DNA from: a virus
Lineage: Duplodnaviria; Caudoviricetes
IMG/VR virus record: IMGVR_UViG_3300037042_000313
Coordinates: 1 to 61,978 of that record
Length of the DNA: 61,978 nucleotides
Strand: one strand, 5' to 3'
The notes under the pieces are model-generated. The model had not been told where the DNA came from. It made no database searches and saw only the letters and a list, made by a program, of their open reading frames with translations. The position numbers and the translations under genes are program-made. Positions 1-61,978 of the stretch are shown here, in pieces (positions within the stretch are counted from its first letter, which is position 1; every line of letters starts with the position of its first letter).

Positions 1-126
1 GCGGGATGTTGCCGAGAATGTAACAGAAAAATATATGGGGGTGGGGGGTGTACGAAAAGAAAAAGCATGGGGGTGGGTTCTAGGTACGTTCTCCGCCCAC
101 TCCCTAACCAGAATACAATATACCCT
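1..126. repeat. Terminal direct repeat, left copy (126 bp)
   Basis: Bases 1-126 are identical to 61830-61955; either a true DTR or an assembly overlap of a circular contig. Confidence 0.9.
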
Positions 127-548
127 CCCCCCCTGTGAAAACAAACTACAAAATACTATCCCCCCATCCCCGGCCCTAAAAAATGGGTATCTAACGAGCG
201 AAACACTGTGTATAGGAGCCCACCTCCCCTTACTGAAAAAATGGGTTGGTGGGGTCGCTCTGCTGGCATCGCCTAGATTTTTGACCCCCTCTGGCCCCCT
301 TGGGATCCCCTCGAACCCTGCTCCCGATAGCCTGAGCCTATCACGTGAGACATAGGCGCCCCTCGTGGCCGACACCTAACATTGTTGTGGCGGGAAAACA
401 ACATCGGCCACGCCGAAAAGCGACACACGAAAAAATACTTTCCCGCGTTATAAAAAGCCCCCTTTTTGTGGTACATTCTAGTCATCGGTTCAACGCGAAC
501 CGATACGGCTCGCCCCCCGGTTCTGGGGCTGCTTTGGAAGGGCTCAAA

Positions 549-1055
549 ATGAGCGCAAAGAAAATTGTGGTTTCGTCCACCGCGCCGGGTGCGCTGGTGA
601 CTCTTGAAGCGGCTCGTGGTGCTGCAGTAGCAGTAGCGGGTAAGACGGGCGAAGTGCTGCAGGTATACGCTGCGGCCTTGTGCGCGGCCTTTGACCTCGT
701 TGATTCGACCGGAAAGGTTACGTCGCGGTGGTTTGAGTTGAAAGGTAAGTTGAAAGCCCCTGTCACGAAGGAGCGTTCGGAGTTTAAGACCCAGATGGAA
801 GCCGCAGGTCACAAGGCCAACGTGCACGTTTACTGGCAACGTGTGAAACAAGCCAGCGGGTATGTCACCGCTGGCGATGCTGCCAAGGCCGCGCAATCGG
901 TGGACGATAAGACCCTCGCCGATCTCAAGACCATCTTGAACCGGATTTTCAAAGCCGAATCGGAATCGGTCGAGTGTGACGGGTCGAGCGAAGCGAAGGG
1001 GCTTTTGATTGAGGCGTTCGAATCGATGGGCGGCGACATCGAAAAGATAGGCTAA
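549..1055 (+). CDS. Hypothetical early protein (~168 aa)
   Basis: Part of ORF 345..1055; ATG 549 follows a purine-rich GGAAGGG; first gene of the + arm. Confidence 0.7.
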   Translation: MSAKKIVVSSTAPGALVTLEAARGAAVAVAGKTGEVLQVYAAALCAAFDLVDSTGKVTSRWFELKGKLKAPVTKERSEFKTQMEAAGHKANVHVYWQRVKQASGYVTAGDAAKAAQSVDDKTLADLKTILNRIFKAESESVECDGSSEAKGLLIEAFESMGGDIEKIG

Positions 1056-1059
1056 CCCT

Positions 1060-1111
1060 AGGGGGGCGCAAGCCCCCCTCTTGAAAACCTAGGGGCCGCG
1101 CAAGCGGCCCC
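1060..1111 (+). other. Two tandem GC-rich hairpins with GCAA tetraloops
   Basis: AGGGGGGC-GCAA-GCCCCCCT (1060-1079) and GGGGCCGC-GCAA-GCGGCCCC (1092-1111); no long U tail. Confidence 0.7.
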
Positions 1112-1128
1112 GCTCCGGAGAATCTAAA

Positions 1129-1392
1129 ATGGTCAACCTCGCAAAAATCCATGTCCCGCATGTCAGTTTCAACGACATCGAAGCAAAAATCGAAGCCCGC
1201 CACAATGAGAAAATTCTGCGGCTTGCCACCGCCGTCTCGTGTGAGCACGAGCACGAGGAACTGCGGAAAGACGTTTATTCCACCGACACCGATAGGGTCG
1301 AAGAATTCCTCGCCGCTGTCGCCATCGAAGTGAAACTGCACAAGAAACTGCAGGACGCGCTTTTCACGCTGGCTTGCAACAACATCTGCTAG
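1129..1392 (+). CDS. Hypothetical protein (87 aa)
   Basis: GGAGA SD upstream of ATG; followed by a terminator. Confidence 0.7.
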   Translation: MVNLAKIHVPHVSFNDIEAKIEARHNEKILRLATAVSCEHEHEELRKDVYSTDTDRVEEFLAAVAIEVKLHKKLQDALFTLACNNIC

Positions 1393-1409
1393 CCCCTTCT
1401 CTGCTAGTC

Positions 1410-1435
1410 AAAGCCCCCGAAAGGGGGCTTTTTTT
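1410..1435 (+). terminator. Rho-independent terminator
   Basis: AAAGCCCCC-GAAA-GGGGGC followed by 7 T. Confidence 0.9.
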
Positions 1436-1542
1436 CGTCCGTCGATTCCATGTCCGCAACGCCTGAGCCGGACCGGACCACCCCCTCAAGACTCTCTTGA
1501 TCTTTTTCGTCCGTCTAGATGGTCTAGAAATTTTTTCGCCCG

Positions 1543-1788
1543 CCAGTTCTCTGTGCGGCGGCTGCGAGGGTGTGTCGGATTGCGCTGTGGCTCTCGACGT
1601 ATTCCGTACAACAATGTTATGGATCGGGACCACTTTCCACCAGTTCTCTGTGCGGCGGCTGCGACGGGGTTTTTTATCGTCCGAGCGGTTCGTAGGACGA
1701 TACCAAGGTTTTTGGCCAAAGTCCATAGGGGAAACCCTAACTTTGTTAGATTTCTTGAATGTCCGCCAGTTCTCTGTGCGGCGGCTGC
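1543..1788. repeat. Three exact copies of 23-bp CCAGTTCTCTGTGCGGCGGCTGC
   Basis: Copies at 1543-1565, 1640-1662, 1766-1788; spacers 74 and 103 bp; region appears non-coding. Confidence 0.9.
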
Positions 1789-1799
1789 TAACAAAGTTA

Positions 1800-2300
1800 T
1801 GAATGTTACGCCTAATGTTACAGAAAAAGTGTATATGTTACGTGACACATTGCGCTAAGTCCTTGATTTTAAAGCAATGTTACGTGTTACGTTTTTTCAG
1901 GGTTTTTTATGAAATCCCACCAAGTACAAAACGGTGAAAAACGCAGCCATGAGCAATTCGTACTACCAAAGTCATTTTGGTGGCCATTCATATATACTCA
2001 TAACATTATAACTTTATAACATTACAAACATTTTTTCTTTTTTCTTCAATCAAATCAAGGACTTAGCGTGTTACGTCTTTTGTAGCCTTTTCACACTCCC
2101 CCCGCAATTTCGTAACATCTTTCGTAACACCACCCTGCCCCGAAACGTAACACTGCCCAACCCGCACCAGATGCCCGCCAACACCTCACCAATGCCCGAA
2201 ACGTAACATTACCCCAAACACACCAAAAGCCCGAAACGTAACATTACCAAAACCAGACCAAAAACCCACAACACCCCCGAAACGTAACATTGTTAGCCCC
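1800..2300. promoter_or_regulatory. Putative replication origin (iteron-like repeats, inverted repeat, AT-rich core)
   Basis: TGTTAC(G) x6 at 1804-2075, then CGTAACA x6 at 2111-2289; CCCGAAACGTAACA x4 (2139, 2195, 2230, 2276); 17-bp inverted repeat 1853-1869 / 2052-2068 around an AT-rich stretch; no ORF. Confidence 0.55.
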
Positions 2301-2335
2301 CACCAGATGCACAACCTACTCGCACCCCAATTTGC

Positions 2336-2364
2336 TTGACATTAGACCCTTTTTGTGTTATACT
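2336..2364 (+). promoter_or_regulatory. Sigma70-type early promoter
   Basis: TTGACA-17 bp-TATACT. Confidence 0.85.
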
Positions 2365-2460
2365 ATAGGTTGAGTGGGAATTTAGTTGTTAGTTAGGTTT
2401 GGAATCCGCCCGACCTAACTTTGTTAGAAGTTAGACCGTTCAACCATTAGGAGTAACGAA

Positions 2461-2622
2461 ATGATCCTGAGAACCAGCAACCCGTTCGTCCGTGCCGTGT
2501 GCGCAATCACCCGCTCCCTGCCCTACGCAGTCCGCTCACGCTTGCCCCTGTACATCTACCACGTGCGCGTCGGCAACGACTGCACTAACTTTGTTAGGGT
2601 TTCTTTTACGTTTACTGTTTGA
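2461..2622 (+). CDS. Small hypothetical protein (53 aa, not in ORF track)
   Basis: AGGAG SD then ATG; MILRTSNPFVRAV...FTFTV; first gene after the promoter. Confidence 0.6.
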   Translation: MILRTSNPFVRAVCAITRSLPYAVRSRLPLYIYHVRVGNDCTNFVRVSFTFTV

Positions 2623-2870
2623 GGGGGGATGAGATGAACAACAGAGTGAACAACCGCAACCTTGATTGGTCTGAGTGCCCCCTATGCGGGGATGATGTGA
2701 ACTCCGAGCGCATCGGGCTCGGCTACGTATTGTGCATGTGCTGCGGTGAGGAAGCAGCCCAACAAGTCAAGCACACCATCGTGCCCATGAACAAGTCGAA
2801 CTACATCTACGTCAGTCCCGGTAACCTAACATTGTTAGCCCAACTCAACCCCAAGAGGACCACAGCATGA
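2619..2870 (+). CDS. C4 zinc-finger protein (DksA/TraR-finger-like spacing)
   Basis: CPLCG...ERIGLGYVLCMCC; true start probably ATG 2634. Confidence 0.6.
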   Translation: MRGDEMNNRVNNRNLDWSECPLCGDDVNSERIGLGYVLCMCCGEEAAQQVKHTIVPMNKSNYIYVSPGNLTLLAQLNPKRTTA

Positions 2871-3115
2871 ACATCGACCGCAACACACTAGAAGCGCAAT
2901 ACATAGAACGCATCCTAGAAAGCATGGACTTGGATACGTTGGTAATGATTGCTCAAGAACACCTAGAGGGTGAGTTCAAGAAGTTCTCAGACGAAGAACT
3001 GCACAGCGAAGTAGCCATGCACTACCCCGACTTGCTCGACTTAGAGGAAACCGACTGGAAACAAGAGGGCCGTGACCTTGAGGACTTCGACATGCACACG
3101 AAGGAAGCACGATGA
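2867..3115 (+). CDS. Acidic hypothetical protein (82 aa)
   Basis: ATGA overlap with upstream gene; very D/E-rich. Confidence 0.7.
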   Translation: MNIDRNTLEAQYIERILESMDLDTLVMIAQEHLEGEFKKFSDEELHSEVAMHYPDLLDLEETDWKQEGRDLEDFDMHTKEAR

Positions 3116-3213
3116 AAACGAGACGGGAAATACTAGCCCTAGCCTTTTTGTACTGCGTATACGCCGCTGCCCTTGTGGTGACTGCGTTGGATGTCTTTTA
3201 CTGGAGGCCATGA
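3112..3213 (+). CDS. Small membrane peptide (33 aa)
   Basis: MKTRREILALAFLYCVYAAALVVTALDVFYWRP; ATGA overlap; one hydrophobic helix. Confidence 0.55.
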   Translation: MKTRREILALAFLYCVYAAALVVTALDVFYWRP

Positions 3214-3250
3214 TGAGCAGCAAAGAGCACAACGAAGGGAGAGCCTAACA

Positions 3251-3367
3251 ATGTTAGTTTTCTACAGTGGGAAACTGATCGTCATCGAGACGAACCTAGA
3301 GTGGGCACTGCCCTACTGGAAACGCCGCAAGGCATCAGACAAACGCATTACTTTCATCATCAACTAA
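3251..3367 (+). CDS. Small hypothetical protein (38 aa)
   Basis: GGGAGA SD; ATG lies inside palindrome 3245-3257; MLVFYSGKLIVIETNLEWALPYW... Confidence 0.5.
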   Translation: MLVFYSGKLIVIETNLEWALPYWKRRKASDKRITFIIN

Positions 3368-3393
3368 CCAAGCCAACACCAAGGAGAAATGAC

Positions 3394-4593
3394 ATGTGGG
3401 GATCAAACAGCACCATGAACAACCTGCCGCACGTACGCGAGTACGACCACGCACTCAAGATACTCAACACCACCAAGCCAATCAGCGGCAGTGGGCACAA
3501 CGCTGGGCGCGTACCTCTCGGTGCGCGTAAAGATGTGAGTAAGTATTGGGCTAGGTCGGGCTCGGTGGATGCCACCGATGTGGAGTTCATCCTCTACCAA
3601 ACGCCCATCATCACGTACAAAGCAGACGGGCGCATCATCGTCAGCATGGGCTCATGGAACAGCATCACCACCCGTGAGTTCATCAACACCATCTTGCGCG
3701 TCTCATGCTATGCCAAGAGTGGGAAGCCTGTGATTGAGTTGCACGGGCCAAGGAATGAAGACGGGACAGGCAACCCCAAGTCAATCATCCCTCATGCGGG
3801 AATCCTCCTGCGGTGCAACAAAACGCCCGACTCAAACTCCCAACCAGTTCTCACCTTCGACACCGAGGCCAAGCCCGTCATCATGGGCTACAGCATCAAC
3901 CGAGCCAAGGCTAACAATGTTAGAAAACGCTATTCGGAGTTCCGCAAGTACCTCAAGACAACAATATCCCTGCGCAAAACGCAGGTAGAGATAACGCACA
4001 CTTGGTACCACGGGATGAGACAGGCTGAGACCGAACCGACCTTCTACGATGCCATCGAGTACACCATCGGCGAGGTTGCCGACGGGCTCGGGATTGTCAA
4101 AGCCACATCAGAAAACGGGCTCAACCGCAGCCGAGTGAATCAGGCCGAGTGGAACCAACTGCACCGCAAGCCAGTGGGTCACATCCGTCCGCAGGGGTTC
4201 AACACGTACGAGCAATGGATTGCTCAGTACACAGCCAAGTGCGAGGAGTTCTTTGGTCTGGTCAAGAACAACCAGCCGGAGGAGACAAAGCACGCCAACT
4301 TCTACAAGGCGTTTTTAGTTCTGCTATGTATGCACGCACCGAACAGCCGACAGGCGCACTCAATCGAAGACCCATCTAAAGTGGTGAGCACTACGCCGAG
4401 GGACATAGAGACGAACTTTGAAGGAGCGTTCCGCAGGTACTACGCTGCTGATATCTTGGAAGAAGTAGCCATGAAGGGCGGCGTGCCACCGAACAAGACC
4501 TACATCGAGTGGATGTGGATGCACAACAGAGAAACCGTTAGCCAAGCAGAGCAGCGAGAGGTGGAAGACAAGAAGACTTCTATCCGCCTTTGA
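3394..4593 (+). CDS. Hypothetical early protein (~399 aa)
   Basis: Long ORF 3301..4593; AAGGAG SD before ATG 3394; no family recognised. Confidence 0.8.
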   Translation: MWGSNSTMNNLPHVREYDHALKILNTTKPISGSGHNAGRVPLGARKDVSKYWARSGSVDATDVEFILYQTPIITYKADGRIIVSMGSWNSITTREFINTILRVSCYAKSGKPVIELHGPRNEDGTGNPKSIIPHAGILLRCNKTPDSNSQPVLTFDTEAKPVIMGYSINRAKANNVRKRYSEFRKYLKTTISLRKTQVEITHTWYHGMRQAETEPTFYDAIEYTIGEVADGLGIVKATSENGLNRSRVNQAEWNQLHRKPVGHIRPQGFNTYEQWIAQYTAKCEEFFGLVKNNQPEETKHANFYKAFLVLLCMHAPNSRQAHSIEDPSKVVSTTPRDIETNFEGAFRRYYAADILEEVAMKGGVPPNKTYIEWMWMHNRETVSQAEQREVEDKKTSIRL

Positions 4594-4630
4594 GCAGGGG
4601 AAACACCAACCAACACGTAACCCGATTTGC

Positions 4631-4659
4631 TTGACATTAGAGGCTATTTGTGGTATACT
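4631..4659 (+). promoter_or_regulatory. Sigma70-type early promoter (paralogue of 2336-2364)
   Basis: TTGACA-17 bp-TATACT with near-identical flanks and leader. Confidence 0.85.
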
Positions 4660-4750
4660 ATAGGTTAAGTGGGAATTTGTTTGTTAGTAGTTAGGTTTGG
4701 ATGGGCCAGACCTAACATTGTTAGTTTGTTAGTTCATTAGGAGTTTAGAC

Positions 4751-5815
4751 ATGGCTGAGATCAACTTTGGTAAGACCGTTACCCTGAAGCAAGCGGCAAC
4801 GCTTATCCGTACGAACCCAGAGACACGCTTCCTCTTGCAAGGCGAGCCGGGCATCGGCAAGAGTTCTTTGCTTGAGTCCATTGCAGGTGGGCTGGGTTAC
4901 GAACATGCGTATATCGACGTACCCAATATGGACCTCGGTGACATTGCAATGCCCGTGATCGATCACGATAACAAAGTTACACGCTACTACCCGAACGCTC
5001 GGTTCGGTGTGCATACGGGCAAGCCGTTGGTCATCATGCTCGACGAGTTCTCGAAGGGCGCGGACCCGGTGAAGAACATGCTCCACCCGATGTTGGAGAA
5101 GGCGAACCCCCGACTCGGCGACATTCCACTGGCTAAGGACACCATCGTTTTCCTCACGGGCAACCTGTCCACCGACGGCGTAGGCGACAGCCTCAAAGCG
5201 CACTCGCGTAACCGACTCGTTGCCGTTACTGTGTCCAAGCCCAGCGCAGAGGAGTGGATCGAGTGGGCGATCAACAAGGGCATCGAGGCCGAGGTCATCG
5301 CATGGGTGAATCAGTACCCCCACGCCCTCGCTTCCTATACCGACGCTGCCCAAGGGGATAACCCCTACATCTACCACCCACGCAAAACGCAGCACGGGTT
5401 TGTCACCCCACGTAGCCTTGAGACTGCATCTAACATTGTTAGAACACGCAAGTTGAACGACACCGACAGCGTTATCGCTGCTCTGTCAGGTGCAGTGGGT
5501 GAGAGTGCAGCCCGTGATATGCAAGCGTACATCGAGTTCAGCGATCAACTCCCAACGTGGGAGGCGACGATCAAGAACCCAGAGACAACGCCTGTGCCTA
5601 CGTCACCAGCAGCATGTGCCATCGTGTGCTTTGGTGCTATCGCACGTATGACCAAGGAGACGATCACCCCGTTCATGAAGTACCTCGAACGCTTCGATCC
5701 AGAGTGGCAAGCCGTGTTCGCAATCAACATCGCCAAGGCACCAACCAAGCAATCAATCGCGTTCAGCAGCAAGGCGTTCGCCGACTGGGTTGCAAAGAAC
5801 CAAGACTTGCTGTGA
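4751..5815 (+). CDS. MoxR-like AAA+ ATPase
   Basis: Walker A GEPGIGKS, Walker B IMLDE, TPRS motif; adjacent to a VWA gene. Confidence 0.88.
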   Translation: MAEINFGKTVTLKQAATLIRTNPETRFLLQGEPGIGKSSLLESIAGGLGYEHAYIDVPNMDLGDIAMPVIDHDNKVTRYYPNARFGVHTGKPLVIMLDEFSKGADPVKNMLHPMLEKANPRLGDIPLAKDTIVFLTGNLSTDGVGDSLKAHSRNRLVAVTVSKPSAEEWIEWAINKGIEAEVIAWVNQYPHALASYTDAAQGDNPYIYHPRKTQHGFVTPRSLETASNIVRTRKLNDTDSVIAALSGAVGESAARDMQAYIEFSDQLPTWEATIKNPETTPVPTSPAACAIVCFGAIARMTKETITPFMKYLERFDPEWQAVFAINIAKAPTKQSIAFSSKAFADWVAKNQDLL

Positions 5816-6027
5816 GGGTCAAGCAATCAAGTCACTACCCCGATGACACGGGGACCCACACCTACAAAGTGTGGGTTGAACCAAACTTTCCGGGCGGGGA
5901 TAAACCCTCCACGTTCCGGGTGTACCGTGGCCTTGGGTACTGGAACCGCAAGCAGTTGCTAGCGGAATTCCCGTACCACGAAGAACACATCGCCATTGCA
6001 ATGGCTAAGTTAGCAACACAGGAGTGA
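5812..6027 (+). CDS. Hypothetical protein (~71 aa)
   Basis: 3' part of ORF 5557..6027; GTG overlaps the ATPase stop and the ORF fills the gap. Confidence 0.5.
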   Translation: MRVKQSSHYPDDTGTHTYKVWVEPNFPGGDKPSTFRVYRGLGYWNRKQLLAEFPYHEEHIAIAMAKLATQE

Positions 6028-6032
6028 TAACA

Positions 6033-7283
6033 ATGTTAGAAGAACGCAAACTGCAGAAGGCGAAGATCAGCCTGATGCGCAATCCGAAGTTCGCCCTGTG
6101 GTCGGGCATCCTGATGGTCGGCAAGACCAGCGTGGTGGACAACATCCCAACCGCTTGCACCAACGGACGGGACGAGCAGTACGGTCGGGCTTTCGTTAAG
6201 TCCCTGCCCGACAAAGAACTCTCGTTCCTCGTACTGCACGAGGCATTGCACAAAGCACTGCGGCACCTGACCACGTGGCGGAAGTTGCACGATGAGAACG
6301 CGAAGCTCGCCAATGCAGCGTGTGACTACGTGATTAACCTGATGCTGCTCGACCTCGATCCGTCAGGCGAAGCGATCACCATGCCCAAGATCAAGGACGG
6401 TCCCGAGAAGGGCAAGCCGATGGGCTTGATCGACGCTCGGTTCAAGGGGATGAACGCCAAGCAAGTGTTCGACCTGCTCAAGCAGGAGCAGCAAGAGGGT
6501 GAGGACGGGATTCCCGATGACGGAAACGGGAACCCCGTTAACGGGACTGGGCAGGTGCCGAAGGATGGTGCGGGGTTGGACGACCACGACTGGGACGGTG
6601 CCGCCGAGATGACCGAGGGTGAGCGCAAGCAACTCGAACGGGAAGTGGATCAGGCTATCCGTCAAGGGATCATGGCTGAGAAGAAGGCAGGTAGGGGTGC
6701 GGGCAACCTGAGCCGCGAGTTGCAGGACTTGCTCGAACCCAAGGTGAATTGGCGCGAGGCATTGCGTGAGTTCGTTAAGTCTACGTGCCACGCTAAGGAT
6801 GCATCGTCATGGCGTCGGGTCAATCGCCGCTTCCTCAGCACGGGTGTGTATATGCCGAGCATGATCGGCGAGAAGGTCGGGCACTTGGTCATCGCTGTGG
6901 ATACGTCAGGCTCGGTTGGTGAGAAGGAGTTGGCCGAGTTCCTGTCCGAGGTCAAGGGTGTTGCCGAGGAGGTCAACCCCGACAAGGTGGACTTGATCTA
7001 TTGGGATTCACGAGTTGCAGCGCACGAGGAGTACGAGGGAGGTGGGGATGTTTCTAACATTGTTAGCTCGACCAAGCCCAAGGGCGGTGGCGGTACATCG
7101 CCGAGTTGCATCTCTGAGTTCTTGGCTAACAAGAAGATTACTCCCGAGTGCGTCATCGTCCTCACCGACGGCTACGTGGGTTCAGATTGGGGTCATGGAT
7201 GGACGGCTCCGGTACTCTGGGCCATCGTGGGTGGGAATACTGTTGTCGCGCCGAATGGCAAGACGGTTCATGTTGGAAGTTAA
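6033..7283 (+). CDS. Metallopeptidase (HExxH) + VWA-domain protein (DUF2201-like)
   Basis: LHEALH, NAACDYVIN, MIDAS DTSGS, GGGGT, LTDG; ATG 6033 lies inside a palindrome. Confidence 0.88.
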   Translation: MLEERKLQKAKISLMRNPKFALWSGILMVGKTSVVDNIPTACTNGRDEQYGRAFVKSLPDKELSFLVLHEALHKALRHLTTWRKLHDENAKLANAACDYVINLMLLDLDPSGEAITMPKIKDGPEKGKPMGLIDARFKGMNAKQVFDLLKQEQQEGEDGIPDDGNGNPVNGTGQVPKDGAGLDDHDWDGAAEMTEGERKQLEREVDQAIRQGIMAEKKAGRGAGNLSRELQDLLEPKVNWREALREFVKSTCHAKDASSWRRVNRRFLSTGVYMPSMIGEKVGHLVIAVDTSGSVGEKELAEFLSEVKGVAEEVNPDKVDLIYWDSRVAAHEEYEGGGDVSNIVSSTKPKGGGGTSPSCISEFLANKKITPECVIVLTDGYVGSDWGHGWTAPVLWAIVGGNTVVAPNGKTVHVGS

Positions 7284-7293
7284 GGAGAACGAA

Positions 7294-7515
7294 ATGGTTG
7301 TACTTTCATTTAACTACGGGGAGTTTGTTCTCCCTCCCAAGGATGCCATCACCATCATGGAGATGCTGCAGAAGGCAGAGAAGTACGAGACCAAGTACAT
7401 AAGCGGTGGGGATAGCACCCACCACATCTACACGAACAACGATAGTTTCACCGCCAAGGTAATTAGCGATGACATGTATCGCATGGCTAAGTTGGCTGGC
7501 AAGCCAGAGAAGTAA
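7294..7515 (+). CDS. Hypothetical protein (73 aa)
   Basis: TAAGGAG SD before ATG 7294. Confidence 0.7.
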   Translation: MVVLSFNYGEFVLPPKDAITIMEMLQKAEKYETKYISGGDSTHHIYTNNDSFTAKVISDDMYRMAKLAGKPEK

Positions 7516-7638
7516 CACCCGAGATGCACGGTAACACCAACAAAGTTATCGTGCGCCCATAACCCCCGCCAGTTCCCCCCGCCACCGGTCGGACACCGGT
7601 AACAATGTTAGATATAAATCAATCATCAGGAGTTAGTT

Positions 7639-8502
7639 ATGTCTATTAGCGCATCAGCAGTATTAGTTGAACTCAACATCTCAGTGTGGCCCGCAAGCAA
7701 GATCGACCGCGAGACCACTGAGCGTGTCAACTTCGACGCATCAGCAGTGTCGAACGCAAGCCAGACCAAGAAGAACCTGTTCGCAGGTACGGGTCTGCGT
7801 AAGGACATCGAGAAGTTCGCCGCTCGTGTTCGCCTGTACCACAACCTCAACACGCTGCCGTGGGCAGACAAGGGTGAGCGCCTCGCGCCGACCAAGTTGT
7901 TCATCGAGTACAAGGCAGCGATGAATACGTTCGAGTCCCAATTCCACGGTATGTGCAGCAACTTCTTCGTGGAGTATCCGCGTCTGGTTTCGGAAGCACC
8001 GACCAACTTAGGCAAGCTGTTCCGCGCCGACGACTACCCACCAATCGAGGAGGTGCGGGAGAAGTTCGCCTTCCGTAGATCAACGAATCCTCTGGCGGAC
8101 GCTGGAGATTTTCGCTTAGACATACCAGCGCAGGACTTGGCTGAGATTCAGGCGTCGTACGAGGAGAAGTTCAATGAGCGTCTGGCCGAGGCGATGAAGG
8201 CACCGTGGGATCGACTGCACAAGATGCTCACGGGCATCAGCGACAAGCTGACCGATGACACGGCTGAGGATAGCGACGTACCCAAGAAGCGGTATTACGA
8301 CAGCCTCATCACCAACCCGCTTGAGTTGTGCGACTTGTTGACCAAGCTCAACGTGACCAACGACCCCAAGCTGGAAGAGGCGCGTCGGCAGTTGGAACTA
8401 ACAATGTTAGCCACTGACATTGAGCGTATCAAGGAGGATGCAGATACACGCAGCAGCGTGAAGTCCAAGGTCGATGCGATCTTGAGTAAGTTCGAGTGGT
8501 AA
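7639..8502 (+). CDS. Conserved phage protein, DUF3150-like (287 aa)
   Basis: AGGAG SD; helical protein of the type that accompanies phage AAA/VWA pairs; family name from recall. Confidence 0.6.
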   Translation: MSISASAVLVELNISVWPASKIDRETTERVNFDASAVSNASQTKKNLFAGTGLRKDIEKFAARVRLYHNLNTLPWADKGERLAPTKLFIEYKAAMNTFESQFHGMCSNFFVEYPRLVSEAPTNLGKLFRADDYPPIEEVREKFAFRRSTNPLADAGDFRLDIPAQDLAEIQASYEEKFNERLAEAMKAPWDRLHKMLTGISDKLTDDTAEDSDVPKKRYYDSLITNPLELCDLLTKLNVTNDPKLEEARRQLELTMLATDIERIKEDADTRSSVKSKVDAILSKFEW

Positions 8503-8516
8503 TCAGGAGAAACGAA

Positions 8517-9389
8517 ATGGTACTAGGATTTAACAACGCCAATGTTCGCCTAAGCGTGAAGCTCGCCGAGAAAGCCGCTCAACGAGAAGCACAAGAGGAG
8601 AGCCCGTTTGATGTCCCGTCCATGCTCAAGACTGTCATCACTAGGCTAGCGACAGACAAACCGCTGTGGGACTTCATCGCTTTTAGCGTAGTGAATCGCA
8701 CCCAAGTAACCACCTTCTACGTAGAGAAGGATGGCGAGCGGCTGGGTGAGATCGGTTTTGACTGGCACGGCAGGAACTACTGCATCTACGTCAAGAACAA
8801 GCGCATTGCCGATGCTCTATCACGTAGCGACAGGTACAAGACTGCGGACATTGACAAGGCCGTATTAAAAGTCAAGAAAATGTTTGGTGTTATGACTACC
8901 AAAGAGCGCCTAACGGATGCATCCGTGAAGGCGGCTAACGTAACCAACAACGCAGCCAATGCCAAGTGGTCCCAGCTTCGAGATGTTGAAGGCAGGATCA
9001 CACGGGTTGCTAATCAGTACGTCATGGAGGAGGGGTTCCCGGTGTTTTTAGAGTGGCTGAAGGCCCAAGACACCCACAAAACTAGAGATGCTCTGTTAGG
9101 TGTAGATAACAAAGTTAGCCTAAGCATCGAGATGCTAACCATCCAAAAAGTTCGAGATCACTTCAACGAAGGCAAGGCGGTGTTGGTCATCAAAGACGAC
9201 GGAAAATATATTGTCAAAGTGGGTGACAAAGTGGATTTGTATGATGACAATACGCTCCCTCAAGAGTTGTGCGGCAAGTTAGGTATGCTGAAGCTGATAG
9301 AGGCCGAGCAGTTCGTGACTGACACAGGCTGCCGCATCAACGACGAGACGTTCGTTCTTATATTAGAAGAGGTGAAACATGAAGATTGA
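8517..9389 (+). CDS. Hypothetical protein (~290 aa)
   Basis: AGGAG SD before ATG 8517. Confidence 0.8.
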   Translation: MVLGFNNANVRLSVKLAEKAAQREAQEESPFDVPSMLKTVITRLATDKPLWDFIAFSVVNRTQVTTFYVEKDGERLGEIGFDWHGRNYCIYVKNKRIADALSRSDRYKTADIDKAVLKVKKMFGVMTTKERLTDASVKAANVTNNAANAKWSQLRDVEGRITRVANQYVMEEGFPVFLEWLKAQDTHKTRDALLGVDNKVSLSIEMLTIQKVRDHFNEGKAVLVIKDDGKYIVKVGDKVDLYDDNTLPQELCGKLGMLKLIEAEQFVTDTGCRINDETFVLILEEVKHED

Positions 9390-9540
9390 ACTGTTGAAAG
9401 CATCGCGTAGGGTGTGGCAGGAGATGGACTACATCCCCCGCGAACTTGCCCGCAAGAATCAACTCAAGTGGGTACATGCAATCCGAATGTTGGGGGACAA
9501 GTGGGTGCTAATGCAACCCTTGCAGCGGAAGGAAGAATGA
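9379..9540 (+). CDS. Small hypothetical protein (53 aa, not in ORF track)
   Basis: GAGGTG SD; MKIELLKASRR...LGDKWVLMQ; overlaps both neighbours. Confidence 0.6.
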   Translation: MKIELLKASRRVWQEMDYIPRELARKNQLKWVHAIRMLGDKWVLMQPLQRKEE

Positions 9541-9740
9541 GGCCGTGGCCGGAGAAAAAGACTACACAAGGTTTTCCATGCCCCCAGTGCGGGGTGTGGA
9601 CCCGAGTGCTAGACACGAGGAAGGGAAGTATCAGACGGAGAGAGTGCGCGAACTTGCACCTTTTCTATACCGAGGAGAAAGTCCTTGGCCCTTCAAATAC
9701 AGAATCACCACAGGAGAAACTTGATGACAACAGGGATTGA
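9537..9740 (+). CDS. NrdR-like zinc-ribbon protein (~67 aa)
   Basis: CPQCG..TRVLDTR..IRRRECANLHLFYTEE resembles the NrdR N-terminal Zn ribbon; no ATP cone. Confidence 0.7.
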   Translation: MRPWPEKKTTQGFPCPQCGVWTRVLDTRKGSIRRRECANLHLFYTEEKVLGPSNTESPQEKLDDNRD

Positions 9741-9936
9741 AGAACTGAAGCTGCCCGTACGTAAGAAGGGTCGAGGTCTGGGTAAGCGCCCAGCCCTGAT
9801 CTGCACTAGCCTACGGCTCCCCAAGGAAGCCATGGAGTACTACAAAGGGTTCGAGAACCCGCAAGTAAAGATGCGTGAAGTGCTCGTCGAGTATTTCATT
9901 AGCCATACGACCAAAGAAGGAGAAGAAAATGTTTGA
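9724..9936 (+). CDS. Ribbon-helix-helix protein, BrnA-antitoxin-like (~70 aa)
   Basis: KKGRG..KRPALICTSLRLPKEAMEYYK...QVKMREVL resembles the BrnA C-terminal RHH pattern; AGGAG SD. Confidence 0.55.
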   Translation: MTTGIEELKLPVRKKGRGLGKRPALICTSLRLPKEAMEYYKGFENPQVKMREVLVEYFISHTTKEGEENV

Positions 9937-10405
9937 TAAAGAAAAGCGCAGCAAGATCGCCGCATATTTGCTAGAGAACCCAACCGCTAGCATCCGAGAG
10001 GCCGCAGCCATTTTCGGCGTGACCTACCAGCAAGCGTACGTAGTTAGCCGCGCTGAGCGGGGGCTTCTGCGTAAGAAGAAAGTGGTAAAGGCCAAGAGCA
10101 AGATGGGGCAGAAACGCCTTGCTACAAAGATTAAGAAACTCACCGACAAGATCGACAGCGAGCCGCAGATTACTGGGGCTGAGCCTGTGTTTATCTCAGA
10201 AGTCGATCTGATTAACCAACCTCCGCACTATACGAAGGGTGGCATCGAGACTATTGACTTCATCGAGGCTAAGGAGTTGAACTACAACTTGGGCAATGTG
10301 GTTAAGTACGTAACCCGTAGCGGGCTCAAGGGTACGCGCATTGAAGACCTCAAGAAGGCCGTGTGGTACTTGGAGCGAGAGATCGACACACTGCTGGGCT
10401 TCTAA
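9929..10405 (+). CDS. HTH + DUF3310 (SaV-like) protein
   Basis: N-terminal HTH-like SIREAAAIFGVTYQ; C-terminal INQPPHYTKGGIETIDFI...GNVVKYVTR...EDLKKAVWYL. Confidence 0.85.
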   Translation: MFDKEKRSKIAAYLLENPTASIREAAAIFGVTYQQAYVVSRAERGLLRKKKVVKAKSKMGQKRLATKIKKLTDKIDSEPQITGAEPVFISEVDLINQPPHYTKGGIETIDFIEAKELNYNLGNVVKYVTRSGLKGTRIEDLKKAVWYLEREIDTLLGF

Positions 10406-10422
10406 CAAAGTTAGGACACTAA

Positions 10423-10653
10423 ATGACAAACAAAACTCAAATTGTTATCGAGCCTGATGACTTTATTCCGTTGCACCTTGAGACTCGCACTCATGTTTCA
10501 ACTACGGTAATGTGTCAGCACCTCAACAGAAAACCGCAAACTGCAAGAGCTTGGGCTTGTAAAGGGACTTACCCCGAGGTTCTAAAGCCACTGCTTGTCA
10601 TGGGTCGACTGGCGTGGCCCGTTGCTGGTATACGGAGCCTACTTGGGCTGTAA
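10423..10653 (+). CDS. Excisionase/AlpA-like winged-HTH DNA-binding protein
   Basis: HLNRKPQTARAWAC...GRLAWPVAGIR pattern; its SD overlaps palindrome 10402-10414. Confidence 0.65.
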   Translation: MTNKTQIVIEPDDFIPLHLETRTHVSTTVMCQHLNRKPQTARAWACKGTYPEVLKPLLVMGRLAWPVAGIRSLLGL

Positions 10654-10674
10654 AGTTAGGGTTTTCCTTTCGAG

Positions 10675-10697
10675 AGCCACCTTCGGGTGGCTTTTTT
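10675..10697 (+). terminator. Rho-independent terminator
   Basis: AGCCACC-TTCG-GGTGGCT followed by T run. Confidence 0.9.
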
Positions 10698-10701
10698 ACG
10701 C

Positions 10702-10729
10702 TTGACTTTGTAAAGAGCGGTGATAAAAT
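10702..10729 (+). promoter_or_regulatory. Putative promoter of replication operon
   Basis: TTGACT-16 bp-TAAAAT with extended TGn, directly after the terminator. Confidence 0.65.
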
Positions 10730-10757
10730 CAAGGCTCGAAAACTACTGGAGGATGAG

Positions 10758-11108
10758 ATGTCGTACATGGCGTTTGGAGACGCACCCCTAGTCATAAGGG
10801 ATGGGCAACTGATATGCCCCGGATGCAACGGTGAGTGGATACACCAGCGCAACACCACGGTCTTCGCTAGAGACGAAGACGACGATGTAACAACTGTCCT
10901 TGCTCAAGATGGCACAGATGGACAGGTAGTTAAGTTCCCATCTAGGGACACATGCAACCCTAGCCCACGTAGGCAGGGGATCATCATCGAGTTCGAGTGT
11001 GAGGGTTGTCATTACAACTCCCCACTACAGCAATTTCGTCTGGCAATAATTCAGCACAAGGGCAATACATACGTGGAGTGGCTAAATGGCATCAACCCCG
11101 GAACGTAA
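10758..11108 (+). CDS. Zn-binding hypothetical protein (~116 aa)
   Basis: CPGC...CEGC, QHKGNTY; GGAGG SD before ATG 10758. Confidence 0.7.
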   Translation: MSYMAFGDAPLVIRDGQLICPGCNGEWIHQRNTTVFARDEDDDVTTVLAQDGTDGQVVKFPSRDTCNPSPRRQGIIIEFECEGCHYNSPLQQFRLAIIQHKGNTYVEWLNGINPGT

Positions 11109-11388
11109 GGTTAAGGAGCGGATAAAGCATCTGCTCAAAGAGAACAACGTCTACTACGCAATGCCTATGGGTACGGGCTACGGTAACTCAGGCGTCCCCG
11201 ATTTCCTCTGCTGTGTCAACGGTCAGTTCCTCGCTATCGAGGCTAAGGCTGGCAAGAACAAGCCGACTGCGTTGCAAGAGAAGAACATTGCAGACATTAG
11301 GGCTTCTGGGGGTATCGCCCTAGTGGTTAACGAAGACCTGACAGAACTTACAGCGGTTATAGAGAATTATTCGAGGGGGATAATTTGA
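11086..11388 (+). CDS. VRR-NUC domain nuclease / resolvase
   Basis: PE..V...GVPD...F.AIEAK....PTALQ motif. Confidence 0.88.
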   Translation: MASTPERKVKERIKHLLKENNVYYAMPMGTGYGNSGVPDFLCCVNGQFLAIEAKAGKNKPTALQEKNIADIRASGGIALVVNEDLTELTAVIENYSRGII

Positions 11389-13205
11389 GCATCCTGACAA
11401 TCGACTTCGAGACGTACTACTCGCAGATATTCAGCCTAACAAAGTTAACTACAGAGGAGTACATCCGCTCCCCACAGTTTGAAGTTATCGGTGTTTCCGT
11501 ACAGGTAGACGATGGTGAGCCCGTGTGGTTCAGCGGCTCCCCAGAAAAAACCCACCAGTTCCTCCAACAGTTCGACTGGGCCAACTCGATTGCACTAGCC
11601 CACAACGCTATGTTCGACGGGGCTATCCTGAGTTGGGTCTACGGGATTACCCCTAAAGGCTGGCTGGATACGCTGTGCATGGGACGAGCACTGCACGGTA
11701 CGGAAGTAGGTGGAAGTTTGAAGGTTCTGGCTACTCACTACGGGCTAGGCGAGAAGGGTACGGAGATCGGCAACGCTCTCGGGCTTAGGCGTGAGGACTT
11801 TGGCACGGACCAACTGGAACGCTATGGCGAGTACTGCAAGAACGATGTGGCCTTGACTTGGGCGCTGTTCAACGCAATGAACGCCGACTTCCCCGCTATC
11901 GAACTGCGGCTCATCGACCTGACGATCAAGATGTTCACGGAGCCAGTGCTGCATCTTTCGGGGGCGGAACTTCACGCACACCTTATGTCAGTCCGGGCAC
12001 GTAAAGTAGATACCCTCGGTGCGTACGACCAAGATGTACTGATGAGCAACCCCAAGTTCGCCGACGCGCTAACAAAGTTAGGTGTCACCCCGCCGATGAA
12101 GGTTAGCCCTGCGAACGGCAAGCAGACCTATGCCTTCTCTAAGACGGACGAGGGGTTCAAGGAGCTACTTGAGCACGAGAACGTGGAAGTTCAGGCATTG
12201 GTTGCGGCTCGACTCGGTATCAAGTCCACCATCGAGGAGACACGGACCGAGCGGTTTCTTGGTATATCAAAACGTGGGCCACTACCCGTACCCCTGCGGT
12301 ATTACGCTGCTCATACAGGCCGATGGGGTGGCGACGACAAGGTGAACCTTCAGAACCTCCCACGCAACTCCACGCTCAAGAACTGCATCATCCCGCCAGA
12401 GGGTTACGTCATCCTCGACTCTGACTCATCCCAGATCGAAGCGCGTACGCTGGCATGGCTAGCAGGACAAGAAGACTTGGTTGAAGCGTTCGACAAGGGC
12501 GAGGATGTGTACCGCATCATGGCGTCACGCATCTACAACAAGCCAGAAGAAGAAATAACAAAAGGAGAGCGATTTGTTGGTAAGACAACCATCTTGGGTG
12601 CGGGATACGGTATGGGTGCGGCGAAGTTTCAGGCGCAACTCAAGAACTTCGGCGTCGAGGTTGAGTTGGATGAGTGCAAGCGGATCATCGACACGTACCG
12701 TAGCACATACCCAGCAATCCCTAAGCTGTGGAACTCAGCCAACGAGTCCCTCAAAGCGATCCTCAACAACCAGAGTACAACACTAGGCCGAGAGGGTTTG
12801 CTGAACATCGAGGGTACTAACGGTGTTAGGTTGCCGAATGGGTTGCGGCTCAAGTATCCGAACCTACGGCTACGTCAGGACGAGGAGACAGGCAGGAATG
12901 AACTCGTCTACGACACGAAGAAAGGGAAAGCTCTTATCCCGACTCGGCTGTATGGTGGAAAAATGGTGGAGAACGTCTGTCAGGCGTTAGCGCGTATCGT
13001 CATTGGTGAGCAGATGCTTTTGGTCGCCAAGAAGTACCGTGTGGTGATGACCGTGCATGACGCGATTGCTTGCATCGTGCCGAAAGCAGAAGCTGACACT
13101 GCTAAAGAATACATTGAACTGTGTATGCGTTTGCGCCCCAAGTGGGCGCTTGAACTCCCTTTGAACTGTGAGGCTGGATATGGAGAAAGTTACGGTGATT
13201 GTTGA
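11385..13205 (+). CDS. polA: DNA polymerase, family A, with 3'-5' exonuclease
   Basis: Exo I DFET, HNAMFD; HTGRWGG; motif A DSSQIEAR; motif B RFVGKTTILGAGYG; motif C VHD. Confidence 0.95.
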   Translation: MSILTIDFETYYSQIFSLTKLTTEEYIRSPQFEVIGVSVQVDDGEPVWFSGSPEKTHQFLQQFDWANSIALAHNAMFDGAILSWVYGITPKGWLDTLCMGRALHGTEVGGSLKVLATHYGLGEKGTEIGNALGLRREDFGTDQLERYGEYCKNDVALTWALFNAMNADFPAIELRLIDLTIKMFTEPVLHLSGAELHAHLMSVRARKVDTLGAYDQDVLMSNPKFADALTKLGVTPPMKVSPANGKQTYAFSKTDEGFKELLEHENVEVQALVAARLGIKSTIEETRTERFLGISKRGPLPVPLRYYAAHTGRWGGDDKVNLQNLPRNSTLKNCIIPPEGYVILDSDSSQIEARTLAWLAGQEDLVEAFDKGEDVYRIMASRIYNKPEEEITKGERFVGKTTILGAGYGMGAAKFQAQLKNFGVEVELDECKRIIDTYRSTYPAIPKLWNSANESLKAILNNQSTTLGREGLLNIEGTNGVRLPNGLRLKYPNLRLRQDEETGRNELVYDTKKGKALIPTRLYGGKMVENVCQALARIVIGEQMLLVAKKYRVVMTVHDAIACIVPKAEADTAKEYIELCMRLRPKWALELPLNCEAGYGESYGDC

Positions 13206-13371
13206 TTACGCATACCCCTGCATGATGGCAGAGAAAGCATTGAAGCAAGTACATAACGCTATGCTAAACAAAGACTTTGATACTGCTGTTGAGGCTGGTA
13301 TCCAAGCCCTAGTAGAAACTAAGTTAATGGTATTAGCGATCAAAGATATGAAGGATGCCGCAAATGGATGA
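13195..13371 (+). CDS. Small hypothetical protein
   Basis: ORF 13168..13371, likely GTG start 13195; fills the operon gap. Confidence 0.6.
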   Translation: MIVDYAYPCMMAEKALKQVHNAMLNKDFDTAVEAGIQALVETKLMVLAIKDMKDAANG

Positions 13372-13588
13372 GCCGAAGAAGGAAATTTACAACGGTGGCC
13401 CAGCTTTTCCGCTGGACTTGAAGGTTGGTGATGACCACCGCTGGGGACACGGGATGTCTCTGCGGGATTACTTTGCTGCGGCGGCGATGCAGGGGCAGAT
13501 GGTTGGTTATCAAGGTCAGATGTGGGGGCGCATAGCCAAAGAAGCATACGAACAAGCCGACGCAATGATTGAGCAGCGTACAAAATGA
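13364..13588 (+). CDS. Conserved phage protein (GGPAFP...GMSLRDYFA family)
   Basis: Signature widespread in proteobacterial phages; function unknown. Confidence 0.8.
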   Translation: MDEPKKEIYNGGPAFPLDLKVGDDHRWGHGMSLRDYFAAAAMQGQMVGYQGQMWGRIAKEAYEQADAMIEQRTK

Positions 13589-14253
13589 GTAAGCCTATTG
13601 TCTGGTCATTCAGTAGCCTGAAAACATTTCAGCAGTGCCCACGTAAGTATTACCACACCAAGATTGCTAGGGATATTGTTGAGCCAGACACTACGGCAAC
13701 TCTGTACGGTAAGACTGTACATACGGTAGCAGAAGAGTACGTGCGGGATGGCACCCCAATACCTCCCGCATATTCATATATCCAAGCAACCCTAGATGAA
13801 CTCAGGGCGATACCGGGGGAGAAGCTATGCGAAGTGAAGCTGGGGCTGACGAAGGAGTTGGAAAGCTGCGACTTCAGTGCTCCGAATGTGTGGTGGCATG
13901 GGATTGCCGACTTGGTGGTTATCAACCGGGAGAAGGGGATAGCACACTCGGTGGACTACAAGACAAGCAAGAGTGCGAGATATGCGGATGTGAAGCAACT
14001 CGATTTAATCGCTTGTGGTCTATTTGCGAAGTTCCCGGAAATCCAGAGGGTGAAATCGGCTCTTATATTTGTGGTGAGCAAGGAGTTCGTTAAGGCCGAG
14101 CACCACGTAGAGATGATGAAGAAGTACGTTGAGAAACCCGCACAAGATGTTGCACGTATCGAAGCAGCATTAGTTAATGGTGTGTGGAATCCTAGTCAAA
14201 GTCCACTGTGCAGATTCTGCTCAGTTAAATCGTGTGAATATAACCGGAGTTAA
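13585..14253 (+). CDS. PD-(D/E)XK exonuclease (Cas4/RecB-like)
   Basis: WSFSSL..F.QCP, G.ADL, VDYKT, C-terminal CRFC...C. Confidence 0.9.
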   Translation: MSKPIVWSFSSLKTFQQCPRKYYHTKIARDIVEPDTTATLYGKTVHTVAEEYVRDGTPIPPAYSYIQATLDELRAIPGEKLCEVKLGLTKELESCDFSAPNVWWHGIADLVVINREKGIAHSVDYKTSKSARYADVKQLDLIACGLFAKFPEIQRVKSALIFVVSKEFVKAEHHVEMMKKYVEKPAQDVARIEAALVNGVWNPSQSPLCRFCSVKSCEYNRS

Positions 14254-14255
14254 CA

Positions 14256-14372
14256 ATGTTAGATAAAGACGATAAATACAAAGAGTCTTCGTGGTTGGTT
14301 ACGGGGGCAATGTTTGTTGGTTTCGTATTAGTACTCTCTTGGTTGCTGGTATTTGTTGGGGCGGTTACGTGA
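14256..14372 (+). CDS. Small membrane peptide (38 aa)
   Basis: GGAG SD; ATG inside palindrome 14250-14262; single hydrophobic helix. Confidence 0.4.
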   Translation: MLDKDDKYKESSWLVTGAMFVGFVLVLSWLLVFVGAVT

Positions 14373-14394
14373 GTGGGAAACTGGAATAAAAACT

Positions 14395-14625
14395 ATGATT
14401 AAAAGTAAAGCAATTAGTTGGAATAAGGGTAAGCCCTTGGCAGTAGGTTGGTACCGTACTCGCGGTAAAGACTTCGTTTGGACTGGAACCTACCGCTGGT
14501 GGGATGGCGAGCGGTGGTCGTGGGCAGCGTTTGAGCACGAGAGCGCCGAACGAGCAGGTAAGTGGGCCGCTAAGAAAGAGGCCGTGGGTTACTTCAATGT
14601 GCTCCTGTGGAGTGATATGCCGTGA
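14395..14625 (+). CDS. Trp-rich hypothetical protein (~76 aa)
   Basis: P..VGWY...YRWWDGERWS motif. Confidence 0.65.
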   Translation: MIKSKAISWNKGKPLAVGWYRTRGKDFVWTGTYRWWDGERWSWAAFEHESAERAGKWAAKKEAVGYFNVLLWSDMP

Positions 14626-15146
14626 ACATCGAAGGATTACTTGAGCGGGTCTATGAGAAGTGCATCCCCGACGGAGGGTGCATGAACTGGACAGGGGCAA
14701 CGCAGTCAGTCTGCAAAAGCCCGATCATGCGCAAACTGGAGGAAGGTGGTCGTGCTGTATCTCTACGGAGATACATGCTGGAGATCGCACAGGGTAAAAA
14801 AGTATACGCAGCGCGTGTGGCTACCTATATGTGCGGTAACCCTAAGTGCGTGAAGTTGGAACACCTTGGTGAGATCACCCGCAAGACCCTGCAGGAGAGG
14901 AACATATCCCTAATGAACGCAGGGCAGCGGCTAATCAAGGCTAAGCGAGTCAGCGATAAGGCGCGGAAGCGAGCCAAGCTGACCCCCGAACTCGCCCGAG
15001 AGATAGCTGCATTGAACGAGCCCCAGCGAGTGATAGCCCAGAAGTACGGCATCGGCCAGTCAACAGTTAGCCAGATCAAACGTGGCGCTACGTGGCAGGA
15101 CTACACCAACCCATTCTTGCGGCTAGCAGAGGTGCGTGGCCTATGA
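14622..15146 (+). CDS. Degenerate HNH homing-endonuclease-like protein with C-terminal HTH
   Basis: GCMNWTGA...MCGNPKCVKLEHL; AKLT...QRVIAQKYGIGQSTVSQIKRGATW. Confidence 0.75.
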   Translation: MNIEGLLERVYEKCIPDGGCMNWTGATQSVCKSPIMRKLEEGGRAVSLRRYMLEIAQGKKVYAARVATYMCGNPKCVKLEHLGEITRKTLQERNISLMNAGQRLIKAKRVSDKARKRAKLTPELAREIAALNEPQRVIAQKYGIGQSTVSQIKRGATWQDYTNPFLRLAEVRGL

Positions 15147-15337
15147 ACCGCCCCGATAGCCCCTGCATTGCTGTGTGTACAACTTTGTATACCGACAAGT
15201 GTTCTGGCTGCGGGCGTACGTACATGGAAGTCGCGCAGTGGAACAGTTTGACTGACGAAGAACGAGAGGTGGTGTGGCAGCGGATCGACGCCGAGGCTAC
15301 ATCGTGGCGTTACAACCGTTATAAGGATAGGGCATGA
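15143..15337 (+). CDS. DUF1289 (Cys-rich, predicted Fe-S) protein
   Basis: SPCIAVC...CSGCGRT..EVAQW..L...ER..VW. Confidence 0.85.
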   Translation: MNRPDSPCIAVCTTLYTDKCSGCGRTYMEVAQWNSLTDEEREVVWQRIDAEATSWRYNRYKDRA

Positions 15338-15510
15338 GTACTACCCCGCCCCCAAAAAAGCCCAGCCTGATCGACAAGTCGCTCAAGACTGAGATGGATC
15401 GCCGGATGGCTAGGGTGCGGGAGTACTTAGTCACTATCGAAGACCTGACACCCTTAGCCAAGTTTGAATATACGATTCTGATTGCTAAGCTAACTGGAGA
15501 GAAGAAATGA
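15334..15510 (+). CDS. Small hypothetical protein (58 aa, not in ORF track)
   Basis: ATGA overlaps at both ends. Confidence 0.55.
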   Translation: MSTTPPPKKPSLIDKSLKTEMDRRMARVREYLVTIEDLTPLAKFEYTILIAKLTGEKK

Positions 15511-15809
15511 GTACCTACGGTGAGATGAAAGCCAAATACAACGAAGTAAACAAACACCAGCAAAACTACACAGATGTAGTCCTACGCTTGTACACCGATA
15601 AGAGCGATCTCTCGATGGACGCAGCAGCAGAGATCGTAAGACTGCGCCAAGCATTACGCTGGCAGGACGACCGAGACGGTAGAATTGGCACACACTCGGA
15701 TAACTGCTATACATATGGCTACCGCCACTACGAGTGTGCCCTCCACAGGATCAAGCATCTGGAGGAAGATCATAGGTTTGCACAGGCGCTAGGCCCGTGC
15801 GGTAAATAA
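15507..15809 (+). CDS. Hypothetical protein (100 aa)
   Basis: In-operon ORF; THSDNC...HYECA motif. Confidence 0.65.
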   Translation: MSTYGEMKAKYNEVNKHQQNYTDVVLRLYTDKSDLSMDAAAEIVRLRQALRWQDDRDGRIGTHSDNCYTYGYRHYECALHRIKHLEEDHRFAQALGPCGK

Positions 15810-15819
15810 CGGAGTCATC

Positions 15820-16095
15820 ATGCCCTACGTCACCAAGCCCCGCCCGTACAAAAAAGAGTACCAACAACAAGTTGCTAGAGGCGAAGGTCCAGCACGAGCC
15901 AAGCGCGAAAGTGCTCGCAACGAAATGGACAAAAAAGGGATTGACCGCAAGGGCAAAGACATAGATCATTCGATCCCCTTGTCAAAGGGTGGGACCAACG
16001 CCCCGAGCAACCTGAAGCTGAAGGCACCGAGCGCAAACCGTTCGTTCAGCCGCAACTCGGACCACACAGTGAAAGTCAACAAGCCGAAAAAATGA
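15820..16095 (+). CDS. Small HNH endonuclease
   Basis: KDIDH..PLSKGG.N..SNL......NRS. Confidence 0.85.
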   Translation: MPYVTKPRPYKKEYQQQVARGEGPARAKRESARNEMDKKGIDRKGKDIDHSIPLSKGGTNAPSNLKLKAPSANRSFSRNSDHTVKVNKPKK

Positions 16096-17480
16096 ACCTA
16101 TCAGAGTATGAGTGGCCCCGTCCGCACGGGTTCACCCCGTTCGAGCATCAGAAGACAACAGCAGAGTTCCTCATCTCCAACCGCAAGGCGTTCTGCTTCA
16201 ACGAGCAGGGCACGGGGAAAACAGCATCAGTGATTTGGTCCGTGGACTATTTGATGCAGCGTGGGTTAGTGAAACGTGTGCTAGTCATATGCCCGCTGTC
16301 GATCATGAAGTCGGCATGGCAGAACGACCTGTTCAAGTTTGCGATCCATCGCTCTGTTGCTGTAGCCTATGGCTCGGCTAAGAAGCGCAAAGAGATCATC
16401 GAGTCTGGCGCTGAGTTCGTCATCATCAACTTCGACGGTGCGGGTATCGTCAAGAAAGAGATCATGGCTGGCGGGTTCGACCTCATCGTGGTAGATGAAG
16501 CGTCGGCATACAAGAACCCACAGACCGAACGCTGGAAAGACCTCCGAGATATCACTAAGGTGGTGAAGGGGTTGTGGATGCTGACAGGTACGCCTGCAGC
16601 CCAGTCTCCTATGGATGCTTACGGATTGGCAAAGCTAATCAATCCAAAGGGTGTCTCTCCATTCTTGGGTCAGTTCCGCGACTCAGTTATGTTCAAGGTA
16701 GGTGAGTTCCGGTACATCCCGCGACCCGAAGCCAAGCACATCGTCCACAAGATACTGCAGCCAGCGATTCGCTTTGAGAAGTCTCAATGCCTTGACCTGC
16801 CTCCGGTTACGCACGTTGACCGAGATGCCCCGCTCACCCCCCAGCAGCTTAAGTACTACCAAATACTGAAGAAGCAGATGCTGATAGAGGCGGATGGGGA
16901 AGAAGTCTCCGCCGTCAATGCTGCGGTAAAGATCAACAAGCTACTACAGATTGCTGGTGGCGCTGTCTACACCGACAACAAAGAGATCATTGAGTTCGAC
17001 GTAAGCAGTCGGCTTAACGTAGTACGGGAAGTCATAGAGGAATCAAGCCACAAGGTTCTGGTCTTCGTCCCGTTCACGCACACAATCGACCTGCTGAAGA
17101 AGCACCTAGACAAACACAACATCACCTCCGAAGTCATCAATGGGTCGGTACCAGTCAATCGCAGGTCCGATATCGTCAAGACTTTCCAAGAAGATGAGAA
17201 CCCCCGAGTCCTCATCATTCAGCCGCAAGCAGCCTCCCACGGGCTAACACTAACAGCAGCGAACACAATCATTTGGTACGCTCCTTGTTCTAGTGTTGAG
17301 ACGTACCTGCAAGCGAACGCACGGATTGACCGCCCCGGTCAGGTCAACAACATGACCATCGTGCACGTGAAGGGTTCCTCCGTCGAGGAAAAGATGTACG
17401 CCCTTCTACGTAACAACGTAGGCAACCACCAGCGCGTGATTGACCTCTACCGCCAAGAAATATCTGAAGAAACCGCTTGA
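16092..17480 (+). CDS. SNF2-family (SF2) helicase
   Basis: EQGTGKT, VVDEAS, LTGTP, HGLTLTAA, QANARIDRPGQ. Confidence 0.92.
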   Translation: MNLSEYEWPRPHGFTPFEHQKTTAEFLISNRKAFCFNEQGTGKTASVIWSVDYLMQRGLVKRVLVICPLSIMKSAWQNDLFKFAIHRSVAVAYGSAKKRKEIIESGAEFVIINFDGAGIVKKEIMAGGFDLIVVDEASAYKNPQTERWKDLRDITKVVKGLWMLTGTPAAQSPMDAYGLAKLINPKGVSPFLGQFRDSVMFKVGEFRYIPRPEAKHIVHKILQPAIRFEKSQCLDLPPVTHVDRDAPLTPQQLKYYQILKKQMLIEADGEEVSAVNAAVKINKLLQIAGGAVYTDNKEIIEFDVSSRLNVVREVIEESSHKVLVFVPFTHTIDLLKKHLDKHNITSEVINGSVPVNRRSDIVKTFQEDENPRVLIIQPQAASHGLTLTAANTIIWYAPCSSVETYLQANARIDRPGQVNNMTIVHVKGSSVEEKMYALLRNNVGNHQRVIDLYRQEISEETA

Positions 17481-17504
17481 CAATGTAAAGCGTCTTGCTA
17501 AGAT
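17477..17504 (+). promoter_or_regulatory. Putative promoter with downstream palindrome
   Basis: TTGACA-16 bp-TAAGAT (extended TGn); palindrome 17514-17526 lies between it and the SD. Confidence 0.7.
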
Positions 17505-17536
17505 AGACCTCCCGTAACAAAGTTAGGAGATCAGAG

Positions 17537-17965
17537 ATGGACGAGACAGTTCAGGACGACGCACCCGTTGCGCCGAACCTAGACAAGATGGCAGCGGTGT
17601 ACCTCAAGATTCGTGACGCCAAAGATGCGCTCACTACTGAGTACAAAAAAGCCGCCGCAGACTTCGATGCGCAGATGGATGTGCTCGAAGCCGAGATGCT
17701 TGAAGTATGCAAAGCAATGAACGCATCAAGCATCCGTACCTCACACGGCACAGTCATTCGCTCAGTCAAGTCTAAATACTGGACGGGCGATTGGGATTCG
17801 ATGTATCGGTTCATTAAGGAACACGATGCGTTTGGCCTGTTGGAGAAGAGACTTCATCAAACCAACATGAAGGAGTTTCTTACCGAGAATCCCGACACCT
17901 TCCCCATTGGTATGAATGTAGAAAACGCTTTCACCGTAATCGTTAGACGTGCAAAAGGAAACTGA
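17537..17965 (+). CDS. Conserved phage replication-module protein (142 aa)
   Basis: AGGAG SD; coiled coil then SIRT.HGT...DWD.MY.FI. Confidence 0.75.
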   Translation: MDETVQDDAPVAPNLDKMAAVYLKIRDAKDALTTEYKKAAADFDAQMDVLEAEMLEVCKAMNASSIRTSHGTVIRSVKSKYWTGDWDSMYRFIKEHDAFGLLEKRLHQTNMKEFLTENPDTFPIGMNVENAFTVIVRRAKGN

Positions 17966-17966
17966 A

Positions 17967-18878
17967 ATGAACGAAATCACCACTATCTTGAACCAAGACC
18001 TCCCCGACTTCCTGCAAAACGCAGGTGTTAGCGAGCTTACGAAGTCCCTCGCTGGTAAGTCTGGCGTCAAGCGCATCGTCCCCAAGAACGGCATCTTTCG
18101 CAAGATGGTCGGCGGCGAGGAGATGGGCAAGGTCAAGGGCAACCTGAATGTCATCATCGTCAATGCTTCACCGAAGGTGGGCCGCATCTTCTACGCTAAG
18201 CAGTGGACTCCCGATGCCGAGCCGACTTCGCCGGATTGCTTCTCCAACAATGGCAACACGCCTGATGCTGGTGCGACTAACCCTCAGTCGGAGCGTTGCG
18301 ATGCTTGCCCCCAGAACATCAAGGGCTCGGGCATGGCTAACTCCAAGGCTTGCCGCTACTCCCGCCGACTGGCTGTGGTTCTGGAAGAAGACTTCAACAC
18401 CTCGTTGCAGGGTGAGGTTTATCAGATGAACTTGGCATCTAAGTCACTGTTCGGCGATAGCCCGACCGACAAGACGCACGTGTTCGAGAACTACTCGAAG
18501 TACCTGTCTAACAACGGCAAGAGCTTGGACTACGTGGTTACGCAGATCAGCTTCAATGAGGACAACGATAACCAGTCGGTGTTGTTCACGGCTGCACGGT
18601 TCATCAACAAGGGTGAGCACGTAGTCACCAGCAAGTTGTCTGCTGCACCTGAGACGGCCAAGATGATAACGATGACCCCGTACCAAGCGGATGCGTCAGG
18701 CCGACAGGCTCAGGCTAAGCTGGCTGCACCTGCTCCAGTTGCCAAGGCTAAAGCTGAGGTCGAGGATGCGGTTGAAGTTGACGAGCCGAAGAAGCGCGAG
18801 ACGCCTAAGAAAGCTGAACCTTCTGTAGTGAACAAGAACTTGGACTCGGTGGTCAAGGCTTGGTCTGACGAGGAATAA
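17967..18878 (+). CDS. Putative ssDNA-binding protein
   Basis: Position between helicase and primase; PDCFS...C..CP.N..GS....KACR; Ala/Pro linker; acidic end WSDEE. Confidence 0.6.
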   Translation: MNEITTILNQDLPDFLQNAGVSELTKSLAGKSGVKRIVPKNGIFRKMVGGEEMGKVKGNLNVIIVNASPKVGRIFYAKQWTPDAEPTSPDCFSNNGNTPDAGATNPQSERCDACPQNIKGSGMANSKACRYSRRLAVVLEEDFNTSLQGEVYQMNLASKSLFGDSPTDKTHVFENYSKYLSNNGKSLDYVVTQISFNEDNDNQSVLFTAARFINKGEHVVTSKLSAAPETAKMITMTPYQADASGRQAQAKLAAPAPVAKAKAEVEDAVEVDEPKKRETPKKAEPSVVNKNLDSVVKAWSDEE

Positions 18879-18880
18879 AC

Positions 18881-19120
18881 ATGAGCCACGGTTACAGCCA
18901 GAACTTAGCTGAGGCCAACAAACGGCTAGATGCTAAGTCTCTGGGCGTAGCCTTGGGGCGCATGTGTATTGAGCACGGCATACCTGTCAGTAAGGTTGCG
19001 GAGGCGCTGGGAGTAAGCCGCATGGCGGTTTACAACTGGTTTTTGGGGGCTAGTACCCCAAACCGCAACCGTACTGAGCAGATTGAGCGATTCATTACCC
19101 GTCACGAGAAACGCAAATAA
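18881..19120 (+). CDS. Cro/CI-type HTH protein
   Basis: VSKVAEALGVSRMAVYNWFLG..P. Confidence 0.85.
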   Translation: MSHGYSQNLAEANKRLDAKSLGVALGRMCIEHGIPVSKVAEALGVSRMAVYNWFLGASTPNRNRTEQIERFITRHEKRK

Positions 19121-21978
19121 TGTCCACATTCGATCTACTCGACGCCGTACTCCCCCCCGAAGGGCGGTACTGCGCACTGGGAATAGGTCGGTATCCAGAT
19201 CAACACTTAGTAGACACTAAAGAAGAAGTCGATGAGCTAGCCAAGGTGTTTGTTGGGCGTCAAGTAGATGCGTATTTTGGATGCGCTAAGTTTGGACCGC
19301 TGAACAATAGAACCCATGAGAACGCTACGTACTTCCGCTCCCTATGGGTGGACATTGATTGCGGCCCGACAAAGGCTGTGCCCGATGAGAACGGCGTCAT
19401 CAAAGGCTACATAGATCAAAAGACCGGTCTTGCCGCATTTCAGCAGTTCTGCAAAGCTGTAGGTCTTCCCCGTCCCATCCTCATCAACTCCGGCAACGGG
19501 ATTCACGCTTACTGGCTACTTGAAGCCACCCTAGAACAATGGCAATGGAAGCCTCTCGCCGAGCGGCTCCGAGAACTGTGCAATGAGCACGGGCTGATTG
19601 TTGACGCCTCAGTGTTTGAGGCTTCGCGTGTATTGCGTATTCCGGGTACGTTCAACTACAAGAACAAGGAAGAACCGAAGGAAGTCACTGTCCTTAACGA
19701 AGTCTCTATACGCATGAGTTATGCGCAGATTCAAGGCATCCTTGGATCGTCAGAGCCTAAGCCAAAAGAAGAGCGACCGGATTTCATTCCGGCGATGAGC
19801 CCGATGATGGAAGCCCTGATGGGCAACAAGATCAAACGGTTCAAGACAATCATGATGAAGTCGGCTCAAGGCGAAGGGTGCCAGCAGTTGCTGCATTGCT
19901 TCAACAACCAAGAGTCGATAGATGAACCACTGTGGCGCTCAGCCCTGTCGATTACCGCTTTCTGCGTAGACAAGGACACCGCATCCCACAAGATGTCGAG
20001 CAAGCATCCGGGGTATGAGCCCGCGCAGGTGGATGAAAAGATAGCAAATTTGGTATTAAAAGGTGGCCCACACCACTGCACTACGTTCGAGAAGATGCGC
20101 CCTAACGGTTGCGACGGATGTCAGCACAAGGGCGTACTGAAGTCCCCAATCATGCTCGGCGTAGAGATAGATGTTGCCGAGGGAGACGACAACGAGGTTG
20201 AGGTTGAGACTCCTACGGGAGTTGTGAAGCACCGGATTCCTGAGTATCCATTCCCCTTCTTCCGTGGTAAGAATGGTGGCATCTATAGGAAGCCGGGGGA
20301 AGATGAGGACGACCCTATTCTGGTTTACGAGCATGACCTGTATGTGGTCAAGCGTATGCGAGATGCGGAGCTTGGTGAGATTGCGCTGTTCAGGCTGCAC
20401 CTACCGCACGATGGGGTTAAGGAGTTTGCGATATCGACGGCTGCTATCTCATCCAAGGATGAACTACGAAAGGCGCTAGCTCAGCAGGGGGTAGTAGCGC
20501 ACCACAAGCAGTACGAGAACCTCGCTATCTTTGTCGTCACCTTCATAAAAACTCTACAGTATTCAAAGAAAGCCGACACTATGCGAACACAATTTGGTTG
20601 GACCGAAGGTGACAGTAAGTTCATCATGGGCGACCGAGAGATTACCAAGGACGGTACGTTCTACAGCCCACCGTCAACGTCTACTAAATCCATCGCCGAC
20701 AAGATTCACGCTAAGGGCTCCTTCGATAAGTGGAAGGAAGTGTTCAACCTGTACGGCATGAAGGGCATGGAGGGTCAGGCGTTTGGTGCATTGACTGCCT
20801 TTGGCTCCCCGCTGCTGAAGTTCACGGGTCTAGATGGAGCGATCATCAACTTGATCTACGAGTTCGCTGGCTCGGGAAAGTCCACCGTCTTGCGTATGTG
20901 CAACAGCGTGTACGGCAACCCCAAAGAACTGATGGCTACGTCCGACGACACCTTCAACTCGAAGATTCAGCAGCTTGGGGTGATGAACAACATGCCCAAC
21001 ACGATGGACGAGATTACGAACATGACGGGCATGGACTTCTCGAACATGGCTTACGCAATCTCTCAGGGGCGTGGCAAGAACCGCATGAAGGGCTCGGCTA
21101 ACGAACTTCGCATCAACAACACCAAGTGGCAGAACCTGACCCTATGCTCGGCAAACGCTAGCTTCTACGAGAAGCTGGGCATGGCAAAGAACTCACCCGA
21201 TGGCGAGTCCGTGCGGTTGCTGGAGTACAAGATCGAACCTAGCTCCCTGATTAGTGTGGCAGTCGGCAAAGAGATGTTCGACCACCAACTCGCCGAGAAC
21301 TACGGCCATGCGGGTGAGATTTACATCAAGTGGCTGGTCGATAACCTTGAGGAAGCTAGGGCGCTGGTCAAGAAGGTTCAGGCCAAGATCGACGCTGAAG
21401 TTCAGTTCACTTCCCGTGAGCGGTTCTGGTCGGCAAGCGCGGCTTGCAACATTGCTGGTGGCCTCATCGCCAAGGGCTTGAACTTGCACGACTTCGACAT
21501 GAAGGAGATTTACGAATGGCTCAAGAAGATGCTGGCCGAGATGCGGATTGAAGTTAAGCCCCCACAGTACACACCAGTTACCACCCTTGGCGAGTTCATC
21601 AACGCGCACATGAACAACGCATTGGTTGTGAACGGGGGATCAGACTCTAGAAGTACGCTAGTCCCACTACCGTTTAGTGAACCACGTGGGGAGCTACTGA
21701 TACGCTATGAGCCGGATACAAAGGAACTCTTCATCGCGGCCAAGCAGTTCAAGGACTTCTGTGTGGAGCAGCAGACCAACTACCGCACGGTGCTACATCA
21801 GTTGCACGGGCTGAAGATTTTTGTCGAGGCCACCAACAAGCGCATGTCCAAGGGTATGAAGGTCGTGTCTCCAGCCGTACGGGTGCTTAAGTTCGATGCA
21901 TCGAACACCGAGTTCCTGCACATAGATGCGATCCTGCCGACTAGCAATGAAGATCGAAACAGTTTCGTATCAGATTGA
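19120..21978 (+). CDS. Primase-helicase (AEP/RepB-like primase + DUF927 P-loop)
   Basis: WVDID, NSGNGIHAYW, RVLRIPGT; Cys cluster; Walker A AGSGKST, MDE. Confidence 0.9.
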   Translation: MSTFDLLDAVLPPEGRYCALGIGRYPDQHLVDTKEEVDELAKVFVGRQVDAYFGCAKFGPLNNRTHENATYFRSLWVDIDCGPTKAVPDENGVIKGYIDQKTGLAAFQQFCKAVGLPRPILINSGNGIHAYWLLEATLEQWQWKPLAERLRELCNEHGLIVDASVFEASRVLRIPGTFNYKNKEEPKEVTVLNEVSIRMSYAQIQGILGSSEPKPKEERPDFIPAMSPMMEALMGNKIKRFKTIMMKSAQGEGCQQLLHCFNNQESIDEPLWRSALSITAFCVDKDTASHKMSSKHPGYEPAQVDEKIANLVLKGGPHHCTTFEKMRPNGCDGCQHKGVLKSPIMLGVEIDVAEGDDNEVEVETPTGVVKHRIPEYPFPFFRGKNGGIYRKPGEDEDDPILVYEHDLYVVKRMRDAELGEIALFRLHLPHDGVKEFAISTAAISSKDELRKALAQQGVVAHHKQYENLAIFVVTFIKTLQYSKKADTMRTQFGWTEGDSKFIMGDREITKDGTFYSPPSTSTKSIADKIHAKGSFDKWKEVFNLYGMKGMEGQAFGALTAFGSPLLKFTGLDGAIINLIYEFAGSGKSTVLRMCNSVYGNPKELMATSDDTFNSKIQQLGVMNNMPNTMDEITNMTGMDFSNMAYAISQGRGKNRMKGSANELRINNTKWQNLTLCSANASFYEKLGMAKNSPDGESVRLLEYKIEPSSLISVAVGKEMFDHQLAENYGHAGEIYIKWLVDNLEEARALVKKVQAKIDAEVQFTSRERFWSASAACNIAGGLIAKGLNLHDFDMKEIYEWLKKMLAEMRIEVKPPQYTPVTTLGEFINAHMNNALVVNGGSDSRSTLVPLPFSEPRGELLIRYEPDTKELFIAAKQFKDFCVEQQTNYRTVLHQLHGLKIFVEATNKRMSKGMKVVSPAVRVLKFDASNTEFLHIDAILPTSNEDRNSFVSD

Positions 21979-22141
21979 TTGGTCGAAGTTCCGCAAAGGG
22001 TACTCGTTCTTTGTACCCTGCATCGACCATAAGGCTGCACAAGAAGCCCTGCTTCAAGTCATGCGTAGGCTCAAGATGAAGGTAGTCACCAAAGTTGTGG
22101 TTGACGACGGCATCAAGGGCTTGCGTGTGTGGCGGGTCTAG
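21947..22141 (+). CDS. Small conserved phage protein (~64 aa)
   Basis: IDW..F..G.SFFVPC...GLRVWRV; last gene of the + arm. Confidence 0.7.
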   Translation: MKIETVSYQIDWSKFRKGYSFFVPCIDHKAAQEALLQVMRRLKMKVVTKVVVDDGIKGLRVWRV

Positions 22142-22173
22142 CCTATAGTGGAGCCTTCACGTTGCTCCTTTTT

Positions 22174-22200
22174 GCCCCGCCCTAGAGCGGGGCTTTTTTT
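22174..22200 (+). terminator. Rho-independent terminator at arm convergence
   Basis: GCCCCGC-CCTAGA-GCGGGGC followed by 7 T. Confidence 0.85.
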
Positions 22201-22203
22201 CGC

Positions 22204-25200
22204 CTACTTGTTTTTAGCTTCCCTAGCCGCTTCTTCCCGGTCTACGCGATCCTCTAGGTTATCGAGCACATCGCCAACGATGTCTATATTCTTCTTGACC
22301 ATCTCTCGGTTGATACCCAGTCGAGATTGAGCGCGGGTCTTAAGGTCGTTTGTAACCATTTCTCGAATACTACTTATCGTCATTCGGTGGCTAGGATACT
22401 TACCATTAAACTTAATTACTTCAGAGTCGATTATGTCGATCATCTTGTCTAGGCTCTCGTCCGTACCTTTACGTGCCTGTATCTTGATACGGTTTTCTAG
22501 CAAAGTCTTTTGGTTAACGATCTTCTGCACATCGCCTTTTAGCTTGGCCCCAACATCACTAACCCTAGCTGCAGTAGCCGTTCGGAATCCAACCGCTTGT
22601 GCGGCGAGCATACCGGTGCTTACATTCTCTGGGGCAACAATAGGATTACCCGCCGCATCCAAGATACCTTCGTCTGCAATCCTAGATGCCACTAAGATAT
22701 TTCTAGCCGCCGCAGGAGCTAGGCGTTCTTGCATCTTCTGGAAATCGCCGACCTGATATGCGTCATACGCATCAGCGAAAGACAAGAGCAAACCAGCAGA
22801 CGGACCAGCAAGCTCCATCACGGTTTGCGTTACCCCCTCCCGAGCGGTTTTCATCTCCTTCATATCCCGACCAAACAAGTCGCTAAGGCCGATACGCTCC
22901 GCGAGGGCAAGCCCAGTGAATGCGTTAAGCGGGCCAGCATCTAGGATTTGGGACAGAGGGACACCCCCTATGGACACGTCGCCCAGATGCTCGGGGAGAA
23001 ATACTTCTCGGAACCACGTCTTAGCATCTAGGTCTTTGAGTTCATCAGGCCAGTCATCGTCCTCCTGCATTGCTTTGAACGCATAGGCTATAGCCCCCAA
23101 GCTGGTGCTGAAGAATGGGATACCGGACAGACCCGCTATGCTGCCCGCCGTCAGGTAGATACCGAAGAACTTAATCGCTGCCGCCTTCTTACCTTCCTTG
23201 TTCAGGAAGGGCATCATCTTGGCGAAGTTAGTCAGCAATAGCAATGTGGTGTGCAGCGGGAACATCTTGAACTGGAACACCATCTTGCCAATACCGCGCT
23301 GGGTCCAACGTGGTCGGTTCGATATGTCGTAGTTACCCAGAGCCTCGTTAACATCTTTCACCGCTTGGTTAATCGCCGCATCGTGGTCTAGCCCACGCTT
23401 AACTCCAAGCCTATACGAAGCGAGATACACACCTTCACGGGTCATGCGCTCGATGTTGTGCATCAAGCTGGAAGTTAGCAGTCTGGCACCCTCTGCACCG
23501 ATGTACCCTGCCTTACCGAGGACAGTAGACGCAGTACGAGTTACAACGTCCCGCTCGCCGTATACAAGGTTGGCATAGGTGGACTGAGATACACCTCGCT
23601 CCGTCATCTGCTCGACAGCATCTCTTTCGTTGTTCGTTAAGTCTTTGTTGTTAGCGATACTTGGAGAGACGTAGGACTGTGTGCCATCTTTGTTTGTACG
23701 GATCACCCCAAACTGCCCAATCAACTTAGACACTTTGGCGAGTTCTTTAGCTGCACCGATAGCATTGTTATGGTTAGCTGCAAGTACTGGGAGCCCAGAG
23801 ATATACACGCTGAACGGCTGGATAAGTGCAGAGGACGCGCCCGACAAGAACCAGAAGTACGAAGCCTTGTTTGCTACCCCAGCGATGGCATCCCCCAGCC
23901 CGCCGCTTTCCCCAGACAGAGCCATGTTCACCCGCTTCTCCGCTTCGATAACGAACGGAGACATATTAGGCCGACCCTCTACCGCCTCGCGTGCGGCAGA
24001 AAGAGAGTTGCGCAGGAGTGGGGAGTACTTAAGCCGAGCCAACTGCATCGAGGTTCTAGATGCCGTGGTAGCTACGTTTCGGAGCAAGTCAGTGCTGAAG
24101 CCGGTTACGTCCTTACGGTGGATGAACTGATTGCGGAATGATTGCTCTGGCATCGTGTTCAGGTACACCTGATAGATGGCGTCCTTCAATGCTTCCTTAG
24201 CTGCACCATCAGATTGTTCCGCGCCAAAATTTTCTTTGTCGATCTCATCGAAGATTTTGGTCAGCATTTCGCTGGTTTTGTACGTCTTTATGCGTAGCTG
24301 AGAGATACCCTCACCGGATGTCATCTCAGCATTAGGGTTGTCGTTAAGCAGATTGACTCGTGCTTCTTCTCGATCCGCGATATTCTCGAACATATAGAAC
24401 TGTTCAAGCAGTTCCTTACCGCGCATCTCTGTTACACGTAGGAAGAAGTCTCCTCGGCGAACCAATGGGAAGAATGGGCGAATACGCGCATCGGCCTCGA
24501 ACGTCTTACGGAGCACGTTAATGAGGTTTTCCTTCGCTTCAGATGACATTCCCGGCAGTTGATTTATCTGCTCGTCCAACAAGTCCGAGTAGAGTTGAAT
24601 CATCTTCTCGTAATACGCCTTGAGATTCTTGTACATCTCTTGCCCCTTGGGGCCGACGGACTTGTACGCCGCATCTAGCTTACGAGCTTCCGCGATATCC
24701 TGTGCAGTTCGCCCTTCCAGCGGGGTAGAAGTAGGATCAGCCGGGTCATACCGTGTAAGGGTAGAGCCATACACTAGATTCTCAAACTTTTCACGGTACG
24801 CTTTAGGGTTGCTAAAGAGCGGGTTTAGCTTTTTCTGCAGTTCTTGCAGAACTACATGGGCTTCAGCAAGCAGAGATTGGGAGAACCCATGCATTTTCTG
24901 CAGTTGGATAGCTGCGTCGTCAAGCGCCTTGATGCCAGACCAGTCGGCGAGGAACGTGAATGTAGGTTGAGACACTAGCTGGCTGATAGCCCCATAGGAC
25001 ATATTCTGCCAATTACGGGTTACTAGCCGCCGCAAGATGCTCATGGCCGCTTTTGGGTCACGCCCTTGCAGTGCATCTGCTATTGCTGGGCCTTCTTCCG
25101 CCAATCTGCTCTTACGCAACTTCTCTGTAGCGCCGACACCCTCTGCTTCCAGAGTTTCAGCCGCTTGCTCAGGGTCAGGCAACTCAGCACTACGCGACAA

Positions 25201-27456
25201 GTAAGGCTCAACTCGCCCACCCGGAAGTGGGGTAGCAGAGGCACGGGGTTCTTCTTCCCGCGCAAAGACTTCTTGGGGAGCTACTTGTTCGGCTGCTGGG
25301 GGAACAGCGGGTGCTGCTTGTCCTTGCGCTTCTGCTTGCTGGGCTTCAGGGGTTTCAGTGCCACTTGGGGTTTCCTTGAGTACTTTTGCTGCGGGTGTGA
25401 CTTCAGTGATAGTTGTACCAAAGTGCATACCCCTACCGGTATCGCCGACAGGACTTTCACTTTGGTAAATCTCGATTGGCTGCATCCCTACACGGGGCTG
25501 CTTGCTATACGGCACAGTGGCTACTACCGTACCAGCCTTCTTGGGGCCGTAGTCTTCCGTCAAAACTACATTGGCTTTGTTGGTTGGCTGTCCCTGCGCG
25601 TCCATAACAGGAAGCAGTTGAGTAGCCGCATCAGGGTTCTGTATCCACCCACCGATTTGGGTGGCGTTAGCTGGCGTAACAAAGATAGTCTTGCCCGACT
25701 TAGGCTGTACACCAGTAGATGTATCAGTATGCTGCTCACCACTACGGTTTCTTGTGGTGGTTCCATCGTTATGGAAAGCATAGGTAGACCCACGCGACGT
25801 ACGGAATACCGTTTTGGTATCAGGTAGCGCAGCTACGCTAGCTAGGTTAGGAGCTACTGCAGTGGGCTGTGTTCCTTCTCCTGCTGCAATCCCTCCAGCA
25901 TCTTCTGCACTAGGAACCACTCCATCTGGCTCAACTCCTGCAACTCCCTCGGCGGGGGCAACTGCTCCGGGCTCGCTAACCACAGGAACGCTTGCTCCAG
26001 TTGGCTCACCGACAACTCCACTAGGGACCGGAGTTCCTGCTTCCGCCGTAGGCGTCGGAATGTTCGCATTTGGTTCAGCCTCTAAAGTAGGTTCAATTCG
26101 TTCGCCGGGAGTTTCAGCCGGAACAGCAGCCGTTCGTGGGAGGTATGGGGGGATTCTTTCCTCGCCCGCTGCCACAGGTGCTTCAGCAGGTAAATTACCA
26201 AGAGCAGCTTGACGTTCAAGCTCTTTCGCCCCACGGAGGTTTGATACGGCCTCGACTGGAGCACTGATCCCCTCAGCCAAGGCTTCCAGAACAATATCAG
26301 CGGGCTTGAATTCTTGCTTTGCAGCTACCTGCGCAATAGCTTCACCACCTGCGCCACCACCCGTCTGCATACCGAGTTCTTTGGCCCATGCAGCAATGGT
26401 TGCTTTCTTAGCGGCAGCACCAGTCAACTTACCTTCTGCGATCAGCGCACGTGCTGGCTTTAGGAACTTACCCGCAAGCCCCAGTGTCAGTCCGTCGATA
26501 ACGGCAATCGGAATTCCACGCTTCAGCCCCTGATCTTTAATCTGGGCCATGATCTTAGGATCACTCAAGGCATTGGCAACAGCCTCGGCGTTGAGCAAAT
26601 CGACCCCCTTAGACTGCAGTACATCGGTCATAGCCGAGCCGTACTCCAAACCGAAAGAGCTTGATCCACCAGCAATACCTGATACGGCAGCACCCGCTGG
26701 GCCAAGCACCATTGCTGGGGCCATTGCTGGCAACGACAGCATCAGTGAATCCGTAAGCATACTTAGCGTAGCTCCGGGGTTATCCACCATCGCAGAAATA
26801 GCATCACCGAAAGTCTCGGCGCTACCAATCGCCATCATCCCGTCTTGGGTTTCTTGCGTAGGTGCAGCGTTGTACCGACGTTTAGCGGTCTGAGAAATTA
26901 ACCGCCCCGCATCAGATGGGTTAACGGCTCCTGCTTGGGTAAGGTAGGCAGTAGCGATGTCTTCGTAGTTAGACTTAGCCCGCTTGAACACGTTGGCAAA
27001 CTGCGTCCCCAAGCCTTTTTCTGGCATGGCAGAGATTTTGTCAGAGGGTTCAGCGCCAGCGCCAGTTGGTGCAGTGGGAGCGACAGTAGGCTGGGCTTTG
27101 AAGTAGTCGCTGCCACGTTTCTTACCGTGCGCAATAACCTCATCCCACTTGAGTCCCATCTTCTCGAACGCAGGGCGCAGTTCTTCCTTGTCTACACCTT
27201 CCTCAAGCAGATTGACCGCATCGTCCAATGCCTCAACACGGGATGCGTACGGCTTAGGTTCTGCCTTGGCTACGGGTGCAGGAGGGGCAATCGGTGCAGC
27301 GGTTGGTGTAGGAGCAGCGAACAGGCTAGGAGCACCAGCAGCAGCGGGGGCAACAGGCGCGGCCTGACCCAGATGGGTCAGTATTTTATTCTTTGCCTCT
27401 GCCTGATCCTCAGTCTCAATGTCGTATTGCTGGCCTTGGTACTCGTAGATCGGCAT
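22204..27456 (-). CDS. Large internal virion/ejection (polyvalent-type) protein, 1750 aa
   Basis: Last gene of the late arm; Ala/Gly hydrophobic region, Pro/Ala linkers, long helical C-terminal part. Confidence 0.7.
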   Translation of the reverse strand: MPIYEYQGQQYDIETEDQAEAKNKILTHLGQAAPVAPAAAGAPSLFAAPTPTAAPIAPPAPVAKAEPKPYASRVEALDDAVNLLEEGVDKEELRPAFEKMGLKWDEVIAHGKKRGSDYFKAQPTVAPTAPTGAGAEPSDKISAMPEKGLGTQFANVFKRAKSNYEDIATAYLTQAGAVNPSDAGRLISQTAKRRYNAAPTQETQDGMMAIGSAETFGDAISAMVDNPGATLSMLTDSLMLSLPAMAPAMVLGPAGAAVSGIAGGSSSFGLEYGSAMTDVLQSKGVDLLNAEAVANALSDPKIMAQIKDQGLKRGIPIAVIDGLTLGLAGKFLKPARALIAEGKLTGAAAKKATIAAWAKELGMQTGGGAGGEAIAQVAAKQEFKPADIVLEALAEGISAPVEAVSNLRGAKELERQAALGNLPAEAPVAAGEERIPPYLPRTAAVPAETPGERIEPTLEAEPNANIPTPTAEAGTPVPSGVVGEPTGASVPVVSEPGAVAPAEGVAGVEPDGVVPSAEDAGGIAAGEGTQPTAVAPNLASVAALPDTKTVFRTSRGSTYAFHNDGTTTRNRSGEQHTDTSTGVQPKSGKTIFVTPANATQIGGWIQNPDAATQLLPVMDAQGQPTNKANVVLTEDYGPKKAGTVVATVPYSKQPRVGMQPIEIYQSESPVGDTGRGMHFGTTITEVTPAAKVLKETPSGTETPEAQQAEAQGQAAPAVPPAAEQVAPQEVFAREEEPRASATPLPGGRVEPYLSRSAELPDPEQAAETLEAEGVGATEKLRKSRLAEEGPAIADALQGRDPKAAMSILRRLVTRNWQNMSYGAISQLVSQPTFTFLADWSGIKALDDAAIQLQKMHGFSQSLLAEAHVVLQELQKKLNPLFSNPKAYREKFENLVYGSTLTRYDPADPTSTPLEGRTAQDIAEARKLDAAYKSVGPKGQEMYKNLKAYYEKMIQLYSDLLDEQINQLPGMSSEAKENLINVLRKTFEADARIRPFFPLVRRGDFFLRVTEMRGKELLEQFYMFENIADREEARVNLLNDNPNAEMTSGEGISQLRIKTYKTSEMLTKIFDEIDKENFGAEQSDGAAKEALKDAIYQVYLNTMPEQSFRNQFIHRKDVTGFSTDLLRNVATTASRTSMQLARLKYSPLLRNSLSAAREAVEGRPNMSPFVIEAEKRVNMALSGESGGLGDAIAGVANKASYFWFLSGASSALIQPFSVYISGLPVLAANHNNAIGAAKELAKVSKLIGQFGVIRTNKDGTQSYVSPSIANNKDLTNNERDAVEQMTERGVSQSTYANLVYGERDVVTRTASTVLGKAGYIGAEGARLLTSSLMHNIERMTREGVYLASYRLGVKRGLDHDAAINQAVKDVNEALGNYDISNRPRWTQRGIGKMVFQFKMFPLHTTLLLLTNFAKMMPFLNKEGKKAAAIKFFGIYLTAGSIAGLSGIPFFSTSLGAIAYAFKAMQEDDDWPDELKDLDAKTWFREVFLPEHLGDVSIGGVPLSQILDAGPLNAFTGLALAERIGLSDLFGRDMKEMKTAREGVTQTVMELAGPSAGLLLSFADAYDAYQVGDFQKMQERLAPAAARNILVASRIADEGILDAAGNPIVAPENVSTGMLAAQAVGFRTATAARVSDVGAKLKGDVQKIVNQKTLLENRIKIQARKGTDESLDKMIDIIDSEVIKFNGKYPSHRMTISSIREMVTNDLKTRAQSRLGINREMVKKNIDIVGDVLDNLEDRVDREEAAREAKNK

Positions 27457-27464
27457 GATTTTCC

Positions 27465-29801
27465 TTAGTCCAACTTGATAGGCGCTGCAGTAGTACCACG
27501 CTTAGGTAGCAGTGCGGGTTCCACTCGCCGACCCGCTAGCATCTCATCTCGTATATCTGCTTCCGCTTGGCCCCGAGTCTTACCTGCTGCCATCCGTGCC
27601 TTCACATCTTCCCTACCCGCACGGCTATACAAGTAGTTTTCTACCTTGGTGTCTATATCTTTTTCCACACCTGCAGTTAGCTTGCCGGGGCCAACATCTG
27701 TAGTCTTAGATTTTGCCGTTGCTAGCTCAGCAGCTTCGCGTTGAAGTTCCTGATCTGACCTTCGTTGGTCCACAGGTAACGCATTATTTATCCGCACCAA
27801 GTCTTCGTACGTAACCCGTGCCAGCTTTTCTGCCAACTTCTCTGTTTTACCAGCACCAGCACCACCACTACTGACTGGCCTAAACGCTTTAGAAGCCGAA
27901 GAAGCCCCAGTAACTTCCCCTGCAGCCGTAGCACGAGCTTCTTTAGCCGCCGCCAACTTAGCTGCTTCTGCTGCCTTGACAGATTCCCGAGCACCTTTAA
28001 GGTCACCCATGCGCTCTTTGCGCTTGGCATCTTCCATGAGGAATCGTGCTTCTTGCAGTGCTTCAGTTCTCCGGTCGGTTTCAGCCGTAGCACCTTGGTA
28101 AGACTTAGCCGCAGCACCGATACCTCTACCCGCAGCCTCAGCGAAGTTTGACCCTTGTAGCAGTTCAGGAACCGCCGCGAGCATTGCAAGACCTTTAGCT
28201 TGCTTATCCCGCTCCGCGAGTTTTCCTTCTCTAGCTGTTAGCTTTTTCTGCATGTCAGCATAGGGGTCAGAACCAGCCATCTCTTGCGACTCGGCCAACT
28301 CCGCTTTAATTGCAGCCCGACGCTGCTCGGGGGTAAATGCCTCTGGAGCTTGTATTGCTTTCTGCCGTTGCAGCGCAGCTAGTGCTTCTTGTCCAAACAA
28401 GTTGTACAACTCTGCGTTACCCGGAGACTCAAGCCTCGGCATGTAGTCTTCATCTTCTGCGCCACCACCACCAGCGAAAGCAACGATGCCACCGTTAGCC
28501 ATGCTTTCTTGCGTCGGCATGATGTTGTTCACCATATCTGGAGATGCGGTAGCTGAGATACTCGCGCTTGGAATACCCCCCTCACCCTCACCGCCACGAC
28601 TCTGCAGTTCCTCGGCAATGATCCGAATTCGCTCGGGGTCACCGGTCTGCTGCGCAATGGTCAAGGCTTGTTGAAGCTGCTCAGTGCTGAGGCTAGAGAC
28701 AATAGACGCTACATTCTCGTCGCCGGTAACACCACCGCCAGCATAGGCCAACCCACCGCGAGCAAACAGTTGGCTTGCCCCAGCAGCGGCAGTACCCAGA
28801 GCAGCGGCCTGTTGCCCAAAGCCGGGGCCAGCCTTGTACATGGAAGTGGTAGACGACGAGCCAGTCGGCGTCCTATTAAGCAAGTCAGCTTTGCGCATGA
28901 TTTGCTCCCAGTCGAAGTTTTTCTGGTCTGACCAGTTCTGGTATGCGAGATCACGAGCCCTTTGATCCTGTGCTTGCTTCTGCGCACCGTAGGTATTACG
29001 CAGCTTGTTGATGTCCATGCCTTGCTGGAACTGCAACTGCCCAATGTTGCTAAGTGCATTAGCGCCTTGAAGCCCTGCTTGGGAACCAAACTGCCGTGAT
29101 TGTTCTCGTGCTTGATCTGCCGACAGGCCATACTGCGCACGGGATTGGGCTTCTTGCACCTTACGCGCTTGGTCTTGCTGGAATTGATTCGCTGCTTGCT
29201 CGTAAGCGGTCTGATAACCCTTGGCTCGGATATCGCCGAGGTTCTGCATCAAACCCTGTTCGCGCATCCCCTGACCAATAGCCGTACGACTACCGCCAAA
29301 AGCGCCGCGCCCTACTGCTTGTGCTTGATCCTGTATCTGAGCCAGTTGAGCATCGCGTGTAGCAGACCGAAGCTGTGGGTTAAGCGCGGCCTCCATATAC
29401 GGAGACATGTATTGCTGGGCCGCATTAGGGTTCCAGCTTTCCCCTACCTGCTGATATTGGTTCTGAAAGTCGGCGGGGTTGTAGTTCCCCGACTGCATTG
29501 CCATGCGTTCGGCTTCAGCAAACTGGGGTGCAGTGGCCATATCCGCAGCACCCTGATACGCTTGCTCTTGCATCGGGTCGTATTGAGCGAGGCGATCCCC
29601 ACCATAGGCTTCATACCCTTGGTTGGTAAGCTCCATGCCCTTGGCAAGAGTTTCCTTAGCAGCTTCACGCGCCCACGGAGCAACATCTTGGATTACGGTC
29701 TGCGTGGTATTAGCAGGAGTCTTGCCCCCACCACCACCACCTACAGGATAGACCCGCCGACCATCAGCCGAATAGCCGTTAAATTTACTGTGGCTCAACA
29801 T
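27465..29801 (-). CDS. Internal virion/DNA-ejection (pilot-like) protein, 778 aa
   Basis: GGGGGG near N-terminus, Q/A-rich, YMSPY, GAFGGSR, FARGG/MANGG motifs. Confidence 0.7.
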   Translation of the reverse strand: MLSHSKFNGYSADGRRVYPVGGGGGGKTPANTTQTVIQDVAPWAREAAKETLAKGMELTNQGYEAYGGDRLAQYDPMQEQAYQGAADMATAPQFAEAERMAMQSGNYNPADFQNQYQQVGESWNPNAAQQYMSPYMEAALNPQLRSATRDAQLAQIQDQAQAVGRGAFGGSRTAIGQGMREQGLMQNLGDIRAKGYQTAYEQAANQFQQDQARKVQEAQSRAQYGLSADQAREQSRQFGSQAGLQGANALSNIGQLQFQQGMDINKLRNTYGAQKQAQDQRARDLAYQNWSDQKNFDWEQIMRKADLLNRTPTGSSSTTSMYKAGPGFGQQAAALGTAAAGASQLFARGGLAYAGGGVTGDENVASIVSSLSTEQLQQALTIAQQTGDPERIRIIAEELQSRGGEGEGGIPSASISATASPDMVNNIMPTQESMANGGIVAFAGGGGAEDEDYMPRLESPGNAELYNLFGQEALAALQRQKAIQAPEAFTPEQRRAAIKAELAESQEMAGSDPYADMQKKLTAREGKLAERDKQAKGLAMLAAVPELLQGSNFAEAAGRGIGAAAKSYQGATAETDRRTEALQEARFLMEDAKRKERMGDLKGARESVKAAEAAKLAAAKEARATAAGEVTGASSASKAFRPVSSGGAGAGKTEKLAEKLARVTYEDLVRINNALPVDQRRSDQELQREAAELATAKSKTTDVGPGKLTAGVEKDIDTKVENYLYSRAGREDVKARMAAGKTRGQAEADIRDEMLAGRRVEPALLPKRGTTAAPIKLD

Positions 29802-30240
29802 CTAAGTGCTCCTTGCGGTATTCATCAAACCGTTCATGGAAAATAACTTTCCATACTTCCGGTAAAACTTCTCTAGCTTTTTCGGGGCCAACGCACATAT
29901 GCACGGCGTAGGCGATTATGTTCCCCGCAGCGTAGCGAAGTCCATGTGAAATCTCAATTCCGTGTGGGTCTTTATCTGCCTCGAACTTGTTTGCTGTCTC
30001 ATAAGAAGAAACAACAACAAGCCACATAGGGAAGATAGCATCCTGAATGGAGCGGTAGAACGGATTGGCTGGCAGATACACCAGCGCCGTAAGAAACGCC
30101 CTATTGATCTCTATTCCAGATACAGGCTTGTCTTTATCTACTAGATCATCCCAAGTATGCGACAAGTCTACAAAGGCACGAAACATATTGAGGGCATGGT
30201 GATTGCCCCCAAACCACTCTAGCTTGCCTTCGTCAGTCAT
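29785..30240 (-). CDS. DDxxD-motif helical protein (isoprenoid synthase/prenyltransferase-like)
   Basis: HTWDDLVDKD at the end of a predicted helix; overlaps both neighbouring genes. Confidence 0.5.
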   Translation of the reverse strand: MTDEGKLEWFGGNHHALNMFRAFVDLSHTWDDLVDKDKPVSGIEINRAFLTALVYLPANPFYRSIQDAIFPMWLVVVSSYETANKFEADKDPHGIEISHGLRYAAGNIIAYAVHMCVGPEKAREVLPEVWKVIFHERFDEYRKEHLDVEPQ

Positions 30241-31589
30241 GCTGGGAGATGTTTTTCGGCGCGGCTGTTGTGGGCCACTTTGTTCTTGCCGATGCTTTTC
30301 TTACGCGCTTTCTGGATACGATCCATCATTGCGTAGAGTCGGCGAGCACCAGCTTCAGTAGAGCCGTTACCCAGTTCAGACACGATACGTGCAGGGATAA
30401 CAAACTCGCCATCAGCCAGCCGAGCAGGTTGCTTCTTACCAATTACAGCAGGGATAGAGTCCGAGACACCATCGCCGGGGCCACGAAGCAGTCGGCCACC
30501 GTCCGAGTAGCTACCCAGATTAGCCGAGGAGGAATTCAAACCACCGTGCATGACACCACCTTTAGCTGCAACCTTGGTAAACCCACGGTTGTTAAAGTAG
30601 TTCATTTCCCGCCCACGACGTACGTTTTCTTCGTAGTCTGGTGAGCTAAACACACCCTCGTCCGTACCCTTGTTATACGAGTACTTAGGTAGGTACGTGT
30701 CTTCAGGCTCCTCTTTTAGCTTCTTCTCTCCGGGCATCATCGACATCAATGTGCCACCGGTAATGAAAGGATGCTCTTTAGCAAACCCCATCAGGTTCTC
30801 ACCAGAGAGCCCCCTACCCATCGACGCAAAACGCTCAGACGGCCCCATCGCATTAAACTTAGCGGTGTTAGCAGCTTGTTGCGCGGCTTTAGCGGCTTCG
30901 GGGGATAGAGCGGGCGCGGCTGATGGCAATGAAGCTACTTGAGACACGCCGGTATCCGCACCCATTGATGCAAAGTTGTTAAACGGGGTTGGGCCAAAGC
31001 TAGCTGCGCCACGTGCGGCGTTGTCGCCAAGAGCAGTGCCTGATGCCTTGGCAAAGTTTATACCTGAGCCTTCCATTCCTGCCATAGGCGGCACGTTACC
31101 CGGAGATACAGGGAGTGGAGCAGCGACAGGAGGAACAACAGTAGGTGGTGGAGTAACCGCAGCGAGTTCAGCCCCACCAGCAGCAGGGGCACCAGCACCA
31201 ATACCACCAGCAGCCGGAGCAGCGGTACCAGCCCCAGCAGCACCCAAACTAGCACCGAGACTAGCGCCACCGTAAGCGCCAAGACCAGCCAGCAAGCCCT
31301 TTTTCACGCTACCCTTAGCAAGTGCAGTAGCACCGCCGACAAGCCCCGCAGCCATGAATGGCCCGACACCGGGGATGAAAGACAAACCAATACCTGCAAT
31401 CGTAGGCAGGAGTTGCGACAACCAACCAGCTTCGGGCAGCCCAGTGTGCGGGTTAATGCTGAGGGAGCCCCCGTGGTCTTTAGCGATCTTCTGCAAAGCG
31501 TGAACTTCGCCCTTGGTCATGTGGACGAGTTCAGTATCCGGGCCTCGACCATGTTTGGCGAGGTCGCTGGCAATATCTTTAAGGCTCAT
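30237..31589 (-). CDS. Internal virion protein (~450 aa)
   Basis: N-terminal GRGPDTELVH...INPHTGLPEA, Gly-rich hydrophobic segment, C-terminal GPGDGVSDSIPA...LADGEFV. Confidence 0.7.
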   Translation of the reverse strand: MSLKDIASDLAKHGRGPDTELVHMTKGEVHALQKIAKDHGGSLSINPHTGLPEAGWLSQLLPTIAGIGLSFIPGVGPFMAAGLVGGATALAKGSVKKGLLAGLGAYGGASLGASLGAAGAGTAAPAAGGIGAGAPAAGGAELAAVTPPPTVVPPVAAPLPVSPGNVPPMAGMEGSGINFAKASGTALGDNAARGAASFGPTPFNNFASMGADTGVSQVASLPSAAPALSPEAAKAAQQAANTAKFNAMGPSERFASMGRGLSGENLMGFAKEHPFITGGTLMSMMPGEKKLKEEPEDTYLPKYSYNKGTDEGVFSSPDYEENVRRGREMNYFNNRGFTKVAAKGGVMHGGLNSSSANLGSYSDGGRLLRGPGDGVSDSIPAVIGKKQPARLADGEFVIPARIVSELGNGSTEAGARRLYAMMDRIQKARKKSIGKNKVAHNSRAEKHLPA

Positions 31590-31617
31590 ATGTGCCTCGC
31601 AAAAAGGGGGTAGGGGG

Positions 31618-31646
31618 ATCGTATCACACGGAGGTTCAACAGGCAA
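31618..31646 (-). promoter_or_regulatory. Putative promoter for internal-protein genes
   Basis: TTGCCT-17 bp-TACGAT with extended TGn, in the intergenic gap. Confidence 0.5.
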
Positions 31647-33029
31647 TTACTGGGTGGTCAGGTCGTAGAAGGACATAGAGCCTATCCCGCCACCAGAACC
31701 AGCGCCACCAGTTGTAACAACCCTTGCAGCAAAAGTGTAAACGTCACTGACCCCGGCTATAGACGCGCCAAGTTGTAAATCCCAGTTGTATACGCCAGAA
31801 ATAGAAAGAGGAGTCGGGCCAGATTTGCCAGTGGTAAACGAACTATAGGAAAGGGATCCGCCCGTCATCGCCGTCGATGTAATGTCGTATTCAACATTTG
31901 CGTTTGCGGGTACTGCTGCCCACGATGGGCCAGTAAGTGTCGCATTTTTGAACAACGCAATCTCATAGTTGTCTGCTGTTGTCGGCAAGAAACTAAAAGA
32001 CGAAGGAAGTACCACCGCCCCTAGTGCCGTGGACTTCAGGCGTATTGAGACCACTGGGTAAAAAGCGGTCGTAATAGTTGAAGTGCTGGTTGCGTTTACC
32101 CGTCTTGCAACGTGATCTATGGAGATTACCCCATACCCACCCTCAGAAATAACCGTGGAGCAGATTTGTTTAAGCGTTGCGGCCACCGCCGAGGTAGAGG
32201 TAATCTCATACCGAACAGGCAAAATAGCCGTCGTCATGTAGGTGGTGGTAATCTCGTTAGCGTTGGTGAATGTATGGCAGACGATGTACGCACCGTTGAT
32301 AATGAAGCCACAACGCACCGAACCTACGCCCAACCACTCAAAGTCCATCCACAAAATCTGAGCTTTGGTAGAGTCAAGGGTTAAGCCTGATGCCCCCGTA
32401 CCGTCCAACTTGTCGCCGTTCCACGCAGACTGCGCCACTGTTCTAGCGTCGCTGACTGACCCCGTAACCGAGGAGCGCAAAACAAAGGAGTTCGTCCCGT
32501 CAATGCGTTGGAAGAACGCTCCGTTGGCCGCATTAAAGTACCCGACCCGTTGAGTTAGGTTCAGGCTTGCGCTTCCATCCATGCAGAATGTAGCAAGCAT
32601 AAGCAGCCCTTTTCCGGGCTGATATGGAAAACTGCGGTATGTCTGCCTGATTACAGAACCGGCTCCACCGGCAGTTACAGTCAAATCTACGACGGACTGG
32701 TTGACTTGATACGTTGTAGTTCCCGTACCTGTCAATGCCGTATCGTACTGCGTATCTGCCGTGTACCTGTTCTGGCTATCAAACAACGTATACGGTTGGC
32801 TAACTCGGATTCTTCCAAAGGCATCTACATTGGTGCCACCAATAGATACGGGTACGGTGTCAATGGTTGCCACAAGCTGCCCCAAAAGATTATCAAGTCG
32901 GTTGAAATACAAGCGCAGGATGTTATTGAGTTGGTCCTGATACCGTGGCTCGTAGACGACAGGCGCGGTCGGTAGTTGCGGAGCTACAACACGATTCAGT
33001 TCAAAGTCAGACGTGACAATTAGCGCCAT
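31647..33029 (-). CDS. Tail/virion structural protein (460 aa)
   Basis: N-terminal LP.AP..Y...LRLYFN adaptor fused to a beta-rich DAFGRIRVSQP domain. Confidence 0.65.
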   Translation of the reverse strand: MALIVTSDFELNRVVAPQLPTAPVVYEPRYQDQLNNILRLYFNRLDNLLGQLVATIDTVPVSIGGTNVDAFGRIRVSQPYTLFDSQNRYTADTQYDTALTGTGTTTYQVNQSVVDLTVTAGGAGSVIRQTYRSFPYQPGKGLLMLATFCMDGSASLNLTQRVGYFNAANGAFFQRIDGTNSFVLRSSVTGSVSDARTVAQSAWNGDKLDGTGASGLTLDSTKAQILWMDFEWLGVGSVRCGFIINGAYIVCHTFTNANEITTTYMTTAILPVRYEITSTSAVAATLKQICSTVISEGGYGVISIDHVARRVNATSTSTITTAFYPVVSIRLKSTALGAVVLPSSFSFLPTTADNYEIALFKNATLTGPSWAAVPANANVEYDITSTAMTGGSLSYSSFTTGKSGPTPLSISGVYNWDLQLGASIAGVSDVYTFAARVVTTGGAGSGGGIGSMSFYDLTTQ

Positions 33030-33031
33030 TT

Positions 33032-35284
33032 TTAGCTTCTCCGACCATCAGGGCGAATATCAATGCGGGATACGCCAAGCTGCCACTGTACGCCGAGCCC
33101 GTCTGAACTCACCTTAAACGCCATCTGCCGCCCTCGAATACGTACGTACACCTGCTCCGTAAACTGCTGAACGGTATAGGTACGCTGCGTAAGATAGTTC
33201 TGAGCGCTGGTCACTAGAGGTGCATCAGACGTTCCATAGTTAGCACCGGGGAATGTGCGCGGACGTATAGTGAAGTCTGCCGATGGGTTGTTGACGAACG
33301 AGCCATCGAAGGTCAAGTCAGGGATCACGCGCCAAACGAACCCATAGTTGTGCCCATCACCGATGTCAAAGTCAGAGGATTGCACATACGCCACGATTGG
33401 GTTTGGTGGGTTGGCCGTAGAGTCGTCTACTCCTGTCTCTTGATACACAAGCTGCGCATTGGTCGTGCCGCCCGCAGTGCCATAGATCATGGACATAGGA
33501 ACATTACGCAACGAGCTATCTAGCCAAGCAGTGCGCCCCTGATTCTCCCCTTCAAAGTTAGCCCAATCCCCGTAGTACCAAACTTGCTCTAGGTAGTTAT
33601 AGATGACGTAGCGGTCGATGACCGTAGAGTTTGATGAACAGTAGCTCCACCAGATTTCGTTGTAGCCCTCATTAGTGCCAGCGTTAAACTGATACGCTTG
33701 AGATAGATTGATGTCGGTGAACACATATTCCCGCAACGTACATGGCAAAGTTTGCACTCGACCGGAGTACACAAAGAACTTATCCATGCCCATCCAATAA
33801 GTCATGTTATTGGCGGTAGCTGCAACATTAGGGCCATTGATAGAAATGTTGTCTTCAAGAATCTGGAAGCCCCACACATACGGTGGGCCAAGGTACTGCA
33901 TTGAGTACAAAGCAGAGTCGGTGAAAACCAGTACTTCTTGGCGAGTCTGGATCGCCGTGACAATAGTTGAGCCGTGACTAAGACGATAATCACCCGCTTG
34001 GTTAGTATCTAGGGGCGTCCACGTGTAAAAACTTTCCTGATTCGACCAGCGAATCTGCATTGGATCGAGCGCAACGGTGGCGTACAGACCTGTTGGGTCG
34101 TTGGTGCCAAAAGCAACTACGAAACGTGATGCATCGGAGACAAGTACAAAGTTGACTTGCGAAGGGCAAGTGGAATCTACCACTGCTCCAGCAACAGTTG
34201 TCCCTGCTTCAATCTCTACTCCACGGTCAAAAATGGTGGGGTTAGCGTTGTTGTCCCAGTAATACAGCGGGTTACCACGTGGGCAGAAGATGAGATTCTC
34301 ACCAAAGTTGGACTGGCTCCACAAACGCATTTGCAAGCCTGTACCAATACCAGAAGGAGCGGCAAGACCCCAACCCGTAAAGGAAGTAGCTAGCTGAACA
34401 ATAGCGCCGGTAAGGTGCGCTGCGGCGGTGGTACCACTAGCGGCTCGAACGCAGCCAGTCAGGGTATTTACTGATACACCAGAGTATGTAATGAGTTCCG
34501 AGTCAATCAGAACCATACCGGAAGTGCCAAATCCCGCAGCACTAGTAAGCACAATGGAAGTTACCGAGTTGTTGATGCCACCATTGAGTGTTGTCGCCGC
34601 AACGCCCGTAACAGTTCCGCCCCAAGCACCTGCGCCCCAACCGACACCAATGGTGTAGATTTCGTTACCTGAAGTGATCTGGTAGTTAAAAGTTGCGGTA
34701 GCCGCAGAAGTGCCGGAGCTTGTAGCGGCTGTAGCTACAGTAATGTAGTAGCTGTTGGAGTCAATGTAGGTGATCTGGTATTCACCATCCATCGTAGCTG
34801 CTGAGATACCGTTAACTGCACCGGATGTTGCCGAGATCGTTACGAAGTCGCCTGTCTGAGCGCCGTGTGCGGGGTCATTAACCCGTACCTGTGTAGAGGA
34901 GGTTGTAGTCGTGAACGCATTGGCTACTGTCGTGCGCGTCAAGCGAATAGGTGTGACATCGTAAAAAGCACCGCCAGAGCCGTTCTGTACGTAGTATTTG
35001 AGGTTAGTGCCGACTGCGAGCAAGTTGTAGCCCGCTAATGTGACCCAGTTCCAGAGTGCTCGCGCTATGCCCCACAGGGTTCCCGTAGTTGGAACAGATA
35101 TCTTGGTCACCGTACCCGCAATCTCAGTAGACAAGCCACCGCCGTCACTGATCCAACCACCGATTTTCTCTGCCTGACCTGAGCGAAACCGAATCTTGTT
35201 GCACTCGTACCAACCACCTTCATTAGCGTAGGAGGTACTTTCGCGGTTTACGCCGGGGGCAAACTTCAGTTTCTGTAAGGGCAT
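33032..35284 (-). CDS. Tail nozzle / stabilisation protein (P22 gp10 / T7 gp12-like)
   Basis: 750 aa, beta-rich; PGVNRE.T.Y..EGGWY start; IRWS.QE; ends DIRPDGRR. Confidence 0.7.
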   Translation of the reverse strand: MPLQKLKFAPGVNRESTSYANEGGWYECNKIRFRSGQAEKIGGWISDGGGLSTEIAGTVTKISVPTTGTLWGIARALWNWVTLAGYNLLAVGTNLKYYVQNGSGGAFYDVTPIRLTRTTVANAFTTTTSSTQVRVNDPAHGAQTGDFVTISATSGAVNGISAATMDGEYQITYIDSNSYYITVATAATSSGTSAATATFNYQITSGNEIYTIGVGWGAGAWGGTVTGVAATTLNGGINNSVTSIVLTSAAGFGTSGMVLIDSELITYSGVSVNTLTGCVRAASGTTAAAHLTGAIVQLATSFTGWGLAAPSGIGTGLQMRLWSQSNFGENLIFCPRGNPLYYWDNNANPTIFDRGVEIEAGTTVAGAVVDSTCPSQVNFVLVSDASRFVVAFGTNDPTGLYATVALDPMQIRWSNQESFYTWTPLDTNQAGDYRLSHGSTIVTAIQTRQEVLVFTDSALYSMQYLGPPYVWGFQILEDNISINGPNVAATANNMTYWMGMDKFFVYSGRVQTLPCTLREYVFTDINLSQAYQFNAGTNEGYNEIWWSYCSSNSTVIDRYVIYNYLEQVWYYGDWANFEGENQGRTAWLDSSLRNVPMSMIYGTAGGTTNAQLVYQETGVDDSTANPPNPIVAYVQSSDFDIGDGHNYGFVWRVIPDLTFDGSFVNNPSADFTIRPRTFPGANYGTSDAPLVTSAQNYLTQRTYTVQQFTEQVYVRIRGRQMAFKVSSDGLGVQWQLGVSRIDIRPDGRRS

Positions 35285-35291
35285 AATGGCC

Positions 35292-35804
35292 TCATTTGCA
35301 CATTGTCTGTGCGGTACTTTCTACTTCTTTGACTCGGCGTTCCCACCCTCGTCCGAAGGTTTCCCACGTGCCGAGGCGATGCAAGAAGGCGAGACGCTGC
35401 TCGCAGTAGCGAGAGACCAGCAATTTGGGGTGAAGGGTTTCTACGGCAGCAAATGTCTTTGGGCCAAGCGATCCGTCAGGTTCGACACCAACAGCAGTCT
35501 GGAGCCAGCGGGATGCACGGCCAGCGCCACTATTCACAGCAGCATCGAACACGCAGTAGTCAACACCCGTCGGGAGATTATCGCCCTTGATCTTGTCCCA
35601 GTACAGCTTTTTGTATAGGGGCGTAACCAGTTGGGGCGTCAGGCGCTGCATCTCTGAGTCTGGGACAGGCGTGCCAAGGAACTCTTCCCACACCTTTTTC
35701 GTCACGCCTAGATTGGTTATGCCGCCCGGATCGGAGGGGTGGTTGACATAGCCGCCTTCATGCTTCAGGAGGTTGGCTAGGCAGGACTCGAAGTTGGCTT
35801 TCAT
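35292..35804 (-). CDS. Endolysin, glycoside hydrolase family 108 + PG-binding domain
   Basis: HEGGYVNHPSDPGGITNLGVT, FDAAVNSG, DG.LGP.T, FGRGW.RR. Confidence 0.93.
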   Translation of the reverse strand: MKANFESCLANLLKHEGGYVNHPSDPGGITNLGVTKKVWEEFLGTPVPDSEMQRLTPQLVTPLYKKLYWDKIKGDNLPTGVDYCVFDAAVNSGAGRASRWLQTAVGVEPDGSLGPKTFAAVETLHPKLLVSRYCEQRLAFLHRLGTWETFGRGWERRVKEVESTAQTMCK

Positions 35805-36028
35805 TTCTTGTCCTCGTTGTCCTTGTTCTCTTTACCCATCTTGATACCGGCAATGGTGCCAACAAAGGCTCCGACAATGGTATTGAACGAGGGCTGAAGC
35901 ATTTTGAACAACTCGTTGTTGTCCACATGGGTATCAAAAAGACCAACCAAAGACGCCGCACAAGTTGCAACCAAGACAAGGGCTAAGGACAAGCAGCAGA
36001 TAACGGTGATGTAGTCAGCGATCTTCAT
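35801..36028 (-). CDS. Two-TM membrane protein (lysis cassette)
   Basis: Two hydrophobic helices with a charged tail; between holin and lysin. Confidence 0.6.
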   Translation of the reverse strand: MKIADYITVICCLSLALVLVATCAASLVGLFDTHVDNNELFKMLQPSFNTIVGAFVGTIAGIKMGKENKDNEDKK

Positions 36029-36510
36029 TTCCTAGCTGCCTCTGCCTTTTCCTTGCTGCCAATGCTTGAGCCAAACCAGAAATTGAGCATGGTGGCGATC
36101 ACCGTACCGAGGATGAACCCGAGGATGGTGTCGGCGAACCGGACATTTGTATCTGGAATTACGCCAAAAGTAATAAAGCCGATGTAGACCGCCGCACAGA
36201 CTGACCAGAAGGCTGTCAGGTACATGGTGAACCGCTTGGAGAAGACATCAGACTGATTGAGCGCAGCAACCTGCATGGCCCGAGCATCGGCAGTGTTCGC
36301 GTACTGCATCTTCAACTTATCAACATCAATCTGCGCCAGCTTGAGCGCCGCATCTGGGTCTTCCACTACTGCCTTCGTCACGGCTTCAATCGTGTCGGCA
36401 ACACCAAACTGCTTGGCGATAGCAGAGACAGCAATGCTCCCAAGCGGGCCAGCAACTGCTGTTGCTAGTGCAGGAGCGGCTTTAGCGAGGAACTGAAGGA
36501 GGTCGTTCAT
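36025..36510 (-). CDS. Putative holin (3TM/GTA-holin-like)
   Basis: AP.LATAVAGPLG...DARAMQ...two TM helices, FWFGSS.GS. Confidence 0.7.
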   Translation of the reverse strand: MNDLLQFLAKAAPALATAVAGPLGSIAVSAIAKQFGVADTIEAVTKAVVEDPDAALKLAQIDVDKLKMQYANTADARAMQVAALNQSDVFSKRFTMYLTAFWSVCAAVYIGFITFGVIPDTNVRFADTILGFILGTVIATMLNFWFGSSIGSKEKAEAARK

Positions 36511-37613
36511 TAGGCCGTCCTACGCCACATATACACCGTGATGTACGGCTGGTAGTTGAGGTTGGTTCCAGCAACACCTGTGCTGGTGTTGGTCGTGCTG
36601 GCGGTAGGGGTGACCGAGTTATTACCGGTTGTGATTGTGTGACTATGTGAGCCAGCACCCAAGGTATTGGTGCTGTTGGTAGTAGGCCCGGAGATGTGAT
36701 CCAGCATATCTCCTGAAGGAGCAACATACGCTGTACCGTATGTTGCCGCAAGTGCCTCAACTCTAATACCGCTTGGGTGTTCGTGGTCTGCAGCGGTAGA
36801 TGTGGTTCCAGAGTGCGTGTGGGTAGTACTAGCAAGCGTCGTTGTGGCTGTGTGCGTGTGTGAGACAGTTACTGAATCCGCAGAGCCGCCTGTCTCTTGC
36901 GCCGTATCAAATAGCGGATTAGTTGCGTCAAAGCCGACTGGTACGCGCCCAGCGCCAAACGCAGCCCATGTACCGAAACCAAGCAATGTGCCGGGGTTAG
37001 TGGCGTTCGTTGCGTTGGTGTAGATCGAGCCAATCGGGAGCAACGTGTTGAGTGCCAGAGCAGCAATAGCCTGAACAAAGGCTGTCGTGGCTACTTGCGT
37101 TGTGTTAGTAGCGGTGGCGGCAGTTGGGGCAGTTGGGATGCCCGTCATAGTCGGCGCATCGAGCGTTGGCGTAGCTATCGTTGGCGAGATCAGGTGTGTG
37201 TTCTGCGAGTAGAAGTTAGTGGCATCACTCCACACGGTCATCGTCTTGCCAGCAGGGATAACTACGCCTGTACCCGCAGCAGTGGTTCCGTTTACAGCAG
37301 TAGCGTTGTAGATCGTTGCCGCATAGATCGTCGAGTTCCAGATCGTGTACTCTTTTGACGCGGGTGGGGCATAGACTGCAAACGCTGCTACGGTTGTGGT
37401 AGTCAGCTTTATAACGGCGTTGCGCGACTGATCGGCAGACCCGTAAAGCGCAGTGAGTGCTTGGTTCGCTGACGTTACCGAAACTACGATATACCCGGAC
37501 ACTGCCCCCTCAATAAGCGTACCTAGATTGGTGTTGGTAGTGGTGCCCCATGCTCCGGCTTGCGTGCCGTTACTGATGAGTTCAAGACGAAGGTTGGGTG
37601 AAAACGTACTCAT
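36510..37613 (-). CDS. Tail fibre / collar protein (367 aa)
   Basis: GAWGTTTNTNL N-terminus; PTAPTA...TQVATTAFV; PIGSIY...NP..LLGFGTW; QPYITVYMWRRTA. Confidence 0.8.
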   Translation of the reverse strand: MSTFSPNLRLELISNGTQAGAWGTTTNTNLGTLIEGAVSGYIVVSVTSANQALTALYGSADQSRNAVIKLTTTTVAAFAVYAPPASKEYTIWNSTIYAATIYNATAVNGTTAAGTGVVIPAGKTMTVWSDATNFYSQNTHLISPTIATPTLDAPTMTGIPTAPTAATATNTTQVATTAFVQAIAALALNTLLPIGSIYTNATNATNPGTLLGFGTWAAFGAGRVPVGFDATNPLFDTAQETGGSADSVTVSHTHTATTTLASTTHTHSGTTSTAADHEHPSGIRVEALAATYGTAYVAPSGDMLDHISGPTTNSTNTLGAGSHSHTITTGNNSVTPTASTTNTSTGVAGTNLNYQPYITVYMWRRTA

Positions 37614-37624
37614 TGGGTTCCTTA

Positions 37625-37843
37625 TTAGGCTTCGATTGTGGGGACTGGAGGGGAAGGAGGAGGCGGTGGCTCAGCGGGCCTAGTAAACACACCATCCACA
37701 TACGTCCACCCAATACCTGATCCCTGTACCATATCTCTTGGGACGGCAATGCATCCGTCGGGCGCTGGGTTCCCATTTAATCCATCCCATGCAATACTAT
37801 TTACAACAGTATTTGTAGAAAGGTCAATGATTTCGTAGTCCAT
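37625..37843 (-). CDS. Small tail-fibre-associated protein (72 aa)
   Basis: VVNSIAWDG...GIGWTYVDGVF..P; follows a Gly-rich fibre gene. Confidence 0.65.
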   Translation of the reverse strand: MDYEIIDLSTNTVVNSIAWDGLNGNPAPDGCIAVPRDMVQGSGIGWTYVDGVFTRPAEPPPPPSPPVPTIEA

Positions 37844-37854
37844 TTTTCGTATCC

Positions 37855-38952
37855 TTAGTAGGCGGTAATGATGACTCTGCCCACACCACCGGCTCCAGCG
37901 GCTGCGGAGGTCGAGTTACTAGCCCCACCACCCCCGCCCGGAGCCGCGCCAGCCGCTCCTCCAGTGTTGGAGCCAGCACCGCCCGCCCCACCAAAAGCTG
38001 AAGTACTTGTGGTTGAAGTTGGCACACCACCTCCACTACCGGCGAAGGTGGTGTTGCCGGGGTTAATAACCGTACCTGAGTCGTACATACCCCCGCGACC
38101 ACCACCTTCAACATTAGTAGGTCTTCCTGATCCAGCGCCTCCACCAGCCGCTGATGTTGCCAGTGCATTCCCCGCCTCTCCTCCGGGAGCAGTAAATGTG
38201 GTTGCATCATCGTACGATGTGTTTAATGTGATAGAACTTGTGCCACCGGCAGTTGGTGTCCCCGTGCCCCCAACACCACCAGAGGCAACTGTAATAGTTG
38301 CACCCGTGGTTAAATAAGAAAACGGAACAAATAATTCTTTATAAGCCCCCCCACCCCCACCACCGCAAGTGCCTAAGTTGCGTATCCCACCCCCACCACC
38401 GCCCCACATCTGAATTCTTAGCAGCGTATATGCGCCAGTGGGGGCGGTCCAAGTACCTGTTGAAGTAAATGTCTGGACGTTAGGCGTTGGCGTTGCCAGA
38501 CTGATAGTGGTCCATGTGGGCGCAGACGCCCCTTGCGAGGTCAACACTTGCCCAGCCGTTCCAGCCACAGTGTATGCGTGCGCCGTTCCTGTCCCATAAC
38601 CAGCCCCGCCAGCAGTGGGGGTTGCCGTAGAGTTTGTTCCACCACTACCAATCGCCAAGGTAGCCGACAACCCTGCGGCATTTCCCGTAAAAGTTGTACC
38701 CGTGAAAGTAGTAGCGTAGACGTTACTCCACACATCCCCTACAGCACCAATCGTCTGTGTATTTGTGACTCCGGGAAGCAAGGGGCCAGAAGTGACAGTT
38801 GGGCTAGTTAGCGACAGCCCAGCTACCGTAAGGGTGGTATTCCCCAGCGTCAACGTGGTGCTGCCGAGTGTGATCGGAGCCGCGAAGTTGCTATCCAACT
38901 GCGTAAGTGGGATGGGGCCAGCTTGACTGGCAAATGTGTATGGAATTGGCAT
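37855..38952 (-). CDS. Glycine-rich tail fibre protein (365 aa)
   Basis: IPLTQLDSNFA N-terminus; QTFTSTGTWTAP...WGGGGGG Gly-rich domain. Confidence 0.75.
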   Translation of the reverse strand: MPIPYTFASQAGPIPLTQLDSNFAAPITLGSTTLTLGNTTLTVAGLSLTSPTVTSGPLLPGVTNTQTIGAVGDVWSNVYATTFTGTTFTGNAAGLSATLAIGSGGTNSTATPTAGGAGYGTGTAHAYTVAGTAGQVLTSQGASAPTWTTISLATPTPNVQTFTSTGTWTAPTGAYTLLRIQMWGGGGGGIRNLGTCGGGGGGAYKELFVPFSYLTTGATITVASGGVGGTGTPTAGGTSSITLNTSYDDATTFTAPGGEAGNALATSAAGGGAGSGRPTNVEGGGRGGMYDSGTVINPGNTTFAGSGGGVPTSTTSTSAFGGAGGAGSNTGGAAGAAPGGGGGASNSTSAAAGAGGVGRVIITAY

Positions 38953-38994
38953 AGTGGTCTCTTATACAACAGGTAGGGTTGTCGTAGGGGTCTC

Positions 38995-41412
38995 TTATAC
39001 AACAGGAACATCAGTCTGTACAGCCACCCAGTCGTCCGCTTGTGTGGTGTTAACGGATGTCCACGTATCTACTACGGGGGTAGCAATCTGCTGCCAACCC
39101 GCATCTCCACCAGAGGCAACTGTCTGCCACCCCGGTGTTTGCACAGTGCTTATATTTTGCCAGCCCGCATCTCCACCAGAGGCAACTGTCTGCCAATTCG
39201 GTGTCTGCGCGGTGCCTATATTTTGCCAGCCCGCATCCCCACCAGAGGCAACTGTCTGCCAATTTGGTGTTTGTACAGTACCTATATTCTGCCAGCCCGC
39301 ATCCCCACCAGAGGCAACTGTCTGCCAATTTGGTGTTTGTACAGTACCTATATTTTGCCACCCTGCGGCTTGTGCGTCATCAATGATTTCCCACGGGAAC
39401 CGCTGCGTGTAGGAGTCGAGGGCTGAGGCTGATTCTGTAATGAGGCATGCTGCTATGAACTGTGAATACGCTTGCGCGTCTGCAATAGCAGACTCAATAA
39501 GCTCACAAACAGCCGTGTACGATGCGGTCTCGGACGCTGTAGCAGACTCAGATAGTGCAGAGTTAAGCACCGCACTGGAAACCTGTGTACCTGTAGCTGT
39601 AGCAGACTCTGACAGTGCTGAGTTGAAGGTTGCTATAGCTGCTTGAGCGTTAGATGCTGTAGCAGACTCCGACAGAATGGAGTTGAATATATCTACAGCC
39701 GTTACTTCAGATGCGTCGGATGTAAATCCAACAGTACCACCAAGGGCATTAGTCCAAGTTACTACATTCGATAGGTCGTTAGTCCAGACTATGTAGGCAC
39801 CGGTACTGATTGTTTCGGTTAGATTTACTCCAATCGCACTTGTAGAAACTTGAGCAACAGATGCTGTAGCAGACTCTGACAGAGCGGAGTTAAAGGTTAC
39901 TAGAGCCGCCTGTGTACTTGTAGCTGTAACAGACTCAGCCAAAACCGAGCTAAGCCCCGCACTGGAAACTTGTGTGCCCGTAGCTGTAGCAGACTCCGAT
40001 AGTGCCGAATTAAAGGTTGCTACCGCTGCTTGAGTGCTAGATGCGGTAGCAGACTCAGACAGAACGGAGCTAAATATAGCTACAGCCGTTACTTCAGATG
40101 CGTCTGATGTAAATCCAACAGTACCACCAAGGGCATTAGTCCAAGTTACTACATTCGATAGGTCGTTAGTCCAGACTATGTAGGCACCGGTACTGATTGT
40201 TTCGGTTAGATTTACTCCAATCGTACTTGTAGAAACTTGGGCAACAGATGCTGTAGCAGACTCAGATAGTGCAGAGTTAAAGACTACTAGAGCCGCCTGT
40301 GTACTTGTAGCTGTAACAGACTCAGCCAAAACCGAGCTAAGCCCCGCACTGGAAACTTGTGTGCCCGTAGCTGTAGCAGACTCCGATAGTGCCGAATTAA
40401 AGGTTGCTACCGCTGCTTGAGTGCTAGATGCGGTAGCAGACTCAGACAGAACGGAGCTAAATATAGCTACAGCCGTTACTTCAGATGCGTCTGATGTAAA
40501 TCCAACAGTACCACCAAGGGCATTAGTCCAAGTTACTACATTCGATAGGTCGTTAGTCCAGACTATGTAGGCACCGGTACTGATTGTTTCGGTTAGATTT
40601 ACTCCAATCGTACTTGTAGAAACTTGGGCAACAGATGCTGTAGCAGACTCAGATAGTGCAGAGTTAAAGACTACTAGAGCCGCCTGTGTACTTGTAGCTG
40701 TAGCAGACTCGGCCAAAACCGATTTAAGCACCGCACTGGAAACTTGTGTGCCTGTAGCTGTAGCGGACTCTGTAATGAACGCGGCAACGACACCTGAGCA
40801 CGCATCGGATGCGGTAGCAGACCCAGACAGCGCTGAGTTGAATATAGCTACAGCCGTTACTTCAGATGCGTCTGATGTAAACCCAACAGTACCGCCAAGG
40901 GCGTTAGTCCAAGTTATAGCACTCGGCGTGTTGTTAAGCCAGACTACGTAGGCACCAGTACCGATTGCTTCGGTAATGACCGAGTTAACTGCGCCTACAG
41001 AAACTTGGGCGGCAGATGCTGTAGCAGACTCCGACAGTGCAGAGTTAAAGACTACTAGAGCCGCCTGTGCCGCTGAAGCTGTAGCAGACTCCGATAGTGC
41101 TGAGTTAAGCACCGCACCGGAAACTTGTGTGCCTGTAGCTGTAGCAGACTCTGACAACACACAGCCAAATGAACCGCCGGGGACTTGTGTATTGGACGCA
41201 GTAGCAGACTCAGACAGTGCTGAGTTGAAGGTTGCTACCGCTGCTTGAGCGTTAGATGCTGTAGCAGACTCAGATAGTGCTGCGTTAAGGACTACTACCG
41301 CTGTTTGAGCGTTAGATGCTGTAGCAGACTCAGTAAGGGTTGCGGAATAAGCGGTCCCACCCGTTTCAAAGGCGTCGTTTTGGAACGCATTGCTCTGAAA
41401 CGTAGCGGCCAC
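38995..41412 (-). CDS. Ser/Thr/Ala-rich repetitive virion protein (805 aa)
   Basis: Many LSESATAS repeats, ~129-aa macro-repeats, four 22-aa WQ repeats at the C-terminus. Confidence 0.75.
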   Translation of the reverse strand: MAATFQSNAFQNDAFETGGTAYSATLTESATASNAQTAVVVLNAALSESATASNAQAAVATFNSALSESATASNTQVPGGSFGCVLSESATATGTQVSGAVLNSALSESATASAAQAALVVFNSALSESATASAAQVSVGAVNSVITEAIGTGAYVVWLNNTPSAITWTNALGGTVGFTSDASEVTAVAIFNSALSGSATASDACSGVVAAFITESATATGTQVSSAVLKSVLAESATATSTQAALVVFNSALSESATASVAQVSTSTIGVNLTETISTGAYIVWTNDLSNVVTWTNALGGTVGFTSDASEVTAVAIFSSVLSESATASSTQAAVATFNSALSESATATGTQVSSAGLSSVLAESVTATSTQAALVVFNSALSESATASVAQVSTSTIGVNLTETISTGAYIVWTNDLSNVVTWTNALGGTVGFTSDASEVTAVAIFSSVLSESATASSTQAAVATFNSALSESATATGTQVSSAGLSSVLAESVTATSTQAALVTFNSALSESATASVAQVSTSAIGVNLTETISTGAYIVWTNDLSNVVTWTNALGGTVGFTSDASEVTAVDIFNSILSESATASNAQAAIATFNSALSESATATGTQVSSAVLNSALSESATASETASYTAVCELIESAIADAQAYSQFIAACLITESASALDSYTQRFPWEIIDDAQAAGWQNIGTVQTPNWQTVASGGDAGWQNIGTVQTPNWQTVASGGDAGWQNIGTAQTPNWQTVASGGDAGWQNISTVQTPGWQTVASGGDAGWQQIATPVVDTWTSVNTTQADDWVAVQTDVPVV
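39090..39362. repeat. 66-bp tandem repeat x4 (GWQNIGTVQTPNWQTVASGGDA)
   Basis: Equivalent positions 39101, 39167, 39233, 39299. Confidence 0.9.
39690..40970. repeat. ~387-bp tandem macro-repeat
   Basis: Equivalent positions 39721, 40108, 40495 (period 387) and 40876 (381); middle copies nearly identical. Confidence 0.88.
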
Positions 41413-41415
41413 GAT

Positions 41416-41958
41416 TTAGTCCGCCGCTTTTGCCGGTTTGGTCAGAGTAGCGTAGAGGTCAGTAGCCGCTTCTTTGTAGTTTTGCAAAGCAAACTGCACG
41501 TGCTCAGGGTGCCTAGCTGCCAATTCTGGAGAGAATGAGTAGCCCCATGTCGCGTCAAAATTGCAAGAGAATCCTTCCGGGTTCCACTTGATGTCCGTGT
41601 GCGATGCATTGACCTCACGCCACTCCCGCTTGAGGTAGTAATAGAACATCTCAGCAACAGGTGGCCACTGATGCGTGAAGTCACCATAAGCACGGTTGGA
41701 TGCCCAGTGCGGCGTAATCACCGTCATCTTGGCACCATCCTTCATCACACGGAAAGCCTCATTCATAACGTGAACGCGCTGGCGGGCAGTCATGTGCTCA
41801 AGGAAATGGCTGGCATGAACCTCTTCTACGCTGTCATCTTCCCAAGGCCACGCGGCAGTGCCGATGTCCAACACAACGTCCACATTCTCCATAGCGTACT
41901 GATCTACGCCAATGAAACCTTCTTTCTTGCGGGGGCCGCAGCCCAAGTCAATTTTCAT
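41416..41958 (-). CDS. Class I SAM-dependent methyltransferase (type 11-like)
   Basis: IDLGCG...FIGVD...WEDDSVEEVHASHFLEH...RVMKDG. Confidence 0.88.
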   Translation of the reverse strand: MKIDLGCGPRKKEGFIGVDQYAMENVDVVLDIGTAAWPWEDDSVEEVHASHFLEHMTARQRVHVMNEAFRVMKDGAKMTVITPHWASNRAYGDFTHQWPPVAEMFYYYLKREWREVNASHTDIKWNPEGFSCNFDATWGYSFSPELAARHPEHVQFALQNYKEAATDLYATLTKPAKAAD

Positions 41959-42374
41959 GCTTTTGGATTGTGAAGGGTTTCGTAAATTACCCAAGATAGG
42001 GTGCTAGTATTTTCATCTAGCCACTCGCCTTCTACGGTAGCCGAGCTAGACAGAAACTCGTCGCGGGATTTCAATAGTTGCATTGCTCTACTCTTTGCCT
42101 CACCATATGTGCCGCGATCCTCATACTGACCAGTCATATAGTTAAGCACAGAGTAGTAGTCGGCGGATGGTTCGTAATTTTGAGTGATGTCACAAAACTC
42201 ACCGGTGTATCCACCATCAATCCTTGTTCTTGCATGAATGTTGAACAAGTACCTTTCAGCAAATACTTGCTCATCTTTTGCAAGCTGTATGGCAGCCCTT
42301 GCAAGTGCTAGGTCTGTGAATATCTGGGGGAGTACACCAACCCCCAAAATACGGAATCGTCCTGTAGGGCTCAT
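41955..42374 (-). CDS. Hypothetical protein (~139 aa)
   Basis: In-operon ORF between the glycosyl- and methyltransferase. Confidence 0.65.
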   Translation of the reverse strand: MSPTGRFRILGVGVLPQIFTDLALARAAIQLAKDEQVFAERYLFNIHARTRIDGGYTGEFCDITQNYEPSADYYSVLNYMTGQYEDRGTYGEAKSRAMQLLKSRDEFLSSSATVEGEWLDENTSTLSWVIYETLHNPKA

Positions 42375-42379
42375 GTTAT

Positions 42380-43117
42380 TTACCAAACGTAGTCTTCAAT
42401 ACCGCCGCGCTTCCCATCAAGATCGTAGTGACCTACCTTGACGGAGCAATCAATGGCGCATCTGTATCCGTACTTCCGGGCGTCCCCCCAGAAATACAAG
42501 TCTTGAGTGGCAACGCCGTTGTCGGTCTGGGTTACAAACCACGGTTTACGCAGCCTCTCATCCCGGAACATATCCAAGCGCCAGACGTTGAATCCCATTC
42601 CCGTTCCATAGCACTCAACCAAACCACCAGCCGGATCGGGCTTTTGTGGGCGGAAGTTGGTCACTGGGTCTTTAACGTCACCCCAGATTTGAGCGCAGCC
42701 CCCCGGCCCTTGGGTGAAATACAAACCACCGATACAAGCGTATTCGGGGTGTGCTTCCATTTGAGCCAGCAACTTCACCAAGCCATCAGCCGGGGGGATG
42801 TTGTCGTGCTCCATCGTGATGATGTACTTCCATTTGCTCATGTCTGGGTGAGCAAGAATACTTTCGATGGCAGCACTAAATGCTTTGCCAACCTCCATGC
42901 CGACTGCCCACAGCCGAGTGAACTTGGCGTTAGGTGGTGCATAGAGGTTCATCCAACTAGCAACTGCCTTGGTCGGGATACTACCGAAGCACGGCACAAT
43001 CTGTATGCAAGACAAGTCCTTATACGATTTGTCTGCTGTCAACCGAGAGATGGTTGCATCGAGATCGGCGCTGTGCTTGCCGCCGTCATATGAGGAGATG
43101 ATTTGTGGTTGCATCAA
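42380..43117 (-). CDS. GT-A fold glycosyltransferase-like protein
   Basis: ITMEHD (DxD-like), IGGLYF, GTGMGF...F, QDLYFW, D.SVKVGH. Confidence 0.75.
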   Translation of the reverse strand: MMQPQIISSYDGGKHSADLDATISRLTADKSYKDLSCIQIVPCFGSIPTKAVASWMNLYAPPNAKFTRLWAVGMEVGKAFSAAIESILAHPDMSKWKYIITMEHDNIPPADGLVKLLAQMEAHPEYACIGGLYFTQGPGGCAQIWGDVKDPVTNFRPQKPDPAGGLVECYGTGMGFNVWRLDMFRDERLRKPWFVTQTDNGVATQDLYFWGDARKYGYRCAIDCSVKVGHYDLDGKRGGIEDYVW

Positions 43118-44526
43118 GGGAATGGGTCGTACATGAAGATGGTTGGGACTCCCGCGTTCGAGAAGGCGGTGTTGTTGGAGACTTGATTAGACCCAATGGT
43201 AGCAGGGAAGCCAGCAGTAGAAACGGTGTAGACCCCCTGATACGGCATGAAGTTGCTGGTGGCGTTGTTTGCTGTCTCAGATAGGTGCTGGAAGTTTGTA
43301 ATGTTCAATGTCGTATTCATCACTTGCGACATAGACAGTGCAGCAGTATTCCGCCCACTTGTCGTGCTTGCGCTTGATTGGGCTTGTGCCAACCAATAAT
43401 TTCCCGGCCCCAAATTAGATACCATAGGCGCAACGAAATCTCTCAACCCAGTAAACAGGCTAGTCGATACGTTTCCAACACTTACCGTTATTGCTGATGT
43501 GGCTGCACCCGCACCATTGGAAAATGAAGTTGCCTTACTTGTTGTTTCTTGAAATGCAATTGTTGTATATGTAACTCCGCCAGTAGTATTGACACTTGCA
43601 ATTGCCCCCAATGAAAACCCATTAGAAGCGCGCTGCGTTCCTGTGTAGCTAAGACTAACCCCGTTAAACCCAGCCGACTGACTAAGAGCTAATGTATACC
43701 CAATAGTAGCGCCAAGTGATACCGTACTACTCCCCGGCAACAACTCAAGTCTCGTAGAGTTTGTGCCTGTTCCTTGAGCATAGATGCCAAAAGATCGTGT
43801 CAAGGCCCATGTTGCAGCGGAGACTACTGTAGTAATCGTACTTTGCGCTCCAATGGCAGTGAAAACAGAGTTAAATGATGTGGTGGATGCCGGATTCAGA
43901 GATACCAACTGATCTGCATGGCAAAACTTTACATTGGATGGTAAGTCCATGTAGTTAAGATATAGAGAGTTTTGCCCCATCGAGCCCACAAACGTCTGGC
44001 CAGTAGTCATGGCAGCGTAGTAGTTATTGGTAGCCACAGCGCCGCCAGCGTTAATAACTATGGTGTTACTGTTGCCACTAAGTGTTATGCCATTCCCACC
44101 AGACAAATACAGTGGTGCATTTGTCGTCATGGTGGTGCCGGTGGTGCCAGCAGTGTTGGCTCCCTCAAGCTCCCAGCCCATCAAGTTGGCGTCGATATTG
44201 TTGAGTGACAACGCTACACCGTTTGAACCTACATTGAGTGTACCGGACAGGTTCGTGAGGTTCAGCGTGGTTCCTGTGCCAGCAAACTGAGTGGTATTCC
44301 CGCCGCTCACCACAATCGTAGCCGCTCCCGCAGCCGTGATCGCGCTCAGGGTTACATTGTTACCGCCTTGGTAAACAATGTTGGTTCCACTAATTGTGGA
44401 CTGCCCTGACGTATTGCCAGACAGGGTTATGAACTGCTTGTGCTGACTATTCCAGTCACTAGGGCGTACAACAGACGTGGCCGTGCCATCTGCTACAGTT
44501 TGCGAATATGCGTGTAACAGGGTCAT
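43114..44526 (-). CDS. Tail fibre/spike-like structural protein (470 aa)
   Basis: VVRPSDWNSQH N-terminus; S/T/G/N-rich; repeated GGN.ITLS. Confidence 0.65.
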   Translation of the reverse strand: MTLLHAYSQTVADGTATSVVRPSDWNSQHKQFITLSGNTSGQSTISGTNIVYQGGNNVTLSAITAAGAATIVVSGGNTTQFAGTGTTLNLTNLSGTLNVGSNGVALSLNNIDANLMGWELEGANTAGTTGTTMTTNAPLYLSGGNGITLSGNSNTIVINAGGAVATNNYYAAMTTGQTFVGSMGQNSLYLNYMDLPSNVKFCHADQLVSLNPASTTSFNSVFTAIGAQSTITTVVSAATWALTRSFGIYAQGTGTNSTRLELLPGSSTVSLGATIGYTLALSQSAGFNGVSLSYTGTQRASNGFSLGAIASVNTTGGVTYTTIAFQETTSKATSFSNGAGAATSAITVSVGNVSTSLFTGLRDFVAPMVSNLGPGNYWLAQAQSSASTTSGRNTAALSMSQVMNTTLNITNFQHLSETANNATSNFMPYQGVYTVSTAGFPATIGSNQVSNNTAFSNAGVPTIFMYDPFP

Positions 44527-44565
44527 TACCGACCTCCAGAACAGCGCCCCCTACGGGCGCAGGGG

Positions 44566-44745
44566 TTATACAGCCGAAAGACTAGACTCTACAAACCAAC
44601 GGTTCTGAGGATTACCTTCTGTATCGGCCCAAGAAAAAAGATACTCAACGTCGCCCGCATCGTTGAAGCGAATCTTTTCGACAGCCCCTTGCGGCACATC
44701 GACGTTTACCTTGACTACGGTACCGACGGGAAAAGTTGCAGCCAT
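44566..44745 (-). CDS. Small beta protein (59 aa, not in ORF track)
   Basis: AAGGA SD; MAATFPVGTVVKV...QNRWFVESSLSAV. Confidence 0.65.
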   Translation of the reverse strand: MAATFPVGTVVKVNVDVPQGAVEKIRFNDAGDVEYLFSWADTEGNPQNRWFVESSLSAV

Positions 44746-44754
44746 GATAAGTCC

Positions 44755-45315
44755 TTAAGCCAAGCTAGCGGTATAGGTGACGTTGAGTGTGTCGAGGTTG
44801 ACCACCGAACGGGGGCCGCCAGTGAAGCTGCCCACAGAATAGAGAACGCCAGTAGTCGTAGCACGAACCTGCGTTGCGGTAAGCAAAGCGCCCTGAATGG
44901 TCGTCGTGCCCGTGATTGAGAACGAAACTGCACCAGACACCTTGTTGACTGGGCCGGTACCACTAGCGCCAGAGAAGGTAGTCGTCAAGCGATTAGTACC
45001 GCTGTAGTTCGTATCTTCCGCCCAACCGGCGTGAGTTGCCAGAGTGTCAGTCAGAGCATACGTTGTGCCACCGCTGGTCAAGCCCATGTACCAAGCAGCC
45101 GTATAGCCCGAGCCAGAGAAGTACTTGTCGAGCAGGTCGATCTTGCCAACCGTCACCACCAGATTCTCGATGGTGTCAGTCCACTTAACTACACCATCAG
45201 GGCCAACGCACTCAACGTCGTAATGGCCGTGAATTTCGATGGTCTCCGACAGGGGACTGTTCTTGATAACAGAACCGTTCATGGTATCAAGAGGAGTAGC
45301 TTTTTCGGTGGTCAT
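44755..45315 (-). CDS. Virion structural protein (186 aa)
   Basis: NLVVTVGK...WYMGL...DTLNVTYT pattern; tail cluster. Confidence 0.7.
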   Translation of the reverse strand: MTTEKATPLDTMNGSVIKNSPLSETIEIHGHYDVECVGPDGVVKWTDTIENLVVTVGKIDLLDKYFSGSGYTAAWYMGLTSGGTTYALTDTLATHAGWAEDTNYSGTNRLTTTFSGASGTGPVNKVSGAVSFSITGTTTIQGALLTATQVRATTTGVLYSVGSFTGGPRSVVNLDTLNVTYTASLA

Positions 45316-45324
45316 GGTGTTTCC

Positions 45325-45738
45325 TTAAACTATTCTAAGTAGTGCTGAAGAATCGGTGTTTACTGGCATTTGAACAGTAAACACGGTGGCAGAAGTCTTG
45401 TCAGCGCCAAAGTCCAGCACTGCTACGGATTTGTCACTCTTGGAGGCGTTATAAATCAACGCCCCTCTAGCTGTTAACGCTGCGGTCCAAAGAGCATTAT
45501 CGAAGTCAATGTACGCAATCCCGTTAGCACTAGCTATTGTAGCGCCGGTAAGTACAACTCCACCAGCGGTATACCCAGCGGCCACAACTTCATCAGTCGA
45601 GCTATACACGGTAGTGTCGGCATTAAGCGTCGCAGAGGCCGTATACAGCGCGATCTTGATGGAGTCCGTCAGCAGGTTGTGCACTGCTTGCGGAAGCTCC
45701 ACTTTGAAGCTGGTAGTCATTGTCTGAGTAAGTGCCAT
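45325..45738 (-). CDS. Virion structural protein (137 aa)
   Basis: TSFK.EL...KIALYT...ARGALIYN...AVLDFG.DK. Confidence 0.7.
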   Translation of the reverse strand: MALTQTMTTSFKVELPQAVHNLLTDSIKIALYTASATLNADTTVYSSTDEVVAAGYTAGGVVLTGATIASANGIAYIDFDNALWTAALTARGALIYNASKSDKSVAVLDFGADKTSATVFTVQMPVNTDSSALLRIV

Positions 45739-45739
45739 A

Positions 45740-46399
45740 TCAAGTCACCTGTTGGCGATACTGCCCAGACCTGTATGCGTCTTGACGCTCCAGACCATCT
45801 CCCAGACGCTTGGCAAGTGCGAGGGCTTCTTTGTACTTGCCTTCGTACAAGACCATCATGTCCTGTTCGCCCTTCATGAAGGTGTAGGCTTCAACGAGCG
45901 AGCCATACAGCAGCACGGTATCAAAGTTATCGCCGAGCCAAGTCTGCCCCCCGACCACGGTAGTGATCGACTCTGGGTAGTAGAAGTAATGCAACTCTAC
46001 GTTGTAGACCGCATTGGGCGTAGGGCCGAGGATGAACGTCAACTCATTCGGCATCGTACTGTCCGGGCCAAACAAAGCGTAGTACTTAGGCAAGCCGGTA
46101 GCCGTCGGTCCCGGATAGGCTTCACGAATGAAGTTCACATCCTTATTCAGCAAGTACGTGTACTCGCCTCCGGCGAGGGGGTAGACCGCCACCGAGTAGG
46201 ACGAAAGGAAGTCATTAGGGCAAGCAAGATACGGATTGCTTACCGTTGTCGTACCCGTGACGTTCTTACGGAGCGATGGGAACTGAATCGTGTTGTAAAT
46301 GCGCTGCTCTGCCTGAGTGATGAACGTGTTGATGTCCGTCGTGGCAAAAGTGTTCTCCGTGTAATCGGAGATTGCAGTTACAAGGGACGAATAGTTCAT
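45740..46399 (-). CDS. Head-tail adaptor / tail tubular protein A-like
   Basis: MNY..L...I.DY.EN...FI.QAE.RI; GPTP...Y.VELHY; LLYGSLVEA. Confidence 0.7.
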   Translation of the reverse strand: MNYSSLVTAISDYTENTFATTDINTFITQAEQRIYNTIQFPSLRKNVTGTTTVSNPYLACPNDFLSSYSVAVYPLAGGEYTYLLNKDVNFIREAYPGPTATGLPKYYALFGPDSTMPNELTFILGPTPNAVYNVELHYFYYPESITTVVGGQTWLGDNFDTVLLYGSLVEAYTFMKGEQDMMVLYEGKYKEALALAKRLGDGLERQDAYRSGQYRQQVT

Positions 46400-46653
46400 G
46401 CCATCGGACCTCTAGCCATCAGACCTTTGGTTGCGCAACCCGTACCACGAATCTTGATACCAGAAGTCTTAACGTCGTCGTTGTTGCCAATCGACACGCC
46501 TTCCAAAGGCACCCAATTCTTCTTGCTCGGCATAGTCGGCTTCTTACCGTAGTCGTTAACGCCCACGGCTTTGCCAGACATATCGTGCGGGGCTGCGTAG
46601 ACGTTGGCTTGACCAACTTCCTTGCCACCTTGCTTTTTGCTGAAGTTAGCCAT
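46396..46653 (-). CDS. Small basic virion-associated protein (85 aa)
   Basis: C-terminal RGTGCATKG..ARGPMA. Confidence 0.7.
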   Translation of the reverse strand: MANFSKKQGGKEVGQANVYAAPHDMSGKAVGVNDYGKKPTMPSKKNWVPLEGVSIGNNDDVKTSGIKIRGTGCATKGLMARGPMA

Positions 46654-46656
46654 GAT

Positions 46657-46821
46657 TCAACCCGTCTTTTGATTAGCCGCACGGGACAGGTTCTTACCCA
46701 GTCGCATACGATCTTCAGAGGTAGGGCCACCCTTTTTCATGCCTTTAGCAGCACTATCGGGGTGGGCGTTCTTGCCCTTTTGCATGTGCGCCTTGAGCGC
46801 AGCTTTCATATCCTTAGCCAT
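46657..46821 (-). CDS. Small basic protein with MKKGG (54 aa, not in ORF track)
   Basis: AAGGAGG SD; MAKDMKAALKAH...GMKKGGPTS...QKTG. Confidence 0.7.
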   Translation of the reverse strand: MAKDMKAALKAHMQKGKNAHPDSAAKGMKKGGPTSEDRMRLGKNLSRAANQKTG

Positions 46822-46830
46822 ATGGCCTCC

Positions 46831-47220
46831 TTACGTTGTCACTGCGGTGACTGTACCAACAATTCCCTGTGCAACCAAGTAGTTTAGGGTTAAAGCCTCG
46901 GCGAAACCACTAGACCCACCAACAGGGTTCCAACCCCACTGAAACACTCGACTACCTTCCCCCAATGACCCGTCTGCAGTAAGCCCTGATTGGTAGTAAC
47001 TCTGGTCAGGGCGAGGCTCGCGGACAGCTTGGGGATCGTCTACCGGATACATACCCAACTGGAGTTGAGGATGATCTGGGTCCCAGCACTCAGTACACAC
47101 TAAGAGGTTGTAGTTCTTAGTTTTGATGATCTCTTTACGGAGTAGTTTCAGCTTAAAGCGTTGCCCACAGCGGCCACACTCCGCTATGGAATTCTTGCCT
47201 GAAGCGTACCTATTGCCCAT
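46831..47220 (-). CDS. Zn-finger late protein (129 aa)
   Basis: CGRCG...VCTECWDPDHPQL...DPQA..EPRPD. Confidence 0.75.
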   Translation of the reverse strand: MGNRYASGKNSIAECGRCGQRFKLKLLRKEIIKTKNYNLLVCTECWDPDHPQLQLGMYPVDDPQAVREPRPDQSYYQSGLTADGSLGEGSRVFQWGWNPVGGSSGFAEALTLNYLVAQGIVGTVTAVTT

Positions 47221-47221
47221 A

Positions 47222-47914
47222 TCAGTTTATGTACATGGGCCTTGGGACAAACCGAACCGCTGCCTTATCCCGATCTTCAGCCGCAGCCAAGTCCCAAGCC
47301 TCATCATACTGGGCTTTAAGGACCGGAAGGCGCTCGGCACCAGATGCCAACTTACCCGCAAGGTAATAGGCCAACCCAGCAACCATGCACGGGATGAAGC
47401 GGAACGGCACATCCATCGTGTTCGTACCACCACCGGCGTCTTGGATTCGGCGAAGCCGCCAGTACACAAACGTGTAGTAGTTGCTTTGATTCGGAATCGG
47501 CCAAACAGTAACCGTAGGGATAGGGCTTTGCCGGTCAATGTAGACCTGAATCGGCCTAGCTTGGCTCAACTTGTTGGGGATCGTAGCGTATGTAGATACA
47601 GAGATACGAGTAATCGTCAAGTCGGCTTGGGTAGAGACGTTGCCCGGACTCGTACGAATCACGTGCTCCATCAGGTCTACCGTATCAGCCGGGAGATTGT
47701 AAGTCGCAGTACCTTGCACCAATGGAAAAGAGCCTTGCTCAACAGTCCAAAGGTTAATCCCACGATTAGCCCAATCAGCAAACATGAGATTAAGGCTGCG
47801 TCGAGCAGTCTTGAGGTCATAGCCCGTACGGAGTTCTGCACCACAACGCTCAAACGCCTCCTCGACAAGCTCTACAAGGTCAAGGTTAAACAGTGTGGTT
47901 CCGCTTGTGCTCAC
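47222..47914 (-). CDS. Head-tail connector-like protein (230 aa)
   Basis: EEAFERCG...ARRSLNL.F.DWANRG.NLW; VWP.P; GTG start overlapped by the HNH stop. Confidence 0.7.
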   Translation of the reverse strand: MSTSGTTLFNLDLVELVEEAFERCGAELRTGYDLKTARRSLNLMFADWANRGINLWTVEQGSFPLVQGTATYNLPADTVDLMEHVIRTSPGNVSTQADLTITRISVSTYATIPNKLSQARPIQVYIDRQSPIPTVTVWPIPNQSNYYTFVYWRLRRIQDAGGGTNTMDVPFRFIPCMVAGLAYYLAGKLASGAERLPVLKAQYDEAWDLAAAEDRDKAAVRFVPRPMYIN

Positions 47915-48429
47915 AATAGCTCCTTTAGACGCAAGCCAATTTTAACGAGTTCTTCAGAAGATGCGTCACTTTTGATCCGATTCGCCCGATGGCTAACTAC
48001 CCAAACATTGCCTTTAATATAGCCTAGTTTTGGGTTAATACGATCCAACGACGGATGAACATCGACAGACTCTGCATATGGGTCTAGCTTTACACCAAGT
48101 AAAGGGCAAAAATCTGGTACATAAATATCCTCTGCCGTAATAGAAAACTCCGTCCCAGTGCGCTTACACCTTTGCTTTGCCACGTTGTACAAGTACGCTG
48201 CGGGTCTACGTTTTCTGCGTGTTAACCAAGGCTTTGTCTTAGATGTTTGCTCATTACACTTCTTGCGGCGTTCAGCTTTTTCTGCTTCCGTAGCATTTAA
48301 CCATTTAATCTTATATTGCTCACGGTAATACTGCCTTGAACGCTCTTTAATACGCTCTTTATTTGCTTGGTAGTATTTAGCTAGATAAGCCTTTTTACTA
48401 CTAGCAGTGGCAGTAGATGGGGCCGTCAT
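47911..48429 (-). CDS. Free-standing HNH-type homing endonuclease
   Basis: CPLLG...PSLDRINP.LGY.KGNV.VVS.RAN.IK; AT-rich relative to flanks. Confidence 0.82.
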   Translation of the reverse strand: MTAPSTATASSKKAYLAKYYQANKERIKERSRQYYREQYKIKWLNATEAEKAERRKKCNEQTSKTKPWLTRRKRRPAAYLYNVAKQRCKRTGTEFSITAEDIYVPDFCPLLGVKLDPYAESVDVHPSLDRINPKLGYIKGNVWVVSHRANRIKSDASSEELVKIGLRLKELL

Positions 48430-48434
48430 TACTT

Positions 48435-48671
48435 TTACCTCTTAGCTGTCTTCAAGGATTGCTTGAAGGCTTTAGCCGTGGGCGCACCCGATTGACCAAC
48501 AGAGCGCATTTTCTCGCCAGACCCTTGAGCAATTCGCTTACGCTTCGCATGTATGTTGTCATACAAGCCCCCCTCTTTATACATGCCAACAGGGTAGTTG
48601 CCATCTCGCTTCTTGATAGTGCGTGGCAGCTTCTTAGGGTTAACAGCACCCATACCGCGAGATGGCATCAT
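48435..48671 (-). CDS. Small basic protein (78 aa)
   Basis: SRGMGA...YKEGGLY.NIHAKRKRI..GSGEKMR. Confidence 0.75.
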   Translation of the reverse strand: MMPSRGMGAVNPKKLPRTIKKRDGNYPVGMYKEGGLYDNIHAKRKRIAQGSGEKMRSVGQSGAPTAKAFKQSLKTAKR

Positions 48672-48673
48672 GA

Positions 48674-49432
48674 TTAGTACATCCTACCTTTAGTCTTACC
48701 CTTGGTGGCGATACCGTCGGCACGGCGCGAAGCGGAACCAATAGAACCGCCCTTACGGAACTCAATACCAACCTCGTCCTCATTACCCTTGGTACGTGAT
48801 GCTCTGGTAGGGGCTGGGGCTGCAGTGGTATTCTTTTCTACGTCTCTGACCGGAATGTTTCCGCGCCGTGGGTTGTTGTCAACCCCAGTCAAACGCTTTT
48901 CCGCTGCACTACCTGCACCAGACTTCAGCCGCTCTTCCGAGGCTTTGAACGTATCACGCTTGGCTGCGTTACTAGCAATATCTTTCTCGGCCTGAGCAGT
49001 AGCACGTGCCATACGAGTGGCGTTATCAGTATTACCCGCAACAAGTTTCGCTTCTTGACGGCCCTTGCTAGCAGCGTTAAGCAGCTTGCTGCCACCTTTG
49101 AGTACGCCATAACCAACACCCAGACCAGCAGCAATCTTACCGAGGTTGTCCGTAACATCCGAGCCGTACTTACGCGCCGCAGACTTCAGCGGGGTCTCGT
49201 AGGTATCCTGCTTATACCGGCCCGGACTAGGGACCGATGCGTCGGTTTTAGGGCTCTCGGCTTTCGACTCCGCAGCTTTGGGGGCTGGGGCTTCGGCTTT
49301 GGGGGCTGCCTTTGAAGAAGCTAACTCGGTGGTGTACTTCTTACCGTTATGGGTAAATGTATCCAGCCCAGAGTTCCTCGCCCTACGGAACGATTCCTTG
49401 AAGGAAATATCTTTGATTGGTTCGGAACTCAT
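48674..49432 (-). CDS. Basic low-complexity protein (252 aa)
   Basis: SFKESF..AR..G..TF..NGKKYTT N-terminus; FRKGG...RRADGIATKGKTKGRMY. Confidence 0.75.
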   Translation of the reverse strand: MSSEPIKDISFKESFRRARNSGLDTFTHNGKKYTTELASSKAAPKAEAPAPKAAESKAESPKTDASVPSPGRYKQDTYETPLKSAARKYGSDVTDNLGKIAAGLGVGYGVLKGGSKLLNAASKGRQEAKLVAGNTDNATRMARATAQAEKDIASNAAKRDTFKASEERLKSGAGSAAEKRLTGVDNNPRRGNIPVRDVEKNTTAAPAPTRASRTKGNEDEVGIEFRKGGSIGSASRRADGIATKGKTKGRMY

Positions 49433-49899
49433 ACCATTCTCCCACGAGTTTTACCACGTTGTTCGCAGCCACCGCCCCGAGCCATCTTCTTGATAGCCCC
49501 ACCCTTGGCTTTAGCGCCTTCAGGGTCCATAGGTACCTTCTTGTCCTTACCCATCTTATCGGCGGTAAAGATATTAGCGTCCCGTGGATCAGGTTTAGCT
49601 GGCTTTGACGCTGCTTCAGCAGCGAGTTCGGCTTTCGTCTTACCCTTAGAAGGCTCTTGAGTAAGCGGGGGGTTGATAGCCCCACCCTTAGCCATCTTGG
49701 TACAACCGCCCTTTTTCATAGCCTGTGGCTGCTGTGGAAGTCCGCCCAAAGGGGCTTGCCCCGGAGCTTGTCCACCTACGAACACGTTGGTGTTAGGCGG
49801 CGGAGTAGGAGTGCTTGGAGCACCGGCCAAACTTTGCGGGAATGGGTATGAGCCTTGGGTGGCAGGACCACCATCAGCGTAGCGTTTTGCTTTTTTCAT
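49429..49899 (-). CDS. Small basic xGG-repeat protein (156 aa)
   Basis: YADGG, MKKGG, MAKGG, AKGG, MARGG; ends RGKTRGRMV. Confidence 0.75.
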   Translation of the reverse strand: MKKAKRYADGGPATQGSYPFPQSLAGAPSTPTPPPNTNVFVGGQAPGQAPLGGLPQQPQAMKKGGCTKMAKGGAINPPLTQEPSKGKTKAELAAEAASKPAKPDPRDANIFTADKMGKDKKVPMDPEGAKAKGGAIKKMARGGGCEQRGKTRGRMV

Positions 49900-49913
49900 G
49901 GTGGTCCTCTATC

Positions 49914-50345
49914 TCAACGCTTCATTTTGATCTGCGTAGCTTGGGTCTTACCCTTCTTGGCGATGCCATCGGCAGCACGGGTGAAACCACCCTTAGCCAT
50001 CTTGGTGCAGCCGCCCTTCTTCATGGCCTCTTCCTTCTCGTGCTTAATCATAGAAGCAGGAGCGCCCTTCTTTTTCATGAAGGAGATTTCCTTTTTGACC
50101 ATTGCTTTAGATTCTTTCATATCACCGCCTTTTGCAAAGAGTTCAGATTTACCCTGCCGAGTATTAGGTTTGTTAACCTTTTGGAGGTCGGCACGAGCAG
50201 GTTTAACCGCACCGAACTTCATCTTCTTGTCTGCGGCAACGAAGTCTTTACCAACAGATTTAGGTACACCGGCCTTCTTAGCAAAAGCAGGGCTATGCGC
50301 TACTGCTGCCATGAAGTCGTGTTGCTTCTTTGATGTAGATGGCAT
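49914..50345 (-). CDS. Small basic xGG-repeat protein (~143 aa)
   Basis: MPSTSKKQH.FMAAVAH; FAKGG, MKKGG, MAKGG; RAADGIAKKGKT. Confidence 0.75.
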   Translation of the reverse strand: MPSTSKKQHDFMAAVAHSPAFAKKAGVPKSVGKDFVAADKKMKFGAVKPARADLQKVNKPNTRQGKSELFAKGGDMKESKAMVKKEISFMKKKGAPASMIKHEKEEAMKKGGCTKMAKGGFTRAADGIAKKGKTQATQIKMKR

Positions 50346-50521
50346 TACTTTCTCCCCATCCAACCCTGTACCGTATCGCTTTCCCAGATGCGGATACCAG
50401 TCCAAATGATCGTAAACAGTGCCGCAATAGCTGGCAGTACATCCACAAGAGCCCCTATTACGGTTACTACTGATACCGCGTCAAGGGTATGCTTAAACAG
50501 TTCTGAGTGTTCGTGATCCAT
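50345..50521 (-). CDS. Small membrane protein, holin-like (58 aa)
   Basis: Hydrophobic LPAIAALFTIIWTGIRIWES.TVQ. Confidence 0.6.
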   Translation of the reverse strand: MDHEHSELFKHTLDAVSVVTVIGALVDVLPAIAALFTIIWTGIRIWESDTVQGWMGRK

Positions 50522-50522
50522 T

Positions 50523-50777
50523 TTAGCACTTCCAAGCTCTGAGGCTTTTGTTGATACGGCTGTCTGGATCATTTGCGGTTTTGGCACTTGTCAGCTTCTT
50601 CTTCATGCCCGACATTCGGGCGCAGAATGAATCCTTGCGTGAACCGCCTTCAGGCTGCGGAGCCTTGAGCCCCGGCTTGCCCGGATTGGCTTTGTTGTAA
50701 GAGGCGCGGCCTTTGGCGTTCAATCCGCCAGCCTCCGCTTTGCCTTCCTTACGAGTCCAAGCCGGTGACTTAGCCAT
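50523..50777 (-). CDS. Conserved basic phage protein (DUF6321-like)
   Basis: GGLNAKGRASY...LKAP...RKDSFCARM...SR...SLRAWKC; family name from recall. Confidence 0.7.
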   Translation of the reverse strand: MAKSPAWTRKEGKAEAGGLNAKGRASYNKANPGKPGLKAPQPEGGSRKDSFCARMSGMKKKLTSAKTANDPDSRINKSLRAWKC

Positions 50778-50779
50778 GA

Positions 50780-51076
50780 TTATGCCCAAACACGCGCTGG
50801 TGTGGCGACTTGAATCGCATAGGAATCCAACTCTGGTGCTTCTGCGTCATGGCGCACATTAACGTGGTAGCCAGTCACCGCAGCCATCTCAGGAGTCCGA
50901 ACGTCATCTATGGTGGTAATGTTACCAGTCGGCTTGTAGATTGTACCGATGACATCAATGGCCGTGTACTTCGGTCGCATCACAACTTCCGATACGCCGT
51001 CAACAAGGATCGTGTCTTTAGCAAACAGAACGGCATCAGCCGCCTTCTGGCTAGTGAACTTGAGGAAGTAGTCCAT
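50780..51076 (-). CDS. Fibre-associated small protein (98 aa)
   Basis: IDVIGTIYKPTG...GYHVNVR...TP.RVWA; follows the head-fibre gene. Confidence 0.65.
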   Translation of the reverse strand: MDYFLKFTSQKAADAVLFAKDTILVDGVSEVVMRPKYTAIDVIGTIYKPTGNITTIDDVRTPEMAAVTGYHVNVRHDAEAPELDSYAIQVATPARVWA

Positions 51077-51080
51077 GTGT

Positions 51081-52316
51081 TTAGGCCGTGATGGATTGAA
51101 GTTCGGTGTCGCTCAGGCGGCGGGGGTAGTAGGTGATGGAACTAATTGCGCCATTCCAAGGAGTTCCTCCGTCATATCTAGCGCCAATGGCAAGTTTTGT
51201 TACCGTTGGCACTCCGGCAGTGCTAGTAGCCACAGTGTCCAATACCCCATTAAATGCTATCTTATTGTCGGAGGACTTATACGCAAGCGCGGCTTTACCA
51301 ATGGTATCAATAGCCCACGGCGTTGTTACCGATCCGGTATATACAGCAGTGCCAACCGTTACCACCCCATTCACAAAACTCGTTCCAGACGTTTTAACTA
51401 TTTGCGCTCTTTGTGCAAACGTCCCATCATCAAACGCCACAAGAATCTTTATGGTAGAAGTTACCGGTGAGTATGGAACGGCAACAGCCATCAACGTCCC
51501 CTCAGTCGCGTTGTACCAAGGCGTTAGGGTGGTGACAGATGCAAAATCTTGTGCGCGGGTTGCTTCTGCTGCGACGGTAGGGATGTACGAGGTGGCAAAT
51601 GCACCGACTTCGAGTTGAGCGCCCCAAACATGGACACCAGAGGTGCCGTCACCAGTGTAAGAAACCACATTGTCGCTTGGCGAAGGAATGAGCGTGTTAT
51701 TGACGGAACCAACACGGGCGCCAGAGATGCTGCACCTGTACCAACCATTGCCAACAGGCTGAATGATAGGCGAAGATGCTCCAGTTATGGTGCCAATCGT
51801 GCCAGAGCTTACGTTGAACCACACAAACAGTGTGTTACCAATTGACAGCCGCAGCCAGTCATACCCGCCAGCTTTCGCGTAAACTGAGTGCGTTTCTGTT
51901 GTGGATACTGTTCCAGCAGAACGGATGACGTAGTGGTTTCCAGCAGCGGTATCTGGAATAATCGTATCGGCTGTCAGTGTTCCATCGGGGGCAGCCACAG
52001 AATCTGCCGCGACTGTTACACCAATCTTGCCCCATATAGCATTCTCAAACTCTTGAGAATATGTAAATAGGTTCGTCCTAGCCTCCTCGATCAGCAACCC
52101 CTGTGGCTGTAGCGTCGATGGGTTGTAGTCGAGGCGGGGTACGTTTGTACCTGCCAACTGCAGGATTCCAGTCGAGTCGTAGTACGAACCCGAACTTGCT
52201 CTGGTGAAGGTGATACTCGGGTCGAGCGTGGTGCTCCCTGCAAACTGCAAGTTGAGCGAAGGCCCGCCCGCAGCGGACGAGGCCCGTGGGAACCCCATAC
52301 CAAACCCGAATGTCAT
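51081..52316 (-). CDS. Head fibre/spike protein with carbohydrate-binding/LamG-like domains
   Basis: TFTRAS...PRLDY...GLLIEEARTNL; GNGWYRC; WGAQLE.G.FATSYIPT; RLSDTELQ. Confidence 0.75.
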   Translation of the reverse strand: MTFGFGMGFPRASSAAGGPSLNLQFAGSTTLDPSITFTRASSGSYYDSTGILQLAGTNVPRLDYNPSTLQPQGLLIEEARTNLFTYSQEFENAIWGKIGVTVAADSVAAPDGTLTADTIIPDTAAGNHYVIRSAGTVSTTETHSVYAKAGGYDWLRLSIGNTLFVWFNVSSGTIGTITGASSPIIQPVGNGWYRCSISGARVGSVNNTLIPSPSDNVVSYTGDGTSGVHVWGAQLEVGAFATSYIPTVAAEATRAQDFASVTTLTPWYNATEGTLMAVAVPYSPVTSTIKILVAFDDGTFAQRAQIVKTSGTSFVNGVVTVGTAVYTGSVTTPWAIDTIGKAALAYKSSDNKIAFNGVLDTVATSTAGVPTVTKLAIGARYDGGTPWNGAISSITYYPRRLSDTELQSITA

Positions 52317-52570
52317 CAGAAAATCCTGACCATGTTCGTGGCGGTCGTCGTGCTTGCAAACACTTGAATCACCTGAACAGGAAGAACTGAACCAGCCAAC
52401 ACACCAACGAACGTGACATCGCTGCCCTGAACAGTCAGCACACGAACCGTACCGCCACCGCCCACAAAGACGATAGACCCCGTGGGGAATTTAACGGTAT
52501 CGCTCGTGGTTACAGCTTCCGCATCACCCGGATACATTGGAAATGTGGGCGAGTAATTAGTCTTTGCCAT
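52316..52570 (-). CDS. Head spike base-like protein (84 aa)
   Basis: AVTTSD...VFVGGGG.V.V...VTF.GV.AGSVLPVQV..V..T.TTA. Confidence 0.65.
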   Translation of the reverse strand: MAKTNYSPTFPMYPGDAEAVTTSDTVKFPTGSIVFVGGGGTVRVLTVQGSDVTFVGVLAGSVLPVQVIQVFASTTTATNMVRIF

Positions 52571-52612
52571 GAGGCACTCCTATGAAGAGGGGGCCGAAGC
52601 CCCCGAGACTAA

Positions 52613-53095
52613 TTAGGCGGAGACAGGATTAGAAACTGCCGTGGTGCCAACAACCTGCTTCTGAGCGTAGTTCACGGTCACAATGAACCGGCCAGCGCCC
52701 AAGGTGCCCGTACCGACGACATCACGAATATAGACGGTCGTGTCAGCAGTGGTGGAGGTTTGCCATGCAAGCTGCGTAGCAGCCGTGGTCGTGCCCGTGA
52801 AGCGGCCACCAGCGGTGGTAGCGACAGCAGCGGACAGTTGAGCGCCGCCAGAAGCGGTACCAACCGAAACGGTAGTCGTGCCCGTGGTTGCAGCAACCAC
52901 TTGGTCAATCACGATATTGATGATCTGTGCGCCAGCGGGAAGGATCATGGCGGCAACATCATAGTTACCAATGACCGCGCCGGTCAGATCACCAGAGTCA
53001 TAAGATTGGCTCAGAACCACAAGGCCAGCATTGCGACCGGGGTTGTTGAGTACAGTACCGACGCGCAGGGGGCCGGAGAATGAAGCGAACGACAT
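52613..53095 (-). CDS. Minor capsid/decoration protein (160 aa)
   Basis: FSGPLRVG N-terminus; LPAGAQI..I; directly downstream of the MCP. Confidence 0.65.
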   Translation of the reverse strand: MSFASFSGPLRVGTVLNNPGRNAGLVVLSQSYDSGDLTGAVIGNYDVAAMILPAGAQIINIVIDQVVAATTGTTTVSVGTASGGAQLSAAVATTAGGRFTGTTTAATQLAWQTSTTADTTVYIRDVVGTGTLGAGRFIVTVNYAQKQVVGTTAVSNPVSA

Positions 53096-53175
53096 GATGA
53101 GTCCTCAGTAGGGCTTGCTGTCTTGAGGAGTAGTCTGCCAAGTCAGTCAACAAGCCAAGTAGTCTTGGTACAGCA

Positions 53176-53204
53176 GTTGTACCACAAGCGAATCACTTGT
53201 GCAA
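53176..53204 (-). promoter_or_regulatory. Putative promoter downstream of the MCP terminator
   Basis: TTGCAC-17 bp-TACAAC with extended TGn. Confidence 0.45.
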
Positions 53205-53239
53205 ATAAAAAGGGGAAAAGGCTTGTGACCTTCTCCCCT
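53203..53239 (-). terminator. Rho-independent terminator after the major capsid gene
   Basis: AGGGGAGAAGG-loop-CCTTTTCCCCT then TTTTATTT on the - strand. Confidence 0.75.
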
Positions 53240-53272
53240 CCGACCGGGAACCCCCAATCCTATCTAACTATA

Positions 53273-54184
53273 TCAGGTCGAACCTGACGATCCCCACATA
53301 CCCAGAGGATCAGACCAGCCGAACGAATAACGCTCGCGGGCCTTGTAACGGACATTTCCGGTGTCGAAATCACCATCCATTGAGTTCTGCAGCGGCGTGC
53401 GAACGAAATGCTTCATGCCGTTAGGAACGTCGGTGGTCAGATACCAGCCGTTCGAGTCGGTCAAGAAGTTGTTAACGGTGTAGCCTTCAGGGACCGAACC
53501 GTTGTTCTTCAGAGCATTGATGTCGTTGTCGGTGGTGCCAACACGGAGGCTGGTTTCCAACAGACGGGTAGCAACGAACTGCAGAGCAGGGGGGACGATC
53601 ATCTTCTTAGGCTTAGCGGCGATCAGCAGACCACGCTCATCCGTCCAAGCGGCGATCTGAATGACGGCTGCTTCCAGCGACGTTTCGTTCAGGTCAACTT
53701 GGGTCGAAGGCGTGTTGCTGTTGGTACCACCGGACACCAGAGGGTGAGCAGCGCTGAACAGAGCAACACCGTCACCACCAGCATAAGCGCCGGAGAAACC
53801 GTTGTTCAGAACTGCGGCAGCCTTAACCTGCTTGGTGTAGGCCATAGCCCGTGCCAAAGACTTCGTGTAACGAGCCGAGAGGCTGTCATACAGATTGTCT
53901 TCAACAGCTTCTTCGGTAATCGAGAAGCCAAGAGCGATGGTTTCGTGCGTATAGCGGGTAGACCATGCTTCTTGCGCATTGTCGTAGGCGATAGCAGTAC
54001 CTTCGTTCTTCACTGGAGCAGCGGAGAAACCAGACAGCTTGGTTTCTTCTTCGAAGGAACGCTCAGAGGTTTCAGCCTCGTAGATTTCCTTGTGCTGCTC
54101 ACCGTAACGAGCGTACTCCATACCAAACAAGGCATTGAGGCCGGGGAGGAGTTCTTTAAGTAGTTGTGCGCGTGAAATAGCCAT
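53273..54184 (-). CDS. Major capsid protein
   Basis: MAISRAQLLKELLPGLNALFG.EY...K.EG.AI.YD...DFDTGNVRYKARERYSFG; strongly biased codons; position after scaffold. Confidence 0.9.
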   Translation of the reverse strand: MAISRAQLLKELLPGLNALFGMEYARYGEQHKEIYEAETSERSFEEETKLSGFSAAPVKNEGTAIAYDNAQEAWSTRYTHETIALGFSITEEAVEDNLYDSLSARYTKSLARAMAYTKQVKAAAVLNNGFSGAYAGGDGVALFSAAHPLVSGGTNSNTPSTQVDLNETSLEAAVIQIAAWTDERGLLIAAKPKKMIVPPALQFVATRLLETSLRVGTTDNDINALKNNGSVPEGYTVNNFLTDSNGWYLTTDVPNGMKHFVRTPLQNSMDGDFDTGNVRYKARERYSFGWSDPLGMWGSSGST

Positions 54185-54198
54185 GATTCAGCTCCTAG

Positions 54199-55068
54199 TT
54201 AAGCCACGCCCAAACCGGCGTAGTAAGCGTGTTGAGCAAAGTTCAGCTTAACCAGAACTTCCGTGTACTGCGTAATAACAATGGTAGACGACGCAGGGAT
54301 CGTGATAACCGAACCGGGAACCGCAACAGCAAGGTTCAAGAAGCCCGTTTGCGCGCCCGTGGTGCCAGCAGCGAAGTCCGATTGCACGTACGAACCGGTT
54401 TGGACCGTCTGGCCGTTAGCAGCAATGTATGCCACATCCGAACCAGCGAAAGCCTTACCAGTCAGCGGGCTAGTGAACGTCACAGTGGTCGTCGAAGAAC
54501 TACCAACACCCGTAACCGCGACCGCCGATTCCTCAACCACGTCAATGACGCGCAGGGGGAACGTAACCGTGGTAGCAGGAGCGCCAGCGCCAGTAACCGA
54601 AGCCACAGCGTTCAGCGAGTTGCCCGTAGACGTTTGACCCGACAGGTCCACGTTGTTAATACACTGCACGTTTTGGCCGATAAGAGCCTTACTAGCAGCG
54701 CCAATAACCGTCGTAGCCGAGCAAACAGCGGCCTTGAACACGGTATCAGGGTCTTCGCAGACGATTGCCACTGCATCACCAGCTTGCGTACCGCTAGGCC
54801 AGTATTGCGAGAAGGTAAGCTGCTTGGTCAGGGGGTTCGTGAACGAACAGCCCAAGAAGATACCAGCCGGGAAGATGGTCGAAGAACCAGCCGTCACAGC
54901 CAGACGGATGACGTTGCCGCGATTAAGCTGCACGAAGTCACCGAAGTAGATGTTACTTGCGTAACCATATTGGATCGGGTAGCTACGGGTCGCGCCCGAG
55001 AACACCTGACCACCGATCAAATTGATCGGCTTTAGCCCGTATGGGGCCGAAACAGTCGGATAAGCCAT
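54199..55068 (-). CDS. Capsid decoration/cement-like protein (289 aa)
   Basis: APYGLKP...IYFGD.V...GIFLGC.FT...DPD.VF; upstream of the MCP. Confidence 0.65.
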   Translation of the reverse strand: MAYPTVSAPYGLKPINLIGGQVFSGATRSYPIQYGYASNIYFGDFVQLNRGNVIRLAVTAGSSTIFPAGIFLGCSFTNPLTKQLTFSQYWPSGTQAGDAVAIVCEDPDTVFKAAVCSATTVIGAASKALIGQNVQCINNVDLSGQTSTGNSLNAVASVTGAGAPATTVTFPLRVIDVVEESAVAVTGVGSSSTTTVTFTSPLTGKAFAGSDVAYIAANGQTVQTGSYVQSDFAAGTTGAQTGFLNLAVAVPGSVITIPASSTIVITQYTEVLVKLNFAQHAYYAGLGVA

Positions 55069-55081
55069 GAAAGACTCCTAT

Positions 55082-55561
55082 TTATGAACCAGAACCGAAA
55101 GTGACCTTGGTCTTCTTATCAGAGAAAAGAGGCATCCGAGGATCACTATCACGAAGAAAGTTGTTGTCCACCGATTCCATCTGAGCCTTGTTCTGGTTGG
55201 AATAGTAATCCATCCGTTGTTTCAGGAACTCTTCTGGGATACGGCAAAGCAACAGTCCGCCCACTTCTACGTTTCCTTTGAAACGCCCTTCAGTGGTAGC
55301 GTGCATCATCAACTCAGGGTAGTCCTCTGCTTTGCAGGGTTCATACCCTTCACGTAACTTAGAAGAAATGTTCGATGGATCAGCGACACCCATAGTGGAA
55401 GTACGTACCCACCGATGTTTCCATCCCGGACGTTCATCCGGGCTAGGAAGCGTTTCAGGTGGACGCCATGCTTGTGGGCGTTGAGCCACAACACGGGATT
55501 CCAACTCACGAGCCATACGGTTTTGGGCCTTTTCAGGCGCGATGGGCTGATTCATATTCAT
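55082..55561 (-). CDS. Conserved head-module protein (159 aa)
   Basis: W.PP..LP.P...G..HRWVR...REGYEP...GGLLLC.IP. Confidence 0.7.
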   Translation of the reverse strand: MNMNQPIAPEKAQNRMARELESRVVAQRPQAWRPPETLPSPDERPGWKHRWVRTSTMGVADPSNISSKLREGYEPCKAEDYPELMMHATTEGRFKGNVEVGGLLLCRIPEEFLKQRMDYYSNQNKAQMESVDNNFLRDSDPRMPLFSDKKTKVTFGSGS

Positions 55562-56538
55562 TCACCTCTTTTCAGTTGAGCAACCTGTTTCGCGTACAGT
55601 TCCAAAGGCACCCCAAGCCTACGAGCAATCGCAGCTTCTGATGCCTTCAACTTAATACGGTTAGGCGGTGTACTGCGTGTAGCCGGGGCTACTACAGTAG
55701 ATGGTTTTGTGGCACGGCGGGGGGTACTATCCTCATCCGGTTCTGATGACCTTTTCGGAGGCGGTTCATCATCCTCATCGCTCTGAGCAATATCAAACTG
55801 CTCAGGAAACCTCTTACGCATCGTCTTATCAATGGTATCAAAGTATTCTTTGCTGCCTATGAAGTCTGCACCATACTCTCGCTGCAAACGTCTGTCAAGC
55901 CCCATCGCTGCGGCGGTCATTTCTTCATCCTTACCCCACCAATCACTATTGGCTTCGACCCAGCGTTGAGTACGTGGATGTTCAATAGCTTTCGGTGCAA
56001 CGGCAGGTTGGTATTCTTTCTCCTCAACCTCGATTGGCCGCATAACTGAAGCTCGTTCCAGCTTCATCGCCGCCTGAGTAATCTCAGCGTTTGCATCGGT
56101 AAGAGCGTCGGCATCACCGCTCTCGTACGCCTCCTTGTACTTCTTCTTAGCTACTTGAAGTTCAGTCTCAGCGGCAGTCTTCGATGTCTCGATGTATGCC
56201 TTGCTGCCGGTAGAAAGCTGCTGTTGGAGACGTTTGTTCTCCTCGAATACCTGCTTGGCGAAGGTCTCGGCAGCGCCACGTTCCCGCTGTGCTTCTTCCT
56301 TGGCCCGACGCTCGTCGTGGTATCCACGGGTGAACTTCTTAATCCGTGCTTGTACTTTCTCGTCATACGAAGAAAGCTCTTCATCCGTAGGGTCTTCTAC
56401 GGGTTCCTTCATCGGCTTGCGATTGCGGTCACCTACCGGGGTGTCATCCTCAATCTCTACCTCAAACTTGTCGTCTTCGACAGCAGCTTTCGCTTTCTGC
56501 TTAGCCTCGATCTCGTCGGGAAACTCAAAATCGTCCAT
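55558..56538 (-). CDS. Putative scaffolding protein
   Basis: Acidic coiled coil; C-terminal A.IA..LGVPLE.YAK; between portal and MCP. Confidence 0.7.
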   Translation of the reverse strand: MDDFEFPDEIEAKQKAKAAVEDDKFEVEIEDDTPVGDRNRKPMKEPVEDPTDEELSSYDEKVQARIKKFTRGYHDERRAKEEAQRERGAAETFAKQVFEENKRLQQQLSTGSKAYIETSKTAAETELQVAKKKYKEAYESGDADALTDANAEITQAAMKLERASVMRPIEVEEKEYQPAVAPKAIEHPRTQRWVEANSDWWGKDEEMTAAAMGLDRRLQREYGADFIGSKEYFDTIDKTMRKRFPEQFDIAQSDEDDEPPPKRSSEPDEDSTPRRATKPSTVVAPATRSTPPNRIKLKASEAAIARRLGVPLELYAKQVAQLKRGE

Positions 56539-56548
56539 GTCTTACTCC

Positions 56549-56968
56549 TTAACTAGCACGCGTTATGCCACGCGGGTCTTGAACTACCGCCTCAACTGAG
56601 TCATCGTTGATGATGCGGAATTCACGGTTGTGAATCTTCAAACGGGTACCAGAATTGGGTCGGCAGATAACGAAATCGCCTTCCTTACACGACGGACCAC
56701 TAGGGAACCGTGTCTTATCCTTGTACGCATCGGGACCAACCTTGACTACGAACAATACTGGGGTCAGCATCTCCTCGTAGTACATGGTTTTGGAGTCCTT
56801 GATGATTCCAATTTCGCTGTTCTGATACTCTTCAATCGCATCAGGTACAACACACAAAATATGGAACGTCTTGGGGTCAGGCAACTGCTTGGCTTTTTGG
56901 TCTGTATCCTTGTTCAGGAGGCCAGACAAATCTACCGCAGCGTTTTTGAACTTAAGAAGGTCACTCAT
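56549..56968 (-). CDS. GroES-like co-chaperonin
   Basis: LP.P...ILC...GII...VVKVGPDAY...CKEGDFV...G......FRIINDD.V.AVV. Confidence 0.8.
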   Translation of the reverse strand: MSDLLKFKNAAVDLSGLLNKDTDQKAKQLPDPKTFHILCVVPDAIEEYQNSEIGIIKDSKTMYYEEMLTPVLFVVKVGPDAYKDKTRFPSGPSCKEGDFVICRPNSGTRLKIHNREFRIINDDSVEAVVQDPRGITRAS

Positions 56969-57158
56969 CGTCGGATTCCACTTTCTGCACAAGGTCGTTG
57001 ATAATGTTTTCTGCAAGGTTTAGACCAAGGATTACCCCGCAGACGTGACGGTACTCGTCATGACTAACTGCTCGACCGGCAGAGATGTAAGCTACCCGGT
57101 CATCCCGTAGCTTATGCATCTCTTTGACCACTACCGCTAGTACTTTATATCCGTCCAA
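56961..57158 (-). CDS. Small conserved protein (65 aa)
   Basis: G.A....EY..VCG.I.GL; between portal and GroES. Confidence 0.65.
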   Translation of the reverse strand: MDGYKVLAVVVKEMHKLRDDRVAYISAGRAVSHDEYRHVCGVILGLNLAENIINDLVQKVESDDE

Positions 57159-57161
57159 TGT

Positions 57162-59669
57162 TTACCCTTTAGTTGAAGTTTTGCTAGGCTGGTTTCGTTG
57201 CGCTGCCCGTTGCGCCATTTGCACAGACATTTGCGCCTTATGTTTGGCAATGTCTGCACCAATCTTTGTACCGCCAAGTTCAATCTGACGATCCAGTTTG
57301 TCGCGTGCAGCGGCTGCAGTAGCACCAACCTGCATAGCCGCGATCTCTTTCTGTGCGTCAATACGATCCCGCTCGATATCAAGCTGGTCGGCTTTAGTTG
57401 CAGCGTCGATCTTTTGCTTCTCTTGCTTGAGCTTGATCTCTTGCATCTTGATTTGAAGTTCTTGCTGCTGCATCTGCACGATTGGGTCTTGCAACTGCTG
57501 CTGCGCCTTCTTCTGCTGGGCTTCTTGGCCGTGCTGCTGGAGAAGCTGCTGCGAGGCTTGCATAGTCATCATGGCAACTTGCTCGGCCATCTCAGGAGGC
57601 ATGTTCTTGGTTTGCTCCTCAGTCGGCAACGTGGTACCCATAATCTGCTCAATGCGCTTGCGGTACTCGAACGCAATATGCTCGTTGATGTGGTCCATAG
57701 CTGCACCACCAATAGCCTGAGCCTTGGGGTTATTCGCCATCAACTCTTGGATATGCGGGTCTTGCATCGCAGCCATGTGCACTTGGATGTGTGCTTGGTG
57801 GTTCTGCTGGATGAACGCCTTCACAGGCTTGCCCGTCAACAGATTCTGCGTTTCCTGCACTGGGTCGGTAGGAACTTGATCGTCCTCAACAGGAACGAGT
57901 TTTGCCGCGTCTTTGACCCCAAGAACCTCAATCATGCTGCGGTGCAACAGGGGGAGGTTGTATAGATTAGGGGCAGACTGGGCCAACTGGAACACGGCTT
58001 GATAAGTCACGATCTTCTGTGCCATCGTCGCTGCGTTCGGGTCCGACACAGGGATCACGTCCACCATGTCGTAGTCGGCCTTCTTGACCTGACGGCTAGC
58101 GTCTACTGGGTCGTAGTCATACTCCTCCGGCGTATAGTCGGCAATGATGACCTTCAGGAGCTTGAACTCCTGCTTCATGGCATAGTGCATACGGGACTGC
58201 ACAGCCGTCATCACCTTCAGAGTGCGCTCAAGAATCGCCAACGTCGTCCCGACTGGGGCGTTGCTGGACATATCCGACACCTTCATATCACCAGCAGACG
58301 CGAACGCACGCCCTTCTTGCACGATCCTGTCGAACAGGGTGTACAAAACTTGGCTTGGTTCCTTGTATGGGAGCGGTAGAATGTTATCGCGGATGCTTCC
58401 TGAAGGCACATCTACGTCCCGGAATTCGCCCGGAGCGATTGGGGTGTCATCACCCTTGATTCGCAAACCCCGGCTCTTGAGACCACCGGGGAGGTTAGAC
58501 AGCGTACCGGCATCCACTAACTGACGAATCAGCATGGTGGCGCTCTTGGCATACCCACCGATGAGGTGGATCAGACCGTAGCCATAGAAGCCGAAGCCGG
58601 GGATATATTGATAGTGGACGAAGTGCTGGCGCTTGGTATGGAGTTCATCGCCCTCGTACCAATTCCTACGGATAGCCAGAATCTCCCCCGTACCCTTCTC
58701 AACTGTCACTACGTAAGGAAGGGCAATCCCCGTCTCACGGCCCTTCTTGTCCTTATGCTCGAACCCCGGCAGGTCCAAGTCCACGTGCATCTCCAAGATG
58801 CGGAACCGCTCGTCGTTCAGGGCGGTCATGCCCGTCTCTTCGGCTTTCTGCTTCTCAATGTCATCAAGCTCATGGCTCGGCTCGCCCAACTCCACGTCGG
58901 CGTAGAACCCAGCTTCTTGCAGCTTCAGCACTTCATTCTTGGTCTTGCGCATCACGTGCGTGACCCGCTCGGCAGTCTCAAGGGATGAGGCACCATACGG
59001 AACTACGATGTCCTCGGCGGGGATAAACACCGCCATTTGACGGCCCTTGCTTGGGTCGTAGTACACCTTCTTGAACGCTGAACCGGCCAGCGGCAGATTC
59101 CACAACAGCTTCTCATGCTCGGGGCGATACTCACTCATCACCTCGGTAAGCTGGTAGTTCATGTCCTCGCGCACACGAGCAGCGGCTTCTTCACGTTTAC
59201 GGTCGATAGCCCCAACAATCAGGGTCTTGACTGGCCCCGCAGCGGGGAAAGTCTCCATCATGGACTCGGACTGGAACCGTACAACTGACTCGGTGAGCAT
59301 CGGATGGAACACGCCACATGCGCCTTGCCAAGGCTCGGTGCGCTCTTCGTACTTCAGCCCCAACAACTTCAGACCATCTACATATGTAGACATCCAATCC
59401 TTGCGATCACCAACGTCCTTGGTGAAGTCCTCGATCAAATCAGAGCCAAGGGAGTCCAAAGCGGAACCATCCATGTACTCGGCGAGGTTCGCATCGAACG
59501 TCTCAGCAGTTTCTTTCTCCGGGGTGAGGGAGATTTCCATATCACCAATGCCGATGTTTACTTCCTCGGGGTCTTCAATCTCGATCTCGATATCTGGGCT
59601 ATCTTCCGCGCCCATTTGATCCAACCCCATTGGGGCTGCGTACAACCCTTTGTCCATATTGCCAGCCAT
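57162..59669 (-). CDS. Portal protein (P22-like, long Q-rich barrel)
   Basis: Follows terL; HPMLTE.V.RFQ, LPLAGSAFKKVYYD, FYG.GL.HLIG; Q-rich coiled C-terminus. Confidence 0.88.
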   Translation of the reverse strand: MAGNMDKGLYAAPMGLDQMGAEDSPDIEIEIEDPEEVNIGIGDMEISLTPEKETAETFDANLAEYMDGSALDSLGSDLIEDFTKDVGDRKDWMSTYVDGLKLLGLKYEERTEPWQGACGVFHPMLTESVVRFQSESMMETFPAAGPVKTLIVGAIDRKREEAAARVREDMNYQLTEVMSEYRPEHEKLLWNLPLAGSAFKKVYYDPSKGRQMAVFIPAEDIVVPYGASSLETAERVTHVMRKTKNEVLKLQEAGFYADVELGEPSHELDDIEKQKAEETGMTALNDERFRILEMHVDLDLPGFEHKDKKGRETGIALPYVVTVEKGTGEILAIRRNWYEGDELHTKRQHFVHYQYIPGFGFYGYGLIHLIGGYAKSATMLIRQLVDAGTLSNLPGGLKSRGLRIKGDDTPIAPGEFRDVDVPSGSIRDNILPLPYKEPSQVLYTLFDRIVQEGRAFASAGDMKVSDMSSNAPVGTTLAILERTLKVMTAVQSRMHYAMKQEFKLLKVIIADYTPEEYDYDPVDASRQVKKADYDMVDVIPVSDPNAATMAQKIVTYQAVFQLAQSAPNLYNLPLLHRSMIEVLGVKDAAKLVPVEDDQVPTDPVQETQNLLTGKPVKAFIQQNHQAHIQVHMAAMQDPHIQELMANNPKAQAIGGAAMDHINEHIAFEYRKRIEQIMGTTLPTEEQTKNMPPEMAEQVAMMTMQASQQLLQQHGQEAQQKKAQQQLQDPIVQMQQQELQIKMQEIKLKQEKQKIDAATKADQLDIERDRIDAQKEIAAMQVGATAAAARDKLDRQIELGGTKIGADIAKHKAQMSVQMAQRAAQRNQPSKTSTKG

Positions 59670-59678
59670 TTTGTGTCC

Positions 59679-61202
59679 TTAAACTGTGTAGAACCGCTCT
59701 CTGCGCGGACTTTTGAACCATTCAACTTCTTCAGCCTCGTCAGTCGGCAGTCTCAGAAACCCACCTTGACGGAACCGCATAAGAGCTAGGGTCGTCGCAT
59801 CCACCAAGTCATCGTGCTCGCCTGATGGGAACTCAGCGACTTCATCCACTAACTCCTCAGCCCAACGAGTTTGTGGTACCCACACTTTCCCAGAGGCAAT
59901 TATGTCCGAGACTGCGTTCAAACGGGCGATCTTGTCTTGACCCTTGGACGGCGTGTACTCCTGCACCGGTATGCCCATCGCTCGCAGGTCGTAAATCAGC
60001 GGAGCCCCCGATGCCTTTTTCTCGATCAATATGCCATCAGGCTCGTACTTGTTGTACTCCTTGAGCACGTCTTTCTTCAGGTCCGGGTACTCGACTCGCT
60101 TCTTATATGTGTTGAGCAAGATGATGTTAGGCCTGTTCCCGTCCTTGCGGCAGTTAAATATGCCCCACGTCGTCCCTGCGGAGTAGTCGGCACGATTGTT
60201 CTTCTCGAACGCAGTGTCCCAAGTCTGAAGTATGTAGTCGCACTCAGGCGGTTCATCTTCTTCCCACCACTGCCACCAATCTCGCTTGACGATGGCGCTC
60301 TCGTTACCAACAGGATTCTGCTGATACTGTGCTTGCCACTTTGCGTTAGGCAGTTCTTCCTTGAGCGCTTCTAGTTCTTCAATAGACCAGAACTGAGGCC
60401 ACAGTGGGTTGCCACTAGGCAGAATTGCCGGGAACTCAATGACCTCCCACTCCTCTCCACCCCGTTGAGCCGCACTCTTAAGTACCTGCCCAGTCAAATC
60501 CCTCTGACTCCAGCGCGTCATCACGATAACGATGGCTCCTCCCGGCTGCAGACGCTGCCGTGGGCCCGATGTATACCACTCGTACACTTTATCGTATACG
60601 TCTGGGTTGATAGCCGCCTGTGCAGCCTCTTGCTCTGAGTGTGGGTCGTCGATGATGAGCACATCAGCGCCCTTACCTGTCACCGCACCGCCTACACCAA
60701 TAGCGAAGTAGTCACCACCCTTGCTCGTATTCCATCTACCGGCTGCTTTCGAGTCAACTTGGAGGGAAAGTTCGGGGAAAACCTCTTTATATGTCTCGGA
60801 ATCGACCAAATTCCGCACTTTCCGACCAAAACCGACAGCTAATTCAGCCGTGTGTGAGGTTTGAATGACCTTTTTGTTTGGGAACCGCCCCAAGAACCAC
60901 GCAGGGAGTAGATAAGAGGCAAATTCGCTCTTGGTATGGCGCGGAGGCATGTTGATGATGAGCCGTTTGCACGTACCCGCAGCAACTCTCTCGAACGCTT
61001 CAGCCATTCTGCGGTGGTGAGCACCTGCAATGAACGCTGGCCAAGCCTTTTCCACGAACTTGATGAACTTCTTCTGGCAAAGCTCCCGTTCCTTCATATG
61101 CTCCAGCTTGATTAGCTGAGCTTCGAGCACGCGCATATCCGACTCAGACAACTTGCCCGAGTTAATCAGCGTTTCAATGTCTGAGAGAGTGATCTCACTC
61201 AT
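59679..61202 (-). CDS. terL: Terminase large subunit
   Basis: RLIINMPPRHTKS, IIDDP, MTRW, QYQQNP, WDTA, IEKKASG, FP.G.HDDLVD. Confidence 0.95.
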   Translation of the reverse strand: MSEITLSDIETLINSGKLSESDMRVLEAQLIKLEHMKERELCQKKFIKFVEKAWPAFIAGAHHRRMAEAFERVAAGTCKRLIINMPPRHTKSEFASYLLPAWFLGRFPNKKVIQTSHTAELAVGFGRKVRNLVDSETYKEVFPELSLQVDSKAAGRWNTSKGGDYFAIGVGGAVTGKGADVLIIDDPHSEQEAAQAAINPDVYDKVYEWYTSGPRQRLQPGGAIVIVMTRWSQRDLTGQVLKSAAQRGGEEWEVIEFPAILPSGNPLWPQFWSIEELEALKEELPNAKWQAQYQQNPVGNESAIVKRDWWQWWEEDEPPECDYILQTWDTAFEKNNRADYSAGTTWGIFNCRKDGNRPNIILLNTYKKRVEYPDLKKDVLKEYNKYEPDGILIEKKASGAPLIYDLRAMGIPVQEYTPSKGQDKIARLNAVSDIIASGKVWVPQTRWAEELVDEVAEFPSGEHDDLVDATTLALMRFRQGGFLRLPTDEAEEVEWFKSPRRERFYTV

Positions 61203-61821
61203 CGTTCTGGTCTTGCTCTTGTACTTCTTGTATGTCTTGTGGCTCTTCGTACTCGGTTGGAGCTATCTTGGTATTCCCTAACTGCGCATCCAGATCGTCT
61301 AGCGGGATGATGTCCGTCACGTCTGAGTTCAACAGGCGCTTGACCCGCTCCTTGATACTGTTCTCAAGGGCTACTGATGTGGTGTGATGCACAGTTATCT
61401 CACTGCGCTCGGTGAACAGGCCAATGTCGCTGTGCTTGCCAAGTAACTCTAGTGCTCGGAGTTCCAGCTTGGGGTCTCCGCAGTCAGACAGGCTGAGCAG
61501 CTTGTTAGTTATGTAGTTCCGGGCTTGTAGCGCATCCGCAAATGAACTGAAGTCGAACCGCTTAACTAGAGCATGGGCTGCAGCGGCTTCTGAAGGAGAC
61601 GACAAATGCTTGGGGACACTTGGCTTGTCGGTACCTTGGATGAGTTCTGCAGCTCTGTGCAGGTCTTCGTCTCCATAACTGATGTCGCCACCGAGTTCTT
61701 TGAGGAAGTCGATTGTGTTTGTGGCAACAGCAATGCTATCTGCATGGGTCTTTGGCTGCTCATCAGATAGGTCAAAGGGCAGTGGGACTGCCGCAGTAGG
61801 TTCAATTTTTTGCATGTGCAC
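61195..61821 (-). CDS. Putative terminase small subunit
   Basis: First late gene, overlaps terL start; LRALELLGK..DIGLF. Confidence 0.6.
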   Translation of the reverse strand: MHMQKIEPTAAVPLPFDLSDEQPKTHADSIAVATNTIDFLKELGGDISYGDEDLHRAAELIQGTDKPSVPKHLSSPSEAAAAHALVKRFDFSSFADALQARNYITNKLLSLSDCGDPKLELRALELLGKHSDIGLFTERSEITVHHTTSVALENSIKERVKRLLNSDVTDIIPLDDLDAQLGNTKIAPTEYEEPQDIQEVQEQDQNDE

Positions 61822-61829
61822 CGGTATTA

Positions 61830-61955
61830 GCGGGATGTTGCCGAGAATGTAACAGAAAAATATATGGGGGTGGGGGGTGTACGAAAAGAAAAAGCATGGG
61901 GGTGGGTTCTAGGTACGTTCTCCGCCCACTCCCTAACCAGAATACAATATACCCT
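61830..61955. repeat. Terminal direct repeat, right copy (126 bp)
   Basis: Identical to 1-126; the last 23 nt of the window diverge. Confidence 0.9.
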
Positions 61956-61978
61956 GGCCGCGGGGGGGTCGGGAGTTG

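Follow-up and report, generated by a model that had tools for sequence, protein, structure and literature searches.

Why a short palindrome should recur throughout the early genes of a phage, even in coding sequence, and which protein might read it, are the questions raised by the DNA analysed here, a window of 61,978 nt from the Caudoviricetes record IMGVR_UViG_3300037042_000313. The features of its early arm are collected in the table.

The palindrome array of the early arm

The window contains 23 copies of the core TAAC-N3-GTTA, compared with 0.71 expected from dinucleotide shuffles (sd 0.90, largest value 4), and none of 100 shuffles reached 23 copies. Twenty-two of the copies lie within 1738-17525; the remaining one, at 43656, is CCC-centred. 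The array of 22 copies and the lone CCC-centred copy beyond it had been described in the original prediction and are both borne out, as is its account of the centres, which read AAA/TTT or AAT/ATT in 21 of the 22 arm sites (the exception is GGT at 12818). The two one-mismatch copies that it had placed outside the arm, at 25676 and 54275, are also present, but the scan yielded five (23760, 25677, 44352, 45919 and 54276); 2.32 copies with zero or one mismatch are expected by chance in the whole window. For the stricter consensus CTAACANTGTTAG, all seven perfect copies and all ten copies with one mismatch fall inside 1.7-17.6 kb, and the six copies with two mismatches (chance expectation 2.0) divide into four inside and two outside this interval. 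The array is thus real and confined, and in every relative examined it is limited to one arm. It is kept across a large group of uncultured phages, always beginning beside a divergent small-terminase gene. The earlier notion of a probably first-ejected arm is without basis in the sequence, because the ends of the window are formed by a 126-base assembly overlap.

Features of the early arm of the window (positions in nt; strand as +, or. where unstranded).
Feature	Position	Strand	Remarks
Degenerate site CTAACATTGTTGT	376..388	.	two mismatches; 173 nt upstream of P170 start, where 21/22 relatives have full site
P170 gene, 168 aa, first early gene, candidate site-binding protein	549..1055	+	ORF 345-1055 is over-extended
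Terminator-like hairpin (9 pairs) and T-run	1410..1431	+	closes P170 operon
Non-coding hub	1440..2335	.	three 34-nt repeats
Hub half-site iterons ACGTAACAY	forward 2112-2284, reverse 1804-1885		
Hub 17-nt perfect inverted repeat	within 1440..2335		flanks 182-nt AT-rich core
Site CTAACTTTGTTAG, intergenic	1737..1749	.	
Site CTAACAAAGTTAT, intergenic	1788..1800	.	
Site GTAACATTGTTAG	2284..2296	.	about 40 nt upstream of -35 of 2336 promoter
Sigma-70-like promoter TTGACA-17-TATACT	2336..2364	+	11/12 matches
Site CTAACTTTGTTAG in leader	2415..2427	.	+45 of 2336 promoter
Site in ORF 2461-2622	2585..2597	.	26 nt ahead of ORF stop
Site in ORF 2619-2870	2826..2838	.	40 nt ahead of next ATG
Site supplying TAA stop of ORF 3072-3248	3245..3257	.	
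Site in ORF 3301-4593 (ANNVR)	3911..3923	.	position holds site in 8/11 genomes
Sigma-70-like promoter TTGACA-17-TATACT	4631..4659	+	11/12 matches
Site in leader	4712..4724	.	+47 of 4631 promoter, 38 nt ahead of AAA-ATPase ATG
Weak site ATAACAAAGTTAC in AAA gene (DNKVT)	4968..4980	.	
Site in AAA gene (SNIVR)	5430..5442	.	codons kept in 9 P170-bearing genomes
Site across start of DUF2201 gene	6027..6039	.	ATG within motif
Site in DUF2201 gene (SNIVS)	7054..7066	.	position holds site in 9/11 genomes
Intergenic site	7599..7611	.	39 nt ahead of ATG at 7639
Site in ORF 7639-8502 (LTMLA)	8398..8410	.	position holds site in 8/11 genomes
Site in ORF 8496-9389 (DNKVS)	9106..9118	.	
Site supplying TAA stop of DUF3310 gene	10402..10414	.	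20 nt ahead of next ATG
Site in PolA gene (LTKLT)	11436..11448	.	
Site in PolA gene (LTKLG)	12069..12081	.	
Variant site CTAACGGTGTTAG in PolA gene	12817..12829	.	
Site supplying TAA stop of PD-(D/E)XK nuclease gene	14250..14262	.	
Sigma-70-like promoter TTGACA-16-TAAGAT	17477..17504	+	10/12 matches
Site at +4 of 17477 promoter	17514..17526	.	overlaps Shine-Dalgarno of ORF 17537; same +4 layout in G001, G002

The full site is aCCTAACA-W-TGTTAGGt, a palindrome that reaches 17 bp with no fixed flanking element and no further conserved flank position. Its centre lacks TpA because the real palindrome is longer than the core, with arms of 6-7 bases (CCTAACA-W-TGTTAGG), and the bases adjoining the centre remain complementary. 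In genomes with strict 13-mers, 161 perfect sites are accompanied by 34 single-mismatch variants, 31 of them at the outermost base and none of the wobble type. Relatives also carry variant words, the 14-mer TAACA-NN-TGTTA and TGACA-NN-TGTCA, and no hybrid TGAC..GTTA sites were found in the seven loci with 14-mer or TGACA sites. The 17-bp symmetry, the lack of any other conserved flank and the lack of wobble or hybrid variants favour a site read as double-stranded DNA, which is what we infer. A hairpin in mRNA that serves processing, stability or translational repression of the early messages is very improbable: several sites (6028, 10403 and 17515) do extend over a Shine-Dalgarno sequence or a start codon and all lie in the sense-transcribed arm, but the RNA hairpin would be weak (5 pairs and a 3-base loop) unless flanks extend the pairing, every base is strictly conserved, some sites lie in non-coding DNA upstream of promoters (1738, 1789 and 2285), and an Rfam search gave no match.

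Sites within genes and at promoters

Twelve of the 22 sites lie wholly inside called ORFs; 1000 codon-preserving shuffles put 0.42 sites there on average, and never more than 3. They use two reading frames only, seven sites in one and five in the other; the third frame would place TAA in frame, and in three cases (3246, 10403 and 14251) the TAA of the motif terminates the upstream ORF. In the AAA gene, TCT AAC ATT GTT AGN is retained in nine P170-bearing genomes while adjacent codons vary; the motif-less genome G008 encodes the same ASNIVRT with the fully recoded AGC AAT ATC GTA CGC, and G006 has a 14-mer there in a different frame, with an altered peptide. These data demonstrate that selection acts on the DNA sequence itself, synonymous positions included. 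The original prediction, in proposing that more than half of the sites lie in ORFs in two frames and that the DNA itself is selected, was correct on each of these points.

The sites are also tied to promoters, which were called by consensus match only. A site is found at +0..+80 for 21 of the 28 strong sigma-70-like promoters in the arms (permutation mean 2.9, maximum 10 in 2000), as against none of five in motif-less G008. At most promoters the leader site lies at +27..+72, and G000, G001 and G002 each have one promoter with a site at +4. In 21 of 22 relatives a site stands 6-173 nt ahead of the P170 start, and in 20 of 22 another follows 14-75 nt past its stop. The promoter-linked sites, the +4 overlap of a start site and the site before the P170 gene point to operator or roadblock behaviour, contrary to the original prediction, which had set the array apart from ordinary operators.

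Position +30..+70 would suit a positive, nut- or ops-like loading site as well. P170 could accordingly act as an antitermination or processivity factor that loads downstream of promoters, as in lambda N/nut, Q or RfaH/ops, with sites read in DNA or as a small hairpin in nascent RNA or the non-template strand. The usual leader position, the terminator-like hairpin after the P170 operon and the single transcribed direction of all sites agree with such a role, as does an 11-pair hairpin that can form in the two leaders of the window when the left arm of the site pairs with an upstream GTTAGG. This alternative hairpin is, however, restricted to G000 and G001, the +4 site overlaps the start site, the majority of sites lie deep within genes, and neither the absence of wobble-type variants nor the complementary bases next to the centre, needless in a loop, would be expected; we consider positive action unlikely.

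P170 and its covariation with the array

P170 is the only gene cluster present in all ten motif-bearing complete genomes and absent from the sole motif-less one, G008, which still has its small terminase and every other core gene. All 19 of the motif-rich loci that include the stretch from terminase to AAA carry it; six motif-poor loci have an unrelated gene, c40, in its place and one has neither. On the DUF2201 tree, the c40 gene turns up at three or more separate points. Of 16 loci with a clade-b P170, 15 have strict 13-mers, and clade a includes all 14-mer, mixed and TGACA arrays, a pattern discordant with the backbone tree. Both TGACA-type P170 proteins read NIDK[IM]W at the place where the others read [ID/VH]VYW. 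A gene that co-varies with the array, which the original prediction had proposed to look for, thus exists.

P170 is all-helical and belongs to an undescribed, virus-only family. Pfam gave no match at E<=10 for 23 members, and neither a PDB sequence search nor BFVD returned anything. Fold comparison likewise yielded no match (best Foldseek E 1.4; best VIA Z 6.8, with 52 residues of a helical hairpin covered), and in the ESM Atlas the phiC31 repressor-c cluster is a sub-threshold lead only (0.81). As read from the alignment, the stretch ...AAKHSNPSTIWARVRKY... may have the look of a helix-turn-helix. Two further observations count against P170 as a DNA-binding reader of the sites: the proteins are near neutral or acidic (pI 5.3-7.8), and half-site centres 8-9 bp apart are unusual for helix-turn-helix dimers.

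The co-occurrence of P170 and the array could stem from linkage within one mosaic early module, the binder being a host factor or another phage protein. Besides the lack of a detectable DNA-binding fold in P170, this is consistent with L014 and L027, c40 carriers that still hold 5-6 perfect sites in core genes, and with a Dinoroseobacter MAG that has four copies of the 15-mer. L010 combines a clade-b P170 with the AAA-variant sites of its backbone relatives. Cellular proteins can read this word: as described in PMC11826091, the dimeric regulator MtvA, a MazE-like antitoxin of plasmid pPAD8 in Pseudomonas aeruginosa, controls its own operon by binding an operator that has the same 11-bp core, TAACATTGTTA. 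That operator is a single site with different flanks, unlike the array, and since P170 is all-helical and unrelated to MtvA, the shared word is probably a coincidence. Matches to the 15-mer in genome collections are otherwise scattered singletons in unrelated taxa, no other gene cluster reproduces the presence/absence pattern, and motif subtype tracks P170 clade rather than backbone. A binder other than P170 appears distinctly unlikely.

P170 is our candidate binder, and we give an even chance to a scheme in which this protein without recognisable fold binds the sites in duplex DNA and, in the manner of stoperators, acts on early transcription as a repressor or roadblock. P170 would be made first, from a short operon closed by a terminator, and would probably bind CCTAACA-W-TGTTAGG as a symmetric dimer. 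Its targets would be sites in the leaders of the strong early promoters of host type (at +4, +45 and +47 in the window), together with some 20 others distributed over the early and replication operons, where it would block initiation or stall elongating RNA polymerase. The result would be autoregulation of the P170 operon and a shut-off or throttling of the entire early arm.

Comparison with known systems

The array resembles the matS sites of the MatP-organised Ter macrodomain of E. coli in being a 13-bp palindrome of about 20 copies, often intragenic and confined to one domain of the replicon. It spans 16 kb, as against 800 kb for the matS domain, its sites are tied to promoters and to a putatively autoregulated early gene, and no MatP-like protein was found. 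A bound array might nevertheless organise, protect, tether or help internalise the early arm, or the half-site iterons around an AT-rich core at 1.8-2.3 kb might mark an origin. Confinement to one 12-16 kb arm, a site density that drops with distance from the P170 end, the origin-like features of the hub at 1440-2335 and the many sites away from promoters are in keeping with these roles; the strong promoter association and a search for ParB, MatP or SMC-type proteins that found none speak against them. Furthermore, c40-bearing relatives do without the array, which hence does not belong to the core elements of replication or packaging. We regard an architectural or replicative role as quite improbable. 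Of the original interpretation, a macrodomain system, the DNA-level selection, one-arm confinement and co-varying phage gene are supported; the non-operator claim and the macrodomain-type protein are not.

Phage phiC31 has palindromic conserved inverted repeats (CIRs) bound by repressor c, and phage P1 has dispersed C1 operators; both proteins are immunity repressors of temperate phages. As in the array, one operator recurs in many copies dispersed over the early region, but no relation in sequence or fold emerged. Rhizobium phage RHph_TM3_14A, which its polymerase (36.6% identity) marks as the nearest cultured relative, carries 26 copies of the palindrome GTTACCT-N4-AGGTAAC, compared with 0.03 expected. 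Many lie at gene ends and some within genes, as here, but the word differs, the spacer is longer and copies occur in both early and late regions; an hmmsearch at E<=10 detected homologues of neither P170 nor c40 in this genome.

Among the closest known counterparts are the stoperators and operators of Cluster A mycobacteriophages, bound by the L5 gp71, Bxb1 and TipsytheTRex repressors (PMC6550527, PMC9283540). An L5-type repressor binds 20-30 dispersed sites, at most of which it blocks elongation; like the array, stoperators are short (13-14 bp) and number about 20-30 per genome, a few at promoters and most in transcribed regions including genes, and their motif co-varies with the cognate phage protein, with variant specificities among relatives (PMC6550527). 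Stoperators lack symmetry, follow the direction of transcription and occur on both genome arms, whereas the sites here are perfect palindromes of the early arm only; the stoperator binder is an immunity repressor of temperate phages, monomeric and with two domains, whereas P170 is unrelated and the first gene product of a lytic early operon. This phage has no recognised lysogeny genes. Taken together, a palindrome array in early genes, even within coding sequence, travels with one undescribed early protein, P170.

A palindromic word confined to the early arm

The 11-mer TAAC-N3-GTTA, the core of the palindrome CTAAC-N3-GTTAG, occurs 23 times in the window, against 0.71 copies expected and a maximum of four in 100 shuffles. 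Twenty-two copies lie at 1738-17525 and the remaining one, which has a CCC centre, at 43656; the enrichment in the early arm reported by the original prediction is thus borne out. All perfect (7 of 7) and one-mismatch (10 of 10) copies of the stricter word CTAACANTGTTAG fall within the arm, and its two-mismatch class, with four copies inside and two outside, is at chance level. Confinement to the arm, also part of that prediction, is nearly complete, but one-mismatch 11-mers outside the arm number five and not two, a count consistent with chance.

At 61,978 bases, this uncultured virus record is complete or nearly so (98% by the record's own estimate). Bases 1-126 recur identically at 61830-61955 and are followed there by 23 unrelated bases at the extreme end; the repeat adjoins G/C homopolymer runs, and the record is classed 'linear'. 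Because several relatives have a comparable terminal overlap of 127 bases, we take the window ends to be an assembly overlap and not physical ends, and the terminal repeat has the look of an artefact of circular assembly. The genes between about 0.5 and 22 kb are all on the plus strand and form an early and replication arm; the remaining ORFs are mostly on the minus strand, the recognised ones being structural, lysis and packaging genes. No integrase, repressor, immunity gene, ParB or RNA polymerase was recognised among the window ORFs, and Rfam and tRNA scans of the window gave no matches. The closest cultured phages, Rhizobium phage RHph_TM3_14A and Pseudomonas phage KPP25, are very distant (polymerase ~36% identity each), and a near-identical DNA search with positions 1-20000 found no match in a cultured-phage collection.

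Recognised genes and predicted promoters of the window
Feature	Position	Strand	Remarks
AAA ATPase	4751-5815	+	early and replication arm
DUF2201 metallopeptidase/VWA	6024-7283	+	early and replication arm
Family-A polymerase	11385-13205	+	early and replication arm
PD-(D/E)XK nuclease	13585-14253	+	early and replication arm
SNF2 helicase	16092-17480	+	early and replication arm
DUF927 primase-helicase	19120-21978	+	early and replication arm
Large terminase	59679-61202		at the end of the mostly minus-strand part
Putative small terminase	61195-61821		after large terminase; last recognised gene
Predicted sigma-70-type promoter	2336		near-consensus TTGACA-17-TATACT; site at +45
Predicted sigma-70-type promoter	4631		near-consensus TTGACA-17-TATACT; site at +47
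Predicted sigma-70-type promoter	17477		near-consensus TTGACA-16-TAAGAT; site at +4

Between the DUF2201 gene and the ORF at 7639-8502, the plus strand holds a 73-codon ORF with a good Shine-Dalgarno sequence (7295-7514), overlapped by a minus-strand ORF (7306-7518) that the greedy ORF picker took. Two HNH-type endonuclease ORFs lie within the replication arm, at 14622-15146 and 15820-16095; the former, which has a helix-turn-helix-like C-terminal tail, is without a counterpart in ten relatives and is therefore probably a mobile homing gene.

Related loci were gathered through the DUF2201 protein, which yielded 121 confirmed relatives. In 51 of the best 80 of these 121, TAAC ranks first among all 4-N3-4 palindromes (hand count of the table). 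The 545 sites of these 51 loci are centred on AAT/ATT (480), AAA/TTT (38) or other triplets (27), with flanking C in 488 and flanking G in 477. The profile of 452 distinct sites reads aCCTAACA-W-TGTTAGGt and carries no information beyond the palindrome at any other position up to 45 bases either side. The restriction to certain A/T centres, which the original prediction had read as a rule, therefore reduces to a 6-7-base arm, of which the AAA/TTT-centred copies common in the window are one-mismatch variants. A fixed promoter element beside the sites was rejected, as the flank profile has no promoter hexamer at constant distance, and so was an intrinsic terminator or REP-like extragenic palindrome, as the flanks lack a conserved T-run and more than half of the sites are intragenic.

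The confinement recurs in the relatives. In five complete relatives the motif is present in 12-29 copies and a reversed control word in 0-2. Each of the ten motif-bearing complete genomes has its copies gathered in one 12-16 kb stretch (10-29 sites per arm), which starts at most a few hundred bases from the divergent small-terminase gene and drops in density with distance. Some relatives have few or zero sites, and others carry variant words: the 14-mer TAACA-NN-TGTTA is found 14 times in genome G006 and 11 times in G007, which also has 13-mers, and TGACA-NN-TGTCA occurs in the L060/61/63 group, in L078/L082 and, in ten copies, in G011. Hybrid TGAC..GTTA sites were absent from the seven loci with variant sites. 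In the motif-less genome G008 (the record behind L019) there is a single 13-mer, alongside a different palindrome, built on GGGTTAACCC, of which four or five copies lie at about 7235, 48386, 52140, 54714 and 57374, mostly within the early arm.

Sites within genes

Twelve of the 22 sites are wholly intragenic, whereas 1000 within-gene synonymous-codon shuffles gave a mean of 0.42 and never more than three. They occupy two reading frames only (seven and five sites) because the third frame reads TAA; at 3246, 10403 and 14251, the upstream ORF uses this TAA as its stop codon. Across genomes whose proteins are only 65-80% identical, several intragenic sites share alignment columns: a site is present at the 'SNIVR' column of the AAA protein in nine of ten genomes, at the 'xNIVS' column of DUF2201 in 9 of 11 and at the 'LTMLG' column of ORF 7639-8502 in 8 of 11. 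At the AAA position, TCT AAC ATT GTT AGN is retained in nine genomes despite varying adjacent codons. G008 encodes the same ASNIVRT peptide there, written AGC AAT ATC GTA CGC, and locus L046 is likewise recoded (AGC AAC ATC GTC CGC). In ORF 3301-4593 of G006, a 14-mer stands at the same place in another frame, and LTNVR takes the place of ANIVR in the peptide. The proposal that the DNA word itself is under selection has thus withstood both codon-preserving shuffles and comparison at synonymous positions: selection acts on the DNA sequence of the array.

Genomes with strict 13-mers hold 161 perfect sites and 34 single-mismatch variants, in 31 of which the outermost base is the mismatch; none is of the wobble type. 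By this pattern every inner base is read and the centre-adjacent bases stay complementary, which suits a symmetric protein on double-stranded DNA more than a hairpin of RNA or of a single strand. The same counts run against a nut hairpin read as RNA, and we regard an mRNA element as highly improbable.

P170, a gene that co-varies with the array

The ORFs of 11 complete genomes and 80 loci were clustered, and their presence or absence was compared with that of the motif. A single cluster was present in 10 of 10 motif-bearing genomes and absent only from G008; a co-varying gene of the kind that had been anticipated is therefore at hand. This gene, P170, is the first past the small-terminase gene (ORF at 345-1055), and its conserved part, from 549, comprises 168 residues. 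Among 26 loci that cover the terminase-to-AAA stretch, near-duplicates L017/18, L019/20, L050/51 and L056/58 included, P170 is found in 19 of 19 motif-rich loci; c40, a gene of similar size, replaces it in six motif-poor loci (0-6 sites), and one locus has neither. Distant homology of P170 and c40 was rejected (profile comparison probability 0.65%), and c40 matched nothing in Pfam. Phages with c40 are found beside P170 phages at no fewer than three separate places on the DUF2201 tree, which was built quickly and has SH-aLRT values as its sole support.

The P170 tree consists of two deep clades with 100% support each. Strict CTAACAWTGTTAG arrays accompany clade b in 15 of 16 loci, all but the divergent L010, and clade a comprises all 14-mer, mixed and TGACA arrays together with the AAA-tolerant arrays of the window and L007. 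This split cuts across the backbone tree, on which L015 (clade a, 13- and 14-mers) is the sister of L017/18 (clade b, 13-mers only), and L010 (clade b) falls with the window and L007 (both clade a). In the two TGACA-type P170 proteins, NIDK[IM]W replaces the IDVYW or VHVYW found elsewhere. The presence and clades of P170 thus track motif presence and subtype, a correlation between sequences, and it is comparative genetics that makes P170 the candidate site-binding protein. Three observations count against this candidate: the c40 phages L014 and L027 retain five or six perfect sites, the array of L010 resembles those of its backbone relatives and not those of its protein clade, and P170 has no detectable DNA-binding signature.

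L014 is otherwise 87% identical to L026; its pre-AAA leader site is cleanly deleted and five intragenic sites are intact. Directly downstream of its c40 gene (L014:1038-1620) are about nine copies of a repeat (AAAAAATAGGCA..), mostly at 19-nt spacing.

A profile of the P170 family matched at least 389 database proteins; the 120 matches listed are all without a Pfam domain, and among them the source names are uninformative with the sole exception of 'acylphosphatase'. In the ESM Atlas, P170 falls within virus-only unnamed clusters, and its two named leads, DUF3102 (0.84) and the phiC31 repressor c of the CIR system (PF25746; 0.81), are both sub-threshold language-model matches; a literature search on DUF3102 returned nothing useful, and hmmscan of 23 P170 members against Pfam gave no hit to the repressor. 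Searches of the family against Pfam (23 members) and PDB profiles yielded nothing convincing, and tblastn against the cultured-phage collection found no homologue at E<=0.01. The AlphaFold model (mean pLDDT 78, pTM 0.53) is all-helical except for one short strand and gave no convincing match in three structure searches. Read by eye and unaided, the conserved stretch ...EKKALFxxLKAAKHSNPSTIWARVRKY... resembles a helix-turn-helix with a helical hairpin C-terminal to it.

Other phage proteins were rejected as binders: the small-terminase cluster is present in 11 of 11 genomes, G008 included; the arm core proteins 3301-4593, 7639-8502 and 8496-9389 are found in motif-less loci too; and cluster 'P101', downstream of the DUF2201 gene, is absent from several motif-rich loci (34 of 62 motif-positive versus 0 of 10 motif-negative loci). 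That some protein other than P170, possibly from the host, binds the sites appears improbable to us. A precedent exists on a plasmid of Pseudomonas aeruginosa, where a MazE-like antitoxin binds the identical 11-mer (PMC11826091); this paper, on MtvA, was the only relevant one among the matches listed for the 11-mer, and the 13-mer was not found in the literature searched. Across genome contigs, the matches listed for CCTAACAWTGTTAGG are scattered singletons that indicate no host. A Dinoroseobacter MAG (contigs L189, L152 and L182) has four copies of CCTAACAATGTTAGG, two of them 111 nt apart within longer hairpins between convergent genes; these may be a REP-like element sharing the word by chance. 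The other genome matches listed for the 15-mer are all single.

Promoter layout, candidate mechanism and comparison with known systems

A site precedes the P170 start by 6-173 nt in 21 of 22 relatives, and in 20 of 22 a further site lies 14-75 nt past its stop. The window and L007 depart from this layout: at the customary distance before the P170 start, the window has just a two-mismatch site (376). A terminator-like hairpin and T-run (1410-1431) follow the P170 operon. Promoters are consensus matches throughout, and positions are relative to predicted start points. In ten genomes, 21 of 28 predicted arm promoters have a site at +0 to +80, against a mean of 2.9 and a maximum of 10 in 2000 trials of random placement, whereas none of five comparable predicted promoters in G008 has a downstream site. 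Such a leader position would also suit a positive, nut- or ops-like loading site; most sites, however, lie outside leaders, and we consider this reading quite unlikely.

In the window leaders at 4690-4716 and 2390-2420, the site's left arm ACCTAAC can also pair with an upstream GTTAGGT in a hairpin of 9-11 pairs; a T-rich run comes next, and further GTTAG half-sites lie to either side. This alternative hairpin is common to the window and G001 and is not seen in more distant relatives.

Our preferred reading, to which we give about even credence, is that P170, probably as a dimer, binds the palindromes as duplex DNA and represses or roadblocks early transcription. As the first protein made, P170 would regulate its own operon through the leader site, repress early promoters from sites at +4, block polymerase at leader sites around +30 to +70 and form transcription roadblocks at the intragenic copies.

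Stoperators offer a parallel. In L5-type phages, 20-30 sites are bound and most block elongation (PMC6550527). The 22 window sites, 12 of them within ORFs, resemble the 20-30 short, mostly non-promoter and often coding stoperators of Cluster A mycobacteriophages, and in both cases the motif co-varies with a phage-encoded binder, P170 being a candidate by correlation. Unlike stoperators, the window sites are perfect, unoriented palindromes, whose asymmetry resides in the central A/T alone and occurs in both forms on the coding strand. P170, moreover, matched no family or structure that would link it to the L5-type immunity repressor of temperate phages, and the array is limited to the early arm of a phage without recognised lysogeny genes.

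MatP, the binder of matS, combines a ribbon-helix-helix with a coiled coil. The macrodomain analogy originally drawn holds in so far as the array, like matS, consists of palindromic 13-mers restricted to one replicon domain, but neither Pfam nor PHROG gave a MatP-family hit among the 72 window ORFs scanned. Scans of the window ORFs for a ParB/KorB N-terminal CTPase domain likewise gave no hit. Between the terminator of the P170 operon and the 2336 promoter lies a non-coding stretch (1440-2335) with three 34-nt repeats, at 1540, 1637 and 1763, half-site iterons (ACGTAACAY forward at 2112-2284 and ATGTTACG reverse at 1804-1885) and a perfect 17-nt inverted repeat (1853-1869 and 2052-2068) that flanks an AT-rich core of 182 nt. 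The whole stretch resembles an origin of replication, or a hub at which the site-binding protein might nucleate. The opposed half-site iterons around the AT-rich core keep a link to replication open; an architectural, entry or replication role of the array nevertheless strikes us as decidedly improbable.

The nearest cultured relative, RHph_TM3_14A (L245+L246, MN988472.1), carries 26 copies of GTTACCT-N4-AGGTAAC (shuffle mean 0.03), which span 5.8-57.4 kb, fall in its early as well as its late regions and often stand at the ends of genes; it yielded no homologue of P170 or c40. KPP25 has no enriched palindrome in the 44,114 of 64,113 bases examined. The wider lineage is thus mixed, with a different palindrome genome-wide in the former and none in the examined 44 kb of the latter.

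A further possibility, tentative and rather unlikely, is an immunity-like role of the P170 array in phages that appear to be lytic. The first-made protein would silence any genome with cognate sites, co-infecting relatives included, and also its own early arm, through titration by about 20 sites per replicating copy. If so, competition between relatives would explain the specificity classes (13-mer, 14-mer and TGACA), the repeated replacement of P170 by c40 and the wholesale synonymous erasure of sites in the c40 genomes G008, which has two c40 genes, and L046, and the fold that reads the 13-14-bp palindrome, whose half-sites are spaced by only 8-9 bp, would be one that the searches did not recognise.

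Dispersed operator arrays are already known as a kind; new here are the P170 protein family and the unusual embedding of the sites in coding sequence. One small protein and one 13-mer make up a testable cis/trans pair for the control of early genes in a large group of aquatic and sediment phages that is as yet uncultured. The neighbouring DUF2201 protein is encoded on at least 121 related contigs, and at least 389 P170-family proteins stand without annotation or function. As the array shows, a regulatory word can be imposed on conserved protein-coding positions and, once embedded, be held by synonymous constraint, shifted between reading frames or erased upon loss of the partner gene. If P170 binds the site, it would represent a new DNA-binding family, with natural specificity variants already available from which its recognition code could be mapped. 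The same logic may extend to the unrelated palindrome array of RHph_TM3_14A, a cultured phage and hence a possible laboratory model.
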